Shown here: piece by piece, positions 1 through 64,000 of the stretch
How the letters are laid out: the number at the start of each line of letters is the position of its first letter
Numbering within the stretch: the stretch's first letter is position 1
Assembly: GCA_041497675.1 (NCBI GenBank)
Contig: JBGQGY010000002.1
Span: 14,731-78,730 of the forward strand
Origin: a bacterium
GTDB lineage: Bacteria > Sysuimicrobiota > Sysuimicrobiia > Sysuimicrobiales > Humicultoraceae
Reading direction: 5' to 3'
DNA: 64,000 nt
The notes under the pieces: model-generated
Told to the model about the DNA's origin: nothing
What the model saw: only the letters and a program-made list of their open reading frames with translations
Database searches by the model: none
Position numbers and translations under genes: made by a program

Positions 1-2153
1 TCGTGTGGTCGGTCGTGCAGGAGCGCAAGCACGCCCAGCACTTCGCCCTTCGACCGCAGCGGGATGAAGGCGCCCGCCTTCAACCCTTCGATGGCCGCCG
101 CCGCCCGCAGTCGCCCCATCCGGAGGTCGCTGCCCAAATCGGGCACAACCAGGTGGTTCAGGCCGGGCCCCATGAAGCCGCCGATCCCCGCGCGGAACTG
201 CTGGCGAATCGCCTGCGCAAACTCCTCCGACAGACCGGTGGAGAATGCTTCGGCCAGGTTCCCTTGCGCATCCCAGGTCAGCAGGGCGCAGCGCGTGATC
301 CCCAAGACGTCATGCGTCGTCTCGGCGATGACGCGAAAGATTTCGCGAAGGTCCTGCGTGCCGACGAGGCGACGGGAGATGCGCATCATCGCTTCCATCT
401 GGCTCAGCTGCGCCGCCATCGACGTGTGCAGTCGCGCGTTCTCGATCGCGACTGCGCCCTGGGTGGCAATCGCTTCAACCGTGGCGATCTCGCTCTCGCC
501 AAACGGTTTGGCCTCGGTCCGCACGACGGTGAGCGCGCCGATCGGCCGCCCCTGCTTGATCAACGGGACGGTCAGCGCGCAGCACGCCTCGGGCAACGCC
601 TGCAGCGATGGACATGGGCTGGGTGCCGCCTCCAGGTCCTCGCACGTCACCGCGCGCCGATCGCGGAACGCCTTCACCGCCTCATAGAGGGCGCCCGCGT
701 CCGCGTCGATCCTGGCGCGCAGCCGCTTGAACTCCCCTTCGTCGGTGCCGTACACCGCCTGCCCATACAGCTCACGGTTGCGTTCATCGTACAGTGACAG
801 GAACGCAAACCGGGCCCCGAGTGTCTCCGCCGCCTGCACGACCAGATGCCGGTAGGCCTCGTCGAGATCGAGCGTGCCACCGGCCTGGAGCCCCAAGTGC
901 TGCAGCGCCGCCAGCCGCTCCACCTGACGCTGCGAGTCCTCAAAGAGATGGGCATTGCGGATCGCAAGCGCAGCCTGACCGGCCAGCGTGGTCAGAAGAC
1001 GCTCGTGCCGATCGGTGAAGAAGTTGCGCGTCCCTTTCGCCAGGACGATCGCGCCCCAGACGTCCCACCCGCTGGTGATCGGGACCATGATCGCCGATCG
1101 CACCGCACCACGCCCGAACACCGTGTCGGCATGCGGGCTGCGTCGGGGATCACGCTCGTAGTCATTCACACGAACCGCGCGGCCGGTGCGCAGGACGTGC
1201 GCGGTGATACCGTGGGGTGGAAATTCCTTCGCGCGGGCGATGCTCCCCGGCCCGTGGTAGTGCGCCAGGTGCGGCTCGGTTCTGGCGGAGTCCCGCAAGT
1301 AGATGAGAAGGATATCGAGGGATACGAGCCGCTCGACGCCGTTGGCGACCGTCTGCACGATCTCGCCCACCGACAGGCTACGGTTCATCTCCGTGGCCGT
1401 CGCGTAGAGCACTTCCAGTTCGTCGACGACCTGCCGGCGGCTAGCGTACATCAACAGCGTGACGGTCACCATCGCCGCGGGGATCGAGAGGAACAGGGCC
1501 GAGGGGTGCAACACACCCGTCACGACCAACGCGACGATCGTGCCAAACGCGAATAGCACGGTGGTGTTCACGAGCTCCAAAACCAGGTTGGCGCTGAGCA
1601 CGTCGAGAAACGCGGTCCGCCGGTCGATGGCCACGCGCACCGAGACCAAGGCGGTCGAGACCAACACAAACGCGAACGCCGCCGAAATCACCGCCAGCGT
1701 GAATGGGACCTCGGGGCGGGCGAGGAGAATGGGCAGCGTCCATGTCGCGGGGCTGGGAATCACGATGTAGGCGAGGAACCTGGCCGCGATGGTGGCCAGC
1801 ATGACCTGCGCGGCGTTGAACACGGTGATCAAGACCGGCCGGCGGTGCAGCAGCCCGTTGCCCAAAACGATGCCGATGCCCATCGCAACGGCAGTTGCCG
1901 GCGCGCCGAACAGCACCAGGGCCGCCGCGGTCACAATGGGGGTCATCGTCTGGTACCCGCCGCCGGGCATGGGGACGACGATGGCGCTGGTGGCGATGGA
2001 GGCGACGATCAGGACAACAAAGACGAGCGCCGGCGGCCAGGCAGCGCCGGGCAAGGTGGTAGCCAGCCCACCGAGCGCGGCGACAACGACGAGCCAGGTG
2101 AACGCGGCGCCGTCCGCGCGCATGCCATGCCAGATCCGGCGGAGCACCTTCAC
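1..2153 (-). CDS. Membrane-anchored tandem GAF-domain protein, partial. The N-terminal polytopic membrane region lies at 1440-2153 and the GAF domains at 1-1400. The C-terminus runs off the window start, so the ORF is absent from the track.
   Basis: Manual minus-strand translation gives TM helices (VLFAFGTIVALVVTGVLHP) followed by a GAF-like segment (EIVQTVANGVERLVSLDILLIYLRDSARTEPHLAHYHGPGSIARAKEFPPHGITAHVLRTGRAVRVNDYERD). A GTG start at 2153 follows a GGGGAG Shine-Dalgarno 5 nt upstream and overlaps the upstream stop as GTGA. The plus-strand ORFs here (3..797, 846..1556) are antisense shadows. Confidence 0.7.
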   Translation of the reverse strand, partial: MKVLRRIWHGMRADGAAFTWLVVVAALGGLATTLPGAAWPPALVFVVLIVASIATSAIVVPMPGGGYQTMTPIVTAAALVLFGAPATAVAMGIGIVLGNGLLHRRPVLITVFNAAQVMLATIAARFLAYIVIPSPATWTLPILLARPEVPFTLAVISAAFAFVLVSTALVSVRVAIDRRTAFLDVLSANLVLELVNTTVLFAFGTIVALVVTGVLHPSALFLSIPAAMVTVTLLMYASRRQVVDELEVLYATATEMNRSLSVGEIVQTVANGVERLVSLDILLIYLRDSARTEPHLAHYHGPGSIARAKEFPPHGITAHVLRTGRAVRVNDYERDPRRSPHADTVFGRGAVRSAIMVPITSGWDVWGAIVLAKGTRNFFTDRHERLLTTLAGQAALAIRNAHLFEDSQRQVERLAALQHLGLQAGGTLDLDEAYRHLVVQAAETLGARFAFLSLYDERNRELYGQAVYGTDEGEFKRLRARIDADAGALYEAVKAFRDRRAVTCEDLEAAPSPCPSLQALPEACCALTVPLIKQGRPIGALTVVRTEAKPFGESEIATVEAIATQGAVAIENARLHTSMAAQLSQMEAMMRISRRLVGTQDLREIFRVIAETTHDVLGITRCALLTWDAQGNLAEAFSTGLSEEFAQAIRQQFRAGIGGFMGPGLNHLVVPDLGSDLRMGRLRAAAAIEGLKAGAFIPLRSKGEVLGVLALLHDRPH

Positions 2154-2383
2154 TCCCCTTGCGGCGGTGGTTGGTCTGGCCCCTCCGCGCCCTCACCCCG
2201 CCGGATAAATGCGCGTACCCGGCGCTCGAACTTCACTCGAGGCATGAGCACGCGCCGCCCGCATTTCAGGCAGCGGATGCCGATGTCTGCCCCGAGCCGC
2301 ACGACTTCCCACTGGTCGTTGCCACAGGGATGGGTTTTGCGCATGCGGACGACATCCCCCAGGACGACCTTCAGCACCGGCAC
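2150..2383 (-). CDS. DUF951-family small zinc-ribbon protein
   Basis: A 77-aa protein with CGNDQW...CLKCGRR cysteine pairs that resembles the DUF951 family. An AGGAGG Shine-Dalgarno lies 10 nt upstream of the GTG start. Its stop overlaps the start of the GAF gene. Confidence 0.6.
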   Translation of the reverse strand: MPVLKVVLGDVVRMRKTHPCGNDQWEVVRLGADIGIRCLKCGRRVLMPRVKFERRVRAFIRRGEGAEGPDQPPPQGE

Positions 2384-2447
2384 GGTGCGAACGCCTCCTG
2401 CCCGGCCAGGGTCTGTCGTGGCATAGGGGTTGTGCCCAATTTGGGGA

Positions 2448-3917
2448 CTAGCGAGTCGGGATCAGGGCGTCCACAGGCGCGAAATCGTCTGAGAGCACAG
2501 GCACGTCATCCATCCGGATCGGCGCCTGATACAACGTGCCGGCCGCATCGACGAAGCGATCAACGGTCACGACGCGCCCGGCGGCAAGTCCGCGGGCGCG
2601 TCGCAGGATCTCGTCGGCGGGCAGCGCCGGCGCGTCGGTCCCAATGATGATGATGTTGCGCAACGAGTTGGGGGAGCCGTACTGGTTGAAGTCGACCGGG
2701 AACACATATACTGTTGTAAACACTTGCCTTACCGTCTTGTAGATCGCCCGGAACAACCGCGAATCCGGCCCGTCCAGCGCCCCAATAATGTTCGACGCCA
2801 CCACACCCCCCGGCGCGAGCCGCGCCCTCGCCAGCATGAAGAACTCCCGGGTCGCCAGGTGGAAGGGGATCGTGTCTTTCAAGTAGGCGTCGGTCATGAT
2901 GATATCCTGGGGCTCGGCGGTCAGACGCAGGTGCAGCCGGCCGTCACGGGCGTCAACGCGAAGCCTGTCGCCCAGCCGCACGCCAAAATACTGCTGCGCC
3001 GCGGTCGCCACCTGCGGATCGATCTCGGCCACGGCCACCACGACGCTTGGGTAGTCGGCCACGTATCGATCGGGCACCGTCCCGCCGCCAAGACCGATCA
3101 TGGTCATCCGCGACGGCTTTGCGACAAAGATCAACGGTAGATGCATGTAATCGGCGTATGCGAAGACCGTCCGCCGCGGATTGTCGCGATCCTTTGCGCT
3201 CTGCCAGTAGTTGTCGAGTCTGAGGTAACGGATCGAGCCTTCGTCTGAGATCGTGATGCGATGATAGACCGTGTCCTTTGCGTACACGGTGCTGGACGAC
3301 CGGACCGGCGACGGCTGGGCGAATCCGCCGGCGATCATGACGACCACCACCAGCGCGCCTACTCCGGCGGGCAGGAGGCGGCGGGAGGTGAGCCAGCCGA
3401 GCACGGCCATCCCCATCAGCAGGAACCCCATCAGGGTGATGATCGCCCGCACGCCCAGATAGTTGATCAGCACAAACGACGTGGCCAGCGTCCCCGCGAT
3501 GGACCCTACGGTGCTCAGGGCGTACAGCGACCCGGCAGTCTGCCCCATGGTGGCCACGGCCCGGGCCCGCAGCCGGACCGCAAACGGCGAGACCATACCC
3601 ATGACGATGCTGGGCACGACGAACAACGCGATCGCCCCGAGCAGCGGACTCAACTGTGGCCCCGCGTTCGCCCGGGCGATACTGTCCAGCACCGGCGCCG
3701 CGATCATGGGGATTGGCACCGTCAGCAGTCCCGCCACGAACACGATTCCCGAGAAGAGGGCAGGCGACGGGTACCGATCGGCGAACCGCCCGCCGACCGC
3801 GTACCCAACGCTGAGCGCGGCCAGGAAGACCCCAATCAGGCTGCCCCAGACGTAGATCGAGTTGCCAAAGTACGGCGCGAGCACGCGGCTGGCAATGATT
3901 TCCAGCGACAACAGCAC
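2448..3917 (-). CDS. Fused polytopic membrane domain and spermidine synthase-like aminopropyltransferase
   Basis: The N-terminal part carries multiple TM helices. The C-terminal domain has the spermidine-synthase-type SAM-binding motif (MIGLGGGT) and a PDRYVADYP region. The track's M is a GTG start with no good Shine-Dalgarno, and the open frame extends upstream to a possible ATT/ATC start. Confidence 0.8.
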   Translation of the reverse strand: MLLSLEIIASRVLAPYFGNSIYVWGSLIGVFLAALSVGYAVGGRFADRYPSPALFSGIVFVAGLLTVPIPMIAAPVLDSIARANAGPQLSPLLGAIALFVVPSIVMGMVSPFAVRLRARAVATMGQTAGSLYALSTVGSIAGTLATSFVLINYLGVRAIITLMGFLLMGMAVLGWLTSRRLLPAGVGALVVVVMIAGGFAQPSPVRSSSTVYAKDTVYHRITISDEGSIRYLRLDNYWQSAKDRDNPRRTVFAYADYMHLPLIFVAKPSRMTMIGLGGGTVPDRYVADYPSVVVAVAEIDPQVATAAQQYFGVRLGDRLRVDARDGRLHLRLTAEPQDIIMTDAYLKDTIPFHLATREFFMLARARLAPGGVVASNIIGALDGPDSRLFRAIYKTVRQVFTTVYVFPVDFNQYGSPNSLRNIIIIGTDAPALPADEILRRARGLAAGRVVTVDRFVDAAGTLYQAPIRMDDVPVLSDDFAPVDALIPTR

Positions 3918-4034
3918 TCCGCCGCTGGTAAAGACAATGATCTCGAGAATGACCCCTCACCTCCGCAACATCAGAGCCGTCTGCCGATCCAGTGGTTGGT
4001 GACTAAGAGCATACATCTCCGCGGAACAGATTCC

Positions 4035-4054
4035 CTTCGCTGATTTCAGCGAAG
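4035..4054. promoter_or_regulatory. Perfect 20-bp palindrome (CTTCGCTGA-TT-TCAGCGAAG) in the 362-bp spacer between clpB and the spermidine-synthase-like gene
   Basis: The inverted repeat is read directly from the sequence. No U-tract follows it on the minus strand, so an operator role is more likely than an intrinsic terminator. Confidence 0.35.
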
Positions 4055-4279
4055 CCATGTACCTCCTCGGCGACGCCGCCGGGTGGATGGGCCAGGAACC
4101 GCTGTGGCGTCTGGTACGTCGCGGAGACCTTCATCTTGCGGAGAGTCACTCGAGAGCGATCGTGAGAATGGCCGCCCTGATGGCAAAATACCGCGACCTG
4201 CCCAAACCCTTCGAACTCATCCCCTGATGATCTCGTCGATCATGCCCACCTGTCCTGGCTTACGACCTCTTCACGCGGC

Positions 4280-6901
4280 TCAAGCGGTCACGGACACAGC
4301 GGTCTCGAAGACCAACCCGCCGCGTTGATGATCGATCCTGATGTGATCGCCGTGCTTCACCTCGCTACCCAACACCTTCCGGGCAATGACGTTTTCGATT
4401 TCCTTCTGGATGAGCCGCCGTAGCGGGCGCGCGCCGAAGTCCGGGTTGTACCCTTCGTGCGCCAGGTATTGCTTGGCCGCGTCGGTGATCTCGAGCCCGA
4501 TGCCCTGACTCACGAGCCGGGCCGCCAGATGCGCCGCCTGCAGGCCCACGATCTCGACCAGCTGTTCCTGCGAGAGGGGCTGGAACACGATGATCTCGTC
4601 GATGCGGTTGAGGAACTCGGGCCGCATCGCCTTGCGCAGCTCTCCCAGCACCAGCACGCGGGCCATCTCGAAAGCCGCGGGATCCTTGCTTTCGAGCCCC
4701 TGGAGGTGCCGGCTGCCGAGGTTGCTGGTCATGATAATGACGGTATTCTTGAAATCGACCGTGCGGCCGTGGCCGTCGGTCAGACGGCCATCGTCCAGGA
4801 TCTGCAAGAGCAGATTGAATACATCTGGGTGCGCCTTTTCGATCTCGTCGAAGAGGATGACGCGATATGGGCGGCGCCGCACAGCCTCGGTCAACTGGCC
4901 GCCCTCGTCGAACCCTACGTACCCGGGGGGCGCACCGACCAGACGGCTGACCGTGTGCCGTTCCTGGTACTCGGACATGTCGAGACGCACCATCGCGTCC
5001 TCGTCATCGAACAACTGGTGAGCGAGCGCGCGCGCCAGCTCGGTCTTCCCGACGCCGGTGGGTCCCAGAAACAGGAACGACCCGATCGGGCGTCGTGGAT
5101 CCTTCAATCCGGCGCGGGCGCGACGGATGGCATCGGCGACGGCGGTGACGGCTTCGTCCTGCCCCACCACGCGCTCGTGCAACCGCTCTTCAAGATGCAG
5201 CAGCTTCGCCATCTCGCCTTCGAGCAACCGCTGCACGGGCACACCGGTCCAGCGCGCGACGACCTCCGCGACATCGTCGGCGGTGACCTCCTCGTTGAGC
5301 AGGCCACCGTTCTCCTGGATGGTGCGCAGTCGCTCCGTATGCGCCTTCAACTGCCGCTCCAGATCCGGCACGACCCCGTAGCGCAGCCGGGCCGCGGCTT
5401 CCAGATCAGCGCGGCGCTCAGCCTCCTCGATCTGGTGGCGGGCTTCTTCGATCTTTTGCTTGGTATCGCGGATCGCCGTGATCGCTTGCTTCTCTTGCTC
5501 CCACTTCGCGCGGATCGCCTGCGAGGACTCGCGCAGCGACGCCAGCTCTTCTTCGAGCTTCTGTAGCCGGTCCCGGCTCGCCGCATCGGTCTCACGCCGC
5601 AGGGCCTCGCGCTCGATCTCCAGTTGCATGATCCGGCGGTCGACCTCGTCGAGCTCGGCCGGTTTGCTGTCGATCTCCATGCGCAGCCGGCTCGCGGCCT
5701 CATCCATCAGATCGATCGCCTTGTCGGGCAGAAACCGTGCGCTGATGTAGCGATCCGACAGCATGGCGGCGGCCACGACGGCTGAGTCGGTGATCCGCAC
5801 GCCGTGGTGGACCTCGTAGCGCTCTTTCAGACCACGCAGGATGCTGATGGTGTCTTCGACGGACGGCTCCCCGACCAAGACCGGCTGGAACCGGCGCTCC
5901 AGGGCGGGATCCTTCTCGATGTGCTTGCCGTATTCGTCGAGTGTCGTGGCGCCGATGGCGTGCAGCTCGCCGCGCGCCAGCATCGGCTTCAAGAGATTGG
6001 CCGCGTCGATGGCGCCTTCTGCCGCGCCCGCTCCAACCACGGTGTGCAATTCGTCGATGAAAAGGATGATCTGCCCCTGGCTCGCGGCGATCTCCTTCAA
6101 CACGGCCTTGAGGCGCTCTTCGAATTCCCCGCGGAACTTCGTCCCGGCCACCAGCGCGCCCATATCCAGGGCGACCACACGCCGGTTCTTGAGCCCTTCG
6201 GGGACGTCGCCGCGCACAATCCGTTGCGCGAGACCTTCGACGATGGCCGTCTTGCCCACGCCGGGATCGCCGATCAGCACCGGGTTGTTCTTGGTGCGGC
6301 GGGAAAGCACCTGAATCACCCTGCGGATCTCTTCGTCTCGACCGATGACCGGATCGAGCTTTCCGGCCGCTGCGAGCTGTGTGAGATCGCGGCCGTAGCG
6401 CTCGAGCGCCTGGTATTTACTCTCGGGGTTCGGATCGGTGACCCGCTGCTGGCCGCGCACGTCCTCCAGCACCTCATACAACCGGTCACGGGTCACGCCG
6501 AGGTCGGCGAGATGCCGGCCGGCCTGACCGTCTTGCTCGTCCATGATGCCGAGCAGCAGATGCTCGGCGCTGAGGTACTCATCCTTGAGCCGGTCGGCCT
6601 CCCGCTGCGCGGTTTCCAGCACGCGCGCCAGGCGGGGCGACAGCATGATGCCCCCGGCCGGGGCACCGCCCGAGACCTTTGGGCGGCGTTCCAGATCGGC
6701 CACAAGCCGCGTGCGCAGCACGCGGGGGTCGACGTTCAACTTCAGCAGTAACTGCGGAACGAGCCCCTCGCTCTGCTCGACGAGCGCCACCAACAGGTGC
6801 TCGGGGTCCACGGCCTGATGACCGCGGGTCGTCGCCTCTTGTTGGGCGCCCAGCAGTGCTTCCTGCGCTTTCTCAGTGAATCGGTCAAATCGCATCGCCA
6901 T
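4280..6901 (-). CDS. clpB: ClpB disaggregase (AAA+ chaperone with a middle coiled-coil domain)
   Basis: An 873-aa protein with two AAA+ modules ([16 protein letters not shown]), a long coiled-coil between them and an N-terminal Clp_N repeat. Confidence 0.97.
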
Positions 6902-6913
6902 GATCGTCTGCTC

Positions 6914-7882
6914 CTACGCCTTCAACCCCGCCCTGGGATTCTCAGTTTGTGTCGTCTGGAGTTCCTCAATCAACTCGCGCTGGCGTTTCGTAAGCCCCGT
7001 CGGCGTGACGACCTTCGTTCGAACGTAGAGATCGCCTCGCCCGCCGCCGCGCGCATGCGGCATGCCCAACCCTTTGAGCCGCAGCCGGCGTCCGGTCTGC
7101 GTCTCCGGTGGCACGGTCATGGTCACATTGCCGTCGAGCGTCGGCACGTCGATCTGCGCGCCCAGCGCGGCCTCCGCGACCGTGACCGGCACTTCAATCG
7201 TCACATCGTCGTCGGTGCGCTCGAACAGCCTATGCGGCATGACCTGCATCATCAGATAGACGTCGCGATGGCCCGCGGCCCCGGCCAGCCGGATCGTCTG
7301 GCCCGAGCGCACTCCCCGCGGGATCTGCACGTCGACGCGCTTGCTCCCGGGCAGTTCGATCTGCCGCCGCGCCCCATGGAACGCCTCGTCGAGCGTGATC
7401 TCGACGACGGAGTCCGGCGGTGGCGTCTCGGCTCCGGCAGTGGCCGCGGCATCAGCCGCCCATTCGCCGGCCTGCGGAGCGGCGGCGCCACCGGGCCGCC
7501 GCCCAAATCCAAACAACTGCTGGAAGAAATCACTAAACCCGCCGCCCTGACCAAACAAGTCCTGAAGGTCTCGGGCGTCGCCGACTCTGAACGTGACACC
7601 GCCGGGTGCGCTCCACCCTCGTTGCCCGCCGCCGCCGAAGAGATCGTTGAGCGGAACACCGCTCTTGTACGCATCGTAGATCTGATCGTACTGTGCGCGC
7701 TTCTGCTGATCATTGAGGGCCTGATAGGCCTCGTTGATCTCTTTGAAGCGGTCTTCGGCGCCCTTGCCTTTGTTGACGTCCGGATGGTGCTTGCGCGCGA
7801 GACGGCGGAACGCCTGGTTGATCGCCTTCTGGTCCGCGGCGCGGTCAACACCCAGGAGCTTGTAGTAGTCCTTGAACTCCAT
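6914..7882 (-). CDS. dnaJ: J-domain co-chaperone of the DnaJ/CbpA type that lacks the Cys-rich zinc-finger domain
   Basis: The J domain has the HPD motif (KHHPDVNKG), followed by a G/F-rich linker and C-terminal substrate-binding domains. No CxxCxGxG repeats are present. Confidence 0.85.
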   Translation of the reverse strand: MEFKDYYKLLGVDRAADQKAINQAFRRLARKHHPDVNKGKGAEDRFKEINEAYQALNDQQKRAQYDQIYDAYKSGVPLNDLFGGGGQRGWSAPGGVTFRVGDARDLQDLFGQGGGFSDFFQQLFGFGRRPGGAAAPQAGEWAADAAATAGAETPPPDSVVEITLDEAFHGARRQIELPGSKRVDVQIPRGVRSGQTIRLAGAAGHRDVYLMMQVMPHRLFERTDDDVTIEVPVTVAEAALGAQIDVPTLDGNVTMTVPPETQTGRRLRLKGLGMPHARGGGRGDLYVRTKVVTPTGLTKRQRELIEELQTTQTENPRAGLKA

Positions 7883-7899
7883 GCGCGGACCCAGGTGCG

Positions 7900-8457
7900 C
7901 TACTGCGCCACGCGTACTCGCGCGGGACGCAGCACCTCGTCGCCGACGAAGTACCCGCGCTGCACCTCGTCGACGACGGTCCCAACCTGCGCCGTCTCCG
8001 TGGCCGGGACCGCATCGACCGCTTCGTGCACGCGCGGATCAAAGGTCTGGCCAACGCTTTCCATGGCCCGCACTCCAACATTCGCCAGCCGTTCGAGCAC
8101 CTGACGGTGCGCGAGGCGGAGGCCATCGCCGATCGCCGAGGCCGCGTGGCCCTCGCCCGCGGTAGCACCGGCGTGGGCAATGGCACGCTCCAGTGTGTCC
8201 AGGACCCCCAAGATCACCATCAACATCGACCGGCGGGTGACGGCTACCGCGTCTTCACGCTGCCGCGCCGCCTGCTTCCGGTAGTTTTCCAGATCGGCCG
8301 CAGCCCGCAGGAACTGCTGCCAGTTGCGGTCCGCCTCGCCTCTCAGGCGGGCGACGTCGGCCTGCAGGCTCTCAAGCGTCGACGGAGCTTCCGCCGCGGG
8401 CTCGCCGGCATCGTCGGCCCCTATTTCACCGTTGGTAGGCCGCCGCTGATCCATCAC
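7900..8457 (-). CDS. grpE: GrpE nucleotide-exchange factor
   Basis: A 185-aa protein with a coiled-coil N-terminus and the DLENYRKQ motif typical of GrpE. It sits between dnaK and dnaJ. Confidence 0.9.
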   Translation of the reverse strand: MMDQRRPTNGEIGADDAGEPAAEAPSTLESLQADVARLRGEADRNWQQFLRAAADLENYRKQAARQREDAVAVTRRSMLMVILGVLDTLERAIAHAGATAGEGHAASAIGDGLRLAHRQVLERLANVGVRAMESVGQTFDPRVHEAVDAVPATETAQVGTVVDEVQRGYFVGDEVLRPARVRVAQ

Positions 8458-8463
8458 GCCACC

Positions 8464-10371
8464 CTAGGTGCTCGGCTTGTACTCGGCATCGATCACCTCG
8501 TCGCCGGGTTTCGTCGACTGTCCGGGCGCCCCGCTGCCGGCCGCACCCGCGCCCGCCGGCGCACCGGCCGCGGCCTTGTACATCGCCTCGCTCAACTTGT
8601 ATGACGCCTGCTGGACGGCGTCGGCAGCGCGCTTGATGCGTTCGAGATCCTGACCGCCGAGTGCCTCGCGCAGCTCTTTCAGCGCACTGTCCACCTGGGC
8701 GCGCTCGTCCCCTGAGATCTTGTCGCCGTGATCCTTGAGCAGTTTCTCGACCTGGTAGGCGACCGAATCGCCGCGGTTGCGTACCTCAGCGGCGTCGCGG
8801 GTTGCCTGGTCCTCGGCCGCGAAACTCTCGGCCTCTTTGACCATCTTGTCGACTTCCCTCTTGTCGAGTGTCGACGTCCCAGTGATCTTGATGGACTGCT
8901 CGCGATTGGTGGCCTTATCCTTGGCCGTCACGTTCAGGATGCCGTTGGCGTCGATGTCAAAGGTCACCTCGACCTGCGGCATACCACGCGGGGCAAGCGG
9001 AATCCCGTCGAGGGTGAACCGGCCCAGCGTGCGATTGTCGCGCGCCATCGGCCGCTCGCCCTGTTGCACATGGATCTCCACCTGCGTCTGGCCGTCGGCC
9101 GCCGTCGTGTACGTCTCGGTCTTGCGCGTCGGGATCGTGGTATTGCGCGGCACCATCGGTGTCAGCACGCCGCCCAGCGTCTCGACGCCCAGCGTCAGCG
9201 GTGTCACGTCCAGCAGGACGACCTCGCGGACCTCTCCTGCCAGCACACCGGCCTGGATCGCCGCGCCGAGCGCGACCACTTCGTCGGGATGGACCTCGCG
9301 GTTGGGTTCTCGACCCGTCATACGCCGCACGAGTTCCTGGATCATCGGCATGCGCGTCGCGCCGCCCACGAGGATAACCTCGTTGAGGTCTTTCTCGGAC
9401 AGCTTGGCGTCGGCGAGCGCCTGCTTGAACGGGCCCATGCAGCGCTCGACCAGGTCGGCGGTCAACTCTTCGAACTTCGCGCGGGTCAGCACCATGTCGA
9501 GGTGCTTCGGCCCCGTCGCGTCGGCCGTAATGAAGGGCAGGTTGATCGTCGTCTGCACGACCGTGGACAGCTCGACCTTCGCGCGCTCAGATGCCTCGCG
9601 CAGCCGCTGCAGCGCCTGCCGGTCTTGGCGCAGATCGATGCCCTGCTGCTTCCTGAACTCGTCCGCCAGCCAGTTGACGATGCGCTCATCCCAGTCGTCG
9701 CCGCCCAGGTGTGTATCGCCGTTGGTGGCCTTGACGTGGAACACGCCCTCGCCAATTTCGAGAATGGAGACATCGAAGGTGCCGCCGCCCAGGTCGAAGA
9801 CGAGCACCGTCTCGGCGCCCTTCTTTTCGAGGCCATAGGCGAGACAGGACGCCGTGGGCTCGTTAATGATACGCAGCACCTTCAGCCCGGCAATCTCGCC
9901 GGCGTTCTTGGTCGCCGTACGCTGGGCATCATTGAAGTAGGCGGGCACGGTGATGACCGCTTCGGTGACCTTCTCGCCCAGGTACGCTTCGGCATCGGTC
10001 TTGAGCTTCTGCAAGACCATCGCCGAGATCTCTTCGGGCGTAAACGTCTTCCCCGCGGCCGGGATGCGCACCACGGCCATGCCGTTCTGACCTTCCTCGA
10101 CCTTGTAGGGCACGATCCGGCGCTCCGAGTCGACCTCGGCGTACCGGCGGCCCATGAAGCGCTTGATCGAGGACACCGTGTTCTCGGGATTGAGGATGCC
10201 CTGGCGCTTGGCCATTTGCCCGACCAACCGCTCGCCGGTCTTGGTGAACCCCACCACCGACGGCGTCAGCCGGCCCCCCTCGCTGTTGGGGATCACCTGC
10301 GTCTCGCCGCCGATGACGACAGCGATGACCGAGTTCGTCGTGCCAAGATCGATACCGACAACCTTGCCCAT
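8464..10371 (-). CDS. dnaK: DnaK (Hsp70)
   Basis: The Hsp70 signatures GIDLGTTNS and DLGGGTFD are present, and the 635-aa protein has an acidic C-terminus. An AAGGGAG Shine-Dalgarno lies 7 nt upstream. Confidence 0.98.
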
Positions 10372-10408
10372 GGTTCTGCTCCCTTCCCCTGAATGCCCGG
10401 GGAACGCT

Positions 10409-10852
10409 CTAGTCTTCGACTGCTACCGAAACGGTCTTTGGACGGACGCGCTCGGCCTTCGGGATCTTCACCTCCAGAATACCCTGCTTGAAGGTGGCCT
10501 TCGTCTCGTCGCTCTTGACCTCATTGGGGAGCGCAATCGTTCGTTGGAACGCGCCATACCGCAGTTCACGCCGGTAGTAATTGCGGCCCTTGTCCTCGTG
10601 CTCAGCTTTCGCCTCGCCCTTGATCGTGAGGCCCTCAGCTGTGACCGTGACGCCTACGCTCTTGGGGTCGATGCCCGGCAGCTCAGCCTTCACCACGACC
10701 TCATGATCGGTCTCGTAGACTTCCAGGGCGGGCTGCCAGACCAGGGGGCCTGATGTCCGCGGCCTGCGGCTGAAGAAGTCCTCAAACAACCGGTCCATTG
10801 ACTCCCGCATGGACATCATCTCATCGAACGGCTCCCAGCGGATCATGCTCAT
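10409..10852 (-). CDS. Small heat-shock protein (Hsp20/alpha-crystallin family)
   Basis: A 147-aa protein with an alpha-crystallin domain ([14 protein letters not shown]...GILEVKIPK). Confidence 0.9.
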
Positions 10853-11205
10853 GACTTTTCCCCCCCCTGTCCTTCGAGGATGCGTTCCACCAGCCAGTCC
10901 ACTGCATTTGCGTCGTCGTTGCGGTAGTGCAACCGTTCGTGCACTTCGAGGATCAGACGCACGCCGGCCAAGTTCAGCCGATGCAGCTCAATCAACTGCC
11001 GGATGACCCTGACCCGCTCGATGTCGTGGTCCGAGTACAGGCGGATTCGGTTACGCCGGACCGGGCTCAGCAGCCCCCTCGCCTCGTAGATCCTGAGGGT
11101 GCGAGGGTGCAAGCCAGTGATCTCCGCAGCGACGCTGATGACATAGACGGGTCTCGCTCCTCTCGCCCCGCCCCTGTCTGCGATTCTGGCCCGGCTCCTC
11201 GTCAT
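10849..11205 (-). CDS. hspR: MerR-family heat-shock repressor HspR
   Basis: The N-terminal MerR helix-turn-helix (YVISVAAEITGLHPRTLRIYEARGLL) matches HspR. The gene is the first in a dnaK-grpE-dnaJ-clpB operon, and its stop overlaps the hsp20 start (ATGA). Confidence 0.75.
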   Translation of the reverse strand: MTRSRARIADRGGARGARPVYVISVAAEITGLHPRTLRIYEARGLLSPVRRNRIRLYSDHDIERVRVIRQLIELHRLNLAGVRLILEVHERLHYRNDDANAVDWLVERILEGQGGEKS

Positions 11206-11229
11206 TGGCAGAACCCCTGATAACTATCC

Positions 11230-11246
11230 TGACAATATCATTGTCA
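11230..11246. promoter_or_regulatory. Candidate HspR operator and promoter: the perfect palindrome TGACAAT-ATC-ATTGTCA overlapping a TTGACA -35 hexamer on the minus strand
   Basis: The palindrome is read directly from the sequence. It lies about 40 nt upstream of the hspR start and is the only sizeable non-coding stretch (11206-11299) ahead of the six-gene chaperone operon. The canonical HAIR (CTTGAGT-N7-ACTCAAG) and CIRCE elements are absent. Confidence 0.45.
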
Positions 11247-11299
11247 ATCTTTCTGCGTTTGTCAACACCCATCATTGGGCGAGTGTGGAAGCGGGCTGT

Positions 11300-11968
11300 C
11301 TAGCGGACGAGACCCTTGCGGATAGCGTGCGCGACCGCCTGTGACCGATCGCGCACTCCGATCTTGCGGTAGATCGTGCGAAGGTGGCTCTTGATGGTGC
11401 TCTCAGAGACGAAGAGTTTCGACGCCAGCTCGCGGGGGCTCGCACCGTTCGCGATCCCCACGAGGATCTCGACTTCCCGATTGGTCAGTCCGTGGCTATG
11501 AAGACGCGCCCCGCCGTTGGAGCGCCCGCGCGACATCGAGGAGATCCGATCGAGCAGCTTGCGGGTCACGCCGGGGTGCACCGCCGACATCCCCGCCCGC
11601 ACGGCCCGGATGGCGCGGACGAGATTCTCGGGGGTAATATCCTTGAGGATGTAGCCGCTGGCGCCGGCCTGGATGGCCTCGAACACGACTTCGTCGTCAT
11701 CAAACGCCGTGAGCACCAACACTTCCAGGCTGCCGTTGTTCTTCTTAATACGTCTAATGGCTTCGACCCCATCCAGCTTGGGAAGCCGAATGTCCATGAG
11801 CACAATGTCGGGCTTGAGCTCCGCCGAGAGCCGCACGGCTTCCTCGCCATCACCGGCTTCGGCCACGATGCGCAAATCGGGCTCCCGATCGAGCAGGAGC
11901 TTGAGCCCTGACCGCACGAGCAGCTGGTCTTCGACCAGCAGGATGCTGATCACGTCGTTCCTCCACAC
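11300..11968 (-). CDS. NarL/LuxR-family response regulator (REC domain plus LuxR-type HTH)
   Basis: The REC domain (LLVEDQ...LMDIRLP...) is followed by a LuxR helix-turn-helix (LTNREVEIL...[17 protein letters not shown]). A GGAGGA Shine-Dalgarno precedes the start. Confidence 0.9.
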   Translation of the reverse strand: MWRNDVISILLVEDQLLVRSGLKLLLDREPDLRIVAEAGDGEEAVRLSAELKPDIVLMDIRLPKLDGVEAIRRIKKNNGSLEVLVLTAFDDDEVVFEAIQAGASGYILKDITPENLVRAIRAVRAGMSAVHPGVTRKLLDRISSMSRGRSNGGARLHSHGLTNREVEILVGIANGASPRELASKLFVSESTIKSHLRTIYRKIGVRDRSQAVAHAIRKGLVR

Positions 11969-12033
11969 ACGGCTCGACGATGATCGGCAGTCCTCCGGCG
12001 ATTGCCGACTCGTTCGGAAGAGCGTTTGTTTGT

Positions 12034-12051
12034 GACAGAACGCGTACTGTC
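12034..12051. promoter_or_regulatory. Imperfect 18-bp palindrome (GACAGAACGCGTACTGTC) in the 125-bp spacer between the two response-regulator paralogs
   Basis: Read directly from the sequence. It has two mismatches and a central ACGCGT core, and lies upstream of the downstream regulator gene. Confidence 0.3.
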
Positions 12052-12093
12052 TGGTAGATATGTTAGCTTCAGTGCCTGCGGTGAGGATTCCTC

Positions 12094-12747
12094 CTAGCGG
12101 ATGAACCCCTTGCGGATCGCATAGGCGACAGCCTGTGACCGGTCGCGAACACCGATCTTGCGGTAGATCGTGCGAAGGTGGCTCTTGACGGTGCTCTCCG
12201 ACACGAACAGTTTGGCCGCCAACTCGCGGCTGGACAGTCCTTTTGACACACCTACCAGGATCTCCACTTCCCGCGCCGTCAGACCGTCGCTGTGGATCGG
12301 GGCAGCGCCGGGCGTCCGAGCCCGCGACATCAGAGAGATACGCTCCAGCAGCTTCCGCGTGATTCCGGGGTGGACCGTCGACATCCCGGCCCGTACGGCG
12401 CGGATCGCCCGCACGAGATTGCTTGGCGTAATATCCTTCAACACGTAGCCGCTGGCACCGGCCTGAATCGCCTGGAACACGCTCTCGTCGTCTTCGTACG
12501 CGGAGAGCACCAGTACCTCAACGTCGCCGTTGCCTTCCTTGATCTGGCGCGTCGCCTCGATGCCGTCCATCTTGGGGAGCTTGATGTCCATCAGCACAAG
12601 GTCGGGCCGCAATTCAGTGGCCATCTTGACGGCCTGTTCCCCGTCCTCGGCCTCGCCGACGACGCGGATGTCGGCCTCTTGGTCGAGCAGAGCCCGGAGT
12701 CCGGATCGAACCAGACACTGGTCTTCAACGAGCAGGACGCTGATCAC
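12094..12747 (-). CDS. NarL/LuxR-family response regulator, paralog of 11300..11968
   Basis: It has the same domain order. Long stretches are nucleotide-identical with the paralog (for example GATCTTGCGGTAGATCGTGCGAAGGTGGCTCTTGA). It starts with GTG 21 nt after the kinase stop. Confidence 0.9.
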
Positions 12748-12768
12748 ACAGATTCTCCAACTCTCATT

Positions 12769-13947
12769 TTACGCGCCCTTGCGCGCTTCGACTCGCCGGA
12801 TCGGGAGGGCGATCAGCACCCGCGTACCCCGGCCGGACTGCGAGCGGAGGACGAGCGTACCTCCAAGCCTCGCGAGCCGTTCTTGCATCGTCATCAATCC
12901 GAACGAGAGCCTGCGGGCGTCGATACGCAGCGCCCGCGCCACGTCGAACCCCACCCCGTCGTCGCGCACCGTGACTTCAAACGCATCTCCTCTGACTCGC
13001 CCGTGCACTTCGACGTGCTTTGCCGACGAATGCCGGTAGACGTTGGCCAGGGCTTCGTTGATGACCTGGAACACCTCGTCGGCGGTGGTCTCATCGAGGA
13101 CCGTATCCGGAGCGCGCCACCGCAGCGAGCACGTCAGCCCGCGCGTCCGCTCCAACCGTGACAGCGCTTCTTTCACGCGCTCTTCCAACGTTGCCTCTGG
13201 ATGCGCGACCCGCAGGTTGCGGATCAGCGCCCGCATTTGCCGGATGGCCTGCTCCAGCTCAGCTTCAAGACCGGTCAGGGTCTTGGTCGAACCCCGCCGC
13301 CCGCCCGCGCGCACAAGCCGCAGGTGCAGCATGATGCCGGAGAGCAACTGCAGCGGACCGTCATGGATCTCACGGGCTACGCGGTCGCGCACCTCGCTGG
13401 TTGTGCTGGCCTCCGTGTGGCGGCGGATCCGCGCTTGCTCGACGCGTCCCACGCTTGCCTGGACCGCCAGGAGGGCTGCCAAATACCGGTCCGGGGGCGC
13501 GACGGGCGAAGACGAAAACAGACCGAGCGCGCCAAACGCACCGCTACCGGCCAATACGGGGAGTATCACACCGCGCCGGACGGGCTGGCGCAGCGGTCGG
13601 TCGCGGCTGGCGAGTTCGATCGGGCGCTTGCGTTGAATGATCTCGGCGTGCCAGCGCTGGAGCAGCCGTGCCGAGGGCCAGACTGCCTGTGCCGGATGTC
13701 GGATTTCGAGGAAGTCGGTTGGGCCGTCGGGAAGCCGCAGCACAGCGACCTCGGCGCCTGACAGCGCGGCGGCCTCGCGTACGGCCGACGCGAGGAACGC
13801 TGTCTCATCACTACCCGGGGTCGCGCGGGCGATCCGGCTGAAAGCCGCGAAGACCTCCTCAGGCACGTGACGCTGTCCTCCGGTTGGACCTGGGCCTGCG
13901 AACAAGGTTCCAGGATGATGAATATCTAGTCGGAATGCCAGCGACAT
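12769..13947 (-). CDS. Cytoplasmic GAF-containing sensor histidine kinase (HisKA_3/NarX-like with HATPase_c)
   Basis: An H-box ([13 protein letters not shown]) is followed by ATPase N/G boxes ([18 protein letters not shown]). No TM segment is present. The start is trimmed to ATG 13947, which has a GGAGGG Shine-Dalgarno; the track ORF begins 41 codons upstream in probable read-through. Confidence 0.85.
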
Positions 13948-14153
13948 GACCCTCCGGCAATATCTATTATGCCCATCGTGAGGACTTCTAGACCCGACCG
14001 GACTACGCCGCTCGGAGGAGTGACTAGGCGGCTCGAAACGTGCCTGCATCCCCCCGTGGCGGTGCACCACCGGCCGGGGTGCCGTTGGACCAGCATAGGG
14101 CCTCGGCGCGTCGGGGGAAAGGCCCGGGGTGGTCTCCCGGCCGGGCGGCGCCC

Positions 14154-14849
14154 CTACTTACGAGCATAGACGTTCACGTGCAGCGGAAACCGCGGATCGG
14201 CCCAATCCAGGTCGGCGCGCGAGGCGTCCTCGATCGCGTTGCGATTCGCAGCGCAAAACGCGGCGATCGGGTTCCCGTGAATCGAGATGCTCACTTCAGA
14301 GAACGGTGCCAGCAGCAGCCGGAGCGAGTCTTCGGTGAACCGCCAGTAGTCGCCGGGGAACCCGTTGCGTGGAGCCGTGAGGCTGACACGGGGTACGGTC
14401 ATCAACAGCAGACCGCCCGGCGTGAGTACGCGGTGGATCTCGGCAGCCGCAGCAAAGGGATCGGGCACGAGGAGCAGCACCTGGGTACAGACGATGCAGT
14501 CGAAGCTCGCGTCGGTTACCTGCGGCATCTTCTGGACGTCGGCGACGATCGTGACGTGCTCACCCGACGTCAGGCTCATGATATCGTACCGCTCGACGCG
14601 CGCCGGATCGAAGTACGCTTTGTAGTCGGGCCACCCGAACTCAAGGATGCGGCCCCGCACTTCGTGTGCATGGGAACGGATGAAGGTCCCGCTGTAGTAC
14701 CGGTTGACCGGCGTCCCGTAGTCGAACCCCCGGCCCTGAGAAAGCGGGAGCACGCGGCAGCGGTAGAGCATCCTGAGCCACCGCACGGTGCATCGCGCGA
14801 GCAGGCGCCGGCCCCAATGCCACGCGGAAAGCCGCAGTTCCCGGGTCAC
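14154..14849 (-). CDS. Class I SAM-dependent methyltransferase
   Basis: The product has Methyltransf_11-like features (DCIVCTQVLLLVPDP and LTPGGLLLMTVP). The real start may be internal. Confidence 0.7.
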   Translation of the reverse strand: MTRELRLSAWHWGRRLLARCTVRWLRMLYRCRVLPLSQGRGFDYGTPVNRYYSGTFIRSHAHEVRGRILEFGWPDYKAYFDPARVERYDIMSLTSGEHVTIVADVQKMPQVTDASFDCIVCTQVLLLVPDPFAAAAEIHRVLTPGGLLLMTVPRVSLTAPRNGFPGDYWRFTEDSLRLLLAPFSEVSISIHGNPIAAFCAANRNAIEDASRADLDWADPRFPLHVNVYARK

Positions 14850-14966
14850 GTAAGAACTGTTCCCAAGCCCGTTCGGCTCCAGGCCGCCGCGGCCGACCCC
14901 GCCGGGCAGGGTGTGACAGGGAGGGATGGATCTTTCGCGCAGAGAAGTCCGTTCTTATAGAGGGCA

Positions 14967-16157
14967 ATGCGAGGGGTGAACCTGCTCAGGCTGTGCCTGG
15001 CCGTCGCCCTGTGCGGCGGCCTTGTCGTCCCGCGCGCGGGCGCCGGACCGGGCGGTTTGCTCACCCCTGTCATTGTCTACGTGCCCGAGGAGTTCCATAC
15101 CGGTGGCGCGTATACCGCGATCCAAGCCAGCGCGGATGGCCGGGTCTATATCGGGACGACAATCTATGACGGGTACGCGCACTTGCTCGCGTTTTCTGCG
15201 GCCTCGGGGCGGTTCGAGAACCTGGTGAACGTCGGGGTGGTCACCGGCGAGCGCACCCCCGGACCGTACGCCCAGGCCAAGATCCATACGAAGCCGGCCA
15301 TCGCGCCCGACGGCCGTGTCTACGTCGGCACCAAGTCCGGCAAGCCGGCCCGTGAAGCGCGCTGGCAAGAGAACTATCCCGGCGGCCATCTGCTCGTCTA
15401 CGATCCGCGGGCCGGGACTACCACCGATCTCGGCATCATCAAACCAAAGGTCAGCATCATCGCCGTGGGGGTCGACCCCTCGCGCGGCATCGTGTATGCC
15501 CTCACCGATCCGGACAGCCATCTTGTGACCTATGATCCGCGAACCCGACAGTTTGTCGACCGCGGGCAGTTTGGACCGCCCGGGCAGGATCCGACGCGCT
15601 ATCTGGTCGTGCTCGCCAACGGCGACGCCTTCCACCGGTGGGACACCAGCACCATGTCGAGATTTGTGGCCTCGTCGGGATCGATCGAACGCGTGCCGCT
15701 GGTCGTCACGGGTGCGGGGACCTACGAAGCACCGTACGCGGTGGCCACGGCGCCCGACGGGCGCCGATTCCTCGGCGTCGGCAAGACATCGGGCCAGGCG
15801 TACGTGTTCGAGCCGAGGGAACGGGACATTGCCGTGCGAATCCTCGGGGCCGTCGCGCCGGACGGGTACACGACGTCGGGCAGCCACTACACGATGACGG
15901 CGGCGCCAGACGGCGCGGTGTACTACACGGGGCAGTTTGGGCAGGACCTGTTCGTCGAACGCGTGCCGGCCGACCTTGGGAGACCCGTGCTCGTCGGCCG
16001 CGTTGCGCCCCTTGGGCCGCCGCCGGCGGGGTACTCGCGGCAGGTCGCCCGCGACTTGGTCGTGCAGGGATCGACGGCCACGCCGGACGGCACCCTGATC
16101 GTGATGACGGCGTATCCGCTGCGGCTGCTGCTCTTTAGGGGCCTGGCGCCACGGTGA
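14967..16157 (+). CDS. Secreted repeat protein, probably a beta-propeller, with a signal peptide
   Basis: An N-terminal signal peptide (LLRLCLAVALCGGLVVPRAGA) is followed by a recurring PDGRVY/APDG..Y repeat. A GAGGGG Shine-Dalgarno precedes the GTG start. Confidence 0.6.
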   Translation: MRGVNLLRLCLAVALCGGLVVPRAGAGPGGLLTPVIVYVPEEFHTGGAYTAIQASADGRVYIGTTIYDGYAHLLAFSAASGRFENLVNVGVVTGERTPGPYAQAKIHTKPAIAPDGRVYVGTKSGKPAREARWQENYPGGHLLVYDPRAGTTTDLGIIKPKVSIIAVGVDPSRGIVYALTDPDSHLVTYDPRTRQFVDRGQFGPPGQDPTRYLVVLANGDAFHRWDTSTMSRFVASSGSIERVPLVVTGAGTYEAPYAVATAPDGRRFLGVGKTSGQAYVFEPRERDIAVRILGAVAPDGYTTSGSHYTMTAAPDGAVYYTGQFGQDLFVERVPADLGRPVLVGRVAPLGPPPAGYSRQVARDLVVQGSTATPDGTLIVMTAYPLRLLLFRGLAPR

Positions 16158-17383
16158 GCGGGGTTCGCGCGCTCATCGCGGCGTTCCTACTGGCGGGGGC
16201 GCTCTTCAGCGCTCCCGCGATCGTTCCGGACGCGCGCGCCGCGGCGCCATCGAAGCGGATCGCGTTCCTGATCGATTCGTGGTATCCAATCTCGCACGCC
16301 GACGTAATCGGCACGCGGTTCCTCGAGGGCTACCGGATGGGCGATCGGACGTATCCTTCCCCGGTCGGCGTCGCCTCGGTCCTCACGATTGCCCCGCGAC
16401 CAACCGACCGCGGCAACGAACTCACCTCGCGCTATGGCATCCGTCTTGCGGGGTCGGTGGCCGAGGCGCTGCTCGACGATCCGCGGGCTGCGCAACCGAA
16501 GCTGGCCGTGGATGGCGTACTGCTCGCGGTACGCACCCCGCTGCCCGCGACAACTCCGGCGGAGCCCTCCGGACAGTTCCGGCTCTTCAGGGACACGATG
16601 ACGGTCTTCGATCGCGCAGGCAGCCGCGTGCCGGTCTTCGTCGACAAGAACCTGGCCGCGACGTGGCAGGAGAGTCAGACGATCATGACCGAGGGCGCAA
16701 AGCGGGGCGTGCCGTTGATGGCCGGGTCCGTCGTCCCATGGGTGCCCCTTGAGCCGTCGCTGCCGGTGGGACGCAAGCCGCTCGTGGCGGTCGCCGTGGC
16801 CGCGGCGCCGTACGACCTGTACGCCATCCACGTCGCCGATCTCTTGCAGGCAGTCGTCGAGACGCGCGGCGCGAGGGAGACAGGGGTCGCGTGGGTGCGG
16901 GAGGTGGGTCGGGGCTTCTGGTCGATGCCGGACGGGAACCAGTGGGGGCGCGACGTCCTGGACACGCTGTTGACCACCGCGCGGACGCGGCGGTCCTACG
17001 CGCCGAGGATTCCCGACGGACTGACAGACGACGTCTATGTGGTCTTAGTGCAGTATGTCGATGGGATGAGGGGCGTTGTCGCGTTGATGACGCGCCAGTT
17101 CGATGACGCGGAGTTTCGCGTGGGGATCCGCTACGAGGGGCAGGTGGCGCCGTACATCGGTGGGCTGGTGCTCGGCGGGGCCCCGTACGATCACTTCGGC
17201 TATCTCGCTCACGCGCTCGTGCAATTCTACACGACCGGTAAGCCTGTCGCGCCGGCCGACCGGACGCTGCTGAGTACGGGGATCAGCCTGATGGGCATGC
17301 AGTCACGCCAAACGGGAGGGCAAACGATCTCGTCCCCAACGCTTGGCGTGAGCTACGCGGTGTTCAATACGTTTAGCCGCTAG
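16154..17383 (+). CDS. Secreted hypothetical protein with a signal peptide
   Basis: A signal peptide (ALIAAFLLAGALFSAPA) is present. Its start overlaps the stop of the upstream gene (ATGA), implying a two-gene operon. Confidence 0.55.
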   Translation: MSGVRALIAAFLLAGALFSAPAIVPDARAAAPSKRIAFLIDSWYPISHADVIGTRFLEGYRMGDRTYPSPVGVASVLTIAPRPTDRGNELTSRYGIRLAGSVAEALLDDPRAAQPKLAVDGVLLAVRTPLPATTPAEPSGQFRLFRDTMTVFDRAGSRVPVFVDKNLAATWQESQTIMTEGAKRGVPLMAGSVVPWVPLEPSLPVGRKPLVAVAVAAAPYDLYAIHVADLLQAVVETRGARETGVAWVREVGRGFWSMPDGNQWGRDVLDTLLTTARTRRSYAPRIPDGLTDDVYVVLVQYVDGMRGVVALMTRQFDDAEFRVGIRYEGQVAPYIGGLVLGGAPYDHFGYLAHALVQFYTTGKPVAPADRTLLSTGISLMGMQSRQTGGQTISSPTLGVSYAVFNTFSR

Positions 17384-17397
17384 CCGGCCACCTTCGC

Positions 17398-19053
17398 TTA
17401 CTTCGCCAGCGCGTACAAGTGGTAGTGCTCGTCCGCGTATTCGGTCTTCCAACCGGCGCAGCCCTCGAGCCCGCCGCCTCTCAGGATGACGTGGGTGACC
17501 CCGTACCCGGAGGATAGCTCCTTGAGGAGGCGGCAACGCTCTTCCGGGGAGGGCTGGACGGGTGTCGGAGCCGGGGCCTGCCGTGGCGCGCGGCCGGTCC
17601 GACGGCCTTCGCGCTGGTAGCGGAAGTCATCCTCCGCGTTCGCCTCGACCTCACCGTAGAACGCCTGCGCCAGGTGCAACCGCTTGTACCATTCCATCAC
17701 CCCGACGTCATCGTAAGGGATGACCGAATGTTCCATAAAAGCCGGGGCACCAGTATAGAGCCGAAACGTGCGCCAGTTCGGCGGAATGAGATAAGTTTGA
17801 CCAGGCACTCCCGTGCGTTTGACGTGCCGCATGACGGTGGGTATCCGCCTCGCGTCCAGGGCAAACCGCGCTCTGGTCTCAAGCACTCCGGCGATGCAGA
17901 ACAATACCAGGACGCCCACGCTCGCCACAACGAGGGCCTGCCCCGCAGCCGCGCCGGTTTCGAGCCGGCTGACCACGAGGGACACGGCGTATCCGAGGAT
18001 GATCAGGGTCGCGAGCGGCACGGTGAAGGCCGACATCCGCCAGGGAAGGAGTGCGGCGAGCGTGTTGTTGTATCGGACGGCCTGCGCCGCCGTCAGCACC
18101 GCCGTGGTGAGAAACGACCCCAGGAGAATCCAGAAAAAATCGGTCTTCCGAACAAGATAGAGGGCAGCCACGATCAGCGCGACCTTGATGTAGACCGCCC
18201 CACCCAGCCATAGCGACGGCACCGAGGGCGGATAGTACGCGACCCGCCAGAGGATATTCTGCGCTTCCTTCCAGAGCGCGGGATTCGTCGGGCCGAACGC
18301 CAGATAGGAATACGCCAGCACCGGCAGGATGAGCACGAACGCCAGGAGACCCAACCCGATTGCCGGCCGTACTCCCTTCCCGCGCCGGATCATGATGGCC
18401 ATGTAGGTGAGTGTGAGCACTGCCGAGCAGAGGACGTAACTGGGTTGGAATATCGATGCGATCGTAGACGTCGTGATGGCCCATACCGGCCGGCCGCGCA
18501 TGAACAGGTAGATCGAGAGCAACAGAAACGCCCCAAAGGTGCCCGGGTTCAGCATGTCCCCCAGGATGCGTTTCTCGCCGATGCCCTCCAGCAACAGGAT
18601 CCGGCCGATGTTGAAGTGGTGCGGTGACGAGGTGAGCGGCAGGCGAAGGCCCATGCGGACGAGGTAGCCAAATACCGGCGAGTGGAGCGCGACCATCAGG
18701 GTCACAAAGATGAGAAACGTCGCGCGCGTGCGGTGGATGGGAACGAGCTGCGAGATGATACCAATCATAGAGAACGCGTAGACGCCAGCCAGCACGAGGA
18801 AGTACAGATACACGAGGCGCAGACTCAGATATCGCTGCGTAAATTCGACCAGCCCGGAGAACACGGGCCACGGATCCGGCGTCTGAGCGAACCAGTCGGC
18901 GCGCAGCAGGCCATAACCCGCCTTGGCCAACCCCTGGAAGAAGTATTGATTCTGCGTGTGATAAAAGAGCGCGTACTGCGCATAGGCGACGGCGAACGCC
19001 GCCGCCGCAAAGAGCACATACGACCGGGGCACCGGCCGTGACACGTCGACCAT
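17398..19053 (-). CDS. Large polytopic membrane protein (about 12 TM helices plus a C-terminal soluble domain), family not recognised, possibly GT-C-like
   Basis: A 551-aa hydrophobic N-terminus is followed by a C-terminal domain of about 130 aa (IPYDDVGVMEWYKR...THVILRGG). It is a paralog of 26980..28620 and shares NQYF, LRxDW and DPxPxFS motifs with it. Confidence 0.6.
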   Translation of the reverse strand: MVDVSRPVPRSYVLFAAAAFAVAYAQYALFYHTQNQYFFQGLAKAGYGLLRADWFAQTPDPWPVFSGLVEFTQRYLSLRLVYLYFLVLAGVYAFSMIGIISQLVPIHRTRATFLIFVTLMVALHSPVFGYLVRMGLRLPLTSSPHHFNIGRILLLEGIGEKRILGDMLNPGTFGAFLLLSIYLFMRGRPVWAITTSTIASIFQPSYVLCSAVLTLTYMAIMIRRGKGVRPAIGLGLLAFVLILPVLAYSYLAFGPTNPALWKEAQNILWRVAYYPPSVPSLWLGGAVYIKVALIVAALYLVRKTDFFWILLGSFLTTAVLTAAQAVRYNNTLAALLPWRMSAFTVPLATLIILGYAVSLVVSRLETGAAAGQALVVASVGVLVLFCIAGVLETRARFALDARRIPTVMRHVKRTGVPGQTYLIPPNWRTFRLYTGAPAFMEHSVIPYDDVGVMEWYKRLHLAQAFYGEVEANAEDDFRYQREGRRTGRAPRQAPAPTPVQPSPEERCRLLKELSSGYGVTHVILRGGGLEGCAGWKTEYADEHYHLYALAK

Positions 19054-19073
19054 GAGATCCTCCTGGCGCGCTG

Positions 19074-20387
19074 TTAGAACGTGATCTCTTGCAGTTCGCG
19101 GAAGCGGCCCGAACGTAATGGTTGCCCGTCACTTGCCTGCGCGAGCTCGCTGAAGTTGTCGCTCCTGGTGGTCACGACGGACACCACGTACATCAGTTCC
19201 TGCTCTATCTGACTCTGGAACTGCACCGCCAGCCTGGCCAAGTCGCTGGCATCGCCGACACCCTGATAGCGTGGCAGCGCGAGCGAACGGGACACCTCCA
19301 GGCGACCCAAGAAGTGACTGGCATATATCGCCTGGTTTCGCGCCGTCTGGCGGGGATTCTTGAACGACCGGTCGATGGCCCACGTGGCCATGAATGCCGA
19401 GTACATGCCCAGTACGACTCCAATCGAGAATATCGGGTCGACAAATGCGGCCGCGTCGCCCGTCAGAAAGAACCCAGGGCCCGAGAGCTGCGCGGGACGA
19501 TAGGAGTAATCGCGGATCATACGCGTGCTGCCCTCACAGAAGGTCGCGTGCTCGAGCAGCCGGTCAAGATACTGTGTCTCATAGCACTTACGCAAGAAGT
19601 ATTCCTCGAGCCCCTTGTCTGTGGCCTTGATACGCTTCAGGTGGTCGATCGGCACCACCAGACCGACACTCGTGCTCTCGCGCAGAGGGATATGCCACGA
19701 CCACCCCCACTCACCCAATTCCCCGACGGATGAGATAAATGTTGTGGGTGGGATCTGGCGGACGTGTTCGAACCCGTGCGCGCGACCGCCCGCGGCGACG
19801 TACTTCGATCCGGTGAAATACCCCCACACGCTCATGAAGCGAAACCCCTCGTCGATCACACGCATGCCGAGCTGTTTGGCGATGACGGCCCCCTGTCCGC
19901 TGGCATCGATCACGAATCGGCAGGCGATCCTGTCCGTTGCCTCGTCATCGGCCGCGCGGTACGCGACCGTGACGCGCTCGCCCCCGTTGAGGTCGACTTT
20001 GGTCGCCGACACGTCCTCAAACACCTGCGCGCCCTGTTCGCGGCTGTGCTCCAGCAGGATCTGGTCGAACCGATCACGCTCGACGTGCAGGGCCGGTCGC
20101 GTGTAGCCGAAGTCGGCGAAAGCGAGCTGTCGAATCACCCCGTGCCAAGCGTGCGTCCCACCGGCTTTCTTGATGAAGTCTTCTTCCTCAATTTTCTTCG
20201 TCGCGCCGAGCATGTCCGTATACTTCCAAAAGTGCGGGATGAGGCTCTCGCCGACGACATAGCGAGGGTGCCGGCGCTTCTCCAGCAGCACAACATCGTA
20301 CCCCTTTTGCCGCAGCAGCGTTGCCGCTGTGCTGCCGGCCGGCCCGCCGCCAATAACAACAACGTCGCACTCTCGCGGTATGCGCAT
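19074..20387 (-). CDS. Flavin-dependent halogenase (tryptophan-halogenase family)
   Basis: It carries an FAD-binding GxGxxG (VVVIGGGPAGSTAA), the family-defining WxWxIP motif (GWSWHIP) and a GDAA...FVDPIFSIG motif. Confidence 0.6.
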   Translation of the reverse strand: MRIPRECDVVVIGGGPAGSTAATLLRQKGYDVVLLEKRRHPRYVVGESLIPHFWKYTDMLGATKKIEEEDFIKKAGGTHAWHGVIRQLAFADFGYTRPALHVERDRFDQILLEHSREQGAQVFEDVSATKVDLNGGERVTVAYRAADDEATDRIACRFVIDASGQGAVIAKQLGMRVIDEGFRFMSVWGYFTGSKYVAAGGRAHGFEHVRQIPPTTFISSVGELGEWGWSWHIPLRESTSVGLVVPIDHLKRIKATDKGLEEYFLRKCYETQYLDRLLEHATFCEGSTRMIRDYSYRPAQLSGPGFFLTGDAAAFVDPIFSIGVVLGMYSAFMATWAIDRSFKNPRQTARNQAIYASHFLGRLEVSRSLALPRYQGVGDASDLARLAVQFQSQIEQELMYVVSVVTTRSDNFSELAQASDGQPLRSGRFRELQEITF

Positions 20388-20432
20388 TGGGAACCCTCTC
20401 GGATTCGTGACGACTGACGTTGACCTTTGCTC

Positions 20433-21386
20433 TTAGTCTTTGATTGAGGACTGAACCCACTTGATGGTGAGGTCGAGGACGTTGTCTTGCACGTCGAGGC
20501 TGGTGAGATTGTTCGGCATGCCCTCGATGGGCGCCAGGGTAATCCGGTCACCGGCCTGATCGAACAGCTCGCGATATGTTCCGGTCTGGAGCTGCACGAA
20601 ATCCCGATACATCGATGACCCGCGGCCGTAGACGAACATCACCGGCACGCCGCGGGACACCAAAGCACGGAGCGAGTCAACCACCGACTTCGAGAGCCAC
20701 TCGGTTTCCGCGCCACCGTTTCTCCGACGCCTGAACAGTTGGCCCGCCGCGAGGTGGAGTTTTCGCATCCACCGTTGGCGGCGGCGCGGGTCGCGCATCC
20801 CCCGCAGGATCCGCGTCCAGGCGCCGTGCCGCGCGGCATTCCGCACGTCGTCCAACGCCCACCGGTTCACGGCCTGCTCGGTCTGGCCGCGCTCGTGGAG
20901 AGGCGGTGAGATCAACGCCACGCCGAGAAGGTTGCGGGCGTGCTGAACGCCCAGCAGCGCGGTCCGAGCCCCGAAGCACCGGCCGATCAGGACGACCTTG
21001 TCGAGCCCGCGCCGGTGAAGTTCCTCGATTGCCCCATGCAGGTCCTGACCGAATGGCTCTTCGTTTGTCGCGAGCGTGATCACGGCGTGCTTGAGCGCGC
21101 TCCCACTCGAGGGCCCGCTGCTTTCACCGAACCCGCGATAGTCAAAACGTAGCACGTGGAATCCCAGCGCGGCGAGGCGCCGGGCCAGACGTGGTTGAAC
21201 GCGGTTTCGGTCCGACGTCGCGTTGAGCAGCACAACACCGATCCCACGAGGGGGCCCCAGGGGCTCCGTCAAGATCCCAAAGGCCCGGTCATCTGCCACC
21301 GGAAACCGCACGGGGATCTCCGTGCGGCTGATCGCTTCGGCCTCAATCAACTGATCGTGCGGTGTTGCCGTGCTCGCGTTCGCCAT
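20433..21386 (-). CDS. Alpha/beta-fold hydrolase
   Basis: The product has an HVLRFDYRGFGESSGP region and a nucleophile-elbow context, and is similar in size and type to 26052..26948. Confidence 0.7.
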   Translation of the reverse strand: MANASTATPHDQLIEAEAISRTEIPVRFPVADDRAFGILTEPLGPPRGIGVVLLNATSDRNRVQPRLARRLAALGFHVLRFDYRGFGESSGPSSGSALKHAVITLATNEEPFGQDLHGAIEELHRRGLDKVVLIGRCFGARTALLGVQHARNLLGVALISPPLHERGQTEQAVNRWALDDVRNAARHGAWTRILRGMRDPRRRQRWMRKLHLAAGQLFRRRRNGGAETEWLSKSVVDSLRALVSRGVPVMFVYGRGSSMYRDFVQLQTGTYRELFDQAGDRITLAPIEGMPNNLTSLDVQDNVLDLTIKWVQSSIKD

Positions 21387-21413
21387 GATGCAGACCCCTC
21401 AAGAGTAGAATGC

Positions 21414-22937
21414 TTACGCCTGCTCCGCCGCACGCCGCCTCGGACTTCGCCGGCCGGGGACCACTTCGCGGATTGCGCGGACCAACCCGCGAATAACCTG
21501 CGGGTCGATCAGCCACAGCGCGGCGGCGTAGGTCACGGCTCCGGCCGCAATCAGGATGATCAACACGACGACTTCGGGCAAGTGGGCATGGCCCTCAAGC
21601 ACCCACATCAGCGTGGCCACAACGGCGGCCATGATCGTGCATCCGATGACCGTCGCGTTCAGGGCGGCCCACACATCCCTAACGGTCATGCCGATCGCCT
21701 GGGACACGTAGCGATAGACGATCGGCATCAACGCGATGGTGGCGACCAGATAGCCTGCGGCGACGCCGATGATTCCCCAATGGAGCCCGACGACGAACGC
21801 CGGCAGGTAGAGGCCGACGGAAAACATGGACAGACGCAGGCGCAGACCCGGCTTGCCGGTGGCCTCCAGCCCTGTCGGCCAGAACGTCGTCAGCAGGCGC
21901 AGGAACCCGGCGATGGTCAGCACCCGGATGACCGGCACAGCCGGCAGCCACTTCGCGCTAAACACCACACTCACGGCCAGCGGGGCGACGAGGGCCAGAC
22001 CGACCAGCATCGGCAACGTCACCATCGTCACATACTGGGTGGCGCGCATGAAAGCGTTTTTGAAACGCACCGCGTCGTCCTGTAGCCTGGACAGGGCTGG
22101 GAAGAACACCCGGTTGAGCAACCCGATGTCGTTGAGCGGCGCCAGAAAGACGGAATAGCCAAACGTGTAGTAGCCCAACGCCGTCGCCCCCAGATACCGG
22201 CCGACGAGCAAGTTGTCCATTTGCCGCACGAAGTAGTCGAACAGGGACGCCCCCTGCAGCCGGCCGCCAAAGGACCAGAGTTCAAGAAACTTCGAACGGA
22301 CAAACACGAACCGCGGCCTCCAGCCGGTAGCGCGCCAGAGCAGAAGGGTCCCGGAGGCGTACATCGTGAGCTCCTGACCGACGAAGCTCCACACGCCCAT
22401 ACCGCGGTACGCCATCGAGATCCCGACCACACCGCCGACCAGCGTCGCCGCCATCGAGCGAAAGGCCAGCAACCGGTAGTCCATGCGCCGGGACACGATG
22501 GCCATCTGCATGGATGCGCCCGAGATGATCAAGAAACTCAGGGACAGCACCGACAGCACGCGACCGACCAGCGGATCGCCAAGCCAGCGCCCGACGAGGA
22601 TGCCTGCGAGGGCGCCGAACGCCGCAAGGATGACGCCGAGCGTCACGCTTGCCCAGAAGCCTGTGGACAGATACTCGTCGTCGATCTCCCGGCGCTGAAT
22701 GATTGCTGAACCCATCCCCATGCTCCCGATGATGCGGAGGAACGTGAGGAAGACCGCGGCCAGCGCAAAGACGCCGTAGTCCTTTGGGAGCAACAGGCGC
22801 GCCAGGACGACCGCAAAGATCTGGTCAACGACCCGGCGCCCGAATTGATCACCGCCGAACCACAGGATCCCACGCATTGTCGCCGCGCGAAGCCGATGCA
22901 ACGGCACGCCGGCGGCGGTGGTTATCTGTTCAGACAT
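21414..22937 (-). CDS. Wzx-type oligosaccharide flippase (MOP/polysaccharide biosynthesis protein family)
   Basis: A 507-aa protein with about 14 TM helices and a conserved N-terminus (VVDQIFAVVLARLLLPKDYGVFALA...GSAIIQR). Confidence 0.75.
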   Translation of the reverse strand: MSEQITTAAGVPLHRLRAATMRGILWFGGDQFGRRVVDQIFAVVLARLLLPKDYGVFALAAVFLTFLRIIGSMGMGSAIIQRREIDDEYLSTGFWASVTLGVILAAFGALAGILVGRWLGDPLVGRVLSVLSLSFLIISGASMQMAIVSRRMDYRLLAFRSMAATLVGGVVGISMAYRGMGVWSFVGQELTMYASGTLLLWRATGWRPRFVFVRSKFLELWSFGGRLQGASLFDYFVRQMDNLLVGRYLGATALGYYTFGYSVFLAPLNDIGLLNRVFFPALSRLQDDAVRFKNAFMRATQYVTMVTLPMLVGLALVAPLAVSVVFSAKWLPAVPVIRVLTIAGFLRLLTTFWPTGLEATGKPGLRLRLSMFSVGLYLPAFVVGLHWGIIGVAAGYLVATIALMPIVYRYVSQAIGMTVRDVWAALNATVIGCTIMAAVVATLMWVLEGHAHLPEVVVLIILIAAGAVTYAAALWLIDPQVIRGLVRAIREVVPGRRSPRRRAAEQA

Positions 22938-22968
22938 TGGTGTAGGTTCTGTCCGGCTGGGAGCTCAA

Positions 22969-23235
22969 TCAGGCGCCCGCGCGGCCGCGGTCGAGCATCT
23001 TCTTGTCGACCAGGCTCGCAATCGACGCAATCGTGCCAAAATTCGCCGGAACGAGTTCCTCGTCGGCTAGCTCGATCCCAAATTGCTGTTCCACGAAGGA
23101 CACGAGCATCAGCAGACCCATGGAGTCGACCACGTGATTCTCGATCAACCCAAATTCGGGCGTCAACGCGCCCTTTGTCTCATCCCAGTGCAGTTCACTC
23201 AAGAGAAAGTTTCTCACCGTCACGGCTGTTGTCAC
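22969..23235 (-). CDS. Acyl carrier protein
   Basis: An 88-aa four-helix protein with a phosphopantetheine-attachment motif (VVDSMGLLMLVSFVEQQFGIEL). An AAGGAGGA Shine-Dalgarno lies 10 nt upstream of the GTG start. Confidence 0.75.
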   Translation of the reverse strand: MTTAVTVRNFLLSELHWDETKGALTPEFGLIENHVVDSMGLLMLVSFVEQQFGIELADEELVPANFGTIASIASLVDKKMLDRGRAGA

Positions 23236-23281
23236 CTAGCTGTCCTCCTTCTGGAAACCCGGCTTTTTGTGGTTCACCAGC

Positions 23282-23298
23282 CCGCACATTATGTGCGG
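23282..23298. repeat. Perfect palindrome CCGCACAT-TA-TGTGCGG that spans the stop codon of the AMP-ligase gene, immediately upstream of the ACP gene
   Basis: Read directly from the sequence. The TAA stop (23289-23291) sits in the loop of an 8-bp-arm hairpin. Confidence 0.4.
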
Positions 23299-24886
23299 TT
23301 GGGGACCGTTGACGCCGGCGCCGCCAGAGCGGTCCGGTCGGTCTTGCCCGTCGACGTCTTGGGTAGGGCCGGCACAAACTCAAAGATCTCCGGCAGCATG
23401 TATCGGGGCAGCAGCCCGGCGCAGAACTTCGTCAGGTCGCCGTCGTCCACGGCCGGGTTGTTCGTCACGACGAAGGCCTTGATCCGACTACCCACCACAT
23501 CGTCCGGGATGGCGATGACGGCGCATTCGGCCACGGCCGGGTGCGCGGAGAGCGCCGACTCGATGTCGCCCAACTCGATGCGGTACCCCCGACTCTTGAT
23601 CTGGTGATCCCGGCGCCCCAGAAAGATGGTGTGGCCGTCCGCACGTCGCCGGACCAGGTCGCCCGTCCGATAGACTCGGCCTTTCATCGGTCCTGACGGA
23701 TTCTGCAGGAACGCCCGGGTCGTGCGCTCCGTATCCCCCCAATAGCCCTGCGCCACCGTGTCGCCCCGCACCTGGAGTTCACCGACCTCCCCGTCGGCCA
23801 TCGGCTGTCCCGACTCGCCGACCACAAACACGTCGACGCCGCCGATGGGCACACCGATAGGAATAGACTCGGTCTGGTCTGCCGGCAAGAGCGGTACCGG
23901 GTAATACGTGCAGACGTTGGTCTCCGTCGGCCCATAGAGGTTGGTGAACACCGCGTGCGGTACCAACCCCATCAGCGCCCGCAGGTGTTTGGTCGGGAAC
24001 ACCTCACCCGCAAAGATCAGGTGCCGGAGCGTGCGCAACCGCCCAACGGTCAGGTTGCCGCGCAGCACCAGAAGCGTCAGCACGGAGGGTACCGAGTACC
24101 ACATCGTGATGCCGCGGTCCTCGATGAACCTGGCCAGCTGCACCGGAAAGACCGAGATCTCGGGAGGGACGATGGCCAGGGCCGCTCCGGCCATCGCCGC
24201 CGCGAAGATATCGAGGATCGTCAGATCGAAGTGCAGCGGCGCATGATTCGAGAACACGTCCTCGGGCGTCCCGCCAAAGTAATCATGACACCACCCAACA
24301 AACGCCAGCGCGTTTCGGTGCGACAGCATCACGCCCTTCGGTTGTCCCGTCGATCCCGACGTGTACAGGATATAGGCCAGGTCGCCGCTGCTGCCCTCGA
24401 CGGTGTGCGCGGCGGTCGGCGCGGCTTCCAGCGCATCGGTCCCCAGGCACCGTACGCCTTCCGGTGTAGCGCCTTCGTCACCTCGGGCGTCCAGGACGAC
24501 CAGGTGCTGGAGCGGGGCACCCGCGCCTACGAGCCCGCTCCACTCTCGAGATTTCTCCCGATGCGTCACCAGGCAGCGGACTCCACAGTCGCGGGTAATA
24601 TACCCCAGACGCTGGGCCGGGGCGGCCGGGTCCAGCGGTACATAGGCGGCACCGGCCTTGAGGATGCCGTAGATGCCCACGATGGCCTCGTTACATTTGT
24701 TCAAGAAGAGGCCGACGCGATCGCCCGGGCGGATTCCGGCTTCGCGCAGCGCAAACGCCAGTTGATCGGCGCGACGGTCGAGCTGCGCGTACGTCATGAC
24801 CCCGCGTGTATCCCGCAGCGCAATGCGACCCGGGAATCGGTTCGCGGCCTCCGCAACGAGGTGGGGCAACAGCACCGCGTTCACAG
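23289..24886 (-). CDS. AMP-dependent synthetase/ligase (adenylate-forming acyl or aminoacyl ligase)
   Basis: It has the adenylation core motifs (YTSGSTGQPKGV, YGPTE) and a TGD...K region. The start is trimmed to a GTG that overlaps the acyl-CoA dehydrogenase stop as GTGA; the track ORF begins 54 codons upstream. Confidence 0.85.
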
Positions 24887-26026
24887 CCCGAGGCCTCCGG
24901 CGATGATGTTCCGCTGGATCTCCGACGTCCCCGAGTACAGCCGGCTTCCAACGGCGTCGCGAAGTTCGCGTTCCAATTCGTACTCGGCCGTGTATCCGTA
25001 TCCGCCGTGAATCTGCACCGCGTCGAGGCTGGATTCCACAAAACATTCGCTCAAATAGAGCTTAACCATCGCCGATTCCATCGCCGTGCGTTTGCCCTGA
25101 GTCTTCAACCAGCCTACCTTGTACAGCAAGAGCCGCGCGGTCTCGAGCCGGACCTTCATGTCGGCGATCCGGTGCGCCACGGCCTGAAACTTGCCGATAG
25201 GCTGACCAAACTGTGTCCGCTCCTTCGCGTGCGCGACGCACCGTTCGAGCTGCCGCTGCATCGTCCCTACCGCCGTCGCGAGTATGCAGGTACGCTCCCA
25301 GTCCATCGACGTGTTGAAGATCGTCGAGCCGGCGCCTGGAGCACCCAGCAGGTTCTCATCGGGAACCTCGCAACCGTCCAGGGCCAGCTCGCCCATCGGG
25401 GATGTTCGGAGTCCCATCTTGTGTATCTGACCGGCTACCGACAGACCCGGTGTCTGCCGCTCCACAATGAAGGCCGAGAGCCCGGCAAATCCCATCGCTG
25501 GATCAGTCCGGGCAAATACGAGAAAGACATCGGCGACGGGAGCATTCGTGATGAACGTCTTGCTGCCGGCGATCACATACCCACCGCTCGTCTTACGGGC
25601 CGTGGCACGAAGGCTGAATGCGTCCGAGCCGGACATCGGTTCGGTCATGGCCTGGACGCCGATCATGGTCCCGTCGCACAGCCGGGGTAAGTAACGCTCC
25701 TTTTGGTCTTCTCGCCCGAACTTCCACAAAGGGAGCTGAAAACTCCACATCTGCGCGTTGAGGGAGAATAACAGCCCGTTGTCTCTGCACGCGTATCCAA
25801 GCGCTTCCAGCGCGATCAGCGTCGTCAACGGGTCCAGACCGCCACCGCCATAGGCCTCAGGAAACGGCAACCCTTGAATCCCAAATGTGCCGCATTTCTC
25901 CCACAGCGCGCGCGAAAAATCGCCGTGCAGATCACGTGTCAACAGGTCGTCACGCAGTTCGCGCTCGGCGAACCGTGTCACGGCCTGCTGAAGCTGCTCT
26001 TGGTCTTTGGTCAGCGAGAAGTCCAT
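24881..26026 (-). CDS. Acyl-CoA dehydrogenase
   Basis: A 381-aa protein with canonical acyl-CoA dehydrogenase N-terminal, middle and C-terminal domains (MTEPMSGSD..., YSGTSEIQRNIIA). Confidence 0.9.
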   Translation of the reverse strand: MDFSLTKDQEQLQQAVTRFAERELRDDLLTRDLHGDFSRALWEKCGTFGIQGLPFPEAYGGGGLDPLTTLIALEALGYACRDNGLLFSLNAQMWSFQLPLWKFGREDQKERYLPRLCDGTMIGVQAMTEPMSGSDAFSLRATARKTSGGYVIAGSKTFITNAPVADVFLVFARTDPAMGFAGLSAFIVERQTPGLSVAGQIHKMGLRTSPMGELALDGCEVPDENLLGAPGAGSTIFNTSMDWERTCILATAVGTMQRQLERCVAHAKERTQFGQPIGKFQAVAHRIADMKVRLETARLLLYKVGWLKTQGKRTAMESAMVKLYLSECFVESSLDAVQIHGGYGYTAEYELERELRDAVGSRLYSGTSEIQRNIIAGGLGL

Positions 26027-26051
26027 CGACGCAAACGCTCCATGTCCTGCA

Positions 26052-26948
26052 TCAAACGGCGGGAATCGTGCGCGTGAGCCACGCAGCCGACGCCTCCACG
26101 ATCACTCTCGGGGAGGGCATGGGACTATCGACAAAGGCCCACGCCCCTTCGCCGAGGATCACCGTGGCTTCGACGGAACAGCCGGCCGCAACCAACGCAT
26201 CTTGCAGCCTCGCGAACTCGGGCTTGACGGCCTGTTGGGGGCTGATCTGCACCAACAGGACCGGCCGGGCGCCGGCGGCAGCCAATTGCGTCAGGCTCCG
26301 GCCTTCCGCGCTGTTGTACAACGCGCGGTGAATTGGATATCCCAACGTATCCAGCACGCCCACGGCAGCCACGCGCTCCACGGCCTGCGTCACGGTCAAA
26401 GCGCTCGCACCCCCGGCGAGGGCGCTGATCTGGCTCGCGCGGAAGATCTCTCGAAAATATCCCCGACCGTCCATGACGGGTTCCCACAGAATTAGCGGAG
26501 CGCCGGGATGTTGCAGCGCCGTGAGCGCGGCAACCAGACCGCCCCACCGTCCGCCGCAAAACGCCAACGCGGAAACTCCAGTGCGGGTCTTGAGATACTC
26601 GACCGCCGCGGCGGTGTCCTCAAGCATCGTATCGAGGGTCGTGTCGTCAAACGCGCCACTGCTGTGCCCGGTCCCGCGGTAGTGGAAGCGAATCGTCGCG
26701 AGTCCGGCCTTCGCGAAGGCCCGCGCGGTCAGGACATGGGTACCGTACATCTTGTGCTCTTCGGCGAGCATTCCCTGGCACATCACCACACCGGCGCGCG
26801 GCGCCGCTTCACCCCGGTGAACCACGCAAAAGAGCTCCCCGTGCTGCGTGGGGAGAAACATCGCATCCTCGTACACCTGCTCCGCCGGATCGACATACCG
26901 GGCGACGCGCGGCGGAACGGTCATGCCCACACTTTCAACCCTTGCCAT
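26052..26948 (-). CDS. Alpha/beta-fold hydrolase
   Basis: A 298-aa protein with an RFHYRGTGHSSG region, followed by a nucleophile elbow near AFCGGRWGG. Confidence 0.65.
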   Translation of the reverse strand: MARVESVGMTVPPRVARYVDPAEQVYEDAMFLPTQHGELFCVVHRGEAAPRAGVVMCQGMLAEEHKMYGTHVLTARAFAKAGLATIRFHYRGTGHSSGAFDDTTLDTMLEDTAAAVEYLKTRTGVSALAFCGGRWGGLVAALTALQHPGAPLILWEPVMDGRGYFREIFRASQISALAGGASALTVTQAVERVAAVGVLDTLGYPIHRALYNSAEGRSLTQLAAAGARPVLLVQISPQQAVKPEFARLQDALVAAGCSVEATVILGEGAWAFVDSPMPSPRVIVEASAAWLTRTIPAV

Positions 26949-26979
26949 GGCACCCTCCTGATCGACACACGGGTATCAT

Positions 26980-28620
26980 TCAGCGTGCCGTGACGCGATA
27001 GACGCCGTATTCGGCATCCTCATATGCGGGGTGCAGGCGACCGCAAGTCCCATCGGTTTGCGCCCGTCGAAGCACCACGTGAGTCACGGCATAGCGGCGC
27101 ACCACATCCGAAAGCGTCTGGCAAACCAGCGCCGGATCGTTGAGCCGAGACAGCCCCCAGGCCGTTTCAGACCGAGAAACCCACTCGACCAGTTCCACGT
27201 CCTTGTACGGAATAGATTTGCGATCGACGAAGACCGGGGCGCCCGTGTAGAGCCGGAACCGCTCCAGCACAGGGGGGATCAGGTACAGATCGCCAAGAGA
27301 CTTGGTCCTTCGCACGAAGTCCATCACGGGCACGCTGGCATCCTGTCTGTCCTCGTCCGCGAGTCGTTGCGTGTACTGCCAGCCGCCGACCATGAGCAAC
27401 ACGAGGGCCACGGCGCATCCCCATGTCAGGAGACGTTCTCGTTGGGCAGTGTCTTTCACAAACCGACTGTCGAACCAGGACACAAGAGCGGCCGCCAGCA
27501 CACTTGTCGCTACCGGAACCACATACACGGACAACCGCCACGGAAACAGCAATGCCAGGCCGGGGCTTCCCGATACCACCTGGACCACGGTGAGCACGAC
27601 ACCGACCACCGTGGAGATCAGCAGCACGGCGAAGAGCCGTGGCGATCGCCGGGCGACGACAAGTCCGGCACACACCAAGACTATTTGCACGTACGCAGGC
27701 GTGCCGAGCCACCGGTGGACAAGTGCATGGTGTTGCAACCGCACATTCATCAGAACGTCCTGCGCGGCCGCCCATGCCGATGGGGAGGTCGGACGGAACG
27801 CGACCACCACGTACGCGGCCATTGGCAGCAGCAGCAGCGCTCCGAGAATCCCGATACCGACGGCCTGCCGAGTATCTCGAGTCTCCTTGATGATGACGAG
27901 TACGTACGACAGGATCAGCACGCCGGCTGCCAGCAGGTACGCGGGATGCAAGATGGCGGCCGCGGCTCCGTGGACGACGGCGACCTTCCGACGGTCTTGT
28001 GCGAACGCGTGGATGGACGCGATGAGGAACACTCCGGCCATACTCGGCTGCAGAATATCTCCCATCAGGAACTGCCCGGCAACACCATTCGTGAATACCG
28101 CCCGCAGGTCGATGCCGAGGGTCGGCAGCGACAGCGCGGCCAGCAGCGCCGAGTGTATCCCCAACAACAGCATCACGTACGCCGCCAGCCTGGTCCGTGA
28201 GGCGTCCACCGGCACAGTGCGCAAAGTCAGACCGATGAGCCCGCTAAAGTAGACGCCGGCCAGAACCATGAAGTAGACGAAAAACAACCCCTCGTGAAGA
28301 TAGCGCGTAGTCAACTCGACCAGGAAGCTGAATATGGGCGTCGGGTCAACCGTCGTCGCCAGCCAGTCGTGGCGCAGGAGACCCACGCCGGCCCGGGCAA
28401 ATCCATGAAGGAAGTATTGATTTTGATTCGATGTGTACAGCGGCGCCTGTCCGTAGATCACACCCCCGACAATCGCCAGGATGGCGAACGTGCCCAGGCG
28501 CAGGAGCATGACGCGAACGGCGGCCACGCTCCCGGATGGCCATGCCGGAGCGGGTTCGACCTTCGGCCCCGCCTCGGTGGCGGTTGCCCGCCCGGCGTCC
28601 AGGCTGAAGCCCTTCATGTG
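26980..28620 (-). CDS. Large polytopic membrane protein, paralog of 17398..19053
   Basis: It has the same architecture and shared motifs (NQNQYFLHGFARAG, LRHDWLA, IPYKDVELVEWVSR...THVVLRRAQ). The start is trimmed to M at about 28620 (an alternative is about 28509), because the track ORF overlaps the upstream methyltransferase by more than 100 nt. Confidence 0.6.
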   Translation of the reverse strand, partial: HMKGFSLDAGRATATEAGPKVEPAPAWPSGSVAAVRVMLLRLGTFAILAIVGGVIYGQAPLYTSNQNQYFLHGFARAGVGLLRHDWLATTVDPTPIFSFLVELTTRYLHEGLFFVYFMVLAGVYFSGLIGLTLRTVPVDASRTRLAAYVMLLLGIHSALLAALSLPTLGIDLRAVFTNGVAGQFLMGDILQPSMAGVFLIASIHAFAQDRRKVAVVHGAAAAILHPAYLLAAGVLILSYVLVIIKETRDTRQAVGIGILGALLLLPMAAYVVVAFRPTSPSAWAAAQDVLMNVRLQHHALVHRWLGTPAYVQIVLVCAGLVVARRSPRLFAVLLISTVVGVVLTVVQVVSGSPGLALLFPWRLSVYVVPVATSVLAAALVSWFDSRFVKDTAQRERLLTWGCAVALVLLMVGGWQYTQRLADEDRQDASVPVMDFVRRTKSLGDLYLIPPVLERFRLYTGAPVFVDRKSIPYKDVELVEWVSRSETAWGLSRLNDPALVCQTLSDVVRRYAVTHVVLRRAQTDGTCGRLHPAYEDAEYGVYRVTAR

Positions 28621-29390
28621 CCCGCCTTGTGGGCCACGCACAGCAGCGACAGCCCCAGCGGAAGATCCATCACCCGGATCAAACTTCGCTCCAGTAGCAG
28701 CACGCGATACGCCAACCAGTTCCACGGGTTGGCGAGGTCGAGTGGATCAGCCTGCGGTCTTGCGTCACGACGCACCGCCGATATCAAGCGGACGGCCACC
28801 GCGACGGGAAGCAGCAGGGCGTTGAAGTAGGTGACCCGCACGACCTGAAACCCGCACGCCTCAAGGAGCCGCCGGATCTCGCCACGCGAGTAGCGCCGGA
28901 CATGTCCCAGGGCCCTGTCGTGTTCGCTGTACAACCACGACAGCGCGGGGACGGTGATGAGCAACGTGCCGCCAGGTTTCAGCACGCGAAAGCACTCGCG
29001 AAGCACGCGTCCGTCGTCCTCCACGTGCTCGAGGACATCGGTGATCCCCGCCAGATCCAGCGCGTCCCCTCGTAGCGGCATGCCCTCAAGCGTCCCGATA
29101 GCCAGGTTTCGATATCCCCGCGTGCGGCACACGGCGACTGCCAATGGCGAGATGTCAATGCCCACGACCTCACCATGCGCACGCAGGACGTCGGCCATCC
29201 CGCCGGCGCCGCATCCAAGATCACCGACGGTGCCGTTCGCGGCGCCGTTCAATTGACTCTCTAAGACCGCCCGGACGAGATCCCGGCGGCCGCGGACCCA
29301 CCAAGAGGTCTGGTCGGACTGGGCCAGGCGGGCGATCTCCTGTTCGTTGGGCCCAAACGCCTCGGGGTGATGGTCGACGCCGGTCGACAC
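28614..29390 (-). CDS. Class I SAM-dependent methyltransferase
   Basis: It has a glycine-rich SAM motif (VGDLGCGAGGMA) and the motif LKPGGTLLITVP. Confidence 0.75.
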   Translation of the reverse strand: MSTGVDHHPEAFGPNEQEIARLAQSDQTSWWVRGRRDLVRAVLESQLNGAANGTVGDLGCGAGGMADVLRAHGEVVGIDISPLAVAVCRTRGYRNLAIGTLEGMPLRGDALDLAGITDVLEHVEDDGRVLRECFRVLKPGGTLLITVPALSWLYSEHDRALGHVRRYSRGEIRRLLEACGFQVVRVTYFNALLLPVAVAVRLISAVRRDARPQADPLDLANPWNWLAYRVLLLERSLIRVMDLPLGLSLLCVAHKAGT

Positions 29391-29391
29391 C

Positions 29392-30189
29392 TTAGGGCTT
29401 CTCCGAGAGCGCCGGCGGCTGCCGATCGTTGACGACCGCAGCCATAGCCGTCACATCATACTGGTTGGTCCGCAGCCAGTAGGCGATCCTCACCATGTCA
29501 CGGAACATGCTCAGGCTGTCGCGCCCGAGGCTCACCTTGCTGTGGTTCACATGCGACCAGCGCACCGGCACCTCGACCAGACGGTAGGCTGCCTGTGCGG
29601 CCAATCCCAAGACTTCCACGTCAAAGGCGAATCCGTCGATCTTTGCGTGGGCGAACAGCCGCCGGGCGACCGAGCCGCGGAAGAGCTTGAACCCGCACTG
29701 CGTGTCGAACACCCCGGGCAGGATGGCGAGCTGCACAAACACGTTGAACAGCCGCCCCATCATTTCGCGGTAGATGGGCTGGCGCAGGACGAGTCGCGAG
29801 CCACGCATTCCTCGAGAACCGATCGCAATGTCGGCTCCCGCGTTAATCGGCGCCAGGAGAGATTCGAATTCCTCAATCGGGGTTGCGAGATCCGCGTCGG
29901 TCACCAGGATGAGATCACCGGTCGAGGTCGCGACCCCGCGTCTTACCGCGCTGCCTTTGCCTTCATTGCGTGGACCCCGCACCAGTTGGATCGACGGGTG
30001 GGTGCGCTGAAGAGTGTTGACGATCTCACCCGTTGCGTCGACACTCCCGTCATCCGACACAATAATGTCGTGCGGCTCGTGCCGACCATTCATGTACTCT
30101 GCAATCATGGTAATGGTTCTTTCGATCCGCCGCTCTTCGTTAAAAGCCGGCACCACGATTGATACGTGCTGATGCCCCGGTCTCTCCAT
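29392..30189 (-). CDS. Family 2 glycosyltransferase (polyprenol-phosphate sugar synthase, DPM1-like)
   Basis: It has the GT-A DxD region (VSDDGSVD...DADL) and an IVVPAFNEE N-terminus. A GGAGGA Shine-Dalgarno lies 7 nt upstream. Confidence 0.85.
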   Translation of the reverse strand: MERPGHQHVSIVVPAFNEERRIERTITMIAEYMNGRHEPHDIIVSDDGSVDATGEIVNTLQRTHPSIQLVRGPRNEGKGSAVRRGVATSTGDLILVTDADLATPIEEFESLLAPINAGADIAIGSRGMRGSRLVLRQPIYREMMGRLFNVFVQLAILPGVFDTQCGFKLFRGSVARRLFAHAKIDGFAFDVEVLGLAAQAAYRLVEVPVRWSHVNHSKVSLGRDSLSMFRDMVRIAYWLRTNQYDVTAMAAVVNDRQPPALSEKP

Positions 30190-30266
30190 GCTGAATCCTC
30201 CTGCGCACTCTCAGCGTTGTCGCGGCGGTTCCACAGCAGGACTCGCCGAAACCAGCGCCGCGTGCG

Positions 30267-31933
30267 TCATTCCTGCCCGCAGCTCCACGAGACGCTGAGG
30301 ACCTCGTAGGCGATGAACTCCGGGAATCTCGCCAGCTCCCGCACTGGGAGCGATGGCTCGCCCCGGAGCAGCTTCTCGATCGTGCGACCGTACCGCCGGC
30401 CCATGGCTTGAGGATCCAGCCCGCCGTCTTCGGCGCGCAGGATCAGGTACGGGTGCTCCCACCCCAGCGTGGTCAGGGTACTCGCGATGCGCCGGCAATC
30501 GCGGTCAAACCGATCGCCACCACGGTACTCGAGGAAAGACGCAAACGACACCACGGGCCGGTCGAGATAAAACGTATAGTCGAAGCCCCCGTTGCCGACA
30601 ATCGGCGCACCTGGAGGTGTATTGGCCGCCACCCACTTGACCCACACAGGCGGATCATCAGGGTGCAACCGCGGGCCACCCGCGGCCATCGCCCGGGGGA
30701 GCACCACGCCCGCCACCACGGCCACACAGACAACGGCGACGACCCATGGCAGCGCGCGCCGCGCCGGGGCCGCGACGATGCTCACAAACACGGCGACCGC
30801 GCCGCTGACGCTGACGAGCGCCAACGGATACCCCGGCATCAGCATCCGCGTGCTCAATGACATGAAGCCCATCACCAGATGCGCGACGAGCATCCCGGCC
30901 CAAAACCCGGCCCAAAGCATGATCAGGAAGCGACGCTCCGCCGTCCCGATCGAGCTCGCAAGCGCGGCCCTGACCCCTGCGCGGACTCGGTCGCTGCGAA
31001 GCAGACCGTACAGCAGCACGCCCCCCCCCGCGAGCACCAGAAGGATCACCGCCCGCCGATCGACGTTGGCCATCTCAGGCAGGACCAAGACCCGCGACAA
31101 CAGCTCGAGGGCGTCGGCGGCGATAGTCTTCACGGCGTACGCCGCATGGTACACCAATCCGCGTTCGTCGGGCGGACGTCCGGCTCCAATCAACGAACCG
31201 GTAACGACGACGTTGCGTATTAAGAACGCCACTGGGGGGATAGCGGCGCAGACAGACCACACTGCTGTGACCGCCAGCCGCTCTCTGAGTGCGCGTCCCT
31301 GAAGATTCACGATCAGGCCCACGGCGCCAATCGGAATCAGCGCCAGCGCCGCGTATCGGGTGAGCGAGGCCGCTCCCATCGCCAGTCCTCCGAGAGCGGC
31401 GATAAGCAATACCCGCGCCGTCGTGGGTTGCGGACGAAGCAGCCTCACGGTAATGACCGCGCACAGCACCACGAACAACACGAACAGGTTCTCGGACAGC
31501 GCCATGCCGGCGGTACGGGCCACCGGCGGCCACACCGCGAGGAGTAGCGCAGTGATGGTTCCGACACTGCGATCGAATACGGCCGAGCCCAGCACCCAGA
31601 CCAGCGCCACGGTGAGGCCAAATGCCGCTATGGACACCAGTTTTGTCGCCTCGGGAGCAGGCACGCCAAGTTTTGTCACCGCAGCCGCGGCCCCCGGGTA
31701 GAGAGGAGGCCAAAACGATATGGGTGACGGCATCTTCGCCGGGTAGTAGGGAGCGAGCAGGCGCGTGGACATGCCTTCGCCGGCCGCGATGCGCCGCGTG
31801 AAGTCCACGTACCCCATCTCCATAGGATCCCGGAACGGTGGCGTGTGGGCCGTCTCGAGTAGCGCGACGACCATCGCCAGTAGTGCCAAGATCACGGCGG
31901 GTAGGGCGCCGACACGCGGCGCAACACGGTTCA
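30267..31933 (-). CDS. GT-C glycosyltransferase (ArnT/PMT-like, GT39/GT83) with a C-terminal periplasmic domain
   Basis: It is polytopic, with a conserved first loop (YYPAKMPSPISFWPPLYP) and a C-terminal soluble domain. The start is trimmed to M at about 31933 (MNRVAPRVGALPAVIL). Confidence 0.7.
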
Positions 31934-31959
31934 TGGCATGCTCTCGCGACACTCGGTGG

Positions 31960-32070
31960 CTTAGAACAGTGTGTAGATGAACGGCGCCAATCCCGTGGCC
32001 GCCGCGAGCACGAACAACAGCGCGAACACGACCAGAACCAGGATGAGAGGCGTCGCCCACCAGCGCTTCA
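31960..32070 (-). CDS. Possible 36-aa single-TM micro-protein (MKRWWATPLILVLVVFALLFVLAAATGLAPFIYTLF) between the two GT-C genes
   Basis: The ORF was found by manual translation of the 234-bp spacer. Its third-position G/C content matches genome bias (about 30 of 35 codons), but no clear Shine-Dalgarno precedes it. It is below the track's size cutoff. Confidence 0.25.
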
Positions 32071-32167
32071 TGTGCCACAGAGACCTGAAAAGTTCACCCA
32101 CGATCTGCAGTGACGCTCCAATCGCTCTCAACACGTTCACAGCGCATTCCTCCTCTGTTCCTTCAGC

Positions 32168-33853
32168 TCAGCGAGCCTCACAGGTCCACTGCGGTTGCTG
32201 GATCAGGAATGCTGCAAACTCCGCATGGCGGGCCAGTGGCACGACCGGCAGGGTGGTCGGACGGCCGCGCAGCAGCCGATCAATCGTCGGCCCATACCGC
32301 CGACCCATCAGGTCGATATCGAACTCGCCATCTTCCGCGTGAAGCACGAGATAGGCCTTGTTCCAGCCAAGCATGACCAGGTGACGGGAGATCAACGCGC
32401 AGTCGCGGTCGAATCGGTCACCGGCGCGGTAGACCGCGAACACCTGGAAGGAATAGGCGGGCCGATCAAGATAGAAACTGAAATCGGTCGAACGATTCCC
32501 AATGATCGGACTTCCCGCCGGCGTATTGGCGGCCACCCACTGTACCCACACGGGCGCCGGATCCGGCGCCAGCCGCGGCCCCCCGGCCGCAACGGCCCTC
32601 GGCAGCACAACGCCTATCGCCGAAATCGCGAACACGATTGACACCGCCCAGACCACAACCCGCCGGGCCAACCCCAGGCGCTCAAGGAATGCCATGACGA
32701 TCGCGATGACGCAGATCAACACCAGCGGATAGCCGGGCATCAACATCCGAGTATTCAACGGTTCGAACGCCGTCATGCTACGAATCGCCACCATCGCGAC
32801 CCAGTAGCCGGCTCCAATCACCACGACCAGGCGGCCACTCGGCGAGCTCTTCAGGACGGTACCCGCCTCGACCAGCCCGCGACGTACGCGAGGACTGCGC
32901 ACGAGCCCATAGAGCAACAACCCGACCGCGGCCAGCACAAACAGGATCATCACACGGCTGTCCAGTCCCAACGCTTCAGGGATGACCGTGAGACGCCACA
33001 ACAGCTTCAACCCATCCGTCACCAGGGTCTTCGCTGCGAAGACAACGTGATAGACGACGCCCTGGTCGTCCGGGGGCCGACCGCGCCCCATGAATGCACC
33101 TGTCACGAGCCGATTGCGAACGAGCAACAACACCGGCGGCACGCCGGCGCACACCGACCAGATCGTCACGAGTTTGAGGCGTTGCCGCCAGGGCTGCACT
33201 TCAAGGTTCAAGAGCAAGAACACGCCAGCGATCGCCATCACGGCCAGACCCGGATAGCGGGTCAGGGCCGCGCCCGCCATCGCCAGGCCCCCAGTCGCGG
33301 CAAGGCGGGACGCCCCTGGTGTCGCCGCGTCGCGGAGGAGCCGAGCACTGAACAACACCGACAAGGTCAAGAACATGATAAAGAGATTCTCCGACAACGC
33401 CATGGCGGCGATGCCGGTGACAACGGGCCATGCCATCAGCAGTAGCGCCGCAGTCGTGCCCACCCCTTCACCGAAGACCTCCCTACCGATGACCCACACC
33501 ACTCCCACTGAGACCCCAAACGCCGCCACAGACACGATCCGCGAGGCGATCGCCGCGTCGACTCCCACTGCGAGGAACGCGGCAATCACGGCCGGATACA
33601 GCGGTGGCCAGAGGGCTATTGGCGACGGGAACTTCGCCACATGCGAGGGGAAGTAGATGGTCGATACAATGCCTTCGCCCCGCGCCAGGTGGCGCGCCAT
33701 ATCCACGTAGATCATCCCGGTGGCATCGAATCCCGGGGATGTTGCCGTCTGGGCCAAAGCCGCCGCGATGCCCAAGGCGATGAAACACACAACCCAAACG
33801 GTGCGCCGTGATTCCGCGATCACCGGCCTGCGCCACGCACCATTCGCCACCAT
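32168..33853 (-). CDS. GT-C glycosyltransferase, tandem paralog of 30267..31933
   Basis: It has the same motif (YFPSHVAKFPSPIALWPPLYP) and the same C-terminal domain (WNKAYLVLHAEDGEFD). Confidence 0.7.
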   Translation of the reverse strand: MVANGAWRRPVIAESRRTVWVVCFIALGIAAALAQTATSPGFDATGMIYVDMARHLARGEGIVSTIYFPSHVAKFPSPIALWPPLYPAVIAAFLAVGVDAAIASRIVSVAAFGVSVGVVWVIGREVFGEGVGTTAALLLMAWPVVTGIAAMALSENLFIMFLTLSVLFSARLLRDAATPGASRLAATGGLAMAGAALTRYPGLAVMAIAGVFLLLNLEVQPWRQRLKLVTIWSVCAGVPPVLLLVRNRLVTGAFMGRGRPPDDQGVVYHVVFAAKTLVTDGLKLLWRLTVIPEALGLDSRVMILFVLAAVGLLLYGLVRSPRVRRGLVEAGTVLKSSPSGRLVVVIGAGYWVAMVAIRSMTAFEPLNTRMLMPGYPLVLICVIAIVMAFLERLGLARRVVVWAVSIVFAISAIGVVLPRAVAAGGPRLAPDPAPVWVQWVAANTPAGSPIIGNRSTDFSFYLDRPAYSFQVFAVYRAGDRFDRDCALISRHLVMLGWNKAYLVLHAEDGEFDIDLMGRRYGPTIDRLLRGRPTTLPVVPLARHAEFAAFLIQQPQWTCEAR

Positions 33854-33856
33854 CCG

Positions 33857-35032
33857 CTACTTCGCCCCAACAAGCCGGTGCACGACCTCGGCAATGGCGC
33901 CTGCCACCGTTTCGTTCCCTGCCTCCGTCGCATGGAACCGGTCGATAAAGATGGTCCGTGGGTCGCGTTCAAAGATCCCAGACAGGTCATGGACGTTGTC
34001 CATGGGTGTCGTGTCCAGCCGGCGTTTGAATGCCGCGTCAAACGCGCGATACTGCTCCGCAAACACCCGTGTGACGTCACCGGTCTGTTGCTCGCCTTGG
34101 CGTCGCCACCGGTCTTCGTCCGGCGACAAGACCTTCTTCGAGTACATCGTCGGCTGCCAAAAGAAGACCGCGCGGAAGCCGAACTCGTGGGCCAGTGCGT
34201 TGACCAGCTTCACGTTTGCAAAATAGGTCCCCACCGTCGTGTCCACGAGCGTCGGGTCAATCGACCGTCTGCGCGCCGCTCTACTGCCGCCCGATCGCCC
34301 CAGCGCGCCCGCCACGCTTCGCGTGACCCGGTACATTCCCAGCTTCTCGAGCAATCCTCCCCGCACGTTCAGGCGATCACGCGAGTTGAATTCAGCGACC
34401 CGGTTGAACTCGTTCTGAGGGATCCCGGCAACGCCATTTTGGAACGATGACCATGCATCGTTCACGCCGTCGTAGAACACCACTACGTCAGGAATGTTAC
34501 CCCGGCGCAGCTCCAGCATGAGTGTCAGGACGTCCTGCGTTGTGACATACCCGGCCTCTCCGTAGTTCACAACCCATGGGGCCGCATTCGGGTTTTTCGC
34601 GAGTTTCTTCGAGACGTACGAAGGGATCGTAAACTCGTCACGGCTGCCCCACCCCCACATGGTGGACCCGCCAAACATGAAGATCTTCGGCTGACCGGCG
34701 GTAGGCGATGGTGAAGCGTTCCAGGTATGCCGAAGTCCTTGCGTATCGATATTGATGTAGGTTCCATGGTACGGGTGCGATCGCCAGTACACGTAGGAAC
34801 GCCACCGCGTTTCCTCGGCCGCATGAAATTCAACCATATACCGATGGACCCACGACTGCCCGGGATACGCCAGCTGCGTCCTGTCCTCGGTAAGAGATCC
34901 CGCGACGGGACGGCCCCGATCCCGAGCCCAAAACACCAGTTGGAACGCTCCCTCAAGCATCGCGAGGATCACCAGGGTCACGCCAACGCTCACCCAGGCG
35001 CGGCGAAGCCACCCCATCACGCGATCACGCAT
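33857..35032 (-). CDS. Membrane-anchored SGNH/GDSL-like hydrolase-fold protein
   Basis: An N-terminal TM anchor is followed by block I (IFMFGGSTMWGWG), a VVFYDGVNDAW block and a DRFHATEAG C-terminal block. This suggests an esterase or acyltransferase acting on glycan O-acyl groups. Confidence 0.65.
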   Translation of the reverse strand: MRDRVMGWLRRAWVSVGVTLVILAMLEGAFQLVFWARDRGRPVAGSLTEDRTQLAYPGQSWVHRYMVEFHAAEETRWRSYVYWRSHPYHGTYINIDTQGLRHTWNASPSPTAGQPKIFMFGGSTMWGWGSRDEFTIPSYVSKKLAKNPNAAPWVVNYGEAGYVTTQDVLTLMLELRRGNIPDVVVFYDGVNDAWSSFQNGVAGIPQNEFNRVAEFNSRDRLNVRGGLLEKLGMYRVTRSVAGALGRSGGSRAARRRSIDPTLVDTTVGTYFANVKLVNALAHEFGFRAVFFWQPTMYSKKVLSPDEDRWRRQGEQQTGDVTRVFAEQYRAFDAAFKRRLDTTPMDNVHDLSGIFERDPRTIFIDRFHATEAGNETVAGAIAEVVHRLVGAK

Positions 35033-35044
35033 ACCGAAACTCGG

Positions 35045-36229
35045 CTACCGCCCGCGGGTCGCGACGATCTGTCTGAGGGATTGAGCGATGGCGTCGGCCA
35101 CCTTCGCGTTCCCGGCTTCAGAAACGTGAAAGCGGTCGATGAAGATCGTCCGTGATTCGTCCGCAAAGAGTCCCGAGAGGTCGACGACGTTATCCAGCTT
35201 GCTGGCGCGAACTCGTTCTTGAAAGGTCTGATTGAAGGCCTGATACTCCTCCGCAAAGGCCGGCGCGGTACGGCCCGGGCGCCGTGGAGCCGTCAACCGC
35301 CACCGTTCCTCGTCTGCCGAGAGCGTCTTTTTCGAGAAGATGGTCGGTTGCCAGAAAAACACGGCGCGGAACCCGTACTGGCGCGCCAGCGCGTTCACGA
35401 TCCGCACGTTCCCCACATAGGCATCCACGACCGCGCTTGCCGCGGCTGGCTCCAAAAAGCGCCTCGGCAACGTACCCGGCGACGCCGAGTCTGTCGACCC
35501 CATGACGCCCCGGGCAAACCGAAACAGCGCAAGCTTGCCCAACAGCCCCTCTCTCCAGTTCAGTCGAGTGCGTGAATTGAACTCGCTGACTCGGTTGCCC
35601 TCATTCTGCGGCTGTCCCGCCACCCCGCTCTGAAAGGCTGCCCAGGCGTCGTTCACGCCATCGTAAAACACGACGATCGCGGGAACGTTCCCCTTGCGCA
35701 ACTCCAACATGAGGGTGATCACTTCTTGCGTGCTGACGTACCCGGTTTCACCATAGTTCACAATCCACGGCGACGGCCGCGTCGTTTCCGCCAGCCTCTT
35801 TGCCACGAGTGAGGGAATGGTAAATTCATCGCGAGCCCCCCACCCCCACATCGTCGATCCGCCAAACATGAAAATCCTCGGTTGCTCCGGCGACGGTACC
35901 GGCGAGGCGTTCCAGGTCTGCCGGACACCCAGCGCATCAACGTTGATATGGGCGCCCTTGTAAGGGTGCAGACGCCAATAGACATACGATCGCCACTGTT
36001 CCCGAAGCGCCCCGCGCGCTTCGCCGGGGTACCCGCGCACCCAGGGTTGCCCGGGGTTGGCCGCCGCTAGTCGGTCCTCGCTGATGAAACTGCTCTCTGT
36101 GGGGCCTCGGTGTCGGATCAAAAATACCAGTTGGAGTGCGCCCTCCAGCACAATCAGGACCAGCAGCGCGACACCAATGTTGATCCACAGATTGCGGAAT
36201 CCACGAATGACACGATCACGCATCAGCAC
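35045..36229 (-). CDS. SGNH/GDSL-like hydrolase-fold protein, tandem paralog of 33857..35032
   Basis: It is co-linear with its neighbour and shares the same conserved blocks (IFMFGGSTMWGWG, VVFYDGVNDAW, DRFHVSEAG). Confidence 0.65.
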   Translation of the reverse strand: MLMRDRVIRGFRNLWINIGVALLVLIVLEGALQLVFLIRHRGPTESSFISEDRLAAANPGQPWVRGYPGEARGALREQWRSYVYWRLHPYKGAHINVDALGVRQTWNASPVPSPEQPRIFMFGGSTMWGWGARDEFTIPSLVAKRLAETTRPSPWIVNYGETGYVSTQEVITLMLELRKGNVPAIVVFYDGVNDAWAAFQSGVAGQPQNEGNRVSEFNSRTRLNWREGLLGKLALFRFARGVMGSTDSASPGTLPRRFLEPAAASAVVDAYVGNVRIVNALARQYGFRAVFFWQPTIFSKKTLSADEERWRLTAPRRPGRTAPAFAEEYQAFNQTFQERVRASKLDNVVDLSGLFADESRTIFIDRFHVSEAGNAKVADAIAQSLRQIVATRGR

Positions 36230-36250
36230 ATGCCCTTGTTGAAGTTACGG

Positions 36251-38023
36251 TCACTTCTGAACCCGGAAATTCCCCATAAAGAGGGCGTCGAGCCCGCTGC
36301 GAAGGAAGGTATCAATCGCATGACCAGGCTCGGTCACAATCGGCTCGCCCCGCAGGTTGAAAGACGTGTTCAGAACGACCGGCACGCCCGTCGCCTGGCC
36401 GAACTTCCTGAGGATCTCATAATATCGGAGATTCCACTCCGGGCGCACGGTCTGCAGCCGGCCTGTCCCCATGTGGCTGACCGCCGGGATCCGGTCAGCG
36501 TGGTCTTGACGTATCGGGAGTACCAGGAGCATGAACCGCGAAGGATACTGCCGCGTCGCGTCATAGGTGAAATACTCTGCGGCACGTTCCTCGAGGATCG
36601 CCGGGGCGAATGGTCGAAATGGCTCCCGGAACTTGATCTTGCTGTTCACGATGTTCTTCATCTCGGCGCGGCGCGGATCGGCCAGGATGCTGCGGTTTCC
36701 GAGGGCCCGGGGTCCCCACTCAAACCGCCCCTGGAACCAGCCAATCACCCGGCCGGCGACGAGATCGTCGACCGCGGAGTCTATGAGGCGGTCGTCGTCC
36801 TCCAGCAGCTGATAGCGGAGCCCGGTTCGCTCGAGCGCCTCGCGGATGTGGTCCGGTCCGTACGACGACCCCCAGTAAGCGTGCTCCATGGTGAACTCGC
36901 GGGGTTTCCCGAGGAGCACGTGATACGCGTACAGAGCGGCTCCGAGCGCCCCGCCGGAGTCACCTGCCGCCGGTTGGATAAACACCTCGTCAAACGGCCC
37001 CTCCTGTACGATGCGCCCGTTCGCCACGCTGTTGAGTGCGACGCCGCCGGCCAGACAGAGCTTCTTCAACCCCGTCTTTTCATGCGCCTGCCGGACCATT
37101 CGCAGGGTAATGTCTTCGCTCATTTTCTGGACGCTGGCCGCGACGTCTGCGTAGTACTGGTTCTGACGCGACACCTCGCTGTCGGCCGACACGTCGGGGT
37201 CGGTTACCGACGTTGCAAACTCCGCCTTGGGGTCGCGCGGCGGACCGAACAGTTCTTCAAACTTCTCGTTAAATGTCCGGTCGACCGAGTGATGGAAACA
37301 GAAGTATCGCATGTCGAGCCAGAACGAACCGTCATCCTCAACACGAATGACCTTCGAGACCTTGTCCAGGTAGCGGGGCTGACCGTACGGCGCCATGCCC
37401 ATGACCTTGTACTCGCCGTCATTGACCTCGAAGCCCAAGAACGCGGTAAACGCAGAATACAACAGGCCCAACGAATGCGGGAAACGCAGCTCGCTGATCG
37501 TCCGCAGTTCGTTCCGAGCCCCGTTTGCCCATGCCGCCCGCCCGTGACCGATCGTGGCGGTGGCCCATTCACCCACGCCGTCAAACGTCACCGTCGCGGC
37601 TTCATCGAACGGCGAGCAAAAGAACGCACTCGCAGCGTGCGATTGGTGGTGATCGACAAACAGGATCTTGTCGGACGGAGTCTTCAAGTGGTCCTGAATC
37701 CTCCGCTTGATCCACAGCTTATCCTTGAACCAACTGATCATCGACTCGCGAAACACGGCCGCGGAGCGTGGAAATGTGGCCATGGCCGTCATCAGAATCC
37801 GGTCGAACTTCACAAAGGGTTTCTCGTAGAAGACCACGTAGTCCAGCTCCCCGCTCTCGATACCAGCCTGCTCGAGACAAAAGTGAATCGCGTGGAGGGG
37901 AAAGCCGTAGTCGTGCTTCTTTCGCGAGAAACGCTCCTCTTCAGCCGCCGCCACCAGCTGGCCAGCTCGAAGCAAGACTGCCGCGGCGTCGTGATAAAAG
38001 CACGAAATCCCCAGAATGTGCAT
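36251..38023 (-). CDS. O-carbamoyltransferase (NodU/CmcH/TobZ family)
   Basis: A 590-aa protein with the N-terminal ILGISCFYHDAAAVL and HHQSHAASAF motifs and the C-terminal YrdC-like/Kae1-like fold typical of this family. Its ATG overlaps the upstream stop by 1 nt (TAATG). Confidence 0.9.
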   Translation of the reverse strand: MHILGISCFYHDAAAVLLRAGQLVAAAEEERFSRKKHDYGFPLHAIHFCLEQAGIESGELDYVVFYEKPFVKFDRILMTAMATFPRSAAVFRESMISWFKDKLWIKRRIQDHLKTPSDKILFVDHHQSHAASAFFCSPFDEAATVTFDGVGEWATATIGHGRAAWANGARNELRTISELRFPHSLGLLYSAFTAFLGFEVNDGEYKVMGMAPYGQPRYLDKVSKVIRVEDDGSFWLDMRYFCFHHSVDRTFNEKFEELFGPPRDPKAEFATSVTDPDVSADSEVSRQNQYYADVAASVQKMSEDITLRMVRQAHEKTGLKKLCLAGGVALNSVANGRIVQEGPFDEVFIQPAAGDSGGALGAALYAYHVLLGKPREFTMEHAYWGSSYGPDHIREALERTGLRYQLLEDDDRLIDSAVDDLVAGRVIGWFQGRFEWGPRALGNRSILADPRRAEMKNIVNSKIKFREPFRPFAPAILEERAAEYFTYDATRQYPSRFMLLVLPIRQDHADRIPAVSHMGTGRLQTVRPEWNLRYYEILRKFGQATGVPVVLNTSFNLRGEPIVTEPGHAIDTFLRSGLDALFMGNFRVQK

Positions 38024-38334
38024 TAGAACTGCCTCCTGGAGGCTTCCAGACTATCCTCATGCGCCGGTTTGGCGACCCAGGTCGACGGTCGAGTCGGAGG
38101 CTTCAGGCCCAACGGGTCGCGCAGCAACCTGACAACAATGGCCATCGGGCCCAAGACGACGAAGTACACGACCGTCAAGATCACGCGGGCTTGAAAGTCA
38201 CCGATCCGTTGCGCCAGGACCTTCCATTTCGCCCAGAGAGTGCCAAGCATCTCGATCCCTCTCGTCCGGGCCGGCCGCGGACTGTCGGCCGGATCCACGG
38301 AAACCGCTGGTTTTCCCACGCGTGCGTCATCCAC
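38023..38334 (-). CDS. Small membrane protein translationally coupled to the carbamoyltransferase (SxtK/DUF5989-like)
   Basis: A 103-aa protein with one or two TM helices (VILTVVYFVVLGPMAIVV). It sits directly upstream of the carbamoyltransferase with a 1-nt overlap. Confidence 0.5.
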   Translation of the reverse strand: MDDARVGKPAVSVDPADSPRPARTRGIEMLGTLWAKWKVLAQRIGDFQARVILTVVYFVVLGPMAIVVRLLRDPLGLKPPTRPSTWVAKPAHEDSLEASRRQF

Positions 38335-38337
38335 CAG

Positions 38338-39912
38338 TCACACCCCAGAGGCCTTGTCGTTCTTCCGCTGTGAAAACGCCAGTGTATGAAACGGGAGCAA
38401 CTTGCCTGATGCCGTGGGCACCGGCTCGTGTCGAACGACCTTAATGGTCTCGGCCTGCCGCCACATCGGCGGAGCCGGGCGGCCTCGGGCGGAGGGGCTG
38501 CGCAGTTCCTGGACAAACCGCGCCAACAGTTGACGTTCGTCCACTGTGCCGACCGCAGGGCTCACCACGAGATGCAATCGGGTCAAATGCCCCTCGTCTT
38601 CGACCTCCAGCAGCTGGTAGTCTATGCTCCGCCCGCCGAATTCTCGCGGTAGCACTTCCTCAAGGATCCGCACACATTCTGTGCCCAAAACCGTCACGCC
38701 TTCGCCTGTCAATTTTGAGAAGCTCCTGATCCCGGACAGGTGGGTGTGGAAACCGAGCTCATCCCACAGACACCCGCACCGCCGGACGCTGATCCGACCG
38801 AAATCATCCGAATCCAGGTTGAGCAGAATCATCGGGCTTGTTGCAAGCAACGTGGTGATCATGAATCCTTCTACCGATTCGCCGTCAGATTGAATCCGCA
38901 GGTCGGGAATGAGCGCGAAGCTGTCCGCGATGAAGTGCACGTCGTCTACGTCGTTCGGTTGGCCACAAGCGCCTCCGATCGCCCCAATCTCGGTGATGTT
39001 ATACCGGACGCCTACGCGCGCCCCGGTGCGATTGATCTCGGCATGCTTCCCCGGCGTGAGCGGCTCACCGCCGACGACGAAGGCAATACGCTCGAGGTCC
39101 TCACGCTTCTGCGCTGCGAGCCCTGCGAGCCTGGTGGCCCCACTCGGGCTCGTCACGACCGTGCACCCGCCGTGGCGCGCGCGCGCCTGTACCACCGCCT
39201 CATAGACGCCGGCGGCTCCTGTGAGTGGCACGTGCTCGATGAACGGCAGACGGAGGCCATGGGTGACGCCGACGGCCTGACCAAATCGGTACATCAATTG
39301 GTGCAGCCGCGGCGCCCTCACGATGGTCAGGTCGGTCATGCTGAACCACCGCAACGTCGCGCGGTGCATATGCGCAAGGGTCAGCCACCACAAGAAGCCC
39401 GCTTCCCTCGGCATCCAGATAATGGCCGGCCACCGGCCGCCCCCAATCGCTTCGACAGTCAAACACCAGGTGGGGGCGCGTTGATCGGCAAGATAGGTGA
39501 ACGTGGCCGGGACCCGGTCCCCCTGGCTCCGCGTCCCACCCGTGCGTGTTTCAAACGTCGGGAGAATCCCTGGGTTGTCCGTGCTCACGTCATTCCAGTC
39601 CAGTTGCCGCGCTCCCCGCTGGATCGGTTTCCGCTCTTTGAACTCGCTGTGGCTCAGGTAGACTCCCGAATCGCGCAGCGACACCAGGGTGGCGTCAAGA
39701 CCATTCTTCCGTACCGCATCCTCAAGACTGTCGGGCGTCCAGCCCGCCCAGGTCAGTAGATGATAGTACGGGCTCCGAGAATTCTGCCAAATCGTCTCGC
39801 GCACCACCTGGAGGAACAGCTGATCCCGCATGGTGATGCGGCGGCGAAGGAGCGCTCGGGCGGTTTCGGGCGTGCACGGTCGGCGCATCAGCCCCGCGAG
39901 GCCCTGGGCCAT
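38338..39912 (-). CDS. CapK/PaaK-like adenylate-forming enzyme (phenylacetate-CoA ligase / F390-synthetase family)
   Basis: It carries the P-loop-like adenylation motif FETRTGGTRSQ and is a paralog of 52707..54335. The start is uncertain: the track ORF has an Arg/Ser-rich N-terminal extension that looks like read-through, so it is trimmed to M at about 39912. Confidence 0.6.
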   Translation of the reverse strand: MAQGLAGLMRRPCTPETARALLRRRITMRDQLFLQVVRETIWQNSRSPYYHLLTWAGWTPDSLEDAVRKNGLDATLVSLRDSGVYLSHSEFKERKPIQRGARQLDWNDVSTDNPGILPTFETRTGGTRSQGDRVPATFTYLADQRAPTWCLTVEAIGGGRWPAIIWMPREAGFLWWLTLAHMHRATLRWFSMTDLTIVRAPRLHQLMYRFGQAVGVTHGLRLPFIEHVPLTGAAGVYEAVVQARARHGGCTVVTSPSGATRLAGLAAQKREDLERIAFVVGGEPLTPGKHAEINRTGARVGVRYNITEIGAIGGACGQPNDVDDVHFIADSFALIPDLRIQSDGESVEGFMITTLLATSPMILLNLDSDDFGRISVRRCGCLWDELGFHTHLSGIRSFSKLTGEGVTVLGTECVRILEEVLPREFGGRSIDYQLLEVEDEGHLTRLHLVVSPAVGTVDERQLLARFVQELRSPSARGRPAPPMWRQAETIKVVRHEPVPTASGKLLPFHTLAFSQRKNDKASGV

Positions 39913-39952
39913 CTGTACCGCCTGTCTGAAATCAGACGTCAGCGACACAACG

Positions 39953-41167
39953 CTATCCTTCAGCAGCCTGGTCTGGGCTACTGGGAGCCTCGTGCGGAGT
40001 CCGGCCAAGCCACTTGCGGCGAAGTCCTGATATCGCGACCCCGGCCCAGCGCCGGGCGGCCACGACCGCCACGACGCGCGGCCGGCGCCTCCAGACGACC
40101 AACGCCTTGTCACGACGCAGGGCGGCGGCCCACCGCTGTTGCTTGTACGCCTCCCCACCGCGCAGGAAGTCGAACTCCGTAGCACCTTCGGCGATCGCTT
40201 CCTGGATCGCATGCCCCAACAAAAGCGTGCTGACGCCAAAGCGGGACCAGCTCGGATCGAATCCGGTCTGCAAATCTACCACTCGACCCCCCAGGCTCAG
40301 ACAGTACTCGGCCGCCACGTATCGGTCCCCCACACGCATGAGGTACAAGCGCAGCCAGCCGCGCTCCGCGGCCCGCTCCAGGAATACCCGGTGAAAAGCG
40401 AGTGATCGCCGGGTCGTAAATGCGCTGCGGTCTCCCGCGACCTGCCGGCGTTCATCATGGAGCCGAAGCAACACATCCCACGCATGTGCCAGTTCTTCTG
40501 TCCGTTGCACCCGCTCGACGACCACCTCACCGTGCTCCCGCAGGCGCCGCCACCGGCGCCCCAAGTCCTTCCGAGCATCCGAGCGCAGCGTGCGTAGGAA
40601 ATCCTCCCACGATCCCGGAAGCGAAATGTACGGGCAAATGTCGGCCGTCCTCGATACGCTCGCAAGCCCTCGGCCGACGGCGACAACAGTGGTTTCCAAC
40701 CACTGCGCGGTCTCGTCTTCAAGTCTTGGGAACTCCAGAACGTCCCACCGGGGATCTGACAGCAACCACTCCGCGACCGCACTACGCACCTCTGCCTCGG
40801 CACCGCGGCGTACCAGCACGGCCAAATGATCAGCGCCGACACCGACCCCCATGAAACGCATCGTGCGCACCGCGAGCGGTCCGCGGGCCGACGTGTCACA
40901 GAGCGGCGCAAGACCTACCAACTTGCCATCGGTCTCCCGCCGCAACAGCAACACCCTAGGCCTCGTCCCCCTGGGGCTGAACTCTTTGAGCCATATCGTC
41001 ATCCATTCCCATGACAGGAACACGCTGGGGCGCGCCGTGTCCAGCAACAAATCTGTCCACTCCTCGCGGAGCCCGACCACCTTTTCGAGCTCGGTGACGA
41101 CAGCGACAGTGAGCCCATCCACTCGCGCCACCTCGCGTCTGTCAAGCACCGCCGCCACGGCCGTCAT
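39953..41167 (-). CDS. FemAB-like / BioF2-like acyltransferase (GNAT-fold, Acetyltransf_6)
   Basis: It has a conserved core (RPSVFLSWEWMTIWLKEF...KLVGLAPLC). The start is trimmed to MTAVAAV at about 41167, which overlaps the upstream stop ATGA-style. Confidence 0.6.
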   Translation of the reverse strand: MTAVAAVLDRREVARVDGLTVAVVTELEKVVGLREEWTDLLLDTARPSVFLSWEWMTIWLKEFSPRGTRPRVLLLRRETDGKLVGLAPLCDTSARGPLAVRTMRFMGVGVGADHLAVLVRRGAEAEVRSAVAEWLLSDPRWDVLEFPRLEDETAQWLETTVVAVGRGLASVSRTADICPYISLPGSWEDFLRTLRSDARKDLGRRWRRLREHGEVVVERVQRTEELAHAWDVLLRLHDERRQVAGDRSAFTTRRSLAFHRVFLERAAERGWLRLYLMRVGDRYVAAEYCLSLGGRVVDLQTGFDPSWSRFGVSTLLLGHAIQEAIAEGATEFDFLRGGEAYKQQRWAAALRRDKALVVWRRRPRVVAVVAARRWAGVAISGLRRKWLGRTPHEAPSSPDQAAEG

Positions 41168-42504
41168 GCGCGGGAAATTTTGGGCCAAGTAGTGCGCGAG
41201 CCAAGATAGGCGATCCACATGAAGACATATGGAAAGATCTGCACGCGCTGACGGGCGATGATCCCGAAGTTGGTGACTGCCGAAAAGATGTAGATGAACA
41301 TGAGAGCGTAGAGCACCGATAGCAGCAGGAAACTGTTGCGCGGCGATCCCGAGATTGCGGCGATCACACTCCGGCGACGATACACGATGAGGCTCAAAAG
41401 GGCCAAGCTTTCGAGCGCCGTCACCATCGCGTTCATGTTGTGCGCCTCCCACGGGAACGGCCGAAACAGGACAGTCGGGATCAAGATAGCCAGCCCGAGG
41501 GGACTCGTGGTGTCGATCGGCGTGAACGCTGATCCGCCGTGCTCTCCTTCGCCGAGGATGTGTCGCTGCTGTCCGGTGTATCCCTGCCGCTCGCTGATGA
41601 AACCCTGCACTTCCTGCGCGTCCAACCCCTCCAGGCCCACGACCCGGCTCGCGACTACGGCGATCCCAACCGCGAATACCGTAACCAAGATGAGCCCAAC
41701 GACCTTGACGAACGGCGCCAAGCTCCCCTGCCTCACCGGACGAACAACGAGCGACATCATCAGGGCCACGCCAAAGATGGCGGCGAGATGGGCCCTAATA
41801 GCCAGCATGGCTCCGATCCCCAGCAACAGACCCACGACGCTCCCGATGTCAAACCGTCTCAGTGACCGCGCCACCCCATAGGCCGCGGTCCCTCCTGCCA
41901 GCATCATCACGGCATCCTTGCCCAGGCTGCTGGTCCAGAGCAGCAGAGACGGGAACAGCAACACGAGGATCATGTAGAGCCGGTGGTTACCCTGCGGGAA
42001 CGCCGTCACGAACGCCTTGTAGAAGAGCAGCATCCCGATCAGGCCAAGCCAGGCCCAGATATACGACACTCCCACAAGCGTCGGGCCGGTGAGCAGATAC
42101 GCGAAAGCGGTGAGAAGGCGCACGGCGAAACTCCCGGTGAACCGCCCGGTTAACGGCCATTCGCCCGCCGCCAGCGAGTACGACATCTCCTCCCCCGCCG
42201 CGCTATACACGTAGGCATCCGCCAGCAGGCCAGTAGCGAAACGGAAGTGGACGGCAAATATCTTAAGAGCAAAACTTGCCATGAGCAGCCAAAACAGCAG
42301 ATCCGCATCTGCATCATTTCGTGCGGCGATGCGGAAGATCACAATAGAAAGCAAGACGAGGACCACCAGGACGACGCTCATCCGCATAGTCGCGATGTCG
42401 TTACCACCGACAAAGATGCCGGCAACCCACGCCACACTCGCGAGCAGCGGGATCGCGACGATCAAACGCCGCAGCTGACTTCGATCTATCGCCAGGGTGC
42501 TCAT
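41164..42504 (-). CDS. Polytopic membrane protein, probably a Wzy-like repeat-unit polymerase or O-antigen ligase-like protein
   Basis: A 446-aa protein with about 10-12 TM helices and a large periplasmic loop near EVQGFISERQGYTGQQRHILGEGEHGGSAF. Confidence 0.5.
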   Translation of the reverse strand: MSTLAIDRSQLRRLIVAIPLLASVAWVAGIFVGGNDIATMRMSVVLVVLVLLSIVIFRIAARNDADADLLFWLLMASFALKIFAVHFRFATGLLADAYVYSAAGEEMSYSLAAGEWPLTGRFTGSFAVRLLTAFAYLLTGPTLVGVSYIWAWLGLIGMLLFYKAFVTAFPQGNHRLYMILVLLFPSLLLWTSSLGKDAVMMLAGGTAAYGVARSLRRFDIGSVVGLLLGIGAMLAIRAHLAAIFGVALMMSLVVRPVRQGSLAPFVKVVGLILVTVFAVGIAVVASRVVGLEGLDAQEVQGFISERQGYTGQQRHILGEGEHGGSAFTPIDTTSPLGLAILIPTVLFRPFPWEAHNMNAMVTALESLALLSLIVYRRRSVIAAISGSPRNSFLLLSVLYALMFIYIFSAVTNFGIIARQRVQIFPYVFMWIAYLGSRTTWPKISRA

Positions 42505-42544
42505 CTGTGCGTCCTCACAGCCTCTTCAGCATTGAGCGCAACAC

Positions 42545-43150
42545 CTAACCCGGGAGCCCAGTCACGCCCTGGGGGCCGGGACCATAGTCGTGCGTGTCGC
42601 CAGAGATCTCCCCAGCACGCGCGAGCTCGACGAGCTCCTGGAGCAGGACGCCGTCGTTCAACCGGTTCATGAATTCCTTGTCCGGCAGCGTCTCGATTTC
42701 ATTGACGGTATCTTCGATTTCCTCGAAACGTAGGAAGATCTGGTAGGCCGCCGGGCTCATCGCCCGCCTCATCTCTTGTTCCAGAAGAACCTGCAACACC
42801 AGCAAGAACTCGGAGCTCACCCGGCGGCTCAACCAGTGACAGTAGTCCTCAAGGAGGTTCAAGCGCCGGTCCGTCAGATACGAGATATCGCGCCGCCCCA
42901 CCGCTTCGCCCAGTTGTCTGTGCGTGGTGGCCAGCTCCGAGAGCAGCCGCACATAGTCGGCGAGCACTTTGGTCGAAGGACTTGGGACGCGACTACTTTG
43001 CACGGCGATGAATCGGTGCTCGACCTCCTGGAGCGCATGCCGTAGCGGCCCGGTGGCCACTCGCACGGCATCGCTCCGGCGAACCACGCGGGTACGAACC
43101 TGCACTCGGGACTCGGCCTCCGGCGTACGCTCGCCCGAACTGCTGGTCAT
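42545..43150 (-). CDS. Hypothetical cytoplasmic protein
   Basis: The product is hydrophilic and has no recognised family. The start ATG at 43150 overlaps the upstream stop (ATGA); the track ORF begins 26 codons upstream. Confidence 0.45.
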   Translation of the reverse strand: MTSSSGERTPEAESRVQVRTRVVRRSDAVRVATGPLRHALQEVEHRFIAVQSSRVPSPSTKVLADYVRLLSELATTHRQLGEAVGRRDISYLTDRRLNLLEDYCHWLSRRVSSEFLLVLQVLLEQEMRRAMSPAAYQIFLRFEEIEDTVNEIETLPDKEFMNRLNDGVLLQELVELARAGEISGDTHDYGPGPQGVTGLPG

Positions 43151-43734
43151 CGGATACCCCCCAGGAATAGCACCAGCTTGCCGTACTCCCGCACAACAAG
43201 ACGCCGCTCGAATTCCCTGGTCCACCATCGATCCACTCGGAAGTGTCCGTCATCAACGGCCAGGACGCGAACACTCAGCCGCCTCGGGCGAAATTCCCTG
43301 GCAAAGATCATTCCCGCTCGGCGCGTGTGGTAGGGCGACGTCAGCAGAATGCCGCTTGCCAACCGGCGTCCTTCCATGAGACCGGCTGATCCGCGCGCGT
43401 TGTCCACGGTGCTCTCAGCCCGGTCATCGACCAGGAGTCGTTCAGGCAGCATACCCGCAGCGAGGGCCTGATCCCTCATGATCAAGCCAGAATTCAATCC
43501 GAACGCGTAGGGACCGCCGCTGACAATCAGCCACTGACCGTACCCATCTCGAAGGATGCGCATGGCTGTCGCCACGCGCTCCGGACCGTCACCGCCGATC
43601 GCGATTACGGCATCCGCTCTCTCCAGCGGATCGCTGACGACAAGAAACGCTCCGGTGGCCTGAAGGAGCGGCTCTCGACCGAACCACGCCGCCGCCCCAA
43701 CGACGACACACGTTAGGATGACACTTGCCCGCAT
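43147..43734 (-). CDS. DUF218 (YdcF/ElyC/SanA-like) protein
   Basis: An N-terminal TM helix is followed by a DUF218-like core (ADAVIAIGGDGPERVATAMRILRDGYGQWLIVSGG). Confidence 0.7.
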   Translation of the reverse strand: MRASVILTCVVVGAAAWFGREPLLQATGAFLVVSDPLERADAVIAIGGDGPERVATAMRILRDGYGQWLIVSGGPYAFGLNSGLIMRDQALAAGMLPERLLVDDRAESTVDNARGSAGLMEGRRLASGILLTSPYHTRRAGMIFAREFRPRRLSVRVLAVDDGHFRVDRWWTREFERRLVVREYGKLVLFLGGIR

Positions 43735-43740
43735 GACCGG

Positions 43741-45663
43741 CTATGTCTGGTTGCCGGGCTTGACCTGCGTCCGACTGTCCTGTTCTGGCGGCAGCGAAAA
43801 ACTGGTCCCGTCGGAGGACAACCGCCGGAGAATGGCCCGGATCCCTATATCGTCCCGGTGCGCAACGAGGTGCTCGAGCTGCTGAAGCGCCAGCCGAACG
43901 ATGACTTCATCAGGTTCGCGCTCATCGACCACCTCAAAGACTCCGGGGAATGGCGACGGCCGCATGGCTTCGCTCGGGGCGGCGAGCTCTTCTTCCAGTT
44001 TTTCACCCGGTCTGATCCCCGTGTAGACTATTGGGATATCCTTGTCCGGCTCGAGCCCCGACAGCCGGATGACTTCGGTTGCCAGGTCCGCAATCCGAAC
44101 GGGCACCCCCATGTCGAGGACGTACAAGGCCTGTTGACGCTCGGACATCGACACTTGAAGGATGAGCAGGACCGCCTCCGTGGGGCTCATGAAGTAGCGC
44201 GTCATATCCGGATGGGTCAGTGTCACCGGCCCGCCATTGCGAATCTGCTCTTGAATCAGCGGCACCAGGCTTCCTCGGCTACCGAGGACGTTCCCAAACC
44301 TCACCGTGAGGAAGCGCGTGCGCCCGCGGCGACTCAGCATATGCACGATCGTCTCGGCGACGCGCTTCGTCGCGCCCATGACGCTCGTCGGCTGTACCGC
44401 CTTGTCCGTCGACACGAGGACAAAGGTCTCGGCCCCATGCCTGACTGCGCCCTCCGCCAACAGCAACGTCCCCAAGACGTTCGTCTTTACGGCCTCGTCG
44501 ACGTCCCGCTCCATCAACGGCACGTGTTTGTACGCCGCCGCATGATAGATGACCCGCGGTTTCACCGAACCGAGGACCCAATCCATCTTGCCTGCATCTC
44601 GGACGTCCGCGATGAGCGTCTGCAACTGCACGTCTGGAACCAGTCGCCTGACGCTCTCTTCCAGTTCAAAGAGCCCGGTCTCGTTCATGTCGAGCGCGAC
44701 AATCTCGCAGCGGGACAAGCGCGCCACTTGGCGGACCAGCTCGCTGCCAATCGACCCTGCTGCGCCCGTAATAAGCACCCGGGTCCCCTGGAGTCGCTCG
44801 GCGATGGTGTCCGTCGCGATGGTGACCTGCGACCTGCCGAGGAGGTCTGTCACCTCGACCTGCCGGATGTCTCTGAGCGTTGCCGTCCCCGTCAGCAGGG
44901 CATTCACGCCTGGGAGAATGCGCATCCGCCTGATACCGGCTCGACGTACACACTCGACGATCCCCCGAACATCCTCGGCCGGGGCGGACGGGATCGCAAT
45001 GAGCACTTCGTCCACCCTATGTTGCGTCACGATATCCCCCATCGCGGTGCGCCCGCCCAGCACGGGGAGACCCCGGACATACGTTCCCCATCTGCCCGGA
45101 TCATCATCGACGAACCCGACGGGTCGGTAGAATCGGTGTGGTGACTCTTCCATCGCCTGGACGATGCGCATACCTGCGGCGCCGGCGCCGACGACGAGGA
45201 TGCGCGTCCCCTGGGTCGCCCCACGCTCCCTGAACCCATCCAGCTGTCTCTGCAAAAGCCGCCTGCTGATTCGGAGCAGACCCACACCAAAGAGCGTCAA
45301 CAGGAAGTCCATCGCCAAAACCGACCGCGGAAATCCCCAAAACGGCCGAAGCGACCTGAGAAACACGAGGCTCGCCGCAATCGACAGGCTCGACGTACCG
45401 GCGGCTTTGATCGTATTCACCAGCTCGGGGAGACCGACTGATCGCCATGACACCTTATAGAGTCGGAAGGCCCAATGCCAAACCGCCTTAATAGGGAGAA
45501 AGAGGAGCAACAGCACCGGGAAGTAGTTCCAATAGAGCGCAGGAATGGCCCCATCGAATCGGATTAGGAATGCCAGGACGAGCGCAGCGACCCACACGAT
45601 AAGATCGCCGGCCACGAAGATCGCGACCCGACGTACACCTGGGCGTAAGCGCATGCGCCTCAA
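43741..45663 (-). CDS. Membrane-anchored NDP-sugar 4,6-dehydratase/epimerase (CapD/PglF/WbpM family)
   Basis: It has four N-terminal TM helices and two Rossmann regions (VLVVGAGAAG, VLITGAAGSIGSEL), plus the SDR catalytic motifs STDKAV and YxxxK. Confidence 0.9.
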   Translation of the reverse strand: MRRMRLRPGVRRVAIFVAGDLIVWVAALVLAFLIRFDGAIPALYWNYFPVLLLLFLPIKAVWHWAFRLYKVSWRSVGLPELVNTIKAAGTSSLSIAASLVFLRSLRPFWGFPRSVLAMDFLLTLFGVGLLRISRRLLQRQLDGFRERGATQGTRILVVGAGAAGMRIVQAMEESPHRFYRPVGFVDDDPGRWGTYVRGLPVLGGRTAMGDIVTQHRVDEVLIAIPSAPAEDVRGIVECVRRAGIRRMRILPGVNALLTGTATLRDIRQVEVTDLLGRSQVTIATDTIAERLQGTRVLITGAAGSIGSELVRQVARLSRCEIVALDMNETGLFELEESVRRLVPDVQLQTLIADVRDAGKMDWVLGSVKPRVIYHAAAYKHVPLMERDVDEAVKTNVLGTLLLAEGAVRHGAETFVLVSTDKAVQPTSVMGATKRVAETIVHMLSRRGRTRFLTVRFGNVLGSRGSLVPLIQEQIRNGGPVTLTHPDMTRYFMSPTEAVLLILQVSMSERQQALYVLDMGVPVRIADLATEVIRLSGLEPDKDIPIVYTGIRPGEKLEEELAAPSEAMRPSPFPGVFEVVDEREPDEVIVRLALQQLEHLVAHRDDIGIRAILRRLSSDGTSFSLPPEQDSRTQVKPGNQT

Positions 45664-45717
45664 CGGCCCTCACCTCTCTGAGTATGTGCCCGGATCCACA
45701 TGTCCATGGCTGTCTTG

Positions 45718-46731
45718 CTACCTCGAGTGCGTCGAACGATAGAATCCCGAGAGCCCAAACTGCAGCCGGCTCATCGTGTGCCGAACGTTCACCGTGTGAC
45801 GCAGGAGTGAGTATCGGTTGCCCACCGGCAGAGTGTTTCGACCCGGCATCGTGCTGAACGCCGTAAGAAATCTGTGCTCTCTCAGCATCCCTGCGGCGCG
45901 CTCATCGTAGTGGCCAAACGGATAGGCGAAGACTCCCGGCGCCGATCCCAGCTCACGCTGCAGATCCACCTGTGCCTCCTCGACCTCTGCGCGAATCTCG
46001 TCTGTCGTCAACGCCGGCAGCGACGCGTGCGAGCAACCATGGGAGGCCACTGTCACACCCTCGTGCGTCAGTTGGCGCAGCTCGCTCCACGACAAGACCG
46101 GCGGCGGGCCACTAGACGTCGTGCCCAACGCCGCGCTCAGCTCGGCGATCTGACCTTCAATCACTTCAGGTCGCAGGGGGCGCAAGTGACGCACCAACCG
46201 CCGGACGAGCTGCCGGCGAGTGCCCGGGTGTCGAAGATCGACGGCTCCGATGCCCGGGATCTCCATCTTCGCGAAGGCCGCCTGTGCAATATGTTGCCAG
46301 ACCTGGTCCCACCAGAAACGGCGACCGCTGCCGGGAAACCGCGTGGGCAGGAACAGGACGACCGGAACTCTCTGCGCGCTCAGGATCGGCCATGCGTCGG
46401 TCAAGAAATCCCGGTATCCATCGTCGAAGGTGACGAGCACCGCCTTCTGGGGTAGCGATCGCCCGGTCTCAAGGCTCGCCTGGAGTTCGGGCCATCCGAT
46501 GGGTGCGTAGTGGCGCGCCAGGACGTTCATGTGTTCGGCGAACCCCCTCGGTGTGGCGCTGATCACGTTGGGATCGCCATGAAGAGGGTCGTCTTTGGGA
46601 TCGCAAATTCGGTGATACCCTAAGATACGGAGCACGCTCGCTTGATTGTCCAAGGCCCGGACCAGCCTAAGCAATCCAAGCCGCCGCAGCACGATGTCGG
46701 CGGCTCCTTCGACGACAGCCTGCACGGGCAT
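45718..46731 (-). CDS. Polysaccharide deacetylase (CE4, NodB-homology domain)
   Basis: It has the NodB motifs (LVTFDDGYRDF; HGCSHASL). The start is trimmed to M at about 46731, next to the upstream stop. Confidence 0.75.
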   Translation of the reverse strand: MPVQAVVEGAADIVLRRLGLLRLVRALDNQASVLRILGYHRICDPKDDPLHGDPNVISATPRGFAEHMNVLARHYAPIGWPELQASLETGRSLPQKAVLVTFDDGYRDFLTDAWPILSAQRVPVVLFLPTRFPGSGRRFWWDQVWQHIAQAAFAKMEIPGIGAVDLRHPGTRRQLVRRLVRHLRPLRPEVIEGQIAELSAALGTTSSGPPPVLSWSELRQLTHEGVTVASHGCSHASLPALTTDEIRAEVEEAQVDLQRELGSAPGVFAYPFGHYDERAAGMLREHRFLTAFSTMPGRNTLPVGNRYSLLRHTVNVRHTMSRLQFGLSGFYRSTHSR

Positions 46732-46733
46732 GC

Positions 46734-47915
46734 TCAGTGAGCTCGCGCGTGTTGAGGAATGAGTGTTCCGTACAAACCTTCCAACGCCTTGACGCACCGA
46801 CGCACATCATACTGTCGCCGGGTCCACTCCATCGCCTCCGCGCCAAGGCGGCCAGCAAGCGCTCTGTCCTTCGCGAGCCGGAGGATGGCCTCGGTCAACG
46901 CTTCTGGCGATTGACTCGGCACGAGAAGCGCTTTCGTCCCGTTGTCGGTGACCTCGCGAAGAACATCGATATCGCTGGCGATGCACGGCTTGCCCGAGCC
47001 CATCGCCTCCATGAGCGACACACCAAATCCTTCAAACAGCGATGGAAAAACAAAGATATCTGCAAACGCCAGCAGCGCAGGAACATCGGCTCGATCGCCG
47101 AGCAACCACACGCAGGACTGGAGGCCATGAGCGCGGATGAGGGCCTCGAGGTCCCCACGGAGCCACCCCTCCCCCGCAATGAGCAGCCTGGCCTGCGGGA
47201 ACACCTGATGGACCCGCGCCATCGCCTTGATCAGGTGATGTTGCCCCTTCTGGGGGACCAGGCGAGCAACGTTCAGCAGCACGGGATAGGTATTGGTGCA
47301 GTCGAGTGCCGCCCTCAGCGCTGCAACCGACGCTGCGGGTGGCACCGTTCCATTCTCAAACGCAAACCCCCGAGGAATCACTTGGATCTTCTTCTCTGGA
47401 ATGGCCAGACGGCGCACGGCCGATCGTTTCACCGTCTCCGTGAGGGCAACGAACATCGCACCCCACCGCGACGTCATCGTGTCCACGCCCTGCACGAGTG
47501 CGACTTTCCACCAACTCAGATGCGGATTGTCCAACTTCCACTCGGGCTCGTACGCGGTATTGACGAGCGACGTCACGACAGGCACGCGGCACAGACGCCC
47601 CACGGTCCTGCCGACCACGCCCGGGCGATAGAGGACCGCATGAATCAGATCAGGTGCCACGTGACGGACAAGACTCCGCAGGCGCGCGACCGCCCGAATC
47701 AAATCCCAGTTACGCTCCACCCGGAGCACATGGATCGTGATACCCAGTGTTTGTAGTGACGTCGCGAGTCGGCCGGCTTCTGTCAGGACGCAGATCTCGT
47801 GGTGAAAGTACTCGCGATCAGACCGCGAGAGAAACGCCGCCAACTGCTGCTCCGCCCCGCCCGTATCGAGGTCCTCAAGGACGTGCAAGATCCGCGCCTG
47901 CCTGGCTTGTGACAT
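46734..47915 (-). CDS. Family 4 glycosyltransferase (GT-B, Glycos_transf_1)
   Basis: It has an N-terminal ILHVLEDLDTGGAE region and the C-terminal GT4 motif (FVFPSLFEGFGVSLMEAMGSGKPCIASD). The start is trimmed to MSQARQARILHVL. Confidence 0.85.
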   Translation of the reverse strand: MSQARQARILHVLEDLDTGGAEQQLAAFLSRSDREYFHHEICVLTEAGRLATSLQTLGITIHVLRVERNWDLIRAVARLRSLVRHVAPDLIHAVLYRPGVVGRTVGRLCRVPVVTSLVNTAYEPEWKLDNPHLSWWKVALVQGVDTMTSRWGAMFVALTETVKRSAVRRLAIPEKKIQVIPRGFAFENGTVPPAASVAALRAALDCTNTYPVLLNVARLVPQKGQHHLIKAMARVHQVFPQARLLIAGEGWLRGDLEALIRAHGLQSCVWLLGDRADVPALLAFADIFVFPSLFEGFGVSLMEAMGSGKPCIASDIDVLREVTDNGTKALLVPSQSPEALTEAILRLAKDRALAGRLGAEAMEWTRRQYDVRRCVKALEGLYGTLIPQHARAH

Positions 47916-47925
47916 CGTGATGTGT

Positions 47926-48666
47926 CTACTCTTTGGGGTCACTGAGATCTAAAGGTGGTTGAGCGACAAGTCTGCGAGTGGTCCCCGACGTGCAGATGTA
48001 GACCCGTGCGGCGGCGCCGGTCTTCCTGACCTGGATGCTTGGGCCCAGCCACTCGGTTGCTTCCAGGACGTGTCTGCCAAAGCCATCGCGATTGTCCACG
48101 TGCACGACATACACTCCGAAACGGCCGACAAAACGAACACATGAGAGATCGAGTCCGGCAACGAAGCCCAGGCGAGAAAACAACGTCTTCGACGCCTTGT
48201 TGTGCCTGCTCACGCGGCAGTACACGCCCTGAAACCCTCGCCGCTTCGCTTCCTCCAGCAACGCCACGACGACGGCCGACCCGACCAGGGACCCACGCGC
48301 CTCTGCAACGGTGTACAAATCGTACAGCACGCACTCAGCATCGCCGATGCGTACAGCGATCCCAACGTCATCAAGCCGCCATTTGCCAAAGCCCAGCCAG
48401 CCAAACCCGACGATTCGCTCACCGGCGTTCGCCAGGATGCAGACTTCGCCGTCGGCCAAACGCTCTGCGAATCGCTGGCCGCCCTGGACGGTCAGCAGTC
48501 GACGAGCCTCGGCGCCGGTCGGGACGTGACTCAGGCGTGTCAACGACACCGCACTTCTCGGCACGATGGTCTGAATCTGCTGGCTCAGATCTCGTCTGAA
48601 CAGGGTCCCCGCCCATCGCCTGACAACCCAGCGTCGGATCAGCGCCGCCGGCGCGTGCAAGATCAT
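47926..48666 (-). CDS. GNAT-family N-acetyltransferase
   Basis: It has a GNAT fold core (RRGFQGVYCRVSRHNKASKTLFSRLGF). Its start overlaps the upstream flippase stop (ATGA). Confidence 0.55.
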   Translation of the reverse strand: MILHAPAALIRRWVVRRWAGTLFRRDLSQQIQTIVPRSAVSLTRLSHVPTGAEARRLLTVQGGQRFAERLADGEVCILANAGERIVGFGWLGFGKWRLDDVGIAVRIGDAECVLYDLYTVAEARGSLVGSAVVVALLEEAKRRGFQGVYCRVSRHNKASKTLFSRLGFVAGLDLSCVRFVGRFGVYVVHVDNRDGFGRHVLEATEWLGPSIQVRKTGAAARVYICTSGTTRRLVAQPPLDLSDPKE

Positions 48667-50222
48667 CCGTCACCATGCTCGATCGCCGGGGAATTGACAG
48701 GCTGCGTCTTCGCCGTGATGGGGTCCGCGGTCATCTGTCCGCCATCACGCTGGGCCTCGCGCAGCAGAGATAGCAACTCGAGTACCACGTCGCGTCTGAC
48801 GAACCATATCGTCGCCGCGTAGACGATGACGCCAATGGCGACCAGCGCCACAAGCGTCGGGATCCTTGGGCCAACCGTCTTGACCAGAATCTGCTCTGCG
48901 ACGGCGACAACGACCACCATCACGGCGCAGCCGGTGAGGGCCGGCCACAAGGCGTCGACCAACTCCCGTATCGATATTCCCGTCACCCGGGCGACATACC
49001 GGTAGAGAATCGGCGTCAGCAACACCGTCGCGACGAGGTACCCTGCCGCGACACCGATGATCTGCCATCGCAACCCAATCACAAACGCCGGAACATAGAC
49101 AAAGAGGGAAATCGTCGTCCAGCGAAGTTGCAACCGCGAATGACCGGCTGCCTGGAGCGCGCTCGGCCCCAGGGCCAGCATCAAAGAGATGAACCCCGCA
49201 ACCGCCAGGATGCTCAGGACGGGCGAGGCGGGCAGCCACCCGGCACCAAATAGGGCTTTCACCTGCAGGCGAGCGACCAGCGCCATGCCGAGGACCGCCG
49301 GGAGCGCCACCAATGCGACATACCGGGTGGCCGTGAGGAAGGCCCTCTTGAACTGGTCGGCCGCGCCCTGGAGTCGAGAGAAGGCCGACGTCATGACCTG
49401 GTTCCCAAGAACGATGAGGTCCGTGACAGGGGCCATGAAGAGCGTGTAGGCCATCGAGTAGTAGCCAAGCGCGCTGGCACCCAAGTAGCGCCCGATCAAC
49501 AGGTTATCCGAATATCTGATAAAGAACGTGAGCAGCCGCGCCACCACCAGCGGCATCCCGAAGGCCCAGAGTTCGAGAAGCTTCGACCGCGAAAAGTAGA
49601 ATCGCGGCCGCCAGCCTGCCGAAGAATACAGGAGAAGCGTCGTCATCCCCGTGACCGTCAGCATCTGGCCTGCCAGACTCCACACGCCCATGCCTGACCA
49701 GGCCATCAGCACCCCCACGAGACCACCGATCAGGGTCGCGATGAAGGTCCGGACCACCAGTCTTCTGTACTCCAGCACCCGCGAGATGACCGCGATCTGG
49801 ATGGCCGACCCTGCGGTCAGCACGATTCCCAGGGACAGGATCAACGCCACCGTTCCGACCGCCGGTTCGCGCGTGAAAGCGCTGAACAACCGCGAACCCG
49901 CCGCCGCGACCACCACCAGCAGGACCGCCACGCCCATTTGCGCCCAGAAGGCAGAGGACAGATGACCTTCGTCGATGTCCTTACGCTGGATGATCGCCGA
50001 GCCCAGCCCCATTTGGCTGAACGATTGCAAGAAACCAGTAAAAACCACGGCAAGCGCCACGAGTCCAAAGTCACTCGGTGACAGCAGCCGCACCAAAATA
50101 AGGGTAAAGATCTGGTCGACGATCCGGGTCGACACCCGCTCGCCGCTGACCCAGAACACACCCCGGATCGCCGCGCTTCTGATCCGGCGTTCTAGGGTCT
50201 CTTGGGTCTCTGGTGCAGCCAT
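48663..50222 (-). CDS. Wzx-type oligosaccharide flippase, second copy
   Basis: It has the same family N-terminus (IVDQIFTLILVRLLSPSDFGLVALA...GSAIIQRKDIDEGHLSSAFWA). The first 165 or so codons of the track ORF are Arg/Pro-rich read-through, so the start is trimmed to ATG 50222 (MAAPETQE). Confidence 0.75.
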   Translation of the reverse strand: MAAPETQETLERRIRSAAIRGVFWVSGERVSTRIVDQIFTLILVRLLSPSDFGLVALAVVFTGFLQSFSQMGLGSAIIQRKDIDEGHLSSAFWAQMGVAVLLVVVAAAGSRLFSAFTREPAVGTVALILSLGIVLTAGSAIQIAVISRVLEYRRLVVRTFIATLIGGLVGVLMAWSGMGVWSLAGQMLTVTGMTTLLLYSSAGWRPRFYFSRSKLLELWAFGMPLVVARLLTFFIRYSDNLLIGRYLGASALGYYSMAYTLFMAPVTDLIVLGNQVMTSAFSRLQGAADQFKRAFLTATRYVALVALPAVLGMALVARLQVKALFGAGWLPASPVLSILAVAGFISLMLALGPSALQAAGHSRLQLRWTTISLFVYVPAFVIGLRWQIIGVAAGYLVATVLLTPILYRYVARVTGISIRELVDALWPALTGCAVMVVVVAVAEQILVKTVGPRIPTLVALVAIGVIVYAATIWFVRRDVVLELLSLLREAQRDGGQMTADPITAKTQPVNSPAIEHGDG

Positions 50223-50239
50223 CGTGGTCCTCGAACTCC

Positions 50240-51424
50240 TCAAACCGCCGCGCTGGCCTTGAGCCCATCCTTGAGCGTCTGGGCAATCGTGGAGATGTCG
50301 TCCCTTTGCAGACCGTTGAAGAACGGCAACGCGACCACGCGACGGCTCGCGTCTTCGGCTACAGGGAAGTTCCCCTTCTGATACAGCCCGAACTTCTGGA
50401 AATACGGCTGAAGGTGGAGCACTGGGAAGTAGGCCCTGCTCGCAACGCCCCGGCTGGCAAGAAAGTGCATCAGGCCGTCGCGATCGACCGCAGCGGCAAC
50501 CCGCACCACATAGACGAACCAGTTGACCCGCGCCCACGGCTGCGCAGCCGGCAGGGTCAGCTCCGCGATGTCCCCGAGCAACGCCGCATATAGCGCCACC
50601 ACCTGGCTGCGCCTGGCTACGAGCGTCTCGAACCGCTTCATCTGCGCCACACCAAGGGCCGCAGAGAGCTCGTCCATTCGATAGTTGAACCCGAGGACAT
50701 CGTGCCGTAGCCACTCGGCCCCCGCTGCGCGGCCCTGGTTGCGGGCGCTACGGCAGTAGGCGGCGATCTCATCGTCATCGGTCACGATCATGCCGCCTTC
50801 ACCCGTCGTGATCTGTTTGTTCGGATAGAAGGCGAAGATCGCCACCTCGGCTAACGCCCCCGACTTGAGCCACTGCCCGTGGACGGCCGAGTAGTACTCG
50901 GAGCCGAAAGCCTCAGCGGTGTCGTCCAAGAACCTCACGCCGTACCGATTGGCCAGCGCGCGAAATTCGTCCATCTTCACCGGATGGCCGAAGACGTCTA
51001 CGGGGAGAATCCCTGCGAGCGGCCGGCCGGTCGACCGGCGGATCATCTGGCCGGACACGGGACGGTATTCACGTTCGATGAACGCGCCGACCCTCTCGGG
51101 ATCCATATTCAAGGTCGCCGGATCAACGTCGACGAACACCGGGTGCGCCCGCTCCATGAACAGAATGTTGCTCGTCGCCGCGAAGGTAAACGGTGTCGTG
51201 ATGACCTCGACGCCTTCCGTAAACCCCAGCGCCCGTCCGGCCAGGTGGAGACCGGCAGTCCCGCTGCTGACGGCAATGGCATGCCGCCGGCCCAGATAGG
51301 TCGCCATCATCCCTTCAAACTCATCGACCTTGGGACCCAGGCTCAGCCACGGCGTTTTTAGGACGCCGAGCACTTCCTGGATCTCAACATCGGTAATATC
51401 CGGCCGTGATAGAGGCAGACTCAT
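50240..51424 (-). CDS. PLP-dependent sugar aminotransferase (DegT/DnrJ/EryC1/StrS family, PglE-like)
   Basis: It has the DegT-family motifs (AIAVSSGTAGLHLA and SFYPNKQITTGEGGMIVTDD). Start ATG 51424 overlaps the upstream stop (ATGA). Confidence 0.9.
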   Translation of the reverse strand: MSLPLSRPDITDVEIQEVLGVLKTPWLSLGPKVDEFEGMMATYLGRRHAIAVSSGTAGLHLAGRALGFTEGVEVITTPFTFAATSNILFMERAHPVFVDVDPATLNMDPERVGAFIEREYRPVSGQMIRRSTGRPLAGILPVDVFGHPVKMDEFRALANRYGVRFLDDTAEAFGSEYYSAVHGQWLKSGALAEVAIFAFYPNKQITTGEGGMIVTDDDEIAAYCRSARNQGRAAGAEWLRHDVLGFNYRMDELSAALGVAQMKRFETLVARRSQVVALYAALLGDIAELTLPAAQPWARVNWFVYVVRVAAAVDRDGLMHFLASRGVASRAYFPVLHLQPYFQKFGLYQKGNFPVAEDASRRVVALPFFNGLQRDDISTIAQTLKDGLKASAAV

Positions 51425-52113
51425 GGCTCTCTCCTTTGCGGTGCCGTCCACGCGACAGGGGCAGGCCCGCCGATTCGGCGACCCGGCCAATCAGGCACCA
51501 GTCGCGCAAAGACCATCCGACCGAGTTTCGGCGCACACCCCGCGAGCGGCGTAGCAACCAGAACCCCAAGGTCGGTCAACCACGTACGACGCCGGACATA
51601 CGCCAGTTCGAGCGCCACCTTCTTCGGCAGCACGATCTCGAAATAGGCGGTCTCGGGATCCGCCGCTCGGCCCAAGAGCTTTTCTTCGTGCACGAAGACC
51701 AGTTGCGCGATGCCCGTCATGCCGGGGCGGGCCGCGTAGACCTGTCGCGCTTGATCGGGCGGAATGGCCGCGACCTCGTTCGGTGTCAGGGGGCGCGGTC
51801 CGACCAGGCTCATCTCGCCGCTCACCACGTTCAGCAATTGCGGCAGTTCATCGAGCTTGGTAGCGCGCAGCACCCGGCCGATCGGCGTGATGCGCCGGTC
51901 ACCCCGTATCGTGATCGTCCCGCCGGCCGCCGCGTCCTCGATCATTGTTTGAAACTTCAGGATCTCAAACGGCCGCAGCGCCCGGCCGATCCGTGTCTGC
52001 CGGAAGAACACGCGGCGTGTCGTCAGCCAGTTGAGCGCAGCGATGACACCAAACACCGGGGCTGTCAGGATCAGGAAGGTGCACGCGACCAGCACGTCGG
52101 TCAGACGTCGCAT
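51421..52113 (-). CDS. Small monotopic phosphoglycosyl transferase (bacterial sugar transferase, PglC/WecP-like initiating enzyme)
   Basis: A 230-aa protein with an N-terminal re-entrant helix and the conserved motifs DELPQL and SLVGPRP. Confidence 0.85.
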   Translation of the reverse strand: MRRLTDVLVACTFLILTAPVFGVIAALNWLTTRRVFFRQTRIGRALRPFEILKFQTMIEDAAAGGTITIRGDRRITPIGRVLRATKLDELPQLLNVVSGEMSLVGPRPLTPNEVAAIPPDQARQVYAARPGMTGIAQLVFVHEEKLLGRAADPETAYFEIVLPKKVALELAYVRRRTWLTDLGVLVATPLAGCAPKLGRMVFARLVPDWPGRRIGGPAPVAWTAPQRREP

Positions 52114-52123
52114 GTGAGTGTCT

Positions 52124-52750
52124 TCACGACGGCACGCGCGATTCCGCCGGTAACCGGTTCCCCAGCGTGATCACGTAGACAGACGCGCTCTCGCCCTGGT
52201 GGATCTCAGCACGATGCAGCAATGTGAACCCCGAGCGTTCATACACACCCGCTGCCGCGACGTTGTCGACGGCGGTAGTGACGCGCACCCGCTCCACCCC
52301 ACGCTGGGAAAACTCCTCAAGCACTGCGCGCACCAGCCCGTCGGCGGCGCCGGCGCCGCGGGCCTCCGGGTCCAACGCGATCGACAGCAGTTCGGCTTCT
52401 GGAAGCGCTCCCGCCGCCGCGTACCGGGACGTCTCAAAGAGACGGCGCAGCCCGCCTCCGACGATCTTCTTGAACACGATCCGCGCAGCCAACGACCAGT
52501 TCCGCAACACGAACGTCCGGTAGAACCGCCGCCAGTGCACGACGGCGGTGCAGTACCCGACCGGCCGACCATCCCGCTCGGCGATAAACGCAAAGCCCGA
52601 GGGCGAATCCAGCAGCGTCCGGTAGAACGTCTCAACGAACCCCGGACCCATGCCCGACAGCAGCCCCCACGGGATCTGCGCCAGGTGGAGCGCCGCAATC
52701 GCGCCGCTATCGGCCGCTGACGCTTTCCTGATTGAGACCGATACGGCCAT
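52124..52750 (-). CDS. GNAT-family N-acetyltransferase
   Basis: The acetyl-CoA binding region reads ...GAGAADGLVRAVLEEF.. The start is trimmed to MAVSVSIR. Confidence 0.6.
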   Translation of the reverse strand: MAVSVSIRKASAADSGAIAALHLAQIPWGLLSGMGPGFVETFYRTLLDSPSGFAFIAERDGRPVGYCTAVVHWRRFYRTFVLRNWSLAARIVFKKIVGGGLRRLFETSRYAAAGALPEAELLSIALDPEARGAGAADGLVRAVLEEFSQRGVERVRVTTAVDNVAAAGVYERSGFTLLHRAEIHQGESASVYVITLGNRLPAESRVPS

Positions 52751-54335
52751 CCACTGCCGCCTGTGTGAGAAATGGAAGGAGCTTGCCACGGCCCGTGATG
52801 AGCGGCTCGCGGCGCATGATTCTGATGGTCTCTGCCTGACGCCATAGTGGTGGCATCATCTGACGCGGCCGCGTCGGATCGCGCAGTTCCTCGATGAACC
52901 TCGCCCGTACTCGATCCTCATCGATCCGCCCCACCGACGGGTTGATGATCAGGTACAGCCGTGTAAGATGCTGCTCGTCCTCGGCTTCCACGAGCTGGTA
53001 GTCCGTGCTTCTGCCGCCGAACTCCCGGGGCAGGACCTCCTCAAGGATGTGCACACAATCGGTGCCAAGTACCGTCGCGCCTTCCCCGGTGAGTTTCGAA
53101 AAACTCCGAATAGTGTCGAAGTGCGTGTGAAAGCCCAGTTCACCCCACAGGCATCCACAAGATCGTTCGGTCACGTGTGCGAAGTCATCGCTCTCTGCGT
53201 TGATCAAGATCTTGGAGCTCGATATCAGGAGCGTGGTCAGGATCAACGCCTCGACCGCCTGCCCATCGGGCAGCGTGCGCCGATCGTGCAGGAGCCCGAA
53301 GCTGTCGGCCATGAAATGCACGTCGTCGATTGCCGTTGGCTGACCGCAGGCGCTCCCCACGGAGCCGAACTCTGTCAGCCCGTACCGCCCCGCGATTCGC
53401 GCACCGGCGTGGACAACCTCGGCGCGCTTCCCGGACGTCAGAGGCTCGCCGCTCACGATCAGTGTCACGCGGTCGAGGTCCGTCCCGCGTTGGCCCGCCA
53501 GTGCGGCCAGGCGCGTCGCCGCGCTGGGAGTGGTCGCTACGACACACTTTCCGTAGCGCGCGCGGACGGCCACGATCGCATCCACGACCGCCGCCGCGCC
53601 CGACAACGGGACATGCTCGAGCGGCGGCAACCGAAGTCCACGCGTCAGCCCCATCAGCCGGGCCAACGTGAACATCGTTTGGTGCAGTTGAGGTACTCTG
53701 TACGCTGAGAGATTTGTCAGGCTAAACCATCGCGCGGCCGCACGGCCGGCGTGGGCCAACGACAGCCACCAGTTGATACCGGCATCGCGCGGCAGCCAGA
53801 TGATCACCGGCCATGTACTCACACCAAGGGCCTCCATGAGCAGCAACCGGGCTGGTCCCCGCTGGACAGCAAGATAATTCAGCGATCCCGGCACCAGGGA
53901 GGCCTGACCGGTCGTTCCACCGGTGCGAACCTCAAATGACGGTACCAGCGTTGGGTTGTTGAAGTCGGCCTCTGTAGTTTCGAGCGCGAAATCGCCCCGG
54001 CGAATACGGGTCCGACACTTCAATTCCTCGAACGTGAGGTACACGCCGTCTTCTAACAGTGTCCTCAATGTCTCCTCGAGACCATGTCGCCGGACGTGTG
54101 CTTCAAGGCGGTCGGGTGTCCATCCAGCCCACTGTAGGAGTCGACGGTACGGACTCCTCGGGTAGGGCCAGATTGTCTTTCGCACGACCCCGACGAACAT
54201 CTCTGCGCGGGCGGACAACCGGGCGCGCACCAGGGCCTTTGCATCATCAACCGTCGAAAACCGGTACATCAGCGACGCCAGGCCGCCGGCAATCCGGGCG
54301 GCCGCTGGGAGGGTCGCAAGAGGCCGTAGACTCAT
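52707..54335 (-). CDS. CapK/PaaK-like adenylate-forming enzyme, paralog of 38338..39912
   Basis: It carries the motif FEVRTGGTTGQAS and is co-linear with its paralog over more than 450 aa. Confidence 0.65.
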   Translation of the reverse strand: MSLRPLATLPAAARIAGGLASLMYRFSTVDDAKALVRARLSARAEMFVGVVRKTIWPYPRSPYRRLLQWAGWTPDRLEAHVRRHGLEETLRTLLEDGVYLTFEELKCRTRIRRGDFALETTEADFNNPTLVPSFEVRTGGTTGQASLVPGSLNYLAVQRGPARLLLMEALGVSTWPVIIWLPRDAGINWWLSLAHAGRAAARWFSLTNLSAYRVPQLHQTMFTLARLMGLTRGLRLPPLEHVPLSGAAAVVDAIVAVRARYGKCVVATTPSAATRLAALAGQRGTDLDRVTLIVSGEPLTSGKRAEVVHAGARIAGRYGLTEFGSVGSACGQPTAIDDVHFMADSFGLLHDRRTLPDGQAVEALILTTLLISSSKILINAESDDFAHVTERSCGCLWGELGFHTHFDTIRSFSKLTGEGATVLGTDCVHILEEVLPREFGGRSTDYQLVEAEDEQHLTRLYLIINPSVGRIDEDRVRARFIEELRDPTRPRQMMPPLWRQAETIRIMRREPLITGRGKLLPFLTQAAVDGRIGLNQESVSGR

Positions 54336-55522
54336 CTCCCTGCCGCCTCATCGCCGTGGTTATACCCGAAACCATCCACGGCGCGTCCCCGCGCCAGCAA
54401 CATGCGGTACACGTCGAGGATCTGCCCGATGATGCGGCGTTCGTCAAACGCGTCCAGCGCTTTCTTCCGGCTCGCCTGCCCGAACCGGCGCCGCATCTGC
54501 GGGTCATCGATCAGTTGCACGATCGCCCCCTCGAGCGCCCCGACATCTCTTGGCGACACCAGGAAGCCGTTGTCTCCTGCCGTCACGACCTCACGGCATC
54601 CGCGGATGTCGGTGAGGACCAGCGGCAGCCCCATGGCGGCCGCCTCAACCGCAGAACGCGGGAACCCCTCACGGTACGACGCCAGCACAAACAGGTCCAT
54701 CGCAGCATAGAGATCGCGCACGTCGCGCCGCAGGCCAAGGAAGCGGATCACGCCGCGGGTTTCCAAATCCGCAATCGTCGCCTGCGGGATCGCGTCGCTC
54801 TTGTCCTCATCGCGCGGGCCGATCGCGATGAACCGCACGTCGCGGCCGGCAGCCCGAATGCGCTCAGCCGCCTCAAATACCTCGCGGAGGCCCTTCTCCC
54901 ACACCAGCCGCCCTACCATCCCGACTACGACCGTCGCTTCATCGATGCCCAGCGCGGCCCGCACAGTGCCCCGGTCGACCGTTGCCGGGTCAAAGACCGT
55001 GAGATCCACGCCATTGCCAATGTACGCCGACCGGTCCGGCCGAGCAATCTTCAGCGCGCGTAGCAAATCCAGATCCTCTCGACTCTGGCAGAATTCAAAG
55101 TCCGAGCAGGCGGCGGCGATCCTCTCCATCGTCAGATATATCGCCCGCCGGACCGCACCACCGTCAGTCCCGTACAAGCCATGCACGGTGTTCACGACGA
55201 CCGGTGTCCCGGCCAGCCGTGCCGCGATCCGCCCAAGCACCCCGGTCTTCGGATTGTGCGTGTGGACGATGTCGAATCGGTGTCGTCGAAACAGCCTGAA
55301 CAGGTCGAGGAATGCCCTCGCGTCGGCCGCGGGCGCCCAGGATCGCCGGAGCGCGGCAATCTCCAGATGACGGATGCCTTGGGCCTGCAGATCCGCCCCC
55401 CACGCGCCCGCCGCGCTGATCCCCGTCGGCTCAAATCCGGCCTCACGGTATGCCCGGAGCTGATTCCCGAGCAACAGGGCCAGACTGATGTCCGACGTGG
55501 TCACGTGTGCGAGCTTTGGCAT
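54332..55522 (-). CDS. Family 4 glycosyltransferase
   Basis: It has the GT4 C-terminal motif (LFVLASYREGFPRSAVEAAAMGLPLVLTD). The start is trimmed to MPKLAHV. Confidence 0.85.
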   Translation of the reverse strand: MPKLAHVTTSDISLALLLGNQLRAYREAGFEPTGISAAGAWGADLQAQGIRHLEIAALRRSWAPAADARAFLDLFRLFRRHRFDIVHTHNPKTGVLGRIAARLAGTPVVVNTVHGLYGTDGGAVRRAIYLTMERIAAACSDFEFCQSREDLDLLRALKIARPDRSAYIGNGVDLTVFDPATVDRGTVRAALGIDEATVVVGMVGRLVWEKGLREVFEAAERIRAAGRDVRFIAIGPRDEDKSDAIPQATIADLETRGVIRFLGLRRDVRDLYAAMDLFVLASYREGFPRSAVEAAAMGLPLVLTDIRGCREVVTAGDNGFLVSPRDVGALEGAIVQLIDDPQMRRRFGQASRKKALDAFDERRIIGQILDVYRMLLARGRAVDGFGYNHGDEAAGR

Positions 55523-55526
55523 CCGC

Positions 55527-55973
55527 TCACCGGGTGATTTCAACGAGCGCAACCCCGGCACTCACCTGTTCCCCGTCTTGTCTGACCGCCCATATCTCCG
55601 CTTCAACGGTTCTCGCCCCATCCTGAGTCGTCCTCACATCACGGATGCACCCGGCGCACCGCACGGTATCGCCGGGACGTATCAGACCCGTGTGCCGGAC
55701 AGACAGGCGGCGGACCCATCCACTCGGTCCAACCCAACTGGTGATCATTCGCACCAACAGCGCAGTACGATGGTTCCCGCTTTGGACGACGTCAGATTGG
55801 TCCATGTACTCCAGGGCGTATGCGCGATCGTAGTGCAGCCGAATCCAGTTCTCCTGGTACCCGGCCCACCGCACGAAATCGGTCAGCGAAAGCGGGCCGA
55901 TCTCGAGGCCTGGGATTTCGGCTCCAGCGACGGGTGTGGGTGCTTGCTGTGCTCGCATGACGGGGCCGCCCAT
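55527..55973 (-). CDS. Hotdog-fold (MaoC-like) dehydratase subunit
   Basis: Hotdog-fold core (IRPGDTVRCAGCIRDV). ATG 55973 overlaps the CoA-transferase stop (TGATG); the track ORF starts 53 codons upstream. Confidence 0.55.
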   Translation of the reverse strand: MGGPVMRAQQAPTPVAGAEIPGLEIGPLSLTDFVRWAGYQENWIRLHYDRAYALEYMDQSDVVQSGNHRTALLVRMITSWVGPSGWVRRLSVRHTGLIRPGDTVRCAGCIRDVRTTQDGARTVEAEIWAVRQDGEQVSAGVALVEITR

Positions 55974-57121
55974 CACACCCTGGCACCGTCCCGCGCTCCC
56001 GGAACCCTGGGTGCGGGTACAACACCGGCTGCCTCGAGCCGGGCGATGTCCTCGTGTGAGAACCCCGCCTCGCGCAGGACCGTCGCGGTCTGCGCGCCGG
56101 GACCCGACACTCCTGAGGGGGGCGTGAGCCACGGCGTCGTCAACACCGGTACGTCCTGACCGTCGACGCGATGAAAGAACCTCCGCGCGCGTAGGTGCGG
56201 GTCATGAAGCAGAGCCTCTATGTCGTGCACCGGCGCCACGGGAATTCCGCGGGCCTGTGCCATCTCGGACAGCTCCGCTTTCGTGAACCGCCGCGCCCAC
56301 GACTCGAGCACGCCAAAGATTTCGGCCTGGTGCTCCATCCGAACCCGTTCGTCGTTCAGGGCAGCGTCGCGCAACCGCTCATCTCCAACCATCTCAACCA
56401 GGGTCTCCCACATACGTCGTTCGTTGGCCGAGATCACCACGTACCCATCGCGGCACGCAAGTGCGCCCGAGGCAGCGATGTGTGCGTGCCGGTTGCCCCC
56501 CCGCTTGACGACACGTCCCGAGAACGCCGCTTCGTACAGACCTTGCTGCATGAACGTGGCGAGCGCCTCATGCGCGCTCACGTAGATCAATCGACCCGAT
56601 CCACTATCGCGCGCGTGCCGATATCCGAGGAGACAGGCCAGCGCCGCATACGTGGCCGTGACCGCGTCAGCGAGCCCACCGCCGAGCAGACAGGGCGCCT
56701 GACCGGGCATGCCCGTGATGGACATCAAACCACTCTGCGCGTAGCGGACGATCTCAGCGCTCGTGCGGCCGGCGCCCGCCGTCGGCGCAAATGGTCGGAC
56801 GGCCACCCAGGTGAGTCTGGGACTACCGGCCCGGCAGCGTGCATACACGTTCTCTGCGGCATCGAAGACGGGTTCGATACCTTCCACCACTGCGTCGGCC
56901 ACCCCGCACAGGCGCGCCAGCACCTCGACCCCTTCGTCGCGTCGCAGATCGATTCCGACGCTCCGCTTGCCGGCGTCCAGACATCGAGCGGGGGCTTCGG
57001 GACCTTCACGTCGGCCCGGCACGTCGATACGCACTACATCGGCGCCCAGGTCGGCCAGCAGCCGTGTCGCGTAGGCAACCGCGCCGTCGGTAATGTCCAG
57101 GACACGAAGCCGCTCCGTCAT
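55973..57121 (-). CDS. Family III CoA-transferase (CaiB/BaiF)
   Basis: It has a family III N-terminal Rossmann region (LRVLDITDGAVAYATRLLADLGADVVRID). The start is trimmed to ATG 57121 (MTERLRV), which overlaps the upstream stop (TGATG). Confidence 0.85.
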   Translation of the reverse strand: MTERLRVLDITDGAVAYATRLLADLGADVVRIDVPGRREGPEAPARCLDAGKRSVGIDLRRDEGVEVLARLCGVADAVVEGIEPVFDAAENVYARCRAGSPRLTWVAVRPFAPTAGAGRTSAEIVRYAQSGLMSITGMPGQAPCLLGGGLADAVTATYAALACLLGYRHARDSGSGRLIYVSAHEALATFMQQGLYEAAFSGRVVKRGGNRHAHIAASGALACRDGYVVISANERRMWETLVEMVGDERLRDAALNDERVRMEHQAEIFGVLESWARRFTKAELSEMAQARGIPVAPVHDIEALLHDPHLRARRFFHRVDGQDVPVLTTPWLTPPSGVSGPGAQTATVLREAGFSHEDIARLEAAGVVPAPRVPGARDGARV

Positions 57122-57669
57122 CACACGCCCAGCGTTCGCGCCGTCGTCTGGTGCACGACCGCCACCGGCTGCCCGCTCTGATCCGAGTAGCGGCGCTCTT
57201 CCGTGATAAACACGGCAGCACCCGTCCGCCCGTCTTTCAGCGCGATGTCCGTGATCTTGAACCTGACGGTGAGCCAGTCGCCGATGCGTAATGGCCGAAT
57301 CCACTCGATGTCGGTTGCGGCATTAAGCCGCCCGCGTTCGCCCGGGACCACGATGGTAGCCGCCAACCCACCCAAAGATGGAAACTCACGTTCGCCCCGG
57401 TTGTCGATAACATCCCGGCCGGGCTCGGGCCGCAAAATGTCGAGGATCATGGCGGGTGGCGCGAGGGCTCCCACGCGGCTCGGGTTGGATTCTGGATCGA
57501 CCGCGCCCCACAGCGGATTGCCGTCGCCGGCCGCGTTCACATAGCGGCGCACGTCGCTCCACTCGATGGGTCCCGGCGCCCGCACGGGTTCACTCTCATG
57601 CCCGATCCACCGCCGCAGGGCGTTGAGAATGTCTGCTGGTGTCTGCGAGACTGGTCCCATAGCCGACAC
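57121..57669 (-). CDS. Hotdog-fold (MaoC N-terminal-like) dehydratase subunit
   Basis: A 182-aa hotdog fold (WIRPLRIGDWLTVRFKITDI). Its GTG start overlaps the upstream TAG. Confidence 0.65.
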   Translation of the reverse strand: MSAMGPVSQTPADILNALRRWIGHESEPVRAPGPIEWSDVRRYVNAAGDGNPLWGAVDPESNPSRVGALAPPAMILDILRPEPGRDVIDNRGEREFPSLGGLAATIVVPGERGRLNAATDIEWIRPLRIGDWLTVRFKITDIALKDGRTGAAVFITEERRYSDQSGQPVAVVHQTTARTLGV

Positions 57670-58874
57670 TACTGAAGCGCGCCGGAAGCCTTCAAACCGG
57701 CAATCTCCGCGTCGCTCATCCCAACCACCTGACGCAGGACCTCATCGGTGTGCTGGCCCAACAGCGGGCCCGCGTGGTCGAGCCTGGCCGGCACGCCCTC
57801 AATGTGTATTGGGTTGGAGAGCATGGGCATCTCGCCAATCGCCGGATGAGTGATGACCTGTGTCAACGGTGCATACGTCGCAAGATCGGCCAAGGCCCCC
57901 ACGTTGGTGCGGACCGCCGCGGCCGGCACCCCTGCAACCTGGAACACGCGTTCCACCATACGGGCGTCTCGCCCGAGGGTCCAGGTCTCCAGCCGGCGAT
58001 CGATGTCTTCTGCCGCGGCGCGCCGGCCTTCCAGCGTCTGATAGCGCGCGTCGTCGAGCACGCCGTCCCCCACGATCCGCACCAGCGCCTCCCACTCCGT
58101 AGCGCTGCCGACGCTAATCACACACCATTCGTCGTCTCCCGCGCAGCGATAACATCCCTGCGGCACGCGGTGCGCCGATCGGTTGCTCTGACGCGCCGGC
58201 CCGCCGTTGCCTTGCGCCTCTGCCATTAACGCTCCCAATGGCAGTGCATTCGACTCGTACTGGCTCAGATCGATCCAGCAGCCCTCACCGGTGTGATCGC
58301 GCCGCTCTAAGGCCGCGGTGACAATGACCGCGGCGTGCAGCCCCGCCATGAAGTCCGCCCACGAGTTCGAGACACCGATCGGCGGATCACCCGCGCGGCC
58401 GGTGGCCAGCATCAATCCCGACAGCGCTTGGATCACAGCGTTGAAGCTCACCCACTGCGCGCACGGGCCGGTATGCCCCAACCCCGCCATGCTCACGTAG
58501 ATCAGCTGGGGATTGCGCGCGCGCAGGCGATCCGGCCCAAGCCCCAGTCGCTCCATGACCCCTACACTGAAGTTCTCAGTCAGGACATCACACTGCTGGG
58601 CCAAAGCGATCGCGACCTCGGCTCCCTGAGGATGCTTGAGGTTGATGGCGACCGAACGCTTGTTGCGGTTCAAACTGGCGAAGAGCGTGCTCCCTTCCTG
58701 CTCGCGCGGGCCGTCCGGTTTGAAGGGGCCCAACCGCCGCCCTCCCTCTACCGCCGTCGCGCTCTCAACCTTGATGACGTCCGCGCCGAAGTCCGCGAGG
58801 AGTCCCGTGGCAAACGGGCCGGTGACCACGTGCCCGAAGTCCAGGATGCGGATGTGCTCGAGCGGTCGGATCAT
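57669..58874 (-). CDS. Family III CoA-transferase (CaiB/BaiF), second subunit or paralog
   Basis: It has the motifs IRILDFGHVVTGPFATGLLADFGADVIKVE and LGPDRLRARNPQLIYVSMAGLG, and the gene overlaps the DUF35 gene (58871..59314) by 4 nt. Confidence 0.9.
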   Translation of the reverse strand: MIRPLEHIRILDFGHVVTGPFATGLLADFGADVIKVESATAVEGGRRLGPFKPDGPREQEGSTLFASLNRNKRSVAINLKHPQGAEVAIALAQQCDVLTENFSVGVMERLGLGPDRLRARNPQLIYVSMAGLGHTGPCAQWVSFNAVIQALSGLMLATGRAGDPPIGVSNSWADFMAGLHAAVIVTAALERRDHTGEGCWIDLSQYESNALPLGALMAEAQGNGGPARQSNRSAHRVPQGCYRCAGDDEWCVISVGSATEWEALVRIVGDGVLDDARYQTLEGRRAAAEDIDRRLETWTLGRDARMVERVFQVAGVPAAAVRTNVGALADLATYAPLTQVITHPAIGEMPMLSNPIHIEGVPARLDHAGPLLGQHTDEVLRQVVGMSDAEIAGLKASGALQ

Positions 58875-59314
58875 GCGTCCCGCGACGACACGACACTCGG
58901 GATCGGTTCAAACAACGGCAGCGCGTACTGCTCGGTGATCGACCGGACCACCACACGTACCGGCAGGCCGATGTGCACCGATTCCGGCGGGCAGTTCACG
59001 ACATTGCTAACCATCATCGGCCCTTCGTCGAGTTCAATCGCGGCATACACATACGGCACAGGAAACGCCGGCGAGTGCTGCACGCGCTGCACCGTGAAGG
59101 TGAAGACCTTGCCCTGGCCGCTGGCCCGCGTCCACATGAGGTTTTCAAGATATGGATCATTCGAGTGTTCACGGCACCCCGCCGGAGGCCACCGCCAGGT
59201 CCCGCAGCGACGACAGCGAAGGAGCAGAAACTCGCCGCGCCGCAACCCCTCCCAGAACGGTCTCATCTCCTCGGTTGGGTTGGGGACGGCTCCCTGCCAC
59301 GCGACGGTGCTCAT
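58871..59314 (-). CDS. DUF35 Zn-ribbon/OB-fold protein (scaffold partner of SCP-x-type thiolases)
   Basis: It has a four-Cys zinc ribbon (CRRCGTWRWPPAGC) and an OB fold. ATG 59314 overlaps the thiolase stop (ATGA). Confidence 0.7.
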   Translation of the reverse strand: MSTVAWQGAVPNPTEEMRPFWEGLRRGEFLLLRCRRCGTWRWPPAGCREHSNDPYLENLMWTRASGQGKVFTFTVQRVQHSPAFPVPYVYAAIELDEGPMMVSNVVNCPPESVHIGLPVRVVVRSITEQYALPLFEPIPSVVSSRDA

Positions 59315-60519
59315 GCTGCGTGGCCCCGCGGGTGTTTCGTCAGAACGATCGTGGAGTGAATCGAGCACATCTGGCCCGAGAGGACCTCCGCGCCGTGCCC
59401 GGATACCAGCGCGACGTCCGCATCGGGCACCTGCCGCGCGCCACCCTCACCTTGCACCTGGATGATCGCCTCGGCAAAGCCCGTCAGGTTGCCCAAATGG
59501 TGCGATGAGAGCAGCCCGCCACCGGTGTTGACCGGCACCTCGCCGCCCGGCCCGGTCCGCATTTCCGCGGCAAACGCCCCGCCTTCACCCTTCCGGCACC
59601 ACCCATAGTCTTCCAGCTGAATGATGACTTCACCGGTGAAGCAGTCGTAGAGTTGCGCGACATCCACATCCGCCACGCTGATGCCGGCCTGGCGGAACGC
59701 GGCGTCGCGCGACGTGCGCACCGCCAGCGTCGTGTAGTTGGTCCGCTCCCACCAGAGGTCGCTCATCTGCTCGCCGAAGCCGATCCCCGCGACGTAGACG
59801 GGTGCGTTCCGCGCATCTCGCGCGCGGTCGGTCGTCGTAACGACAAACGCCGTCCCGCCATCGCTCTGCAGGCAGATATCGAACAACCGGTACGGCCAGA
59901 CGACCACCGGGGATTGCTGATGCTCGTTGAGTGTCAGAGGCCGGCCGTGCATGTAGGCCCGCGGGTTTCGGTTTGCCCACTGCCGCGTGGCCACGGCCAC
60001 AGCGCCGAGCTGCTCGCTCGTCGTCCCAAACTCGTGCATGTGCCGGCTGGCCAGCAGACCGTGATAGGATGCTGCATTCGCACCAAACAACGGGGCAACC
60101 GCGTTGGCCTTCGGCGCATACGCCTGCCCGCGCTTCCCCGACACCTGCTGGGCCGCCTGTGCGCGGCTCCAGTCGTCCCGTGCGCCCGCGCACACGACAT
60201 AGTCGGCGATACCATGATCCAACAACCCGGCCGCGGCAATCAAAGCGTGTGCGGCGTATTCACCGCCGCGTCCAACATTTTCCATGTACAGGTTGACGGG
60301 CAGGTTCAGCACCCTGGCAAACGAGTCGTGATGCCTGGGACGGATCCCGCCCCCCGTGTCGCTCAACATCTGGATCGCGGCGCCGATATCTGTCGCCTGC
60401 AGGCCGGCGTCATCGATCGCCAGACGGGCAGCCTCGACCTCGAGCATCAGCACCGATCGCCCCGGCAGGTGTCCAACGTCGGTCACGCCGAGCCCGATCA
60501 CCGCGTACCGGCCTGTCAT
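59311..60519 (-). CDS. Thiolase-like / SCP-x-type (non-specific lipid-transfer protein) thiolase or aldolase
   Basis: A 402-aa protein with the thiolase fold and an N-terminal YAVIGLGVTDVG region. It is co-encoded with the DUF35 partner. Confidence 0.85.
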   Translation of the reverse strand: MTGRYAVIGLGVTDVGHLPGRSVLMLEVEAARLAIDDAGLQATDIGAAIQMLSDTGGGIRPRHHDSFARVLNLPVNLYMENVGRGGEYAAHALIAAAGLLDHGIADYVVCAGARDDWSRAQAAQQVSGKRGQAYAPKANAVAPLFGANAASYHGLLASRHMHEFGTTSEQLGAVAVATRQWANRNPRAYMHGRPLTLNEHQQSPVVVWPYRLFDICLQSDGGTAFVVTTTDRARDARNAPVYVAGIGFGEQMSDLWWERTNYTTLAVRTSRDAAFRQAGISVADVDVAQLYDCFTGEVIIQLEDYGWCRKGEGGAFAAEMRTGPGGEVPVNTGGGLLSSHHLGNLTGFAEAIIQVQGEGGARQVPDADVALVSGHGAEVLSGQMCSIHSTIVLTKHPRGHAA

Positions 60520-61409
60520 CCTCTGATGAATGATTCAGGCGGCTTTGGGCCCCACAGGTTCACCGCAGCAGATCGTCCGCTTACAGGATCCCAGACACCA
60601 GGCCGGTAGGTCTGCTCGTCTGGAATGTGCGCGGCCTCAGCCTGGAGTTCCCACCGGATTCCCCAAGGATCGACGAAGTACACGAAGATGCTGTGTCCGG
60701 GGCCGTGACGGCCCGGGCCGAACTCAACGGAGACGCCGTGCGCCTCGAAATGATTGAGCATTCGTAGGACATCGTCCCATGACTCGATCTCGAAGCCAAT
60801 GTGATGCACTCCTTTGGTCGCCGATTGCACCAGCGCGATGGTCGCGTGCTCGCTGGTGCACCGCACCCAGGAAAACTGCCCCGGGATCTGATCGGACAGA
60901 CGAAAGTCCATAAACTGCTGCCACCATTGCGCACTCGCGCCGGCATCAGCAGCCTTCACGTTGATGTGCGAGAGCTTGATCAGGTTCGCCGGCGGAGTGC
61001 CGGCAGGCCGCGCGACGGGCGCCTGAGACGCGACCAGTTCGCACAGATAGCCGTCGGGATCCTGCAGGCGCACTGCCGGACCGTGCAGCGGCTCGAACAC
61101 CGCGGGGCCGTCGATGCTCAGCCCGCGGCGGCGGAGTTCCACCGCGGCGGCGGCCAGTGCGGACGCATCGGGTACCGTCAATCCGTAGTGATCAAGGCGA
61201 GTGGACTCCCCCGGATACAACACGAGTTCATGGTGCGCAACCATCGGGGCCCCGGTGGGCAGCGTGCTCATCACAATCGCGCCCGTCGCTCGATCGTCCC
61301 GGGTGATACCCAGACCGAGGACCCGCGCATAGTAGGCCGCTGTCGCCCGAGGATCCGGGACGCGCAGGGTGACGTGATCGAATCCGCTTACCGGCAGTCG
61401 CTCGGACAT
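60516..61409 (-). CDS. Two-domain VOC-family protein (glyoxalase / extradiol-dioxygenase fold)
   Basis: It has two VOC modules (GFDHVTLRV...; LSHINVK...HHIGFEIES). The start is trimmed to MSERLPV. Confidence 0.65.
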   Translation of the reverse strand: MSERLPVSGFDHVTLRVPDPRATAAYYARVLGLGITRDDRATGAIVMSTLPTGAPMVAHHELVLYPGESTRLDHYGLTVPDASALAAAAVELRRRGLSIDGPAVFEPLHGPAVRLQDPDGYLCELVASQAPVARPAGTPPANLIKLSHINVKAADAGASAQWWQQFMDFRLSDQIPGQFSWVRCTSEHATIALVQSATKGVHHIGFEIESWDDVLRMLNHFEAHGVSVEFGPGRHGPGHSIFVYFVDPWGIRWELQAEAAHIPDEQTYRPGVWDPVSGRSAAVNLWGPKPPESFIRG

Positions 61410-61447
61410 CGCCACACCTCTCTGTGCCTTCCGTTGACCCGCACGTG

Positions 61448-62353
61448 TCACTGAACCGGGCCACTTCCGGGACTCACTCTGGAACTGGCTCCGGCGGCGC
61501 CGCGCACCCCGCCGTTCTCGGAAGATGCGCTGCCGGCGCCGAGGAGGGCCTTGGTGGCCCGAAACAGCCAGAACCCATCGGTGCGCAAAACGGGGTATCG
61601 CCACAGCCGAGAGAGATCAAGGTCAAGGTACGCGTTCTTTCCCGGACCGCCCAGCGTCACCGTCGAGTACCGTGCAGCCACGAGCCGCTCCGTCTCCGGC
61701 GACCACCAGCCCCAAGGGTACGCAAAGTGTCTCGGCGCAGCGCCCAGCCGTTGTTCGATGAGTTGGTCGCATTCCTCGAGCTCGCGCATGGCGTCGTCCG
61801 CCCCGACCCGCGAGAGGTCGGCATGCGTGGCGGTGTGGCCGCCGAACGTGATGAGACCGGAGTGCATCATGCTCGCAGCCATCTCCCATGTCATCGGCTT
61901 TGGTCGCTGCTCCACAGGGGATTGCCGGAACCCCCCAAAATCAAACGGGCATTGTGTCTCGACGTACCTCGCCGGGAGATACACCGTTGCCGGGAGCTCG
62001 AACCGCCGCAGGACCGGGTAGGCGAACTCATACGTATCGCGGTACCCGTCATCGAACGTGATCGCGACGACGTCGCGGTTCGCATGCCGAGCCGCGCGGC
62101 GGGTGGCAATCTGGGCCACTTCATCGAGCGAGACGACCAAGCAGTTCCGCCGCAAGTAACGCATCTGTCGTTCGAACACGCTCACACCGAGGTCGACATC
62201 GCTTCGAGTCCCGCCACCAATCCGGTGGTAGAGCAACACCACCACGCCGGGCCGCCGCTCGTGTTGCCAGATCCGGAACGGCAGCATGCTCCACCGTACG
62301 AGGCTGCGCGCGACGCGCCCTTGCCCACGTATCCAGGCGCCGAGTCCGTCCAT
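61448..62353 (-). CDS. Polysaccharide deacetylase (CE4, NodB-homology domain), second copy
   Basis: It has the NodB motifs (VVAITFDDGYRDTYEF; FGGHTATHADL). The start is trimmed to about 62353. Confidence 0.75.
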   Translation of the reverse strand: MDGLGAWIRGQGRVARSLVRWSMLPFRIWQHERRPGVVVLLYHRIGGGTRSDVDLGVSVFERQMRYLRRNCLVVSLDEVAQIATRRAARHANRDVVAITFDDGYRDTYEFAYPVLRRFELPATVYLPARYVETQCPFDFGGFRQSPVEQRPKPMTWEMAASMMHSGLITFGGHTATHADLSRVGADDAMRELEECDQLIEQRLGAAPRHFAYPWGWWSPETERLVAARYSTVTLGGPGKNAYLDLDLSRLWRYPVLRTDGFWLFRATKALLGAGSASSENGGVRGAAGASSRVSPGSGPVQ

Positions 62354-62361
62354 CGTCGTGT

Positions 62362-63405
62362 CTAAAAGACCTCGAGATCGCCGAGGGCGAGACGCCACGA
62401 TGCGAAGGACGTCGGGTCGAAGCCTAGGTCATCGGCCAGAGGCCTGATGGTAAGGTGCGGACCGCCGGGCAGTGGCAGAAATCCTGTTCGAAGGAGGACT
62501 CGCCGGTGCGGGGTGTTCCACGCACAGTGGGCGACGGCGTAATCCGCGCGGGTCAGCCCGAGCAGTTCGCGGACGACGCGTTGCCCGTGGCGCTCATCGG
62601 CCATCAACAGCTCGCACACCATCAGTTCCGACAGCCCGCGCCGATGTGTCAGCCGAAAGATCACAGCCGCTTGGGGTCGCCCGGCCCCGACCCAATGGGC
62701 GCCATACTGCAACGAGGGCACTTGGGCGTACCGCCACCGAAGAAACGTCGTCGATCGCGCGGTCCGGACACCGTCAGCCAAGTGCACATCGTCACGAGCC
62801 AGCAGGTCCGTCACACCGGGCTCGTTCTGTAGCATGTCGTCGACGGAGCGCCACCGGCCGAGCGTGTCCTGTTCACCGTCGCCGGTTCCGTTCCTGGCCC
62901 CGCGCCACCGCGAGCCAAGCACGGACCGGACCATGCGAAAGGCGTGCAGCGGTCGAACGAATACCAGCGCCCGCCCCACGTGGGTCCACCCCAGCTTGAG
63001 ATATCCGGGCATGCTGTACCGGTTTGGCGTGTTGAACACGAGATGCACCCCGGTCGCCCGCGCGCGTTCAAGACAGGCCGCTGTCAGGTTGGAGAAGATT
63101 CCCATTCGCTGGTATTGCGGGTGTGTCGCGGTGTCCACGGCTCGGACACCAAGAACCGTCTGCCCCCGCGCGCGAAACTGCCAGCGCAGGAAGGCGCGCA
63201 ACCCCACGATCCGGTCATCGTCGGCCAGCAGCATCAGGGATTGGCCAAACGGGTTGTCTCGATGCTTCCAACGGAAGAACGCCGTCGAGCGCTCGAACGC
63301 CCGCCCGCTGCCCAACGTGAGATTGAGCAATCCCAGGACCGGCGCCTCGTCTGCGGGCTCGTATTCACGGATGGTAAAACGCGGTTTGACCGTCGCCACC
63401 GTCAC
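62362..63405 (-). CDS. GNAT-like acyltransferase (large GNAT/FemAB-like fold)
   Basis: It has a GNAT core (HPQYQRMGIFSNLTAACLERARATGVHLVFNTP). Its start overlaps the upstream GT4 stop (ATGA). Confidence 0.55.
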   Translation of the reverse strand: MTVATVKPRFTIREYEPADEAPVLGLLNLTLGSGRAFERSTAFFRWKHRDNPFGQSLMLLADDDRIVGLRAFLRWQFRARGQTVLGVRAVDTATHPQYQRMGIFSNLTAACLERARATGVHLVFNTPNRYSMPGYLKLGWTHVGRALVFVRPLHAFRMVRSVLGSRWRGARNGTGDGEQDTLGRWRSVDDMLQNEPGVTDLLARDDVHLADGVRTARSTTFLRWRYAQVPSLQYGAHWVGAGRPQAAVIFRLTHRRGLSELMVCELLMADERHGQRVVRELLGLTRADYAVAHCAWNTPHRRVLLRTGFLPLPGGPHLTIRPLADDLGFDPTSFASWRLALGDLEVF

Positions 63406-64000
63406 GCCCGTCCACCCTGCAGCAGCCCTGAGTACAACTGCTCTATCGTGCGAACCATCTGGGGAACACCGTAACGGGCCTGAGACTTGGCGCGCGCCGC
63501 GGCGCCCATGCGCCCCCGAAGGTCGGGCGAGGCCAGCAGCCTACCGATTCCGTCGGCAAGCGCCCCTGCATCCTGAGAAGGCACCAGCACGCTGCTGGTC
63601 TCGTCGGTCGCTTCGGGCACACCGCCAACCCGGGTGACGACGCTGGGCTTGCCCAGGGCCATCGCCTCAAGCAGCGCGATCGGCAGACCTTCGTGCAGCG
63701 ACGACAGGACAAACACGTCAGCGGCTGCCACCAGCCGCACCGCGTCGGGTCTGAACCCCGTGAAGACAAAGCGTCCCTCGAGTCCGTGTCTGCCCGCTTC
63801 CGCCTTCAGCGCCTCGGCCAACGGCCCCAGACCGACCAGCAGGAAGCGCGCGGCTGGATACTGCGTCAGCACCTGGGCCGCCGCGGCCAGGAGGTACGTG
63901 TGCCCCTTCTTCGGCGTCATGTTGCCGACGGTTGCCACTACCGGCGCATCGGACGCGAACCCAAACTCCCGTCGGACGGCGTCGCGCTCCACGGGCATGG
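63402..64000 (-). CDS. Family 4 glycosyltransferase, C-terminal portion only (the N-terminus lies beyond the window end)
   Basis: It has the GT4 C-terminal motif (FVLSSLHEGLPIALLEAMALGKPSVVT). The track M at 63998 is internal, and the frame stays open to the window edge. Confidence 0.7.
   Translation of the reverse strand, partial: MPVERDAVRREFGFASDAPVVATVGNMTPKKGHTYLLAAAAQVLTQYPAARFLLVGLGPLAEALKAEAGRHGLEGRFVFTGFRPDAVRLVAAADVFVLSSLHEGLPIALLEAMALGKPSVVTRVGGVPEATDETSSVLVPSQDAGALADGIGRLLASPDLRGRMGAAARAKSQARYGVPQMVRTIEQLYSGLLQGGRA

What the first reader, a model, noticed from the sequence alone, without database searches (positions are those of the whole stretch)
17398..64000. A co-directional, translationally coupled 47-kb array for a hyper-decorated glycoconjugate
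More than 40 consecutive minus-strand genes sit with gaps mostly under 50 bp. About 18 junctions show 1-4 nt start/stop overlaps (ATGA, GTGA, TGATG, TAATG). The array covers a full glycoconjugate pathway: a PglF/PglE/GNAT/PglC-like precursor route, GT2, three GT4 and two GT-C transferases, two Wzx flippases and a Wzy-like polymerase. Tailoring is unusually dense. It includes methylation (two genes), carbamoylation, acetyl handling by CE4 (two) and SGNH (two) enzymes, GNAT and FemAB-like acylation, adenylating enzymes, an ACP-dependent acyl branch and a halogenase. The density and diversity of tailoring is far beyond a normal O-antigen or capsule locus and predicts a structurally novel glycolipid or polysaccharide.
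Basis: partly seen in the sequence, partly recalled or inferred. Interest (0 to 1): 0.65.

Follow-up and report, generated by a model that had tools for sequence, protein, structure and literature searches.

The report
Sugar-coat gene cluster with pyrrole cassette
This is one very long, tightly packed gene cluster for a bacterial surface sugar polymer that also carries antibiotic-style enzymes turning proline into a probably chlorinated pyrrole acid, most likely to decorate the sugar, a combination I found no report of.

Summary
From 17398 to 64000 there are 43 consecutive minus-strand genes, 98.6% coding. Exceptions: only one methyltransferase lies inside the array, no Wzy polymerase is demonstrable, and there are five GT-C-fold enzymes, not two.

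It has an adenylation enzyme with specificity code DLLYIALVCK, an 88-aa carrier protein, and a PigA/RedW-like prolyl-carrier dehydrogenase. With it come a motif-complete flavin halogenase and two alpha/beta hydrolases, one with a conserved Cys nucleophile and one with none.

All other contexts examined for close homologues of this dehydrogenase (about 67% identity or more) are polysaccharide loci. A near-identical relative keeps the carrier, halogenase, both hydrolases and the Wzx, but replaces the proline genes with aryl/fatty-acid-activating genes.

Best reading: a surface-glycan locus with a strain-variable, carrier-dependent (halo)aroyl decoration cassette. The product is unproven. A 6-kb CoA-metabolism block remains unexplained. 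Rated a new variant of known kinds, interest about 0.62.

The parts
17398..19053 (-). g01, a membrane glycosyltransferase of GT-C fold (DUF6798). It is the last gene of the array.
   Evidence: Pfam DUF6798 and about 10 TM segments. It is a paralogue (36% identity) of g09, whose AlphaFold model matches GT-C enzymes.
19074..20387 (-). g02, a flavin-dependent halogenase.
   Evidence: Pfam Trp_halogenase 6.6e-29 and NCBIfam CmlS model 1e-64. PDB hits: CmlS 1e-48, CndH, RadH, PltA 5e-36, and 5buk and 5bva (Mpy16 and Bmp2 by my recollection). The sequence carries GGGPAG, a Lys in DFIKKAGG aligned to CmlS YVKKPS, GWSWHIP and FVDPIFSIG.
20433..21386 (-). g03, alpha/beta hydrolase 'abH1'. It has a Cys nucleophile and is the candidate acyltransferase.
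   Evidence: Pfam Abhydrolase. NCBIfam hydr1_PEP at 56 bits, below the cut-off. The elbow GRCFG has a Cys that is conserved in all 6 orthologues. No TM segment.
21414..22937 (-). g04, Wzx-type flippase A, located inside the acyl cassette.
   Evidence: Polysacc_synt_3 1.6e-77 and MOP flippase 230 bits. It is kept at 87% identity in the relative whose cassette is swapped.
22969..23235 (-). g05, a stand-alone carrier protein of 88 aa.
   Evidence: ORF with a VDSMG Ser motif. NCBIfam ACP models. PDB hits to stand-alone PCPs, including PigG at 9.5e-7 and CcbZ. Called as a gene on public contigs.
23289..24884 (-). g06, a stand-alone L-proline adenylation enzyme.
   Evidence: TIGR01733 at 409.7 bits, above its 317 cut-off. 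The best stand-alone PDB hit is PltF (6o6e) at 2.5e-98. Specificity code is DLLYIALVCK, against the published stand-alone Pro consensus D-L(L/F)YLALVC-K.
24881..26026 (-). g07, an L-prolyl-carrier-protein dehydrogenase (acyl-CoA dehydrogenase fold).
   Evidence: NCBIfam PigA 466 bits (cut-off 500) and RedW 420 bits. The next family scores 331 bits.
26052..26948 (-). g08, alpha/beta hydrolase 'abH2', which lacks a nucleophile.
   Evidence: Pfam Hydrolase_4. NCBIfam hydr2_PEP at 112 bits, below the cut-off. Arg sits at the nucleophile position in all 6 orthologues.
26980..28617 (-). g09, a membrane glycosyltransferase of GT-C fold (DUF6798).
   Evidence: AlphaFold pLDDT 93. Foldseek best matches are DPY19, AftA, STT3/PglB and ArnT. 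D84 and D91 are invariant in the 49-sequence alignment.
28614..29390 (-). g10, a SAM methyltransferase coupled to g09.
   Evidence: Methyltransf_11 1e-19. It overlaps g09 by 4 nt. One homologue is a methyltransferase-DUF6798 fusion.
29392..30189 (-). g11, a GT2 that resembles polyprenyl-phosphate sugar synthases.
   Evidence: Glycos_transf_2 3.7e-31. Weak hits, all below cut-off, to ArnC, PpgS and AglJ models.
30267..33853 (-). g12 and g13, two PMT_2 GT-C transferases (30267-31934 and 32168-33853), with a 59-aa DUF5989 gene between them (31961-32140).
   Evidence: Pfam PMT_2 and DUF5989 1.5e-14. Gene calls come from public contigs.
33857..36223 (-). g14 and g15, two GDSL/SGNH proteins, each with an N-terminal membrane anchor.
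   Evidence: Pfam Lipase_GDSL_2. N-terminal hydrophobic segment.
36251..38250 (-). g16, an O-carbamoyltransferase (NodU/CmcH type), and g17, a small SxtJ-like membrane protein.
   Evidence: Carbam_trans_N 3.5e-78 and Carbam_trans_C 5.2e-65, plus SxtJ 2.9e-5. The two genes overlap by 1 nt.
38338..39912 (-). g18, a soluble paralogue of g31 and a possible PaaK-like adenylate-forming enzyme.
   Evidence: 56% identical to g31. Remote PDB hit to a PaaK-like ligase, 6siw, at 2.8e-4. No Pfam hit.
39953..41167 (-). g19, a FemAB-like GNAT (Acetyltransf_6).
   Evidence: Pfam 5.6e-32.
41164..42504 (-). g20, a membrane protein with about 10 TM segments. It is GT-C-like and is the only polymerase candidate.
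   Evidence: No Pfam hit. Only 85 homologues were found. The model has pLDDT 82. Foldseek matches are ALG9, PglB and ArnT, with TM-scores about 0.4-0.49 for most.
42545..43734 (-). g21, an unknown 201-aa protein, and g22, a DUF218 protein.
   Evidence: Both are conserved in relative L154 at 94-96% identity.
43741..52750 (-). Core precursor and initiation block: PglF-like dehydratase, CE4, GT4, GNAT, Wzx B, DegT aminotransferase, PglC-like phosphoglycosyltransferase and GNAT.
   Evidence: The block is collinear in L154.
52707..55522 (-). g31, a PaaK-like paralogue, and g32, a GT4.
   Evidence: Pfam AMP-binding at only 0.0029. GT4 hits.
55527..61409 (-). CoA block: MaoC hot-dog, CoA-transferase III, FAS1_DH hot-dog, CoA-transferase III, DUF35 OB-fold, SCP-x-type thiolase, and a two-domain VOC/extradiol-dioxygenase-like protein.
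   Evidence: The same gene order is seen on five other contigs (L150, L156-L158 at 99.2-99.9% nucleotide identity), probably the same or a very close population.
61448..64000 (-). g40 CE4, g41 GNAT (Acetyltransf_9) and g42 GT4. g42 is cut by the window end.
   Evidence: Full-length g42 (376 aa) and a further GT4 are seen on L156.
14967..17383 (+). Two convergent genes for secreted proteins without a Pfam family. They are conserved next to the locus in relatives and may be accessory to it.
   Evidence: tblastn identities: L001 66-70%, L007 85-88%, L068 49-52%, L155 98.7%.

Best explanation
The array is one large locus for a lipid-linked, Wzx-flipped surface glycan.

Initiation and backbone. A PglF/DegT-type route makes a 4-amino-4,6-dideoxy-hexosamine-type sugar. 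A small PglC-like transferase starts assembly on undecaprenyl phosphate. GT4 enzymes extend the chain in the cytoplasm.

Periplasmic steps (inferred). Five GT-C-fold enzymes, supplied by a GT2 polyprenyl-phosphate-sugar synthase, add or join sugars outside the cytoplasm.

Tailoring. The locus also encodes a carbamoyltransferase, a methyltransferase, CE4 deacetylases, SGNH proteins and GNAT/FemAB-type N-acyltransferases.

Acyl cassette. Embedded in the locus is a cytoplasmic cassette:
- g06 adenylates L-proline and loads it on the 88-aa carrier g05.
- g07 oxidises prolyl-S-carrier to pyrrole-2-carboxyl-S-carrier.
- The flavin halogenase g02 probably halogenates the tethered pyrrole.
- The Cys-nucleophile alpha/beta hydrolase g03, with its nucleophile-less paralogue g08 as partner, transfers the acyl group to a sugar hydroxyl or amine of a lipid-linked intermediate.
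- That intermediate is then flipped by the cassette's own Wzx (g04).

What is shown and what is inferred. Shown by sequence evidence: the family identities, the proline specificity code, the halogenase motifs, the conserved Cys, the recurrence in polysaccharide loci, and the cassette swap. Inferred: the pyrrole product, its halogenation, the acceptor, and the order and compartment of the steps.
For: Glycan machinery is established.

GT-C fold:
- DUF6798.
- g20.

Proline module:
- g06 is an amino-acid adenylation domain above the curated cut-off, 409.7 against 317 bits.
- Its closest stand-alone solved relative is the prolyl ligase PltF.
- Its code DLLYIALVCK differs by one conservative residue from the published stand-alone Pro consensus (PMC3874040).
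- The column mapping is validated: 27 other dehydrogenase-adjacent adenylation enzymes spell DLLYLALVCK or DLFYLALVCK exactly.
- g07 scores 466 and 420 bits on the PigA and RedW prolyl-carrier dehydrogenase models, against 331 for the next family.
- The carrier resembles PigG and CcbZ.

The halogenase has all hallmark motifs.

The cassette proteins lack TM segments.

Link to the glycan:
- The cassette genes are interleaved with a Wzx and GT-C genes, and some are translationally coupled.
- Every other examined context of a dehydrogenase at about 67% identity or more is a polysaccharide locus. These are L001, L007, L067, L068, L069, L151, L152 and L153, and they are of both Wzx and ABC-transporter types.
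- In a relative with 95-99% identical flanks, the proline genes are replaced by a fatty-acyl-AMP-ligase-like gene, a chorismate-lyase-like gene and a PaaK-like aryl ligase. The carrier, halogenase, both hydrolases and the Wzx are retained.

Precedent for the transfer step: CloN4/N5/N3 make pyrrole-2-carboxyl, and the acyltransferase CloN7/CouN7 puts it on a deoxysugar 3'-OH (PMC11218499, PMC8748450). From my own recollection, not checked here: SyrC and CmaE are Cys-type alpha/beta-hydrolase acyl shuttles.
Against: - No chemistry exists and no organism is in culture.
- g07 falls just below NCBIfam's curated PigA cut-off (466 against 500).
- The halogenase is closer to CmlS, CndH and RadH than to the pyrrolyl-carrier halogenases PltA, 5buk (Mpy16) and 5bva (Bmp2).
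- No flavin reductase was identified.
- Several related loci (L068, L069, L151-L153) show no carrier-protein gene within 10 kb. L068 and L152 show no hydrolase pair.
- I could not compare the hydrolases directly with CloN7/CouN7.
- No Wzy, Wzz or Wza was found inside the window, so 'polymer' as opposed to 'oligosaccharide' is not established.
- The CoA block has no assigned role.
Confidence: 0.55

Rival explanations
1. Two unrelated systems lie side by side. One is an ordinary polysaccharide locus. The other is a small-molecule gene cluster that makes a free or otherwise elaborated halogenated pyrrole (pyoluteorin/pyrrolomycin-like) and happens to be inserted in the locus.
For: - Proline-to-pyrrole modules are classically natural-product machinery.
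- More distant homologues of the dehydrogenase (62% identity or less) mostly lack glycan markers, and many lie near ORFs above 1500 aa.
- L067 has an A-PCP-TE gene next to the cassette.
Against: - The window contains no condensation, ketosynthase or other acceptor enzyme.
- The cassette is interleaved with a Wzx and GT-C genes.
- All close homologues examined sit in polysaccharide loci of several architectures.
- The swapped cassette in L155 keeps the Wzx and the hydrolase pair.
Confidence: 0.15
2. The array encodes two or more separate glycoconjugates, not one hyper-decorated product. For example, a main repeat unit (PglC / Wzx B block) and a second lipid-linked glycan or glycolipid (Wzx A / GT2 / GT-C block), with the acyl cassette belonging only to the second.
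For: - There are two Wzx flippases and five GT-C-fold enzymes.
- Divergence in the relative is mosaic and the cassette is swapped there, which suggests modular evolution.
- Four gaps of 53-87 nt could hold internal promoters.
Against: - Only one initiating phosphoglycosyltransferase is seen in the window.
- The whole 30 kb examined is collinear in the relative.
- There is no strand switch and no terminator excess.
Confidence: 0.2
3. The acyl group is attached to a protein or to a lipid anchor, not to a glycan. This would be analogous to lipid or protein acylation, with the glycan genes acting only as neighbours.
For: - The acceptor is untested.
- The PglF/PglE/PglC-type route is also used for protein glycosylation.
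- The alternative cassette in L155 contains a fatty-acyl-AMP-ligase-like enzyme.
Against: - No candidate acceptor protein or lipid-synthesis gene lies in the cassette.
- The constant partners of the cassette across loci are Wzx, GT and CE4 genes.
Confidence: 0.1

Closest known systems
Type II prolyl-to-pyrrolyl carrier-protein pathways of natural products (PltF/PltL/PltE with halogenase PltA; CloN4/N5/N3 with acyltransferases CloN2/CloN7; PigI/PigG/PigA; RedM/RedO/RedW)
   Same: - A stand-alone Pro adenylation enzyme with the stand-alone Pro specificity code.
- A stand-alone carrier protein.
- An acyl-CoA-dehydrogenase-like prolyl-carrier dehydrogenase.
- An associated flavin halogenase.
- An alpha/beta-hydrolase-type acyl transfer step. 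In clorobiocin and coumermycin the pyrrolyl group ends up esterified to a sugar.
   Different: - The module is embedded in an undecaprenyl-linked polysaccharide locus, not a PKS, NRPS or aminocoumarin cluster.
- The putative transferase has a Cys nucleophile and is paired with a nucleophile-less paralogue.
- The dehydrogenase scores just under the curated PigA and RedW cut-offs.
- The halogenase is not specifically PltA-like.
XrtA/PEP-CTERM (exosortase A)-associated ligase, carrier protein, hydrolase 1 and hydrolase 2 cassette of exopolysaccharide loci (TIGR03098, TIGR03100, TIGR03101)
   Same: - The gene set is the same: an AMP-forming ligase, a small carrier protein and two alpha/beta hydrolases inside an EPS locus.
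- These are the best or second-best NCBIfam matches for g06, g03 and g08.
- GT4 genes also hit the XrtA-associated stp2 model.
   Different: - All scores are far below the curated cut-offs (320/592, 56/168, 112/203).
- No exosortase or PEP-CTERM protein is seen in the window.
- This cassette adds a prolyl dehydrogenase and a halogenase.
- As far as I know (my own recollection), the XrtA cassette itself has no experimentally defined function.
Campylobacter/Neisseria-type bacillosamine route (PglF, PglE, PglD, PglC) and Wzx-dependent O-antigen/capsule loci
   Same: - Membrane-anchored Polysacc_synt_2 dehydratase.
- DegT aminotransferase.
- Small single-TM Bac_transf initiating enzyme.
- Wzx flippases and GT4 extension.
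   Different: - N-acylation is by GNAT/FemAB-type enzymes, not a left-handed beta-helix PglD.
- No recognisable Wzy_C polymerase, Wzz or Wza lies in the window.
- There are five GT-C-fold enzymes.
- The locus is far larger, at least 49 kb.
D-alanylation of teichoic acids (DltA-DltD)
   Same: - An adenylation enzyme loads a small carrier protein to acylate a cell-surface polymer.
- Membrane-anchored SGNH proteins are present.
   Different: - No MBOAT (DltB) is present.
- The DUF6798 membrane proteins I tested as candidates have a GT-C fold.
- The substrate is proline and it is oxidised to pyrrole.
- The transferase candidates are cytoplasmic alpha/beta hydrolases.

Membership tests
Prolyl-to-pyrrolyl-S-carrier pathway (PltF/L/E, CloN4/5/3, PigI/G/A, RedM/O/W) | Stand-alone adenylation enzyme specific for L-proline | tested here: met
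   TIGR01733 at 409.7 bits, above 317. PltF is the best stand-alone PDB hit. The code DLLYIALVCK matches the consensus L(L/F)YLALVC. Enzymatic specificity was not assayed.
Prolyl-to-pyrrolyl-S-carrier pathway | Stand-alone carrier protein with a phosphopantetheine-attachment Ser | tested here: met
   An 88-aa ORF with a DSMG motif. Hits to PigG, CcbZ and other stand-alone PCPs.
Prolyl-to-pyrrolyl-S-carrier pathway | Acyl-CoA-dehydrogenase-like L-prolyl-carrier dehydrogenase | tested here: inconclusive
   PigA model 466 bits (cut-off 500) and RedW 420 bits (cut-off 650). These are the best families by more than 90 bits, but both scores are below the curated equivalog cut-offs.
Prolyl-to-pyrrolyl-S-carrier pathway | Product is pyrrole-2-carboxyl thioester | not testable with these tools
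   Requires an in vitro assay or MS.
Flavin-dependent halogenases | GxGxxG FAD motif, WxWxIP motif and catalytic Lys | tested here: met
   GGGPAG, GWSWHIP, and a Lys in DFIKKAGG aligned with CmlS YVKKPS.
Flavin-dependent halogenases acting on carrier-tethered pyrrole (PltA, Mpy16, Bmp2) | Specific relatedness to the pyrrolyl-carrier halogenases | tested here: inconclusive
   PltA 5e-36, 5buk (Mpy16) 7e-34 and 5bva (Bmp2) 2e-27 are all hit. CmlS, CndH and RadH score higher. In L001, L007 and L152 a halogenase gene is adjacent to the carrier / adenylation enzyme / dehydrogenase set.
Wzx/Wzy-dependent polysaccharide locus | Initiating polyprenyl-phosphate phosphoglycosyltransferase | tested here: met
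   Bac_transf 1.9e-49, 230 aa with one TM.
Wzx/Wzy-dependent polysaccharide locus | Wzx flippase | tested here: met
   Two Polysacc_synt_3 proteins, at 1.6e-77 and 5.4e-76.
Wzx/Wzy-dependent polysaccharide locus | Wzy polymerase | tested here: inconclusive
   No protein I scanned hit Wzy_C, and g20 has no Pfam hit even at E of 5 or less. Its model matches GT-C transferases with TM-scores about 0.4-0.49 for most, and WaaL is not among the 50 listed matches.
Wzx/Wzy-dependent polysaccharide locus | Chain-length regulator and outer-membrane export (Wzz/Wzc, Wza) | not tested
   None lies in the window. Related loci L068 and L153 have Wza, Wzz, a tyrosine-kinase-like protein and NusG upstream. The sequence upstream of the window is known for only 2.8 kb.
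PglF/PglE/PglD/PglC bacillosamine route | PglD-type left-handed beta-helix N-acetyltransferase | tested here: not met
   The only acetyltransferase families hit anywhere in the array were GNAT-type (Acetyltransf_1/6/9). The dehydratase, aminotransferase and PglC-like parts are present at family level.
XrtA/PEP-CTERM-associated ligase-ACP-hydrolase cassette | Scores above the TIGR03098, TIGR03100 and TIGR03101 cut-offs | tested here: not met
   320 against 592, 56 against 168, and 112 against 203 bits.
XrtA/PEP-CTERM-associated ligase-ACP-hydrolase cassette | Presence of an exosortase and PEP-CTERM proteins | not tested
   No protein I scanned in the window hit an exosortase family. The rest of the genome is unavailable.
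Dlt-type carrier-dependent acylation | MBOAT membrane acyltransferase (DltB) | tested here: not met
   The candidate multi-TM proteins are Wzx or GT-C fold.
GT-C glycosyltransferases | Multi-TM GT-C fold with acidic residues in the first extracytoplasmic loop | tested here: met
   g09 model has pLDDT 93. Foldseek matches are DPY19, AftA, STT3 and ArnT at E 4e-6 to 1.5e-3. D84 and D91 are invariant. g12 and g13 carry Pfam PMT_2.

The most novel reading that the evidence does not exclude
Uncultured bacteria (relatives of Armatimonadota MAGs, and at least one Actinomycetota MAG) decorate surface polysaccharides with halogenated aromatic acyl groups.

In this genome the group is (chloro)pyrrole-2-carboxyl made from proline on a carrier protein. 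A near-identical relative uses a different aryl or fatty acid. Installation is by a previously unrecognised pair: a Cys-nucleophile alpha/beta-hydrolase acyltransferase and its nucleophile-less paralogue.

The acid-activating genes form a swappable cassette that diversifies the glycan between strains, much as serotype loci do. This would link natural-product carrier-protein chemistry to cell-envelope glycan tailoring. It would also give a function to the uncharacterised ligase / carrier / two-hydrolase cassettes of exopolysaccharide loci.
Probability: 0.4. Interest if true: 0.8.

Novelty: new variant of a known kind. Interest (0 to 1): 0.62.

Why it matters
If the prediction holds, bacterial surface polysaccharides can carry halogenated heteroaromatic esters or amides made by natural-product-style carrier-protein chemistry. 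I found no report of such a substituent class on glycans in the searchable literature.

It would also suggest a role for the ligase / carrier / two-hydrolase cassettes that NCBI's family models associate with exopolysaccharide loci and that, as far as I know, remain uncharacterised.

It would reveal a Cys-type alpha/beta-hydrolase acyltransferase with a pseudo-enzyme partner.

It would show that strains diversify their glycan by swapping the acid-activating genes within otherwise identical loci.

Practically, the dehydrogenase family is large in metagenomes, with more than 120 clusters at 65% identity or above. The chemistry could therefore be widespread in soil and sediment biofilms. Genome-mining tools would currently miscall these loci as small halopyrrole gene clusters.

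Tried and rejected
1. I tested whether the DUF6798 membrane proteins flanking the cassette could be MBOAT/DltB-like acyltransferases. A high-confidence model has a GT-C glycosyltransferase fold, so this is rejected.

2. I tested g20 as a Wzy polymerase. There is no Pfam hit, and the model resembles ArnT, PglB and ALG9. WaaL is not among the 50 listed matches. The call is left open.

4. The exact look-up of the carbamoyltransferase failed, although the protein is in the collection.

5. The organism could not be named. Cluster look-ups carry no taxon. The nearest named relatives are Armatimonadota MAGs.

6. The promoter/terminator scan showed no excess over shuffles and says nothing for this unknown lineage.

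8. Literature searches for pyrrole-carboxylate or halogenase-decorated polysaccharides, and for characterisation of the exosortase-associated cassette, found nothing relevant. The library is open-access only, so absence is weak evidence.

9. I could not compare g03 and g08 with CloN7/CouN7 or SyrC/CmaE, because no sequences were accessible.

10. I found no convincing role for the CoA block. Supply of an unusual acyl-CoA, such as an (R)-3-hydroxyacyl or unsaturated acyl donor, to the GNAT/FemAB enzymes is only a guess. It may instead be a passenger catabolic operon.

Full report
**Observation**

The window is GC-rich (0.61-0.67), so raw ORF lists are noisy. I used three sources to define genes:
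- GC3 frame bias
- Pfam and NCBIfam hits
- gene calls on identical or near-identical public contigs

These give 43 consecutive minus-strand genes between 17398 and 64000. With starts consistent with the external calls:
- there are 42 junctions, of which 13 overlap by 4 nt and 2 by 1 nt
- one junction (g30/g31) has an uncertain 44-nt overlap
- 9 gaps are 0-10 nt, and 38 of 42 gaps are 50 nt or less
- the four larger gaps are 53, 63, 77 and 87 nt
- 98.6% of the region is coding

The lower end of the array is genuine: g01 stops at 17398 and meets two convergent plus-strand genes that end at 17383. The upper end is only the window edge. Contig L156 is 99.94% identical to 55611-64000. It continues with the rest of g42 (a 376-aa GT4), another GT4, a 127-nt gap, and the C-terminus of a larger same-strand protein with Big_7 and CarboxypepD_reg domains. 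Tight same-strand packing is normal for long operons, so the packing itself is not remarkable.

Confirmed at family level:
- three GNATs, a FemAB-like Acetyltransf_6, a GT2 and three GT4
- two PMT_2 GT-C enzymes and two Wzx flippases
- a NodU/CmcH-type carbamoyltransferase with an SxtJ-like partner
- two CE4, two membrane-anchored GDSL/SGNH proteins, one methyltransferase and a flavin halogenase

Corrections:
- The second methyltransferase (14154-14849) lies outside the array, beyond the convergent genes.
- The two DUF6798 proteins are additional GT-C enzymes. A 49-sequence alignment gave a model with pLDDT 93 and pTM 0.90. Its best PDB matches are DPY19, AftA, STT3/PglB, ArnT and EmbB.
- The presumed Wzy (g20, 41164-42504, about 10 TM) has no Pfam hit even at E of 5 or less. 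It belongs to a family of only 85 detected homologues. Its model (pLDDT 82) again resembles GT-C transferases, with TM-scores about 0.4-0.49 for most; the O-antigen ligase WaaL was not among the 50 listed matches. A polymerase is therefore not demonstrated.
- The 'adenylating enzymes' are one clear adenylation enzyme plus two 56%-identical paralogues (g18, g31). Those two show only remote PaaK-like similarity: PDB 6siw at 2.8e-4 and Pfam AMP-binding at 0.003.

**The acyl branch is a proline-to-pyrrole cassette**

Between 19074 and 26948 lie, in window order:
1. halogenase g02
2. alpha/beta hydrolase g03
3. Wzx g04
4. an 88-aa carrier protein g05, which sits in the apparent 352-bp 'gap'
5. adenylation enzyme g06
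6. acyl-CoA-dehydrogenase-like g07
7. alpha/beta hydrolase g08

Evidence for each part:
- **g07.** It scores 466 bits on NCBIfam's PigA model and 420 bits on the RedW L-prolyl-carrier-protein dehydrogenase model. The next family scores 331 bits. Both scores fall short of the curated cut-offs of 500 and 650.
- **g06.** It passes the amino-acid adenylation model (409.7 against 317 bits). Its best stand-alone solved relative is the prolyl ligase PltF (333 bits).
- **g06 specificity code.** I read the ten specificity positions against PheA numbering, which is established knowledge: D235 and A236 in FDxS, W239, T278 three residues before the VPS proline, I299 and A301 in LIxAGE, A322 in NxYGPTE, I330 and C331 after GPTExx, and K517. 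The result is DLLYIALVCK. A published comparison gives L(L/F)YLALVC as the consensus of stand-alone L-proline adenylation enzymes, against VQ(Y/F)IAHVV for modular ones (PMC3874040). My column mapping is validated: in an alignment of adenylation enzymes adjacent to g07 homologues, 18 loci spell DLLYLALVCK and 9 spell DLFYLALVCK.
- **g05.** The carrier has the attachment serine. Its closest solved relatives are stand-alone peptidyl carriers, including the prolyl carriers PigG and CcbZ.
- **g02.** The halogenase has GGGPAG, the WxWxIP hallmark (GWSWHIP), a lysine aligned with that of CmlS, and the C-terminal FxDPxFSxG motif. Its PDB neighbours are CmlS, CndH, RadH, PltA, 5buk and 5bva (the last two are Mpy16 and Bmp2 by my recollection).

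None of these proteins has a signal peptide or TM segment, so the chemistry is cytoplasmic.

**The two hydrolases**

Both give their best NCBIfam hits to 'hydrolase 1' and 'hydrolase 2, exosortase A system-associated'. g06 gives its second-best hit to the ligase of that same cassette. All of these scores are far below the cut-offs.

I aligned the window proteins with orthologues from five related loci. Every g03-type protein has a G-x-C-x-G-A-R nucleophile elbow (Cys137 in the window). Every g08-type protein has arginine at that position.

A cysteine nucleophile suits thioester-to-acceptor acyl transfer. From my own recollection, not checked here, SyrC and CmaE are Cys-type alpha/beta-hydrolase shuttles. 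The literature retrieved here describes CloN7/CouN7 as the acyltransferase that moves pyrrole-2-carboxyl from a carrier protein to a deoxysugar hydroxyl (PMC11218499, PMC8748450). g08 would be a non-catalytic partner.

**Is the cassette part of the glycan pathway?**

Three lines of evidence say yes.

1. *Interleaving.* A Wzx lies inside the cassette, GT-C genes flank it, and g06/g07 overlap by 4 nt.

2. *Recurrence.* The dehydrogenase belongs to a large environmental family, with more than 120 clusters at 65% identity or more. Every other context I examined for members at about 67% identity or more is a polysaccharide locus:
   - L001 (Armatimonadota MAG), L007 and L067 have the same gene set, rearranged.
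   - L068 has Wza, Wzc, NusG, a G8/CEMIP beta-helix protein, UDP-glucose dehydrogenase, CE4, sulfatase, Wzx, GT2 and a carbamoyltransferase.
   - L069, L151 (Actinomycetota MAG) and L153 have ABC-transporter-type loci with GT4, CE4 and sulfotransferase genes, and a hydrolase pair (clearest in L069 and L153).
   - L152 has a halogenase, DegT, a PglF-like gene and GT4 genes.

   By contrast, homologues at 62% identity or less in other phyla mostly lack glycan markers, and many lie near ORFs of more than 1500 aa.

3. *Cassette swap.* A 651-kb contig from a very close relative is collinear with the window over at least 30 kb, with most genes 91-99% identical. Downstream of the DUF6798b gene, however, the block hydrolase / dehydrogenase / Pro-adenylation enzyme is replaced. 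In its place are a fatty-acyl-AMP-ligase-like enzyme, an Rv2949c/chorismate-lyase-like protein, a PaaK-like aryl ligase and a 101-aa carrier. These are followed by a halogenase (73% identical), hydr2-like (57%) and hydr1-like (47%) hydrolases, and the Wzx (87%). The next flank is again 98.7% identical.

   The constant core is therefore carrier + halogenase + two hydrolases + Wzx, and the acid-activating genes are exchangeable. That pattern fits a strain-variable glycan substituent. It fits a self-contained small-molecule pathway much less well.

**Proposed mechanism**

Shown by sequence evidence: family identities, the proline code, the halogenase motifs, the conserved Cys, the recurrence, and the swap.

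Inferred:
1. Proline is loaded on g05 and oxidised to pyrrole-2-carboxyl.
2. The tethered pyrrole is halogenated.
3. g03, with g08, transfers it to a hydroxyl or amine of a cytoplasmic lipid-linked sugar.
4. g04 flips that species.
5. GT-C enzymes, fed by the GT2 polyprenyl-phosphate-sugar synthase g11, assemble or branch the glycan outside the cytoplasm.
6. Carbamoylation, methylation, de-N-acetylation with re-acylation (CE4 plus GNAT/FemAB, possibly using acids activated by g18 and g31) and SGNH-mediated O-acyl handling complete the product.

I put about 0.9 on 'glycan locus', about 0.8 on 'pyrrolyl-S-carrier is made', and about 0.5-0.55 on each of 'it is halogenated' and 'it ends up on the glycan'.

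**Unexplained: the CoA block**

The 6-kb block at 55527-61409 contains a MaoC and FAS1_DH hot-dog pair, two family III CoA-transferases, a DUF35 OB-fold protein, an SCP-x-type thiolase, and a two-domain extradiol-dioxygenase-like VOC protein (115 bits against a cut-off of 320).

It is translationally coupled to flanking GT4, CE4 and GNAT genes. It is present, with the flanking genes that each contig covers, on five other contigs (L150, L156-L158 at 99.2-99.9% nucleotide identity), probably from the same or a very close population. It resembles ChsH1/ChsH2/Ltp2-type or Bbs-type acyl-CoA processing (my recollection). It may supply an unusual acyl-CoA for N-acylation, or it may be a passenger. 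My one attempt to test its synteny in relatives failed.

**Comparison with known systems**

The cassette works like the PltF/L/E/A and CloN4/5/3/7 systems. It meets their sequence-level criteria except for the curated dehydrogenase cut-off. It is not a member of the XrtA-associated cassette families, because its scores are too low. It is not a Dlt system, because there is no MBOAT. It is not a canonical Pgl pathway, because there is no PglD-type acetyltransferase.

Searches of the open-access library found no description of pyrrole-carboxylate- or halogenase-decorated polysaccharides.

**Verdict**

The specific and more interesting content is a carrier-protein-dependent, probably halogenated, pyrrole-2-carboxyl decoration cassette that recurs in polysaccharide loci of uncultured bacteria and is swapped between near-identical strains.

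I rate it a new variant of known kinds, with interest 0.62. The limits on that score are the complete absence of chemistry, the undefined acceptor, and the unexplained CoA block.

Noticed in passing
L155 (ENA ERZ25039478 contig_27199) 11573-20308, compared with window 19074-26948: In a near-identical relative, the Pro-adenylation and prolyl-dehydrogenase genes are replaced by a fatty-acyl-AMP-ligase-like gene, a chorismate-lyase-like gene, a PaaK-like gene and a 101-aa carrier. The halogenase, both hydrolases and the Wzx are kept, and DUF6798a is absent.
   Followed up: yes
window 20433-21386 and 26052-26948: The two alpha/beta hydrolases form a conserved pair. One clade always has Cys at the nucleophile elbow. 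The other always has Arg there, so it is presumably non-catalytic.
   Followed up: partly
window 14967-17383 (+): Two overlapping genes for secreted proteins with no Pfam family converge on the end of the array. They are conserved beside related loci (L001, L007, L068, L155).
   Followed up: partly
L156 1-2792 (equivalent to 64001-66792 beyond the window): The array continues past the window. It contains the rest of a GT4, another GT4, and then the C-terminus (Big_7, CarboxypepD_reg) of a larger protein related to the G8/CEMIP beta-helix proteins seen in L068 and L153.
   Followed up: partly
L154 compared with window 32168-52750: Divergence is mosaic within an otherwise 91-99% identical collinear locus: g19 FemAB-like 74%, g26 GNAT 75%, g13 GT-C 79%, g14 GDSL 82%, g20 86%. 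This looks like serotype-type diversification or recombination.
   Followed up: no
window 31961-32140 (-): A 59-aa DUF5989 gene lies between the two PMT_2 genes. It shortens the upstream GT-C to 555 aa. Together with the SxtJ-like gene, it may belong with the carbamoyltransferase.
   Followed up: partly
protein P0132 (homologue of g09): A natural fusion of a methyltransferase with DUF6798. It matches the 4-nt-overlapping g10/g09 pair in the window.
   Followed up: no
L155 2388-3562: In the relative, the first GDSL gene is called as two pieces (274 aa and 123 aa). It is probably frameshifted.
   Followed up: no
L067 18574-21146: In an 85%-identity relative of the cassette, an NRPS-like A-PCP-thioesterase gene follows DUF6798a. 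It is absent from the window.
   Followed up: no
window 2448-14849 (-): The downstream neighbourhood holds a spermidine-synthase-like protein, a ClpB/DnaJ/GrpE/DnaK/Hsp20 heat-shock set, two LuxR-type response regulators with a histidine kinase, and a methyltransferase.
   Followed up: partly
window 52707-52750: With the start used on the relative's contig, g30 overlaps g31 by 44 nt. An alternative start at 52651 gives a 55-nt gap. The start is unresolved.
   Followed up: no
L068, L069, L151-L153: Related polysaccharide loci with the dehydrogenase plus Pro-adenylation pair show no detectable carrier-protein gene within 10 kb.
   Followed up: partly

Follow-up and report, generated by a model that had tools for sequence, protein, structure and literature searches.

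The flavin-dependent halogenase gene at positions 19074-20387 of the window (the whole 64,000-nucleotide stretch of DNA analyzed here) lies in a predicted proline-to-pyrrole cassette inside a strain-variable polysaccharide locus, so that a surface glycan is probably decorated with a halogenated pyrrole acyl group. In our favored reading, to which we assign a probability of roughly 55%, a thiotemplated cassette for halopyrrole synthesis is built into a module that decorates a surface glycan.

Identification of the halogenase

19074-20387, minus strand: flavin-dependent halogenase (HAL), 437 amino acids from an ATG start, assigned from Pfam and PDB matches
20331-20351, minus strand: GxGxxG FAD-binding motif of HAL (GGGPAGS, residues 13-19), from the translation
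20166-20168, minus strand: codon of the catalytic lysine K74 of HAL, aligned with CndH K76 and the conserved Lys of CmlS
19686-19703, minus strand: WxWxIP motif of HAL, W229-P234 of GWSWHIP (228-234), from the translation
19419-19460, minus strand: GDAAAFVDPIFSIG block of HAL, second FAD-contact motif, residues 310-323, from the translation

A previous interpretation of this DNA (the sequence-only reading) had placed a flavin-dependent halogenase with three motifs at these coordinates. The open reading frame matches them exactly, on the minus strand, and the GxGxxG, GWSWHIP, and GDAAAFVDPIFSIG motifs are all found in the HAL translation. In line with the halogenase claim, HAL matched the Pfam family Trp_halogenase (PF04820) at 101.5 bits (cut-off, 21; E = 6.6e-29), and its top structural relatives (CmlS, 8zop, CndH, RadH, PltA, ChlB4, Mpy16, and Bmp2) are all halogenases. 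No literature was found on PDB entry 8ZOP. The PDB search returned halogenases at 1e-48 to 2e-27 (CmlS, 1.2e-48; CndH, 3.3e-43; PltA, 4.8e-36), the geranylgeranyl reductase 3oz2 at 3.5e-10, and hydroxylases at 6e-06 or weaker. HAL thus groups by score with the halogenases and not with geranylgeranyl reductases, at a level far beyond chance. Assignment as a geranylgeranyl reductase or monooxygenase was rejected: the catalytic lysine is present, and halogenase structures score some 40 orders of magnitude better than such proteins. Neither of the two outcomes named in the sequence-only reading as refuting it (a missing catalytic lysine or clustering with nonhalogenating FAD monooxygenases) was therefore observed.

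That lysine, which we take to be PrnA K79, CndH K76, and CmlS K71 in the characterized enzymes, is K74 in HAL. In an alignment of 33 sequences from many phyla, K74, E47, W229, W231, I233, and P234 are invariant, as are G13, G14, G15, and G18 of the FAD-binding motif and G310, D311, F315, D317, P318, and G323 of the second FAD-contact block. The HAL clade is large and highly conserved, with 57-93% identity between phyla (cyanobacteria, betaproteobacteria, Chloroflexota, and others), and no characterized member was found. Invariance of K74 and the WxWxIP motif at such levels of identity indicates strong purifying selection.

These results bear on a further possibility, that HAL is no working halogenase but a flavin mono-oxygenase of the QhpG/LodB kind, or a relic without activity, and that the carrier-bound aromatic group is hydroxylated or simply bound. 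The NCBIfam QhpG and LodB monooxygenase models do match HAL (123 and 105 bits), and the best NCBIfam model, the CmlS halogenase equivalog NF033113, was matched at 219 bits against a cut-off of 900 and only over profile positions 3-341 of 570. A flavin reductase or halide-related gene was likewise not seen at the locus; however, flavin-dependent halogenases commonly borrow housekeeping flavin reductases. Given the invariant catalytic motifs and the fact that the top structural relatives are all proven halogenases, we regard this explanation as very improbable. By motifs and scores, HAL is a genuine flavin-dependent halogenase with predicted activity.

A predicted proline-to-pyrrole carrier-protein cassette

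24881-26026, minus strand: predicted prolyl-carrier-protein dehydrogenase of ACAD fold, 381 amino acids, catalytic Glu244 (NCBIfam, PDB)
23289-24875, minus strand: predicted stand-alone L-proline adenylation enzyme (TIGR01733, 409 bits; code DLLYIALVCK)
22969-23235, minus strand: type II carrier protein, 88 amino acids, phosphopantetheine site Ser38 (VVDSMGLL) (PDB, NCBIfam ACP models)

The adenylation open reading frame extends to an ATG at 25046 (23289-25046), and an in-frame GTG at 24875, just past the stop codon of the dehydrogenase gene, is the likely start. Among stand-alone adenylation enzymes in the PDB, the best match was PltF (6o6e, 333 bits). Leaving out its first and last residues, the specificity code DLLYIALVCK agrees at 7 of 8 positions with the published stand-alone proline consensus, L(L/F)YLALVC, the exception being one conservative L to I change (PMC3874040). 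The code in the cassette homologues is mostly DLFYLALVCK or DLLYLALVCK; a literature search for specificity-code strings found no paper. The dehydrogenase scored 466 bits with the PigA NCBIfam model (cut-off, 500) and 420 bits with the RedW model (cut-off, 650), while its PDB matches were AnaB (4irn, 431 bits, the best), Bmp3 (6cxt_B, 330 bits), and 5zw0 (327 bits). Its Glu244 is retained in 27 of 29 cassette homologues. AnaB stops at pyrroline rather than pyrrole, and sequence does not separate a two-electron from a four-electron oxidation by the dehydrogenase. PDB matches of the carrier protein included PCP 2my5, the Bmp1 carrier domain (6cxt_A), and PigG (5jdx). The carrier protein also resembles an NCBIfam ornithine-lipid ACP model.

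Collectively, the three proteins are predicted to form a classic thiotemplated, L-proline-specific pyrrole cassette. A generic fatty-acyl ligase with a beta-oxidation ACAD was ruled out by the proline code and by the PigA, RedW, and AnaB matches. With a proline adenylation enzyme, a carrier protein, and a PigA/RedW/AnaB-type dehydrogenase side by side, the likely substrate of HAL is pyrrolyl-2-carboxyl-S-carrier protein, as for PltA and Bmp2. The proposal of the sequence-only reading that HAL acts on an ACP-tethered acyl or aryl group is therefore upheld and made more precise: the adenylation code and the AnaB, PigA, RedW, and Bmp3 matches of the dehydrogenase point to a pyrrolyl-2-carboxyl group derived from L-proline. 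By score, HAL itself appears nearer to CmlS and CndH than to the characterized pyrrolyl-S-carrier-protein halogenases PltA, Mpy16, and Bmp2 (CmlS, 169 bits; PltA, 128; Mpy16, 121; Bmp2, 99; 8zop, CndH, and RadH also score above PltA).

The surrounding glycan locus

20433-21386, minus strand: ABH1, Cys-nucleophile alpha/beta-fold protein (G135-R-C137-F-G139; Cys codon 20976-20978), proposed acyl-transfer enzyme (Abhydrolase Pfam, hydr1_PEP)
26052-26948, minus strand: ABH2, alpha/beta-fold partner whose nucleophile site holds Arg (GGRWGG) and whose expected His is replaced by Trp (hydr2_PEP; alignment with esterase 9pic; conserved in a further alignment)
21414-22937, minus strand: Wzx/MOP flippase dedicated to the module (Polysacc_synt_3, 261 bits; MOP flippase model, 230 bits)
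17398-19053, minus strand: DUF6798 membrane protein a (PF20604), predicted GT-C-fold glycosyltransferase (AF2 model)
26980-28725, minus strand: DUF6798 membrane protein b (PF20604, 48.8 bits)
28614-29390, minus strand: class I methyltransferase (weak NCBIfam match, DVU_1556 methyltransferase)
29392-30189, minus strand: GT2 resembling polyprenyl-phosphate sugar synthases (weak NCBIfam matches, PgfS, ArnC, PpgS, AglJ)
30267-33853, minus strand: two PMT_2 (GT-C) membrane glycosyltransferases (PF13231)
33857-38023, minus strand: NodU-type carbamoyltransferase plus two proteins of the GDSL family, for glycan tailoring (Pfam, NodU model)
38338-55561, minus strand: core Wzx-dependent glycan locus (Pfam, NCBIfam)

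The neighbors named in the sequence-only reading (hydrolase, Wzx, ACP, ligase, and acyl-CoA dehydrogenase) are as it described them. All lie on the minus strand with gaps of 20-53 nucleotides, in a single tight array in which the flippase gene sits between those of the carrier protein and ABH1. That reading did not include the second alpha/beta-fold protein, the two DUF6798 membrane proteins, or the specificity of the ligase and the dehydrogenase for proline. The region around the module, from 17.4 to 55.6 kb of the window, is a Wzx-dependent glycan locus. Its core holds a FemAB-like GNAT, a PglF/WbpM-like dehydratase, a deacetylase, two GT4 glycosyltransferases, a GNAT, a second Wzx, a PseC/LegC-like aminotransferase, and a small phosphoglycosyl transferase.

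The AF2 model of DUF6798 protein a (pLDDT, 87) had as its best 14 PDB fold matches only GT-C proteins, namely, DPY19, STT3/PglB, AftA, EmbB, and ArnT, with a probability of 0.96-1.0 and TM scores of about 0.3-0.47 (ArnT, the 14th, E = 0.077). Residues D53, W54, and D60, near the N terminus, are invariant. DUF6798 is thus predicted from the model to be a GT-C glycosyltransferase fold. Protein b shares 74% identity with its orthologue at locus L089; since homologues align only from residue 65, its true start is probably near 28530.

The ABH1/ABH2 pair

C137 of ABH1 is invariant in 38 sequences, and the GxCxG elbow is present in nearly all of 89 homologues; in ABH2, a GxRxG elbow is present in nearly all of 76. 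The scores of ABH1 with hydr1_PEP (TIGR03100; 56 bits) and of ABH2 with hydr2_PEP (TIGR03101; 112 bits) fall under the respective cut-offs of 168 and 203. The AF2 model of ABH1 shows a generic alpha/beta-hydrolase fold for which a fold search gave no specific structural relative, and no obvious candidate for the canonical His was seen in ABH1. Of 51 metagenome loci holding ABH1, about 49 have the ABH1 and ABH2 genes side by side, usually together with an adenylating enzyme. In all annotated cases (the window, its alleles, and loci L090, L094, and L118), the context is a polysaccharide locus, also where the halogenase is absent. From these sequence comparisons, ABH1 and ABH2 appear to be a conserved polysaccharide-locus unit whose Cys and Arg elbows are kept family-wide.

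Allele swapping and distribution of the cassette

Four alleles occur in the same genomic context: the window, L172, L089, and L171. The window and L172 carry the proline cassette plus HAL. L089 carries a chorismate lyase, a FAAL-like ligase, a PaaK/FlxY-like ligase, a carrier protein, and a HAL 73% identical to that of the window, and L171 has the L089-type aryl supply without HAL. The aromatic-acid supply therefore differs by allele, running from proline to pyrrole or through chorismate lyase to hydroxybenzoate. The carrier protein, ABH2, ABH1, and Wzx are common to all four, and GT-C enzymes are present in three. The flanks of L089 share 96.8% DNA identity with the window over 8.4 kb, while identity inside the module is 70-82% or there is no homology. 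In the related metagenome-assembled genomes (MAGs) L006-L008, the same gene set occurs in shuffled order. These comparisons indicate that the site is hypervariable and that the acyl module can be exchanged there as a cassette. A 73%-identical HAL beside a hydroxybenzoate-type supply also makes substrate assignment by clade loose.

The best species-representative relatives were MAGs at 80% and 72% and an Armatimonadota MAG at 67%. The linkage of HAL to the proline cassette was examined in 35 loci of species representatives that had sufficient flanking sequence and a HAL of at least 50% identity, and it holds in 26-32 of them (proline-type adenylation enzyme, 32/35; carrier protein, 31/35; dehydrogenase, 26/35). 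Betaproteobacteria offer a parallel: at 19 loci, the next gene after HAL encodes an LpxL-family acyl-ACP-type acyltransferase.

A different end product for the cassette would be a halogenated pyrrole, or halopyrrole-2-carboxylic acid, that diffuses freely, in which case ABH1 and ABH2 would be thioesterases and the glycan genes mere neighbors. There is precedent in Bmp1-4, which make tetrabromopyrrole, and in ChmF, an alpha/beta hydrolase that simply hydrolyzes pyrrole acid off the carrier protein (PMC10849742). Bmp1 and Bmp3 are among the matches of the carrier protein and the dehydrogenase, respectively, and the four genes for HAL, the carrier protein, the adenylation enzyme, and the dehydrogenase form a self-contained set in many phyla without nearby glycan genes, as at L003. 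Against release, the flippase gene is located within the cassette and varies along with it in 4/4 alleles, ABH2 lacks the residues expected at both the Ser and the His positions, and ABH1 has Cys instead of Ser. The occurrence of the pair in polysaccharide loci, halogenase-free ones included, also speaks against this role, as does the swapping of alleles at a fixed site inside a glycan locus, which is typical of surface-antigen diversification. We therefore consider a free product rather unlikely.

The halogenated acyl group could alternatively be passed to a non-glycan acceptor (a membrane lipid such as lipid A or an aminolipid, a protein, or peptidoglycan), with Wzx exporting an unrelated lipid-linked unit. 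The betaproteobacterial cassette, followed by the LpxL-family acyltransferase and an MFS transporter, fits such a route, as does the similarity of the carrier protein to the ornithine-lipid ACP model. However, the sugar hydroxyls of glycolipids are also acylated by members of the LpxL family, the partners that stay constant in this lineage are Wzx and, in three of the alleles, GT-C enzymes, and the module contains no lipid-synthesis genes. This makes a non-glycan acceptor quite unlikely and leaves decoration of a surface glycan as the preferred reading.

Proposed pathway

In the pathway that we propose, the adenylation enzyme would activate L-proline, as its code predicts, and would load it onto Ser38 of the 88-amino-acid carrier protein. 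By homology to PigA, RedW, Bmp3, and AnaB, the ACAD-fold enzyme (Glu244) would then oxidize prolyl-S-carrier protein to pyrrolyl-2-carboxyl-S-carrier protein. HAL, with FADH2, O2, and halide, would generate hypohalous acid, guided by K74 to the electron-rich, carrier-bound pyrrole as in PltA and Bmp2. The motifs of HAL are present in the translation; that it is active, which halide it takes, and where on the ring it acts are inferred. The acyl group may next move onto the invariant Cys137 of ABH1 by transthioesterification, and ABH1, with ABH2 as a non-catalytic partner, may deliver it, at the cytoplasmic face, to a sugar or oligosaccharide linked to polyprenyl phosphate, on a hydroxyl or an amine. 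The dedicated Wzx would flip the decorated lipid-linked intermediate, and in the window allele, the GT-C enzymes (DUF6798, PMT_2) may pass it, in the periplasm, to the final acceptor.

The sequence-only reading had the halogenated group attached to a lipid-linked glycan. This step has circumstantial support, short of proof of attachment: the genes are interleaved, the module co-varies with Wzx, and alleles are swapped at a single chromosomal site. A broader proposal, which we hold tentatively and at a little under an even chance, is that this lineage and other carriers of the Cys/Arg pair decorate a surface polysaccharide or glycoconjugate with carrier-derived aromatic acyl groups that are chlorinated or brominated by a dedicated halogenase. 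These would be halopyrrole-2-carboxyl groups here and halo-hydroxybenzoyl groups in the sister allele, the cassette being swapped between strains like an O-antigen serotype determinant and the ABH pair acting as a Cys-dependent acyl-carrier-protein:glycan acyltransferase.

Discussion

The closest known systems are PltF/PltL/PltE/PltA (pyoluteorin) and Bmp4/Bmp1/Bmp3/Bmp2 (tetrabromopyrrole), which follow the same four-part logic: a stand-alone proline adenylation enzyme, a type II carrier protein, an ACAD-fold prolyl-carrier-protein dehydrogenase, and a catalytic-Lys flavin-dependent halogenase. Unlike in these systems, HAL appears by score to belong to a clade of its own, and the window holds no PKS, NRPS, or thioesterase domain for the product; the Cys/Arg alpha/beta-fold pair and Wzx in a glycan locus are found instead. 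In the CloN/CouN systems (clorobiocin, coumermycin), a proline-derived pyrrolyl-2-carboxyl group passes from a carrier protein to the 3'-OH of noviose, aided by the alpha/beta-hydrolase-fold acyltransferase CloN7/CouN7. The likeness is one of description, the acceptor there being a small-molecule antibiotic rather than a lipid-linked glycan and the pyrrole being unhalogenated.

The exosortase A (XrtA) module (TIGR03098, TIGR03100, TIGR03101) has the same architecture in EPS loci, with an adenylating enzyme, a carrier protein, and two unlike alpha/beta-fold proteins. ABH1, ABH2, and the adenylation enzyme match hydr1_PEP, hydr2_PEP, and ligase_PEP_1, all far below the equivalog cut-offs. As in the XrtA pairs, the genes for ABH1 and ABH2, unlike each other but both of alpha/beta fold, are neighbors in an EPS locus with an adenylating ligase close by, and the Cys/Arg elbows are shared by distant ABH1/ABH2-type pairs in the metagenome scan, which are presumed to include XrtA-type pairs. 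The window differs in adding the prolyl dehydrogenase and the halogenase, and no exosortase was seen among its open reading frames scanned. A literature search found no paper on the function of the XrtA ligase, ACP, and two-hydrolase module.

D-Alanylation of teichoic acids by DltA/DltC is likewise a carrier-protein-dependent decoration of a cell-surface polymer, and the adenylation enzyme scores about 280 bits with DltA models. Dlt transfers its acyl group across the membrane through the MBOAT DltB and DltD, whereas the window has no MBOAT but the alpha/beta-fold pair and a Wzx flippase; its predicted acyl group is an oxidized, halogenated heteroaromatic rather than D-alanyl. In the sister alleles L089 and L171 only, the aryl supply (a chorismate pyruvate-lyase-like protein [PF01947], a FAAL-like ligase, a PaaK/FlxY-like ligase, and a carrier protein) resembles the mycobacterial Rv2949c/FadD22 p-hydroxybenzoate route to phenolic glycolipids and the FlxY-type aryl ligases (flexirubin, aryl-polyene), but no PKS follows, and the supply is coupled to the ABH pair and Wzx.

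To our knowledge, thiotemplated halopyrroles have so far been described only in small-molecule antibiotics and signals, as building blocks. A limited, nonexhaustive literature search agrees with the suggestion of the sequence-only reading that halogenated surface glycoconjugates are undescribed: no report of a halogenated-pyrrole acyl group on a surface glycan was found, and searches for pyrrole-2-carboxyl with O-antigen or bacillosamine returned no paper with the pyrrole term. In a Sphingomonas EPS paper, a Trp halogenase figured only as an unrelated transposon match.

Halopyrrole chemistry appears here to be plugged into surface-glycan biosynthesis by way of an uncharacterized Cys/Arg alpha/beta-fold pair and a dedicated flippase. 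If true, this would be the first halogenated bacterial surface glycan, as far as we found, and would add aromatic, halogenated acyl groups to the decorations of bacterial glycans. It would also give the XrtA-type "hydrolase 1/hydrolase 2" pair its first assigned function, and thereby a concrete function to the widespread exosortase-associated module of ligase, ACP, and two hydrolases. Strains would then vary their surface structure through swaps of the aryl-acid supply cassette and through gain and loss of the halogenase.

Identity of the predicted halogenase

The sequence-only reading had placed a flavin-dependent halogenase, recognized by GxGxxG and WxWxIP motifs and a third conserved block, inside a cassette for glycan acylation. 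The ORF concerned is the following.

19074-20387, minus strand: HAL, predicted flavin-dependent halogenase, ATG start, 437 aa

All three motifs were present in the translation, as GGGPAGS (residues 13-19), GWSWHIP (residues 228-234), and GDAAAFVDPIFSIG (residues 310-323). HAL scored 101.5 bits against Pfam Trp_halogenase (cut-off, 21), and its top NCBIfam model was CmlS, a halogenase (219 bits, short of the 900 bits required for an equivalog). When solved structures were searched, nine of the ten top matches were halogenases, and the matches included CmlS (1.2e-48), 8zop, CndH (3.3e-43), RadH, PltA (4.8e-36), ChlB4, Mpy16, and Bmp2, whereas a geranylgeranyl reductase first appeared at 3.5e-10. 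Pairwise alignments to the structure hits placed K74 of HAL on K76 of CndH and the equivalent CmlS lysine, and E47 (in GESL) on the CmlS glutamate. When 33 family members representing many phyla were aligned, K74, E47, W229, W231, I233, P234, and the FAD glycines were invariant. Since these residues are invariant and halogenase structures outscore geranylgeranyl reductase, both grounds on which the assignment was to be abandoned, a missing catalytic lysine or grouping with non-halogenating monooxygenases such as geranylgeranyl reductases, fall away. The QhpG and LodB models also match HAL, which supports a non-halogenating flavoenzyme; we consider such an enzyme very improbable. HAL qualifies by every sequence criterion as a true member of the flavin-dependent halogenases.

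A putative proline-to-pyrrole route

HAL belongs to a run of minus-strand genes between about 38 kb and 17.4 kb, with intergenic gaps of 20 to 53 nt. Three of its neighbors had been called an acyl-CoA dehydrogenase, an adenylating ligase, and an ACP.

24881-26026, minus strand: ACAD, prolyl-carrier-protein dehydrogenase (PigA model, 466 bits; RedW prolyl-PCP dehydrogenase model, 420 bits)
23289-25046 (longest ORF), minus strand: A, stand-alone adenylation enzyme (TIGR01733 amino-acid adenylation domain, 409 bits)
22969-23235, minus strand: CP, type II carrier protein, 88 aa, phosphopantetheine site VVDS38MGLL

The ligase call was confirmed and can be sharpened to a proline-type enzyme: the top stand-alone adenylation-enzyme structure was PltF, an L-proline:carrier-protein ligase (333 bits), and motif anchoring gave the ten-residue specificity code DLLYIALVCK, which agrees with the published stand-alone proline consensus L(L/F)YLALVC at seven of eight positions, with one conservative L-to-I change (PMC3874040). 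The longest ORF of A overlaps the upstream ACAD gene by 166 nt. Translation probably starts instead at an in-frame GTG at 24875, six bases past the ACAD stop codon, giving a 528-aa protein that agrees with homologues of 529 to 532 aa and with the start of the PltF alignment.

The dehydrogenase call held for the fold family, which the scores narrow to prolyl-carrier-protein dehydrogenases: AnaB, a prolyl-ACP dehydrogenase, matched at 431 bits, and Bmp3 and another prolyl-PCP dehydrogenase at about 330 bits. The catalytic glutamate lies at position 244, away from the MCAD position, and was kept in 27 of 29 cassette homologues. AnaB, the best match, stops at pyrroline; ACAD is predicted to carry out the four-electron oxidation of prolyl-S-CP to pyrrolyl-2-carboxyl-S-CP. 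The ACP proved to be a carrier protein with phosphopantetheine Ser38, nearest to a PCP, the Bmp1 carrier domain, and PigG. Together, HAL, A, ACAD, and CP would constitute a thiotemplated halopyrrole route of the well-established pyoluteorin (PltF/L/E/A) and bmp type, sharing with these systems the logic of proline to prolyl-S-CP to pyrrolyl-2-carboxyl-S-CP to halopyrrolyl-S-CP.

Genomic context of the HAL clade

The best 120 HAL matches were 57 to 93% identical and about 435 aa long, with annotated members from Planktothrix, Nostoc, Geminocystis, Xenococcus, Thiomargarita, Rokubacteria, KSB1, and others. By score, CmlS and CndH are nearer to the clade than PltA or Bmp2, and no characterised member was found. 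A scan of one genome per species yielded 80 HAL loci, and linkage was counted in the 35 with a HAL identity of 50% or more and no less than 4 kb of flank on either side. Because a proline-type A occurred in 32, a carrier protein in 31, and the dehydrogenase in 26 of these 35, the clade is functionally tied to the proline cassette. An equivalent arrangement was present in Planktothrix contigs and one 6-Mb genome. Past the cassette, gene content varies with lineage: cyanobacterial loci have sulfotransferase, glycosyltransferase, and DUF3179 genes nearby, together with genes of unknown function.

HAL is immediately followed by an LpxL/HtrB-family acyltransferase gene (PF03279) in 19 loci, mostly betaproteobacterial (Casimicrobiaceae).

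L032-L049, L063, L067, L075-L078, ~11.3-12.4 kb in each locus: LpxL-type neighbor

Judged by eye, an MFS-like membrane transporter adjoins on the opposite strand in ten loci of this group, nine within the 19. This neighborhood hints at halopyrrolyl transfer to a (glyco)lipid in those betaproteobacterial loci, and the LpxL-type neighbor favors a non-glycan acyl acceptor, such as a lipid, which we judge quite unlikely for the cassette.

HAL relatives at a greater distance (43-46% identity), from Methylococcales and related MAGs, adjoin beta-ketoacyl synthases and may belong to aryl-polyene or xanthomonadin-like halogenation clusters.

L055, L057, L058, L060, L061, L064, L065, L068, L069, L071: ketosynthase-linked HAL relatives

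A conserved pair of alpha/beta-fold proteins

Two alpha/beta-fold proteins accompany the cassette.

20433-21386, minus strand: ABH1, elbow G-R-C137-F-G (C137 codon, 20976-20978)
26052-26948, minus strand: ABH2, GGRWGG; in an esterase alignment, Arg replaces the nucleophilic Ser and Trp occupies the expected catalytic His position

Both match models below cut-off ("exosortase A-associated hydrolase 1" and "hydrolase 2", respectively), and A also matches the corresponding exosortase-associated ligase model. The ABH1 structure model showed a generic alpha/beta-hydrolase fold only. The ABH1 family is rare (57 matches in 5.8 billion proteins), and its cysteine was invariant in 38 of 38 members. A metagenome scan with the ABH1 alignment gave 80 loci; ABH2 adjoins ABH1 in about 49 of the 51 that held ABH1 and spanned at least 6 kb, the two exceptions having ABH1 at a contig edge, and most also encode an adenylating enzyme. 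Across homologues the elbow was almost always GxCxG in ABH1-type proteins (n=89), a count biased by a Cys motif in one of the two search patterns, and GxRxG in ABH2-type proteins (n=76), for which there was no selection for Arg. This survey (L089-L170) takes in distant pairs assumed to be of the exosortase-A type. The Cys/Arg elbows suggest that, instead of two hydrolases, an enzyme and a pseudo-enzyme form a conserved pair. In place of hydrolysis we infer a Cys-dependent acyl-transfer unit with a non-catalytic partner.

Five loci (L094, L101, L103, L110, and L118) encode ABH2, ABH1, prolyl dehydrogenase, proline-type A, and carrier protein with no close halogenase. The two annotated, L094 and L118, are polysaccharide loci with UDP-sugar dehydrogenase, Wzt ABC transporter, tyrosine-kinase-like ATPase, asparagine synthase, and GT4. 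L090, a glycan locus that lacks a halogenase, also carries the pair, together with Wzx and a carrier protein of 59% identity. Judging from the five loci above, proline-derived acyl decoration may occur more widely in a non-halogenated than in a halogenated form.

The surrounding polysaccharide locus and its alleles

The region from 17.4 to 55.6 kb is a Wzx-dependent polysaccharide locus. It encodes a small phosphoglycosyl transferase, a PseC/LegC-like aminotransferase, a PglF/WbpM-like dehydratase, and a deacetylase; two GT4s, two PMT_2 proteins, two GNAT-type proteins (one plain, one FemAB-like), and a GT2 weakly resembling polyprenyl-phosphate sugar synthases; and a carbamoyltransferase, two GDSL proteins, and a methyltransferase. 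Of its two flippases, the acyl module contains one and the core glycan genes the other.

48663-50714: second Wzx-type flippase, 683 aa, ~180-aa N-terminal extension
14967-16157 and 16154-17383, plus strand: ORFs of 396 and 409 aa, 96-99% conserved in L089

Two DUF6798 proteins (17398-19053 and 26980-28725) flank the cassette on either side. In an AlphaFold model (pLDDT, 87) all 14 top structural matches were GT-C enzymes (DPY19, STT3/PglB, AftA, EmbB, ArnT), and D53, W54, and D60 near the N terminus are invariant; by this model they are GT-C-fold glycosyltransferases. The two plus-strand ORFs had no Pfam or NCBIfam match, are called as genes at the matching position in L089, L171, L172, and L006, and mark the fixed boundary of the variable module.

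The stretch 4280-14070 holds a heat-shock cluster (ClpB, DnaJ, DnaK, with HSP20 and a MerR-type regulator assigned by synteny with L089) and, after it and immediately next to the glycan locus, a HisKA_3 kinase and two LuxR-type response regulators that are paralogues (~74% mutual identity). Beyond the glycan locus, 55973-62398 encodes two family III CoA-transferases, a thiolase-like protein, and an extradiol dioxygenase, and looks like a cluster for the breakdown of aromatic or organic acids, with no apparent link to that locus.

Comparison of 17398-38300 with three related loci revealed at least four alleles at this site, with a common flank of two unknown genes, methyltransferase, histidine kinase, two LuxR-type regulators, MerR, HSP20, and DnaK.

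Gene content of the four alleles
Window: DUF6798b, ABH2, ACAD, A(Pro), CP, Wzx, ABH1, HAL, DUF6798a
L172: ABH2, ABH1, ACAD, A, CP, Wzx, HAL (93% identical); lacks the 11-kb GT-C/GT2/GDSL/carbamoyltransferase block
L089: DUF6798, FAAL-like ligase, chorismate-lyase-like protein (PF01947), PaaK/FlxY-like ligase, CP, HAL (73%), ABH2, ABH1, Wzx
L171: chorismate lyase, PaaK-like ligase, CP, ABH2, ABH1, Wzx, DUF6798a; no halogenase

The L089 and window flanks share 96.8% DNA identity over 8.4 kb, with regulators 100% and DnaK 99.7% identical as proteins, whereas the module is 70 to 82% identical or non-homologous. From the gene content common to the four alleles, carrier protein, ABH2, ABH1, and Wzx form a constant core. 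The aromatic-acid supply is interchangeable, from proline to pyrrole or from chorismate to what we take, by analogy with Rv2949c/FadD22, to be 4-hydroxybenzoate in L089 and L171, and the halogenase is an optional tailoring gene sited next to CP. In more distant MAGs (L006-L008), the gene set is kept but rearranged.

Release of a free halopyrrole has a precedent in ChmF, an alpha/beta hydrolase that frees a pyrrole acid from its carrier protein (PMC10849742), and is consistent with the Bmp analogy and with cassettes elsewhere that lack glycan genes. However, a cassette that is replaced within a polysaccharide locus, alongside a dedicated flippase that co-varies with it, behaves as expected of surface-antigen decoration and not of a diffusible-metabolite pathway, and we regard free release as unlikely.

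Proposed function

A halopyrrole cassette serving surface-glycan decoration is the best explanation overall, with a probability of roughly 55%. The halogenase motifs and lysine, proline code, dehydrogenase family, CP serine, Cys/Arg elbows, GT-C fold, Wzx, and allele structure were read from sequence. Following pyrrole formation, HAL would halogenate the acyl group on the carrier protein, Cys137 of ABH1 would pass it to a lipid-linked sugar, and the decorated unit would be flipped and then transferred in the periplasm. That the product ends up on a glycan is itself a reading at slightly under even odds. The cassette chemistry is already known; a literature search of partial coverage found no description of the HAL clade, its embedding in a hypervariable glycan locus, or a Cys/Arg alpha/beta-fold transfer unit. 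Tentatively, and with somewhat more doubt than confidence, the locus may point both to surface glycans acylated with halogenated aryl groups and to a role for the hydrolase pair of the exosortase type.

Follow-up and report, generated by a model that had tools for sequence, protein, structure and literature searches.

A minus-strand gene block in the 64-kb window (the whole stretch of DNA analyzed, 64,000 nucleotides) encodes an acyl ligase, an ACP, an acyl-CoA dehydrogenase and two alpha/beta hydrolases, which raises the question of which acyl group is made here and what receives it. The preliminary description took these genes for the accessory set of an exosortase A (XrtA/EpsH-type) locus that a dehydrogenase and a halogenase had joined. 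All of the genes that it listed were present in a tightly packed, co-directional array with intergenic gaps of −4 to 53 bp, and the FemAB-like protein, CE4 deacetylases and GNATs that it placed elsewhere in the array were found at the Pfam level (Table 1). The halogenase gene lies just beyond the 20433-26948 block, and a Wzx flippase gene inside the block had gone unlisted. The start codon of the adenylation (A-domain) gene and the stop of the dehydrogenase (DH) gene overlap by 4 nt. The window was also described as lacking an exosortase, PEP-CTERM protein and PLP decarboxylase, and none was matched by Pfam and/or NCBIfam models in most long ORFs (a few small or housekeeping ORFs aside), and a regular-expression scan of all six-frame ORFs of the 64 kb agreed, with no credible candidate for a PEP-CTERM tail.

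Table 1. Features of the acyl block and its surroundings, in window coordinates.
Feature	Position	Strand	Basis or remark
DUF6798 membrane protein a	17398-19053	-	Pfam; outer edge of variable glycan locus
FADH2-dependent halogenase (Hal), CmlS/CndH type	19074-20387	-	Trp_halogenase, CmlS models
Hyd1, alpha/beta hydrolase	20433-21386	-	Cys at nucleophile elbow (G-R-C137-F-G)
Wzx1, Wzx/MOP flippase	21414-22937	-	Polysacc_synt_3, MOP flippase models
Stand-alone carrier protein (PCP/ACP), 88 aa	22969-23235	-	Phosphopantetheine-serine motif VDSMG
Stand-alone L-proline adenylation enzyme (PltF/RedM/CloN4-like)	23289-24884	-	TIGR01733, pocket code
Prolyl-S-carrier-protein dehydrogenase (PigA/RedW/PltE/AnaB type), acyl-CoA-dehydrogenase fold	24881-26026	-	NCBIfam, solved structures
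Hyd2, alpha/beta hydrolase fold	26052-26948	-	Arg134 replaces nucleophile (G-G-R-W-G)
DUF6798 membrane protein b	26980-28617	-	Pfam
SAM methyltransferase	28614-29390	-	Pfam
GT2 glycosyltransferase	29392-30189	-	Pfam
Remaining surface-glycan locus	30267-55561	-	Pfam scans
Two membrane-anchored SGNH proteins	33857-36229		
FemAB-like Acetyltransf_6 protein	ORF 39953-41452		Pfam
Two CE4 deacetylases	45718-46797; 61448-62428		Pfam
GNATs	47926-48666; 52124-52789; 62362-63405		Pfam

A proline-to-pyrrole cassette and its halogenase

By homology, the ligase, the ACP and the "acyl-CoA dehydrogenase" are the canonical cassette that converts L-proline to pyrrolyl-2-carboxyl-S-PCP. The ligase passed the amino acid adenylation model TIGR01733 (409 bits; cut-off 317), and its specificity-pocket segment matched PltF best (6O6E, 119.7 bits), followed by the prolyl-carrier ligase 7THN (84.6 bits) and a third match at 75 bits. 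The Stachelhaus code read from this segment alignment, DLLYIALVC, agrees with that of PltF (DLLYLALVC) at all nine positions read, one of them through a conservative I/L change. The carrier matched the NCBIfam ACP models AmcB (48 bits) and OlsHI-ACP (39 bits) and scored 19.2 bits on Pfam PP-binding, slightly below the cut-off of 20.8. The dehydrogenase reached 466 bits on NCBIfam PigA, just below the cut-off of 500, and 420 bits on RedW. Its top solved structure was the prolyl-ACP dehydrogenase AnaB (4IRN, 431 bits); the L-prolyl-PCP dehydrogenase 5ZW0 scored 327 bits, in a range (293-330 bits) where ordinary acyl-CoA dehydrogenases are mixed among the matches, butyryl-CoA dehydrogenase at 330. 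From the proline pocket and the prolyl-carrier dehydrogenase matches, we rejected a generic fatty-acid ligase set. The dehydrogenase, described earlier as joining a fatty-acyl ligase set, instead belongs to a pyrrole cassette that had been overlooked. AnaB oxidation halts at the two-electron stage, and the equal nearness of the dehydrogenase to AnaB and to pyrrole-forming PigA counts against our main reading, as does the near miss on the PigA model.

The adjacent halogenase scored 101 bits on Pfam Trp_halogenase (cut-off 21) and 219 bits on NCBIfam CmlS. It carries the motifs GGGPAG, WSWHIP and FVDPIFSIG, with lysines that align with VKKP of CmlS, and its nearest solved structures were CmlS (3I3L), 8ZOP, CndH (3E1T), RadH and PltA (5DBJ). 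Lidless halogenases of the CmlS/CndH type are thought to use carrier-bound substrates. The pyrrolyl-PCP halogenases PltA, Mpy16 and Bmp2 are less close to the enzyme than CmlS and CndH are, which again counts against the main reading. Because an ortholog sits with a non-proline cassette in a sister strain (L069, below), pyrrole is a predicted substrate.

Hyd1, Hyd2 and the XrtA system

The nucleophile-position Cys of Hyd1 was invariant in 62/62 homologs, including proteins that JGI named exosortase A-associated hydrolase 1, and the AF2 model (pLDDT 85) has a generic alpha/beta-hydrolase fold. In the window's clade, Asn292 occupies the position of the canonical triad His, and His164 is a putative replacement; the loss of the canonical His counts against our main reading. 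Hyd2 Arg134 was invariant in 35 close homologs, and 144 of 147 distant cluster representatives carry Arg; the AF2 model (pLDDT 88.7) is nearest to feruloyl/cinnamoyl esterases and lipases. Seven natural fusions combine both domains in either order (Hyd2-Hyd1 or Hyd1-Hyd2). The invariant Cys and Arg favor transferase-like chemistry, and we propose that Hyd1 is an acyl-accepting transferase subunit and Hyd2 its non-nucleophilic partner.

Judged by sequence, Hyd1 and Hyd2 are true distant relatives of XrtA hydrolases 1 and 2. Their top NCBIfam matches were TIGR03100 (XrtA-associated hydrolase 1) and TIGR03101 (XrtA-associated hydrolase 2), respectively; TIGR03098 was second for the ligase, and a cluster member that is near-identical carries the JGI annotation exosortase A-associated hydrolase 2. 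Both signatures, Cys and Arg, also occur in a Burkholderiales XrtA-type locus (L021) with a bona fide XrtA-system glycosyltransferase. The shared top models and signatures indicate that the ligase-carrier-hydrolase 2-hydrolase 1 architecture, here likewise in an EPS context, is common to XrtA loci. These matches, and a window free of exosortase and PEP-CTERM proteins among the scanned ORFs, would suit an XrtA/EpsH-type accessory set that was freed from exosortase sorting and carries out the same acyl modification as XrtA loci, with the dehydrogenase and halogenase as late additions. However, the proteins failed every XrtA model tested: the ligase scored 319 bits on TIGR03098 (cut-off 592), Hyd1 56 bits on TIGR03100 (cut-off 168) and Hyd2 112 bits on TIGR03101 (cut-off 203), or 33-55% of the curated cut-offs, while the CE4 deacetylases fell short on TIGR03006 (16 bits; cut-off 276) and the FemAB-like protein did not match TIGR03019. 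No decarboxylase was matched among the scanned ORFs either. Ten proteins sampled from the wider clade of Hyd2 all scored 72-101 bits on TIGR03101, which marks it as a sister clade rather than the XrtA equivalog. The dehydrogenase is an obligate partner of the proline A-domain and no add-on, and L021 itself carries the A-domain/DH pair. We thus consider a freed XrtA set improbable; what stands of the likeness is distant hydrolase kinship and the four-part architecture. The Hyd1/Hyd2 pair is best explained as a distant paralog of the XrtA-associated hydrolase pair that is independent of protein sorting.

Recurrence in surface-glycan loci

The block lies in a locus rich in glycan-assembly genes. 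Wzx1 scored 261 bits on Pfam Polysacc_synt_3 and 230 bits on the NCBIfam MOP flippase model, and a Wzx gene adjoins the Hyd pair in four other loci (L013, L069, L070 and L088). The neighboring DUF6798 b, SAM methyltransferase and GT2 genes are co-conserved with the acyl block, upstream in L007, L069 and L072. In Pfam scans, the remaining locus encodes two GT-C (PMT_2) enzymes, DUF5989, the two SGNH/GDSL proteins, a carbamoyltransferase with an SxtJ-like protein, the FemAB-like GNAT, two paralogs of ~540 aa without an assigned family, a putative polymerase, DUF218, a PglF-like dehydratase, CE4, GT4 enzymes, GNATs, a second Wzx, a DegT aminotransferase and an initiating sugar-phosphate transferase. 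The two Wzx proteins, the initiating transferase, the GT2, GT4 and GT-C enzymes, PglF/DegT and CE4 favor a glycan context.

Glycan loci from several phyla repeat the acyl set, its genes arranged in different orders. L007 (Armatimonadota) and L072 have a contiguous Hyd2-Hyd1-DH-A-PCP-Hal arrangement, L013 has DH-A-PCP-Hal-Wzx-Hyd1 and L071 (Actinomycetota) has DH-PCP-Hyd2-Hyd1-A; in L073 a Hyd1-Hyd2 fusion adjoins DH, with PCP and A nearby. Because the same six genes occur together in other genomes in differing orders, their grouping is not due to chance. A metagenome survey yielded 25 loci of at least 8 kb with a Hyd2 relative, several of them duplicates of one another; Hyd1 was present in 19/25, an adenylating enzyme in 16, GT4 in 12, a carrier in 11 and a DH match in nine (eight at ≥499 bits). 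When the dehydrogenase was used to retrieve genome loci, only three of the 62 contained the Hyd pair, which counts against our main reading.

The flanks of the sister strain locus L069 share 96.6% nucleotide identity with the window, and this high identity ends at about position 17404. L069 retains the carrier, Hal (73%), Hyd2 (57%), Hyd1 (47%) and Wzx (87%), but A+DH is replaced by a FAAL-like ligase, an Rv2949c-like chorismate pyruvate-lyase and a PaaK-like aryl ligase. By sequence, this swap fits the supply of another electron-rich aromatic acid to the same halogenase and transfer machinery. Together with the Hyd1/Hyd2 fusions and the recurrence in glycan loci, it suggests that the parts belong together.

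Related cassettes serve pyoluteorin (PltF/PltL/PltE with PltA), prodiginines (PigI/PigG/PigA and RedM/RedO/RedW) and aminocoumarins (CloN4/CloN5/CloN3). The window shares with them a proline A-domain with nearly the PltF code, a stand-alone carrier and a prolyl-carrier oxidase and, as in pyoluteorin, an adjoining FADH2 halogenase, although the latter is not a PltA ortholog. It is unlikely, however, that the product here is a diffusible halopyrrole metabolite (free halopyrrole-2-carboxylate or a precursor) released by Hyd1/Hyd2 as a thioesterase, with the position in a glycan locus incidental. Secondary-metabolite clusters are the normal home of A+PCP+DH+halogenase sets, a halogenase occurs without the Hyd pair in many dehydrogenase loci among the 62, and a thioesterase role is common among alpha/beta-hydrolase-fold proteins. 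But those cassettes feed PKS/NRPS small-molecule lines, whereas the window's cassette neighbors glycan-assembly genes, and no PKS or NRPS domain, condensation domains included, or downstream assembly gene was matched among the scanned ORFs (most long ORFs of the 64 kb). Across phyla the Hyd pair accompanies glycosyltransferases, Wzx, CE4 and sulfotransferases; here a Wzx gene sits mid-block, and the module persists in L069 despite exchanged acyl-supply genes. A Hyd2 without a nucleophile and a Hyd1 clade without the canonical His would also be atypical for a hydrolytic thioesterase.

Proposed route and related systems

We favor, with moderate confidence, a tailoring module that depends on a carrier protein and belongs to a Wzx-type surface-glycan locus. 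By homology, the A-domain would activate L-proline and load it onto the 88-aa carrier, and the PigA/AnaB-type flavoprotein would oxidize the prolyl-S-PCP. The product would be pyrrolyl-2-carboxyl-S-PCP, whose carrier-bound pyrrole the adjacent halogenase may chlorinate or brominate. The acyl group would then move by transthioesterification to Cys137 of Hyd1, in complex with nucleophile-less Hyd2, in which Arg134 could engage a diphosphate, a uronate, the phosphopantetheine phosphate or another anionic group. From there it would pass to a cytoplasmic sugar intermediate, Und-PP-linked or nucleotide-linked, on one of its hydroxyl or amino groups, and the block-encoded Wzx would export the acylated unit.

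CouN7 is a Ser enzyme, whereas the window's candidate is a Cys-type protein with an Arg-type pseudo-hydrolase; the likeness of the two is one of proposed function. CloN7/CouN7 (with CouN1/CloN1 and CloN2) transfers pyrrole-2-carboxyl from a carrier protein to the 3'-OH of the deoxysugar noviose in clorobiocin and coumermycin, and this dedicated acyltransferase is the only described route from carrier-bound pyrrole-2-carboxyl to a sugar hydroxyl (PMC8748450, PMC11218499). The precedent favors carrier-to-sugar pyrrole transfer here, although its acceptor is a small glycosylated antibiotic rather than the proposed polymer. Our literature search found no paper describing pyrrole-acylated glycans, which counts against our main reading.

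As in the Dlt system (DltA/DltC, teichoic acid D-alanylation), a stand-alone A-domain and a small carrier would give an aminoacyl thioester for an envelope glycopolymer, and the A-domain scored 277-280 bits on DltA models. Unlike in Dlt, the acyl group would be oxidized and probably halogenated before transfer by proposed cytoplasmic alpha/beta-fold enzymes, and the window has no DltD homolog and, among scanned ORFs, no MBOAT/DltB-like protein. CmaE/SyrC aminoacyltransferases have an alpha/beta-hydrolase fold and a Cys nucleophile, and act on carrier thioesters in pathways with on-carrier halogenation; we know of no obligate Arg-type partner subunit for them. Their likeness to Hyd1 is one of fold and proposed role, and they shuttle between two carriers, unlike our Hyd1/Hyd2 proposal. 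A non-glycan acceptor (membrane lipid, polyprenyl carrier or surface protein), or a CmaE/SyrC-like shuttle to a second carrier for a later, Dlt-like extracytoplasmic step by SGNH/GDSL proteins, has to be weighed, and we doubt it. CmaE-like alpha/beta-fold transferases do pass aminoacyl groups between carriers (PMC8748450), the DltA scores and the two SGNH proteins would be accounted for, and more than one carrier protein is encoded near the Hyd genes in L088 and L080. However, a single carrier protein was found in the window, and several module-bearing loci have no SGNH genes.

In the tailoring module that we favor, the ligase-carrier-hydrolase 2-hydrolase 1 architecture shared with XrtA loci works with no exosortase matched in the 64-kb window. 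A pyrrole cassette and halogenase tied to a hydrolase-fold pair within a surface-polysaccharide locus point to surface-polymer decoration: a (chlorinated) pyrrole acid is probably what the block attaches to a sugar polymer at the cell surface.

The acyl block and the surrounding surface-glycan locus

The block at 20433-26948 consists of six closely packed genes with a flavin halogenase gene directly downstream, and its coordinates match independent gene calls on identical contigs (two NCBI metagenome-assembled genomes (MAGs), a JGI metagenome and Logan assemblies). All of the genes that the preliminary description named in the block are present. The G+C content of the window is 61-67%, and nearly all genes from ~17.4 kb to the right end lie on the minus strand. 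The left 14 kb is housekeeping sequence encoding a GAF protein, ClpB, DnaJ, GrpE, DnaK, HSP20, MerR and a two-component system.

Coordinates of the block and of other features discussed in the text
Feature	Position	Strand	Remarks
Unassigned gene pair	14967-17383	+	overlapping; 396 and 409 aa
Flavin halogenase (Hal)	19074-20387	-	directly downstream of block
Hyd1, alpha/beta hydrolase	20433-21386	-	
Wzx/MOP flippase	21414-22937	-	inside block
Carrier protein (PCP)	22969-23235	-	88 aa
Adenylating enzyme, ligase (A)	23289-24884	-	
Acyl-CoA-dehydrogenase-fold protein (DH)	24881-26026	-	4-nt overlap with ligase gene
Hyd2, second alpha/beta hydrolase	26052-26948	-	
DUF5989 mini-protein	31961-32140		59 aa; between both GT-C genes
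Carbamoyltransferase, then SxtJ-like protein	36251-38334		NodU/CmcH type
First ~540-aa paralogue	38338-40239		
Polymerase candidate, membrane protein	41164-42504		
CE4 deacetylase	45718-46797		
Second Wzx	48663-50714		
Second ~540-aa paralogue	52707-54335		
CoA-transferase/thiolase-like sub-block	55973-61604		

The surface-glycan locus around the block encodes two DUF6798 membrane proteins, a methyltransferase (MT), a GT2 enzyme, two GT-C (PMT_2) proteins, the DUF5989 mini-protein, two SGNH/GDSL proteins, the carbamoyltransferase with its SxtJ-like neighbour, a FemAB-like Acetyltransf_6 protein, a PglF-like dehydratase, a DegT aminotransferase, GNATs, CE4 deacetylases, GT4 enzymes, a second Wzx and a Bac_transf initiating transferase. 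The two Wzx, the initiating transferase and the GT2, GT4 and GT-C enzymes are parts expected of a Wzx/Wzy-dependent locus; the sole polymerase candidate is without any family match in Pfam or NCBIfam. No PKS or NRPS condensation domain was matched by any scanned window ORF.

Several other features of the locus were observed. The two Wzx paralogues are ~45-50% identical, a rough estimate from tblastn to the comparison loci L013, L069 and L072, and their presence in one locus points to two lipid-linked glycans or, alternatively, to a flippase dedicated to the acylated unit. The Pfam family of the SxtJ-like protein takes its name from the saxitoxin biosynthesis operon. The sub-block near the right end, flanked by glycosyltransferase and deacetylase genes, encodes two family-III CoA-transferases, a MaoC/FAS1-type dehydratase, a two-domain glyoxalase-fold protein, and a DUF35 (ChsH2 OB/zinc-ribbon) and thiolase-like pair; a second acyl substituent, this one linked to CoA, may come from it. 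The ~540-aa paralogues have no Pfam match and a faint PaaK-like signal (20 bits), and one of them adjoins the FemAB-like GNAT gene.

Exosortase-associated models and the probable proline-to-pyrrole enzymes

The preliminary description had likened the block, together with the FemAB-like protein and the deacetylases, to the accessory genes of exosortase A (XrtA) exopolysaccharide loci. Searches with the XrtA-associated models went against family membership. The ligase scored 319 bits against TIGR03098 (ligase_PEP_1; cut-off 592), Hyd1 scored 56 bits against TIGR03100 (cut-off 168) and Hyd2 scored 112 bits against TIGR03101 (cut-off 203), yet the last two models were the top NCBIfam matches of their proteins. 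The XrtA-type label did not hold for the FemAB-like protein, which had no match to TIGR03019 at E ≤ 0.01, or for the deacetylases: the CE4 protein at 45718-46797 scored 16 bits against TIGR03006 (cut-off 276), and no match to this model was found for the second.

The same description had found no exosortase, PEP-CTERM substrate or pyridoxal decarboxylase in the 64 kb, and this was borne out by Pfam and NCBIfam searches of most long ORFs and by a regular-expression scan, which found no credible PEP-CTERM tail at any ORF end. Because of these absences and the scores below cut-off, we do not assign the window proteins to the XrtA accessory families. A hidden exosortase was also sought among the membrane proteins, namely the polymerase candidate, both ~540-aa paralogues and the DUF6798 proteins, but Pfam and NCBIfam searches matched none of these to an exosortase.

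The ligase passed the amino-acid adenylation model TIGR01733 (409 bits, cut-off 317), above its TIGR03098 score, and its best single-domain solved structure was PltF, the pyoluteorin L-proline-[prolyl-carrier-protein] ligase. When the A4-A5 pocket segment alone was used as the query, the two best matches were both prolyl-carrier ligases (PltF 6O6E, 119.7 bits; 7THN, 84.6 bits), and the next scored 75 bits. The specificity code read from the pocket alignment was D-L-L-Y-I-A-L-V-C, compared with D-L-L-Y-L-A-L-V-C in PltF. The enzyme is a stand-alone A-domain with a proline-type specificity pocket.

The top NCBIfam match of the dehydrogenase was PigA, the prodigiosin L-prolyl-PCP dehydrogenase (466 bits, cut-off 500), and it scored 420 bits against RedW (cut-off 650). 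Its best solved structure was the prolyl-ACP dehydrogenase AnaB (431 bits), followed by butyryl-CoA dehydrogenase (330 bits), the PigA-type L-prolyl-PCP dehydrogenase 5ZW0 (327 bits) and other acyl-CoA dehydrogenases (at most 293 bits). The carrier has a DSM phosphopantetheinylation motif and matches stand-alone ACP models, with 19.2 bits against Pfam PP-binding (cut-off 20.8). The halogenase scored 101 bits against Pfam Trp_halogenase (cut-off 21), is closest to CmlS, CndH, RadH and PltA, and carries the motifs of a flavin-dependent halogenase (GGGPAG, WSWHIP and a KK aligned with VKKP of CmlS).

The adenylation-model score, the PltF-like proline pocket and a dehydrogenase nearest to the prolyl-carrier type together led us to reject a generic fatty-acyl ligase with an acyl-CoA dehydrogenase; in treating the block as an acyl-ligase set, the preliminary description overlooked its probable proline-to-pyrrole identity. 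Judged by homology, these proteins very probably comprise the canonical enzymes that convert L-proline to prolyl-S-PCP, pyrrolyl-2-carboxyl-S-PCP and then halopyrrolyl-S-PCP. Flavin halogenases require an electron-rich aromatic substrate, and the presence of one here argues indirectly for four-electron oxidation to the aromatic pyrrole over two-electron oxidation to pyrroline. AnaB oxidation halts at pyrroline, and the window dehydrogenase might likewise stop there; the halogenase, for its part, may not act on a carrier-bound pyrrole.

Linkage across genomes and exchange between strains

With the dehydrogenase as query, 62 genome loci were retrieved. Most contained the DH and A pair, and Hyd-family genes lay within 10 kb of it in only three (L007, L013 and L021). 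Among named genomes, the closest to carry the complete block was an Armatimonadota MAG (L007), at 51-74% amino-acid identity. In L007 and a Logan contig (L072), the genes are ordered Hyd2-Hyd1-DH-A-PCP-Hal, downstream of GT-C, GT2, MT, DUF6798 and FemAB-like genes and an unknown gene; the order is DH-A-PCP-Hal-Wzx-Hyd1-DUF6798 in the MAG locus L013 and Hyd2-DH-A-PCP-Wzx-Hyd1-Hal in the window. An Actinomycetota MAG (L071) has DegT-DH-PCP-Hyd2-Hyd1-A among GT4, CE4 and sulfotransferase genes, and a metagenome contig (L073) has DH, a Hyd1-Hyd2 fusion, PCP and A among genes of the same three types. Another NCBI MAG (L070) encodes DH and A with several Hyd1- and Hyd2-family proteins, Wzx, sulfatases and glycosyltransferases. 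The recurrence of one set in shuffled order across phyla points to functional linkage.

We also counted neighbors in 25 metagenome loci (≥8 kb) found with the Hyd2 profile. Among these loci, some of which are duplicates, Hyd1 was present in 19, an adenylating enzyme in 16, GT4 in 12, a carrier protein in 11, a dehydrogenase match in nine (eight at ≥499 bits), CE4 in seven and a halogenase-like protein in six.

Two further associations were seen in the comparison loci. Proteins resembling vanadium haloperoxidases (PAP2/VCPO-like) and FG-GAP/UnbV_ASPIC proteins accompany the module in L070, L071 (haloperoxidase-like gene at 15205-16746) and L073 (17266-17803), and no flavin halogenase was called in the retrieved parts of these three loci. 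In L007 and L072, a FemAB-like gene and a gene for a ~540-aa protein lie immediately upstream of Hyd2.

A sister strain (L069) allowed a closer comparison. Its housekeeping flank is 96.6% identical to the window in nucleotides over 7.5 kb (9900-17404), and several flank proteins are 98-100% identical. This high identity ends abruptly at ~17404, precisely at the border of the glycan locus, and inside the locus (17404-31669) it falls to 86%, then 77%, then 70%. The glycan locus is a hypervariable island beside the dnaK-clpB region. The unassigned plus-strand gene pair, divergent from the glycan locus and without a match in Pfam or NCBIfam, is kept at this edge in L069 (96-98%), and its second gene also occurs in L072 (69%).

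Within the island, L069 retains GT2 (98%), MT (86%), DUF6798 (74%), Wzx (87%), the halogenase (73%), Hyd2 (57%), Hyd1 (47%) and the same carrier type (44%). Instead of the proline A-domain and dehydrogenase, it encodes a FAAL-like ligase, an Rv2949c-like chorismate pyruvate-lyase, a family that yields 4-hydroxybenzoate, and a PaaK-like aryl ligase. This exchange is most simply read as a constant delivery machine, made up of the halogenase, Hyd2, Hyd1 and Wzx, to which interchangeable cassettes supply the aromatic acid. Such a swap would be strain-level variation of surface decoration.

The Hyd1/Hyd2 pair and its proposed role

Hyd1 homologues form a small family with Cys at the nucleophile elbow (G-x-C-x-G) in 62 of 62 retrieved members, including proteins named exosortase A-associated hydrolase 1 by JGI. 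Hyd2 has Arg at the nucleophile position (G-[GTA]-R-x-G), as do all 35 close homologues and 144 of the 147 top (distant) representatives of its family. That family is large: with the Hyd2 alignment as the profile, an exhaustive search recovered 1,150 cluster representatives at E ≤ 1e-30, or 8,626 when the threshold was relaxed to E ≤ 1e-10. TIGR03101 scored 72-101 bits on ten sampled members of the wider clade, which places the window Hyd2 in a sister clade of the XrtA equivalog; this sister clade lies outside the coverage of the 18,950 NCBIfam models scanned. Natural two-domain fusions in seven representatives (six Hyd2-Hyd1 and one Hyd1-Hyd2) provide Rosetta-stone evidence for a complex of both proteins.

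AF2 models of both proteins were confident (pLDDT 85 for Hyd1 and 88.7 for Hyd2) and showed ordinary capped alpha/beta-hydrolase folds, that of Hyd2 being nearest to feruloyl/cinnamoyl esterases and lipases at <25% identity. Ordinary serine esterases or type II thioesterases are excluded for the pair, as neither protein has a Ser nucleophile. In the window's Hyd1 clade, the canonical triad His position is occupied by Asn or Arg (Asn292 in the window protein). A His after strand beta-6 (His164) is found in exactly those sequences without the canonical His, and most of the distant members show the opposite arrangement; from this alignment pattern, His164 may be a migrated catalytic His. The Cys nucleophile of Hyd1 would be suited to thioester exchange with an acyl-S-carrier, and an Arg in the nucleophile-less Hyd2 suggests anionic-substrate binding. 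No obvious signal peptide or membrane anchor was seen in either protein on visual inspection of the N-termini, which would make any transfer a cytoplasmic step that precedes export through the Wzx of the block.

The Cys elbow, the Arg position and the adjacent or fused genes define a paired Cys-type/Arg-type hydrolase superfamily, and the same residues occur in a Burkholderiales MAG locus (L021, 8131-19637). A glycosyltransferase of L021 passes the PEP-CTERM/XrtA-system model TIGR04063 (584 bits, cut-off 442), and the locus also holds a proline-type A-domain and a prolyl-carrier dehydrogenase. Its Hyd2 keeps the Arg (G-C-R-L-G) and scores 155 bits on TIGR03101, and its Hyd1-like protein has G-L-C-E-G and retains the canonical His. 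The four-part logic, with its prolyl-dehydrogenase variant, is thus also present inside a locus with an XrtA-system marker gene, and the pyrrole-type cassette is also found in an XrtA-type exopolysaccharide locus.

These parallels make the XrtA analogy a valid lead to the superfamily. The resemblance is real at a deeper level than family membership: two unusual active-site features are common to proteins from XrtA contexts and the window pair, and TIGR03100 and TIGR03101 lead the matches of Hyd1 and Hyd2. What stands of the XrtA-like set is distant homology and a common architecture; family membership was lost with every model cut-off missed. The window proteins are not XrtA-family members, and more can be said of their chemistry than of that in XrtA loci.

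We consider it somewhat probable that a carrier-bound halopyrrole acyl group is transferred by Hyd1 and Hyd2 to a glycan that Wzx then exports; the transfer step and the acceptor are the inferred parts. More tentatively, Hyd1 and Hyd2 could be an unrecognised two-subunit, carrier-dependent acyltransferase, built as two proteins or a fusion from a Cys-type catalytic subunit and an Arg-type pseudo-hydrolase, that fits interchangeable aromatic acyls, here halogenated pyrrole-2-carboxylate, on surface polysaccharides. The Plt, Pig, Red and CloN systems already provide examples of the acyl-forming half, and Dlt is a precedent for an A-domain and carrier that decorate envelope polymers. One precedent for moving a carrier-bound pyrrole-2-carboxyl group onto a sugar is CouN7/CloN7 of the aminocoumarins (PMC8748450, PMC11218499), whose likeness to Hyd1/Hyd2 is functional only.

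Literature searches found nothing relevant on pyrrole-acylated glycans or such chemistry on polysaccharides, or on what the XrtA accessory genes do. In the literature searched, three features appear to be undescribed: the presence of the cassette in polysaccharide loci, its conserved association with a Cys/Arg hydrolase-fold pair and its swapping between strains. The proposed role would tie well-known secondary-metabolite chemistry, in which proline becomes a halopyrrole while bound to a carrier protein, to the tailoring of cell-envelope glycans. It also puts forward a specific hypothetical function for a large uncurated family and for the XrtA-associated hydrolases 1 and 2, ligase and ACP. 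If the Hyd1/Hyd2 acyltransferase is real, it would by extension explain the role of these XrtA-associated genes, and halogenated aromatic esters would represent a class of surface-glycan decoration that is new and varies between strains. From the cassette swap in near-identical strains, acyl decorations may serve to diversify surface antigens, as O-antigen sugars do.
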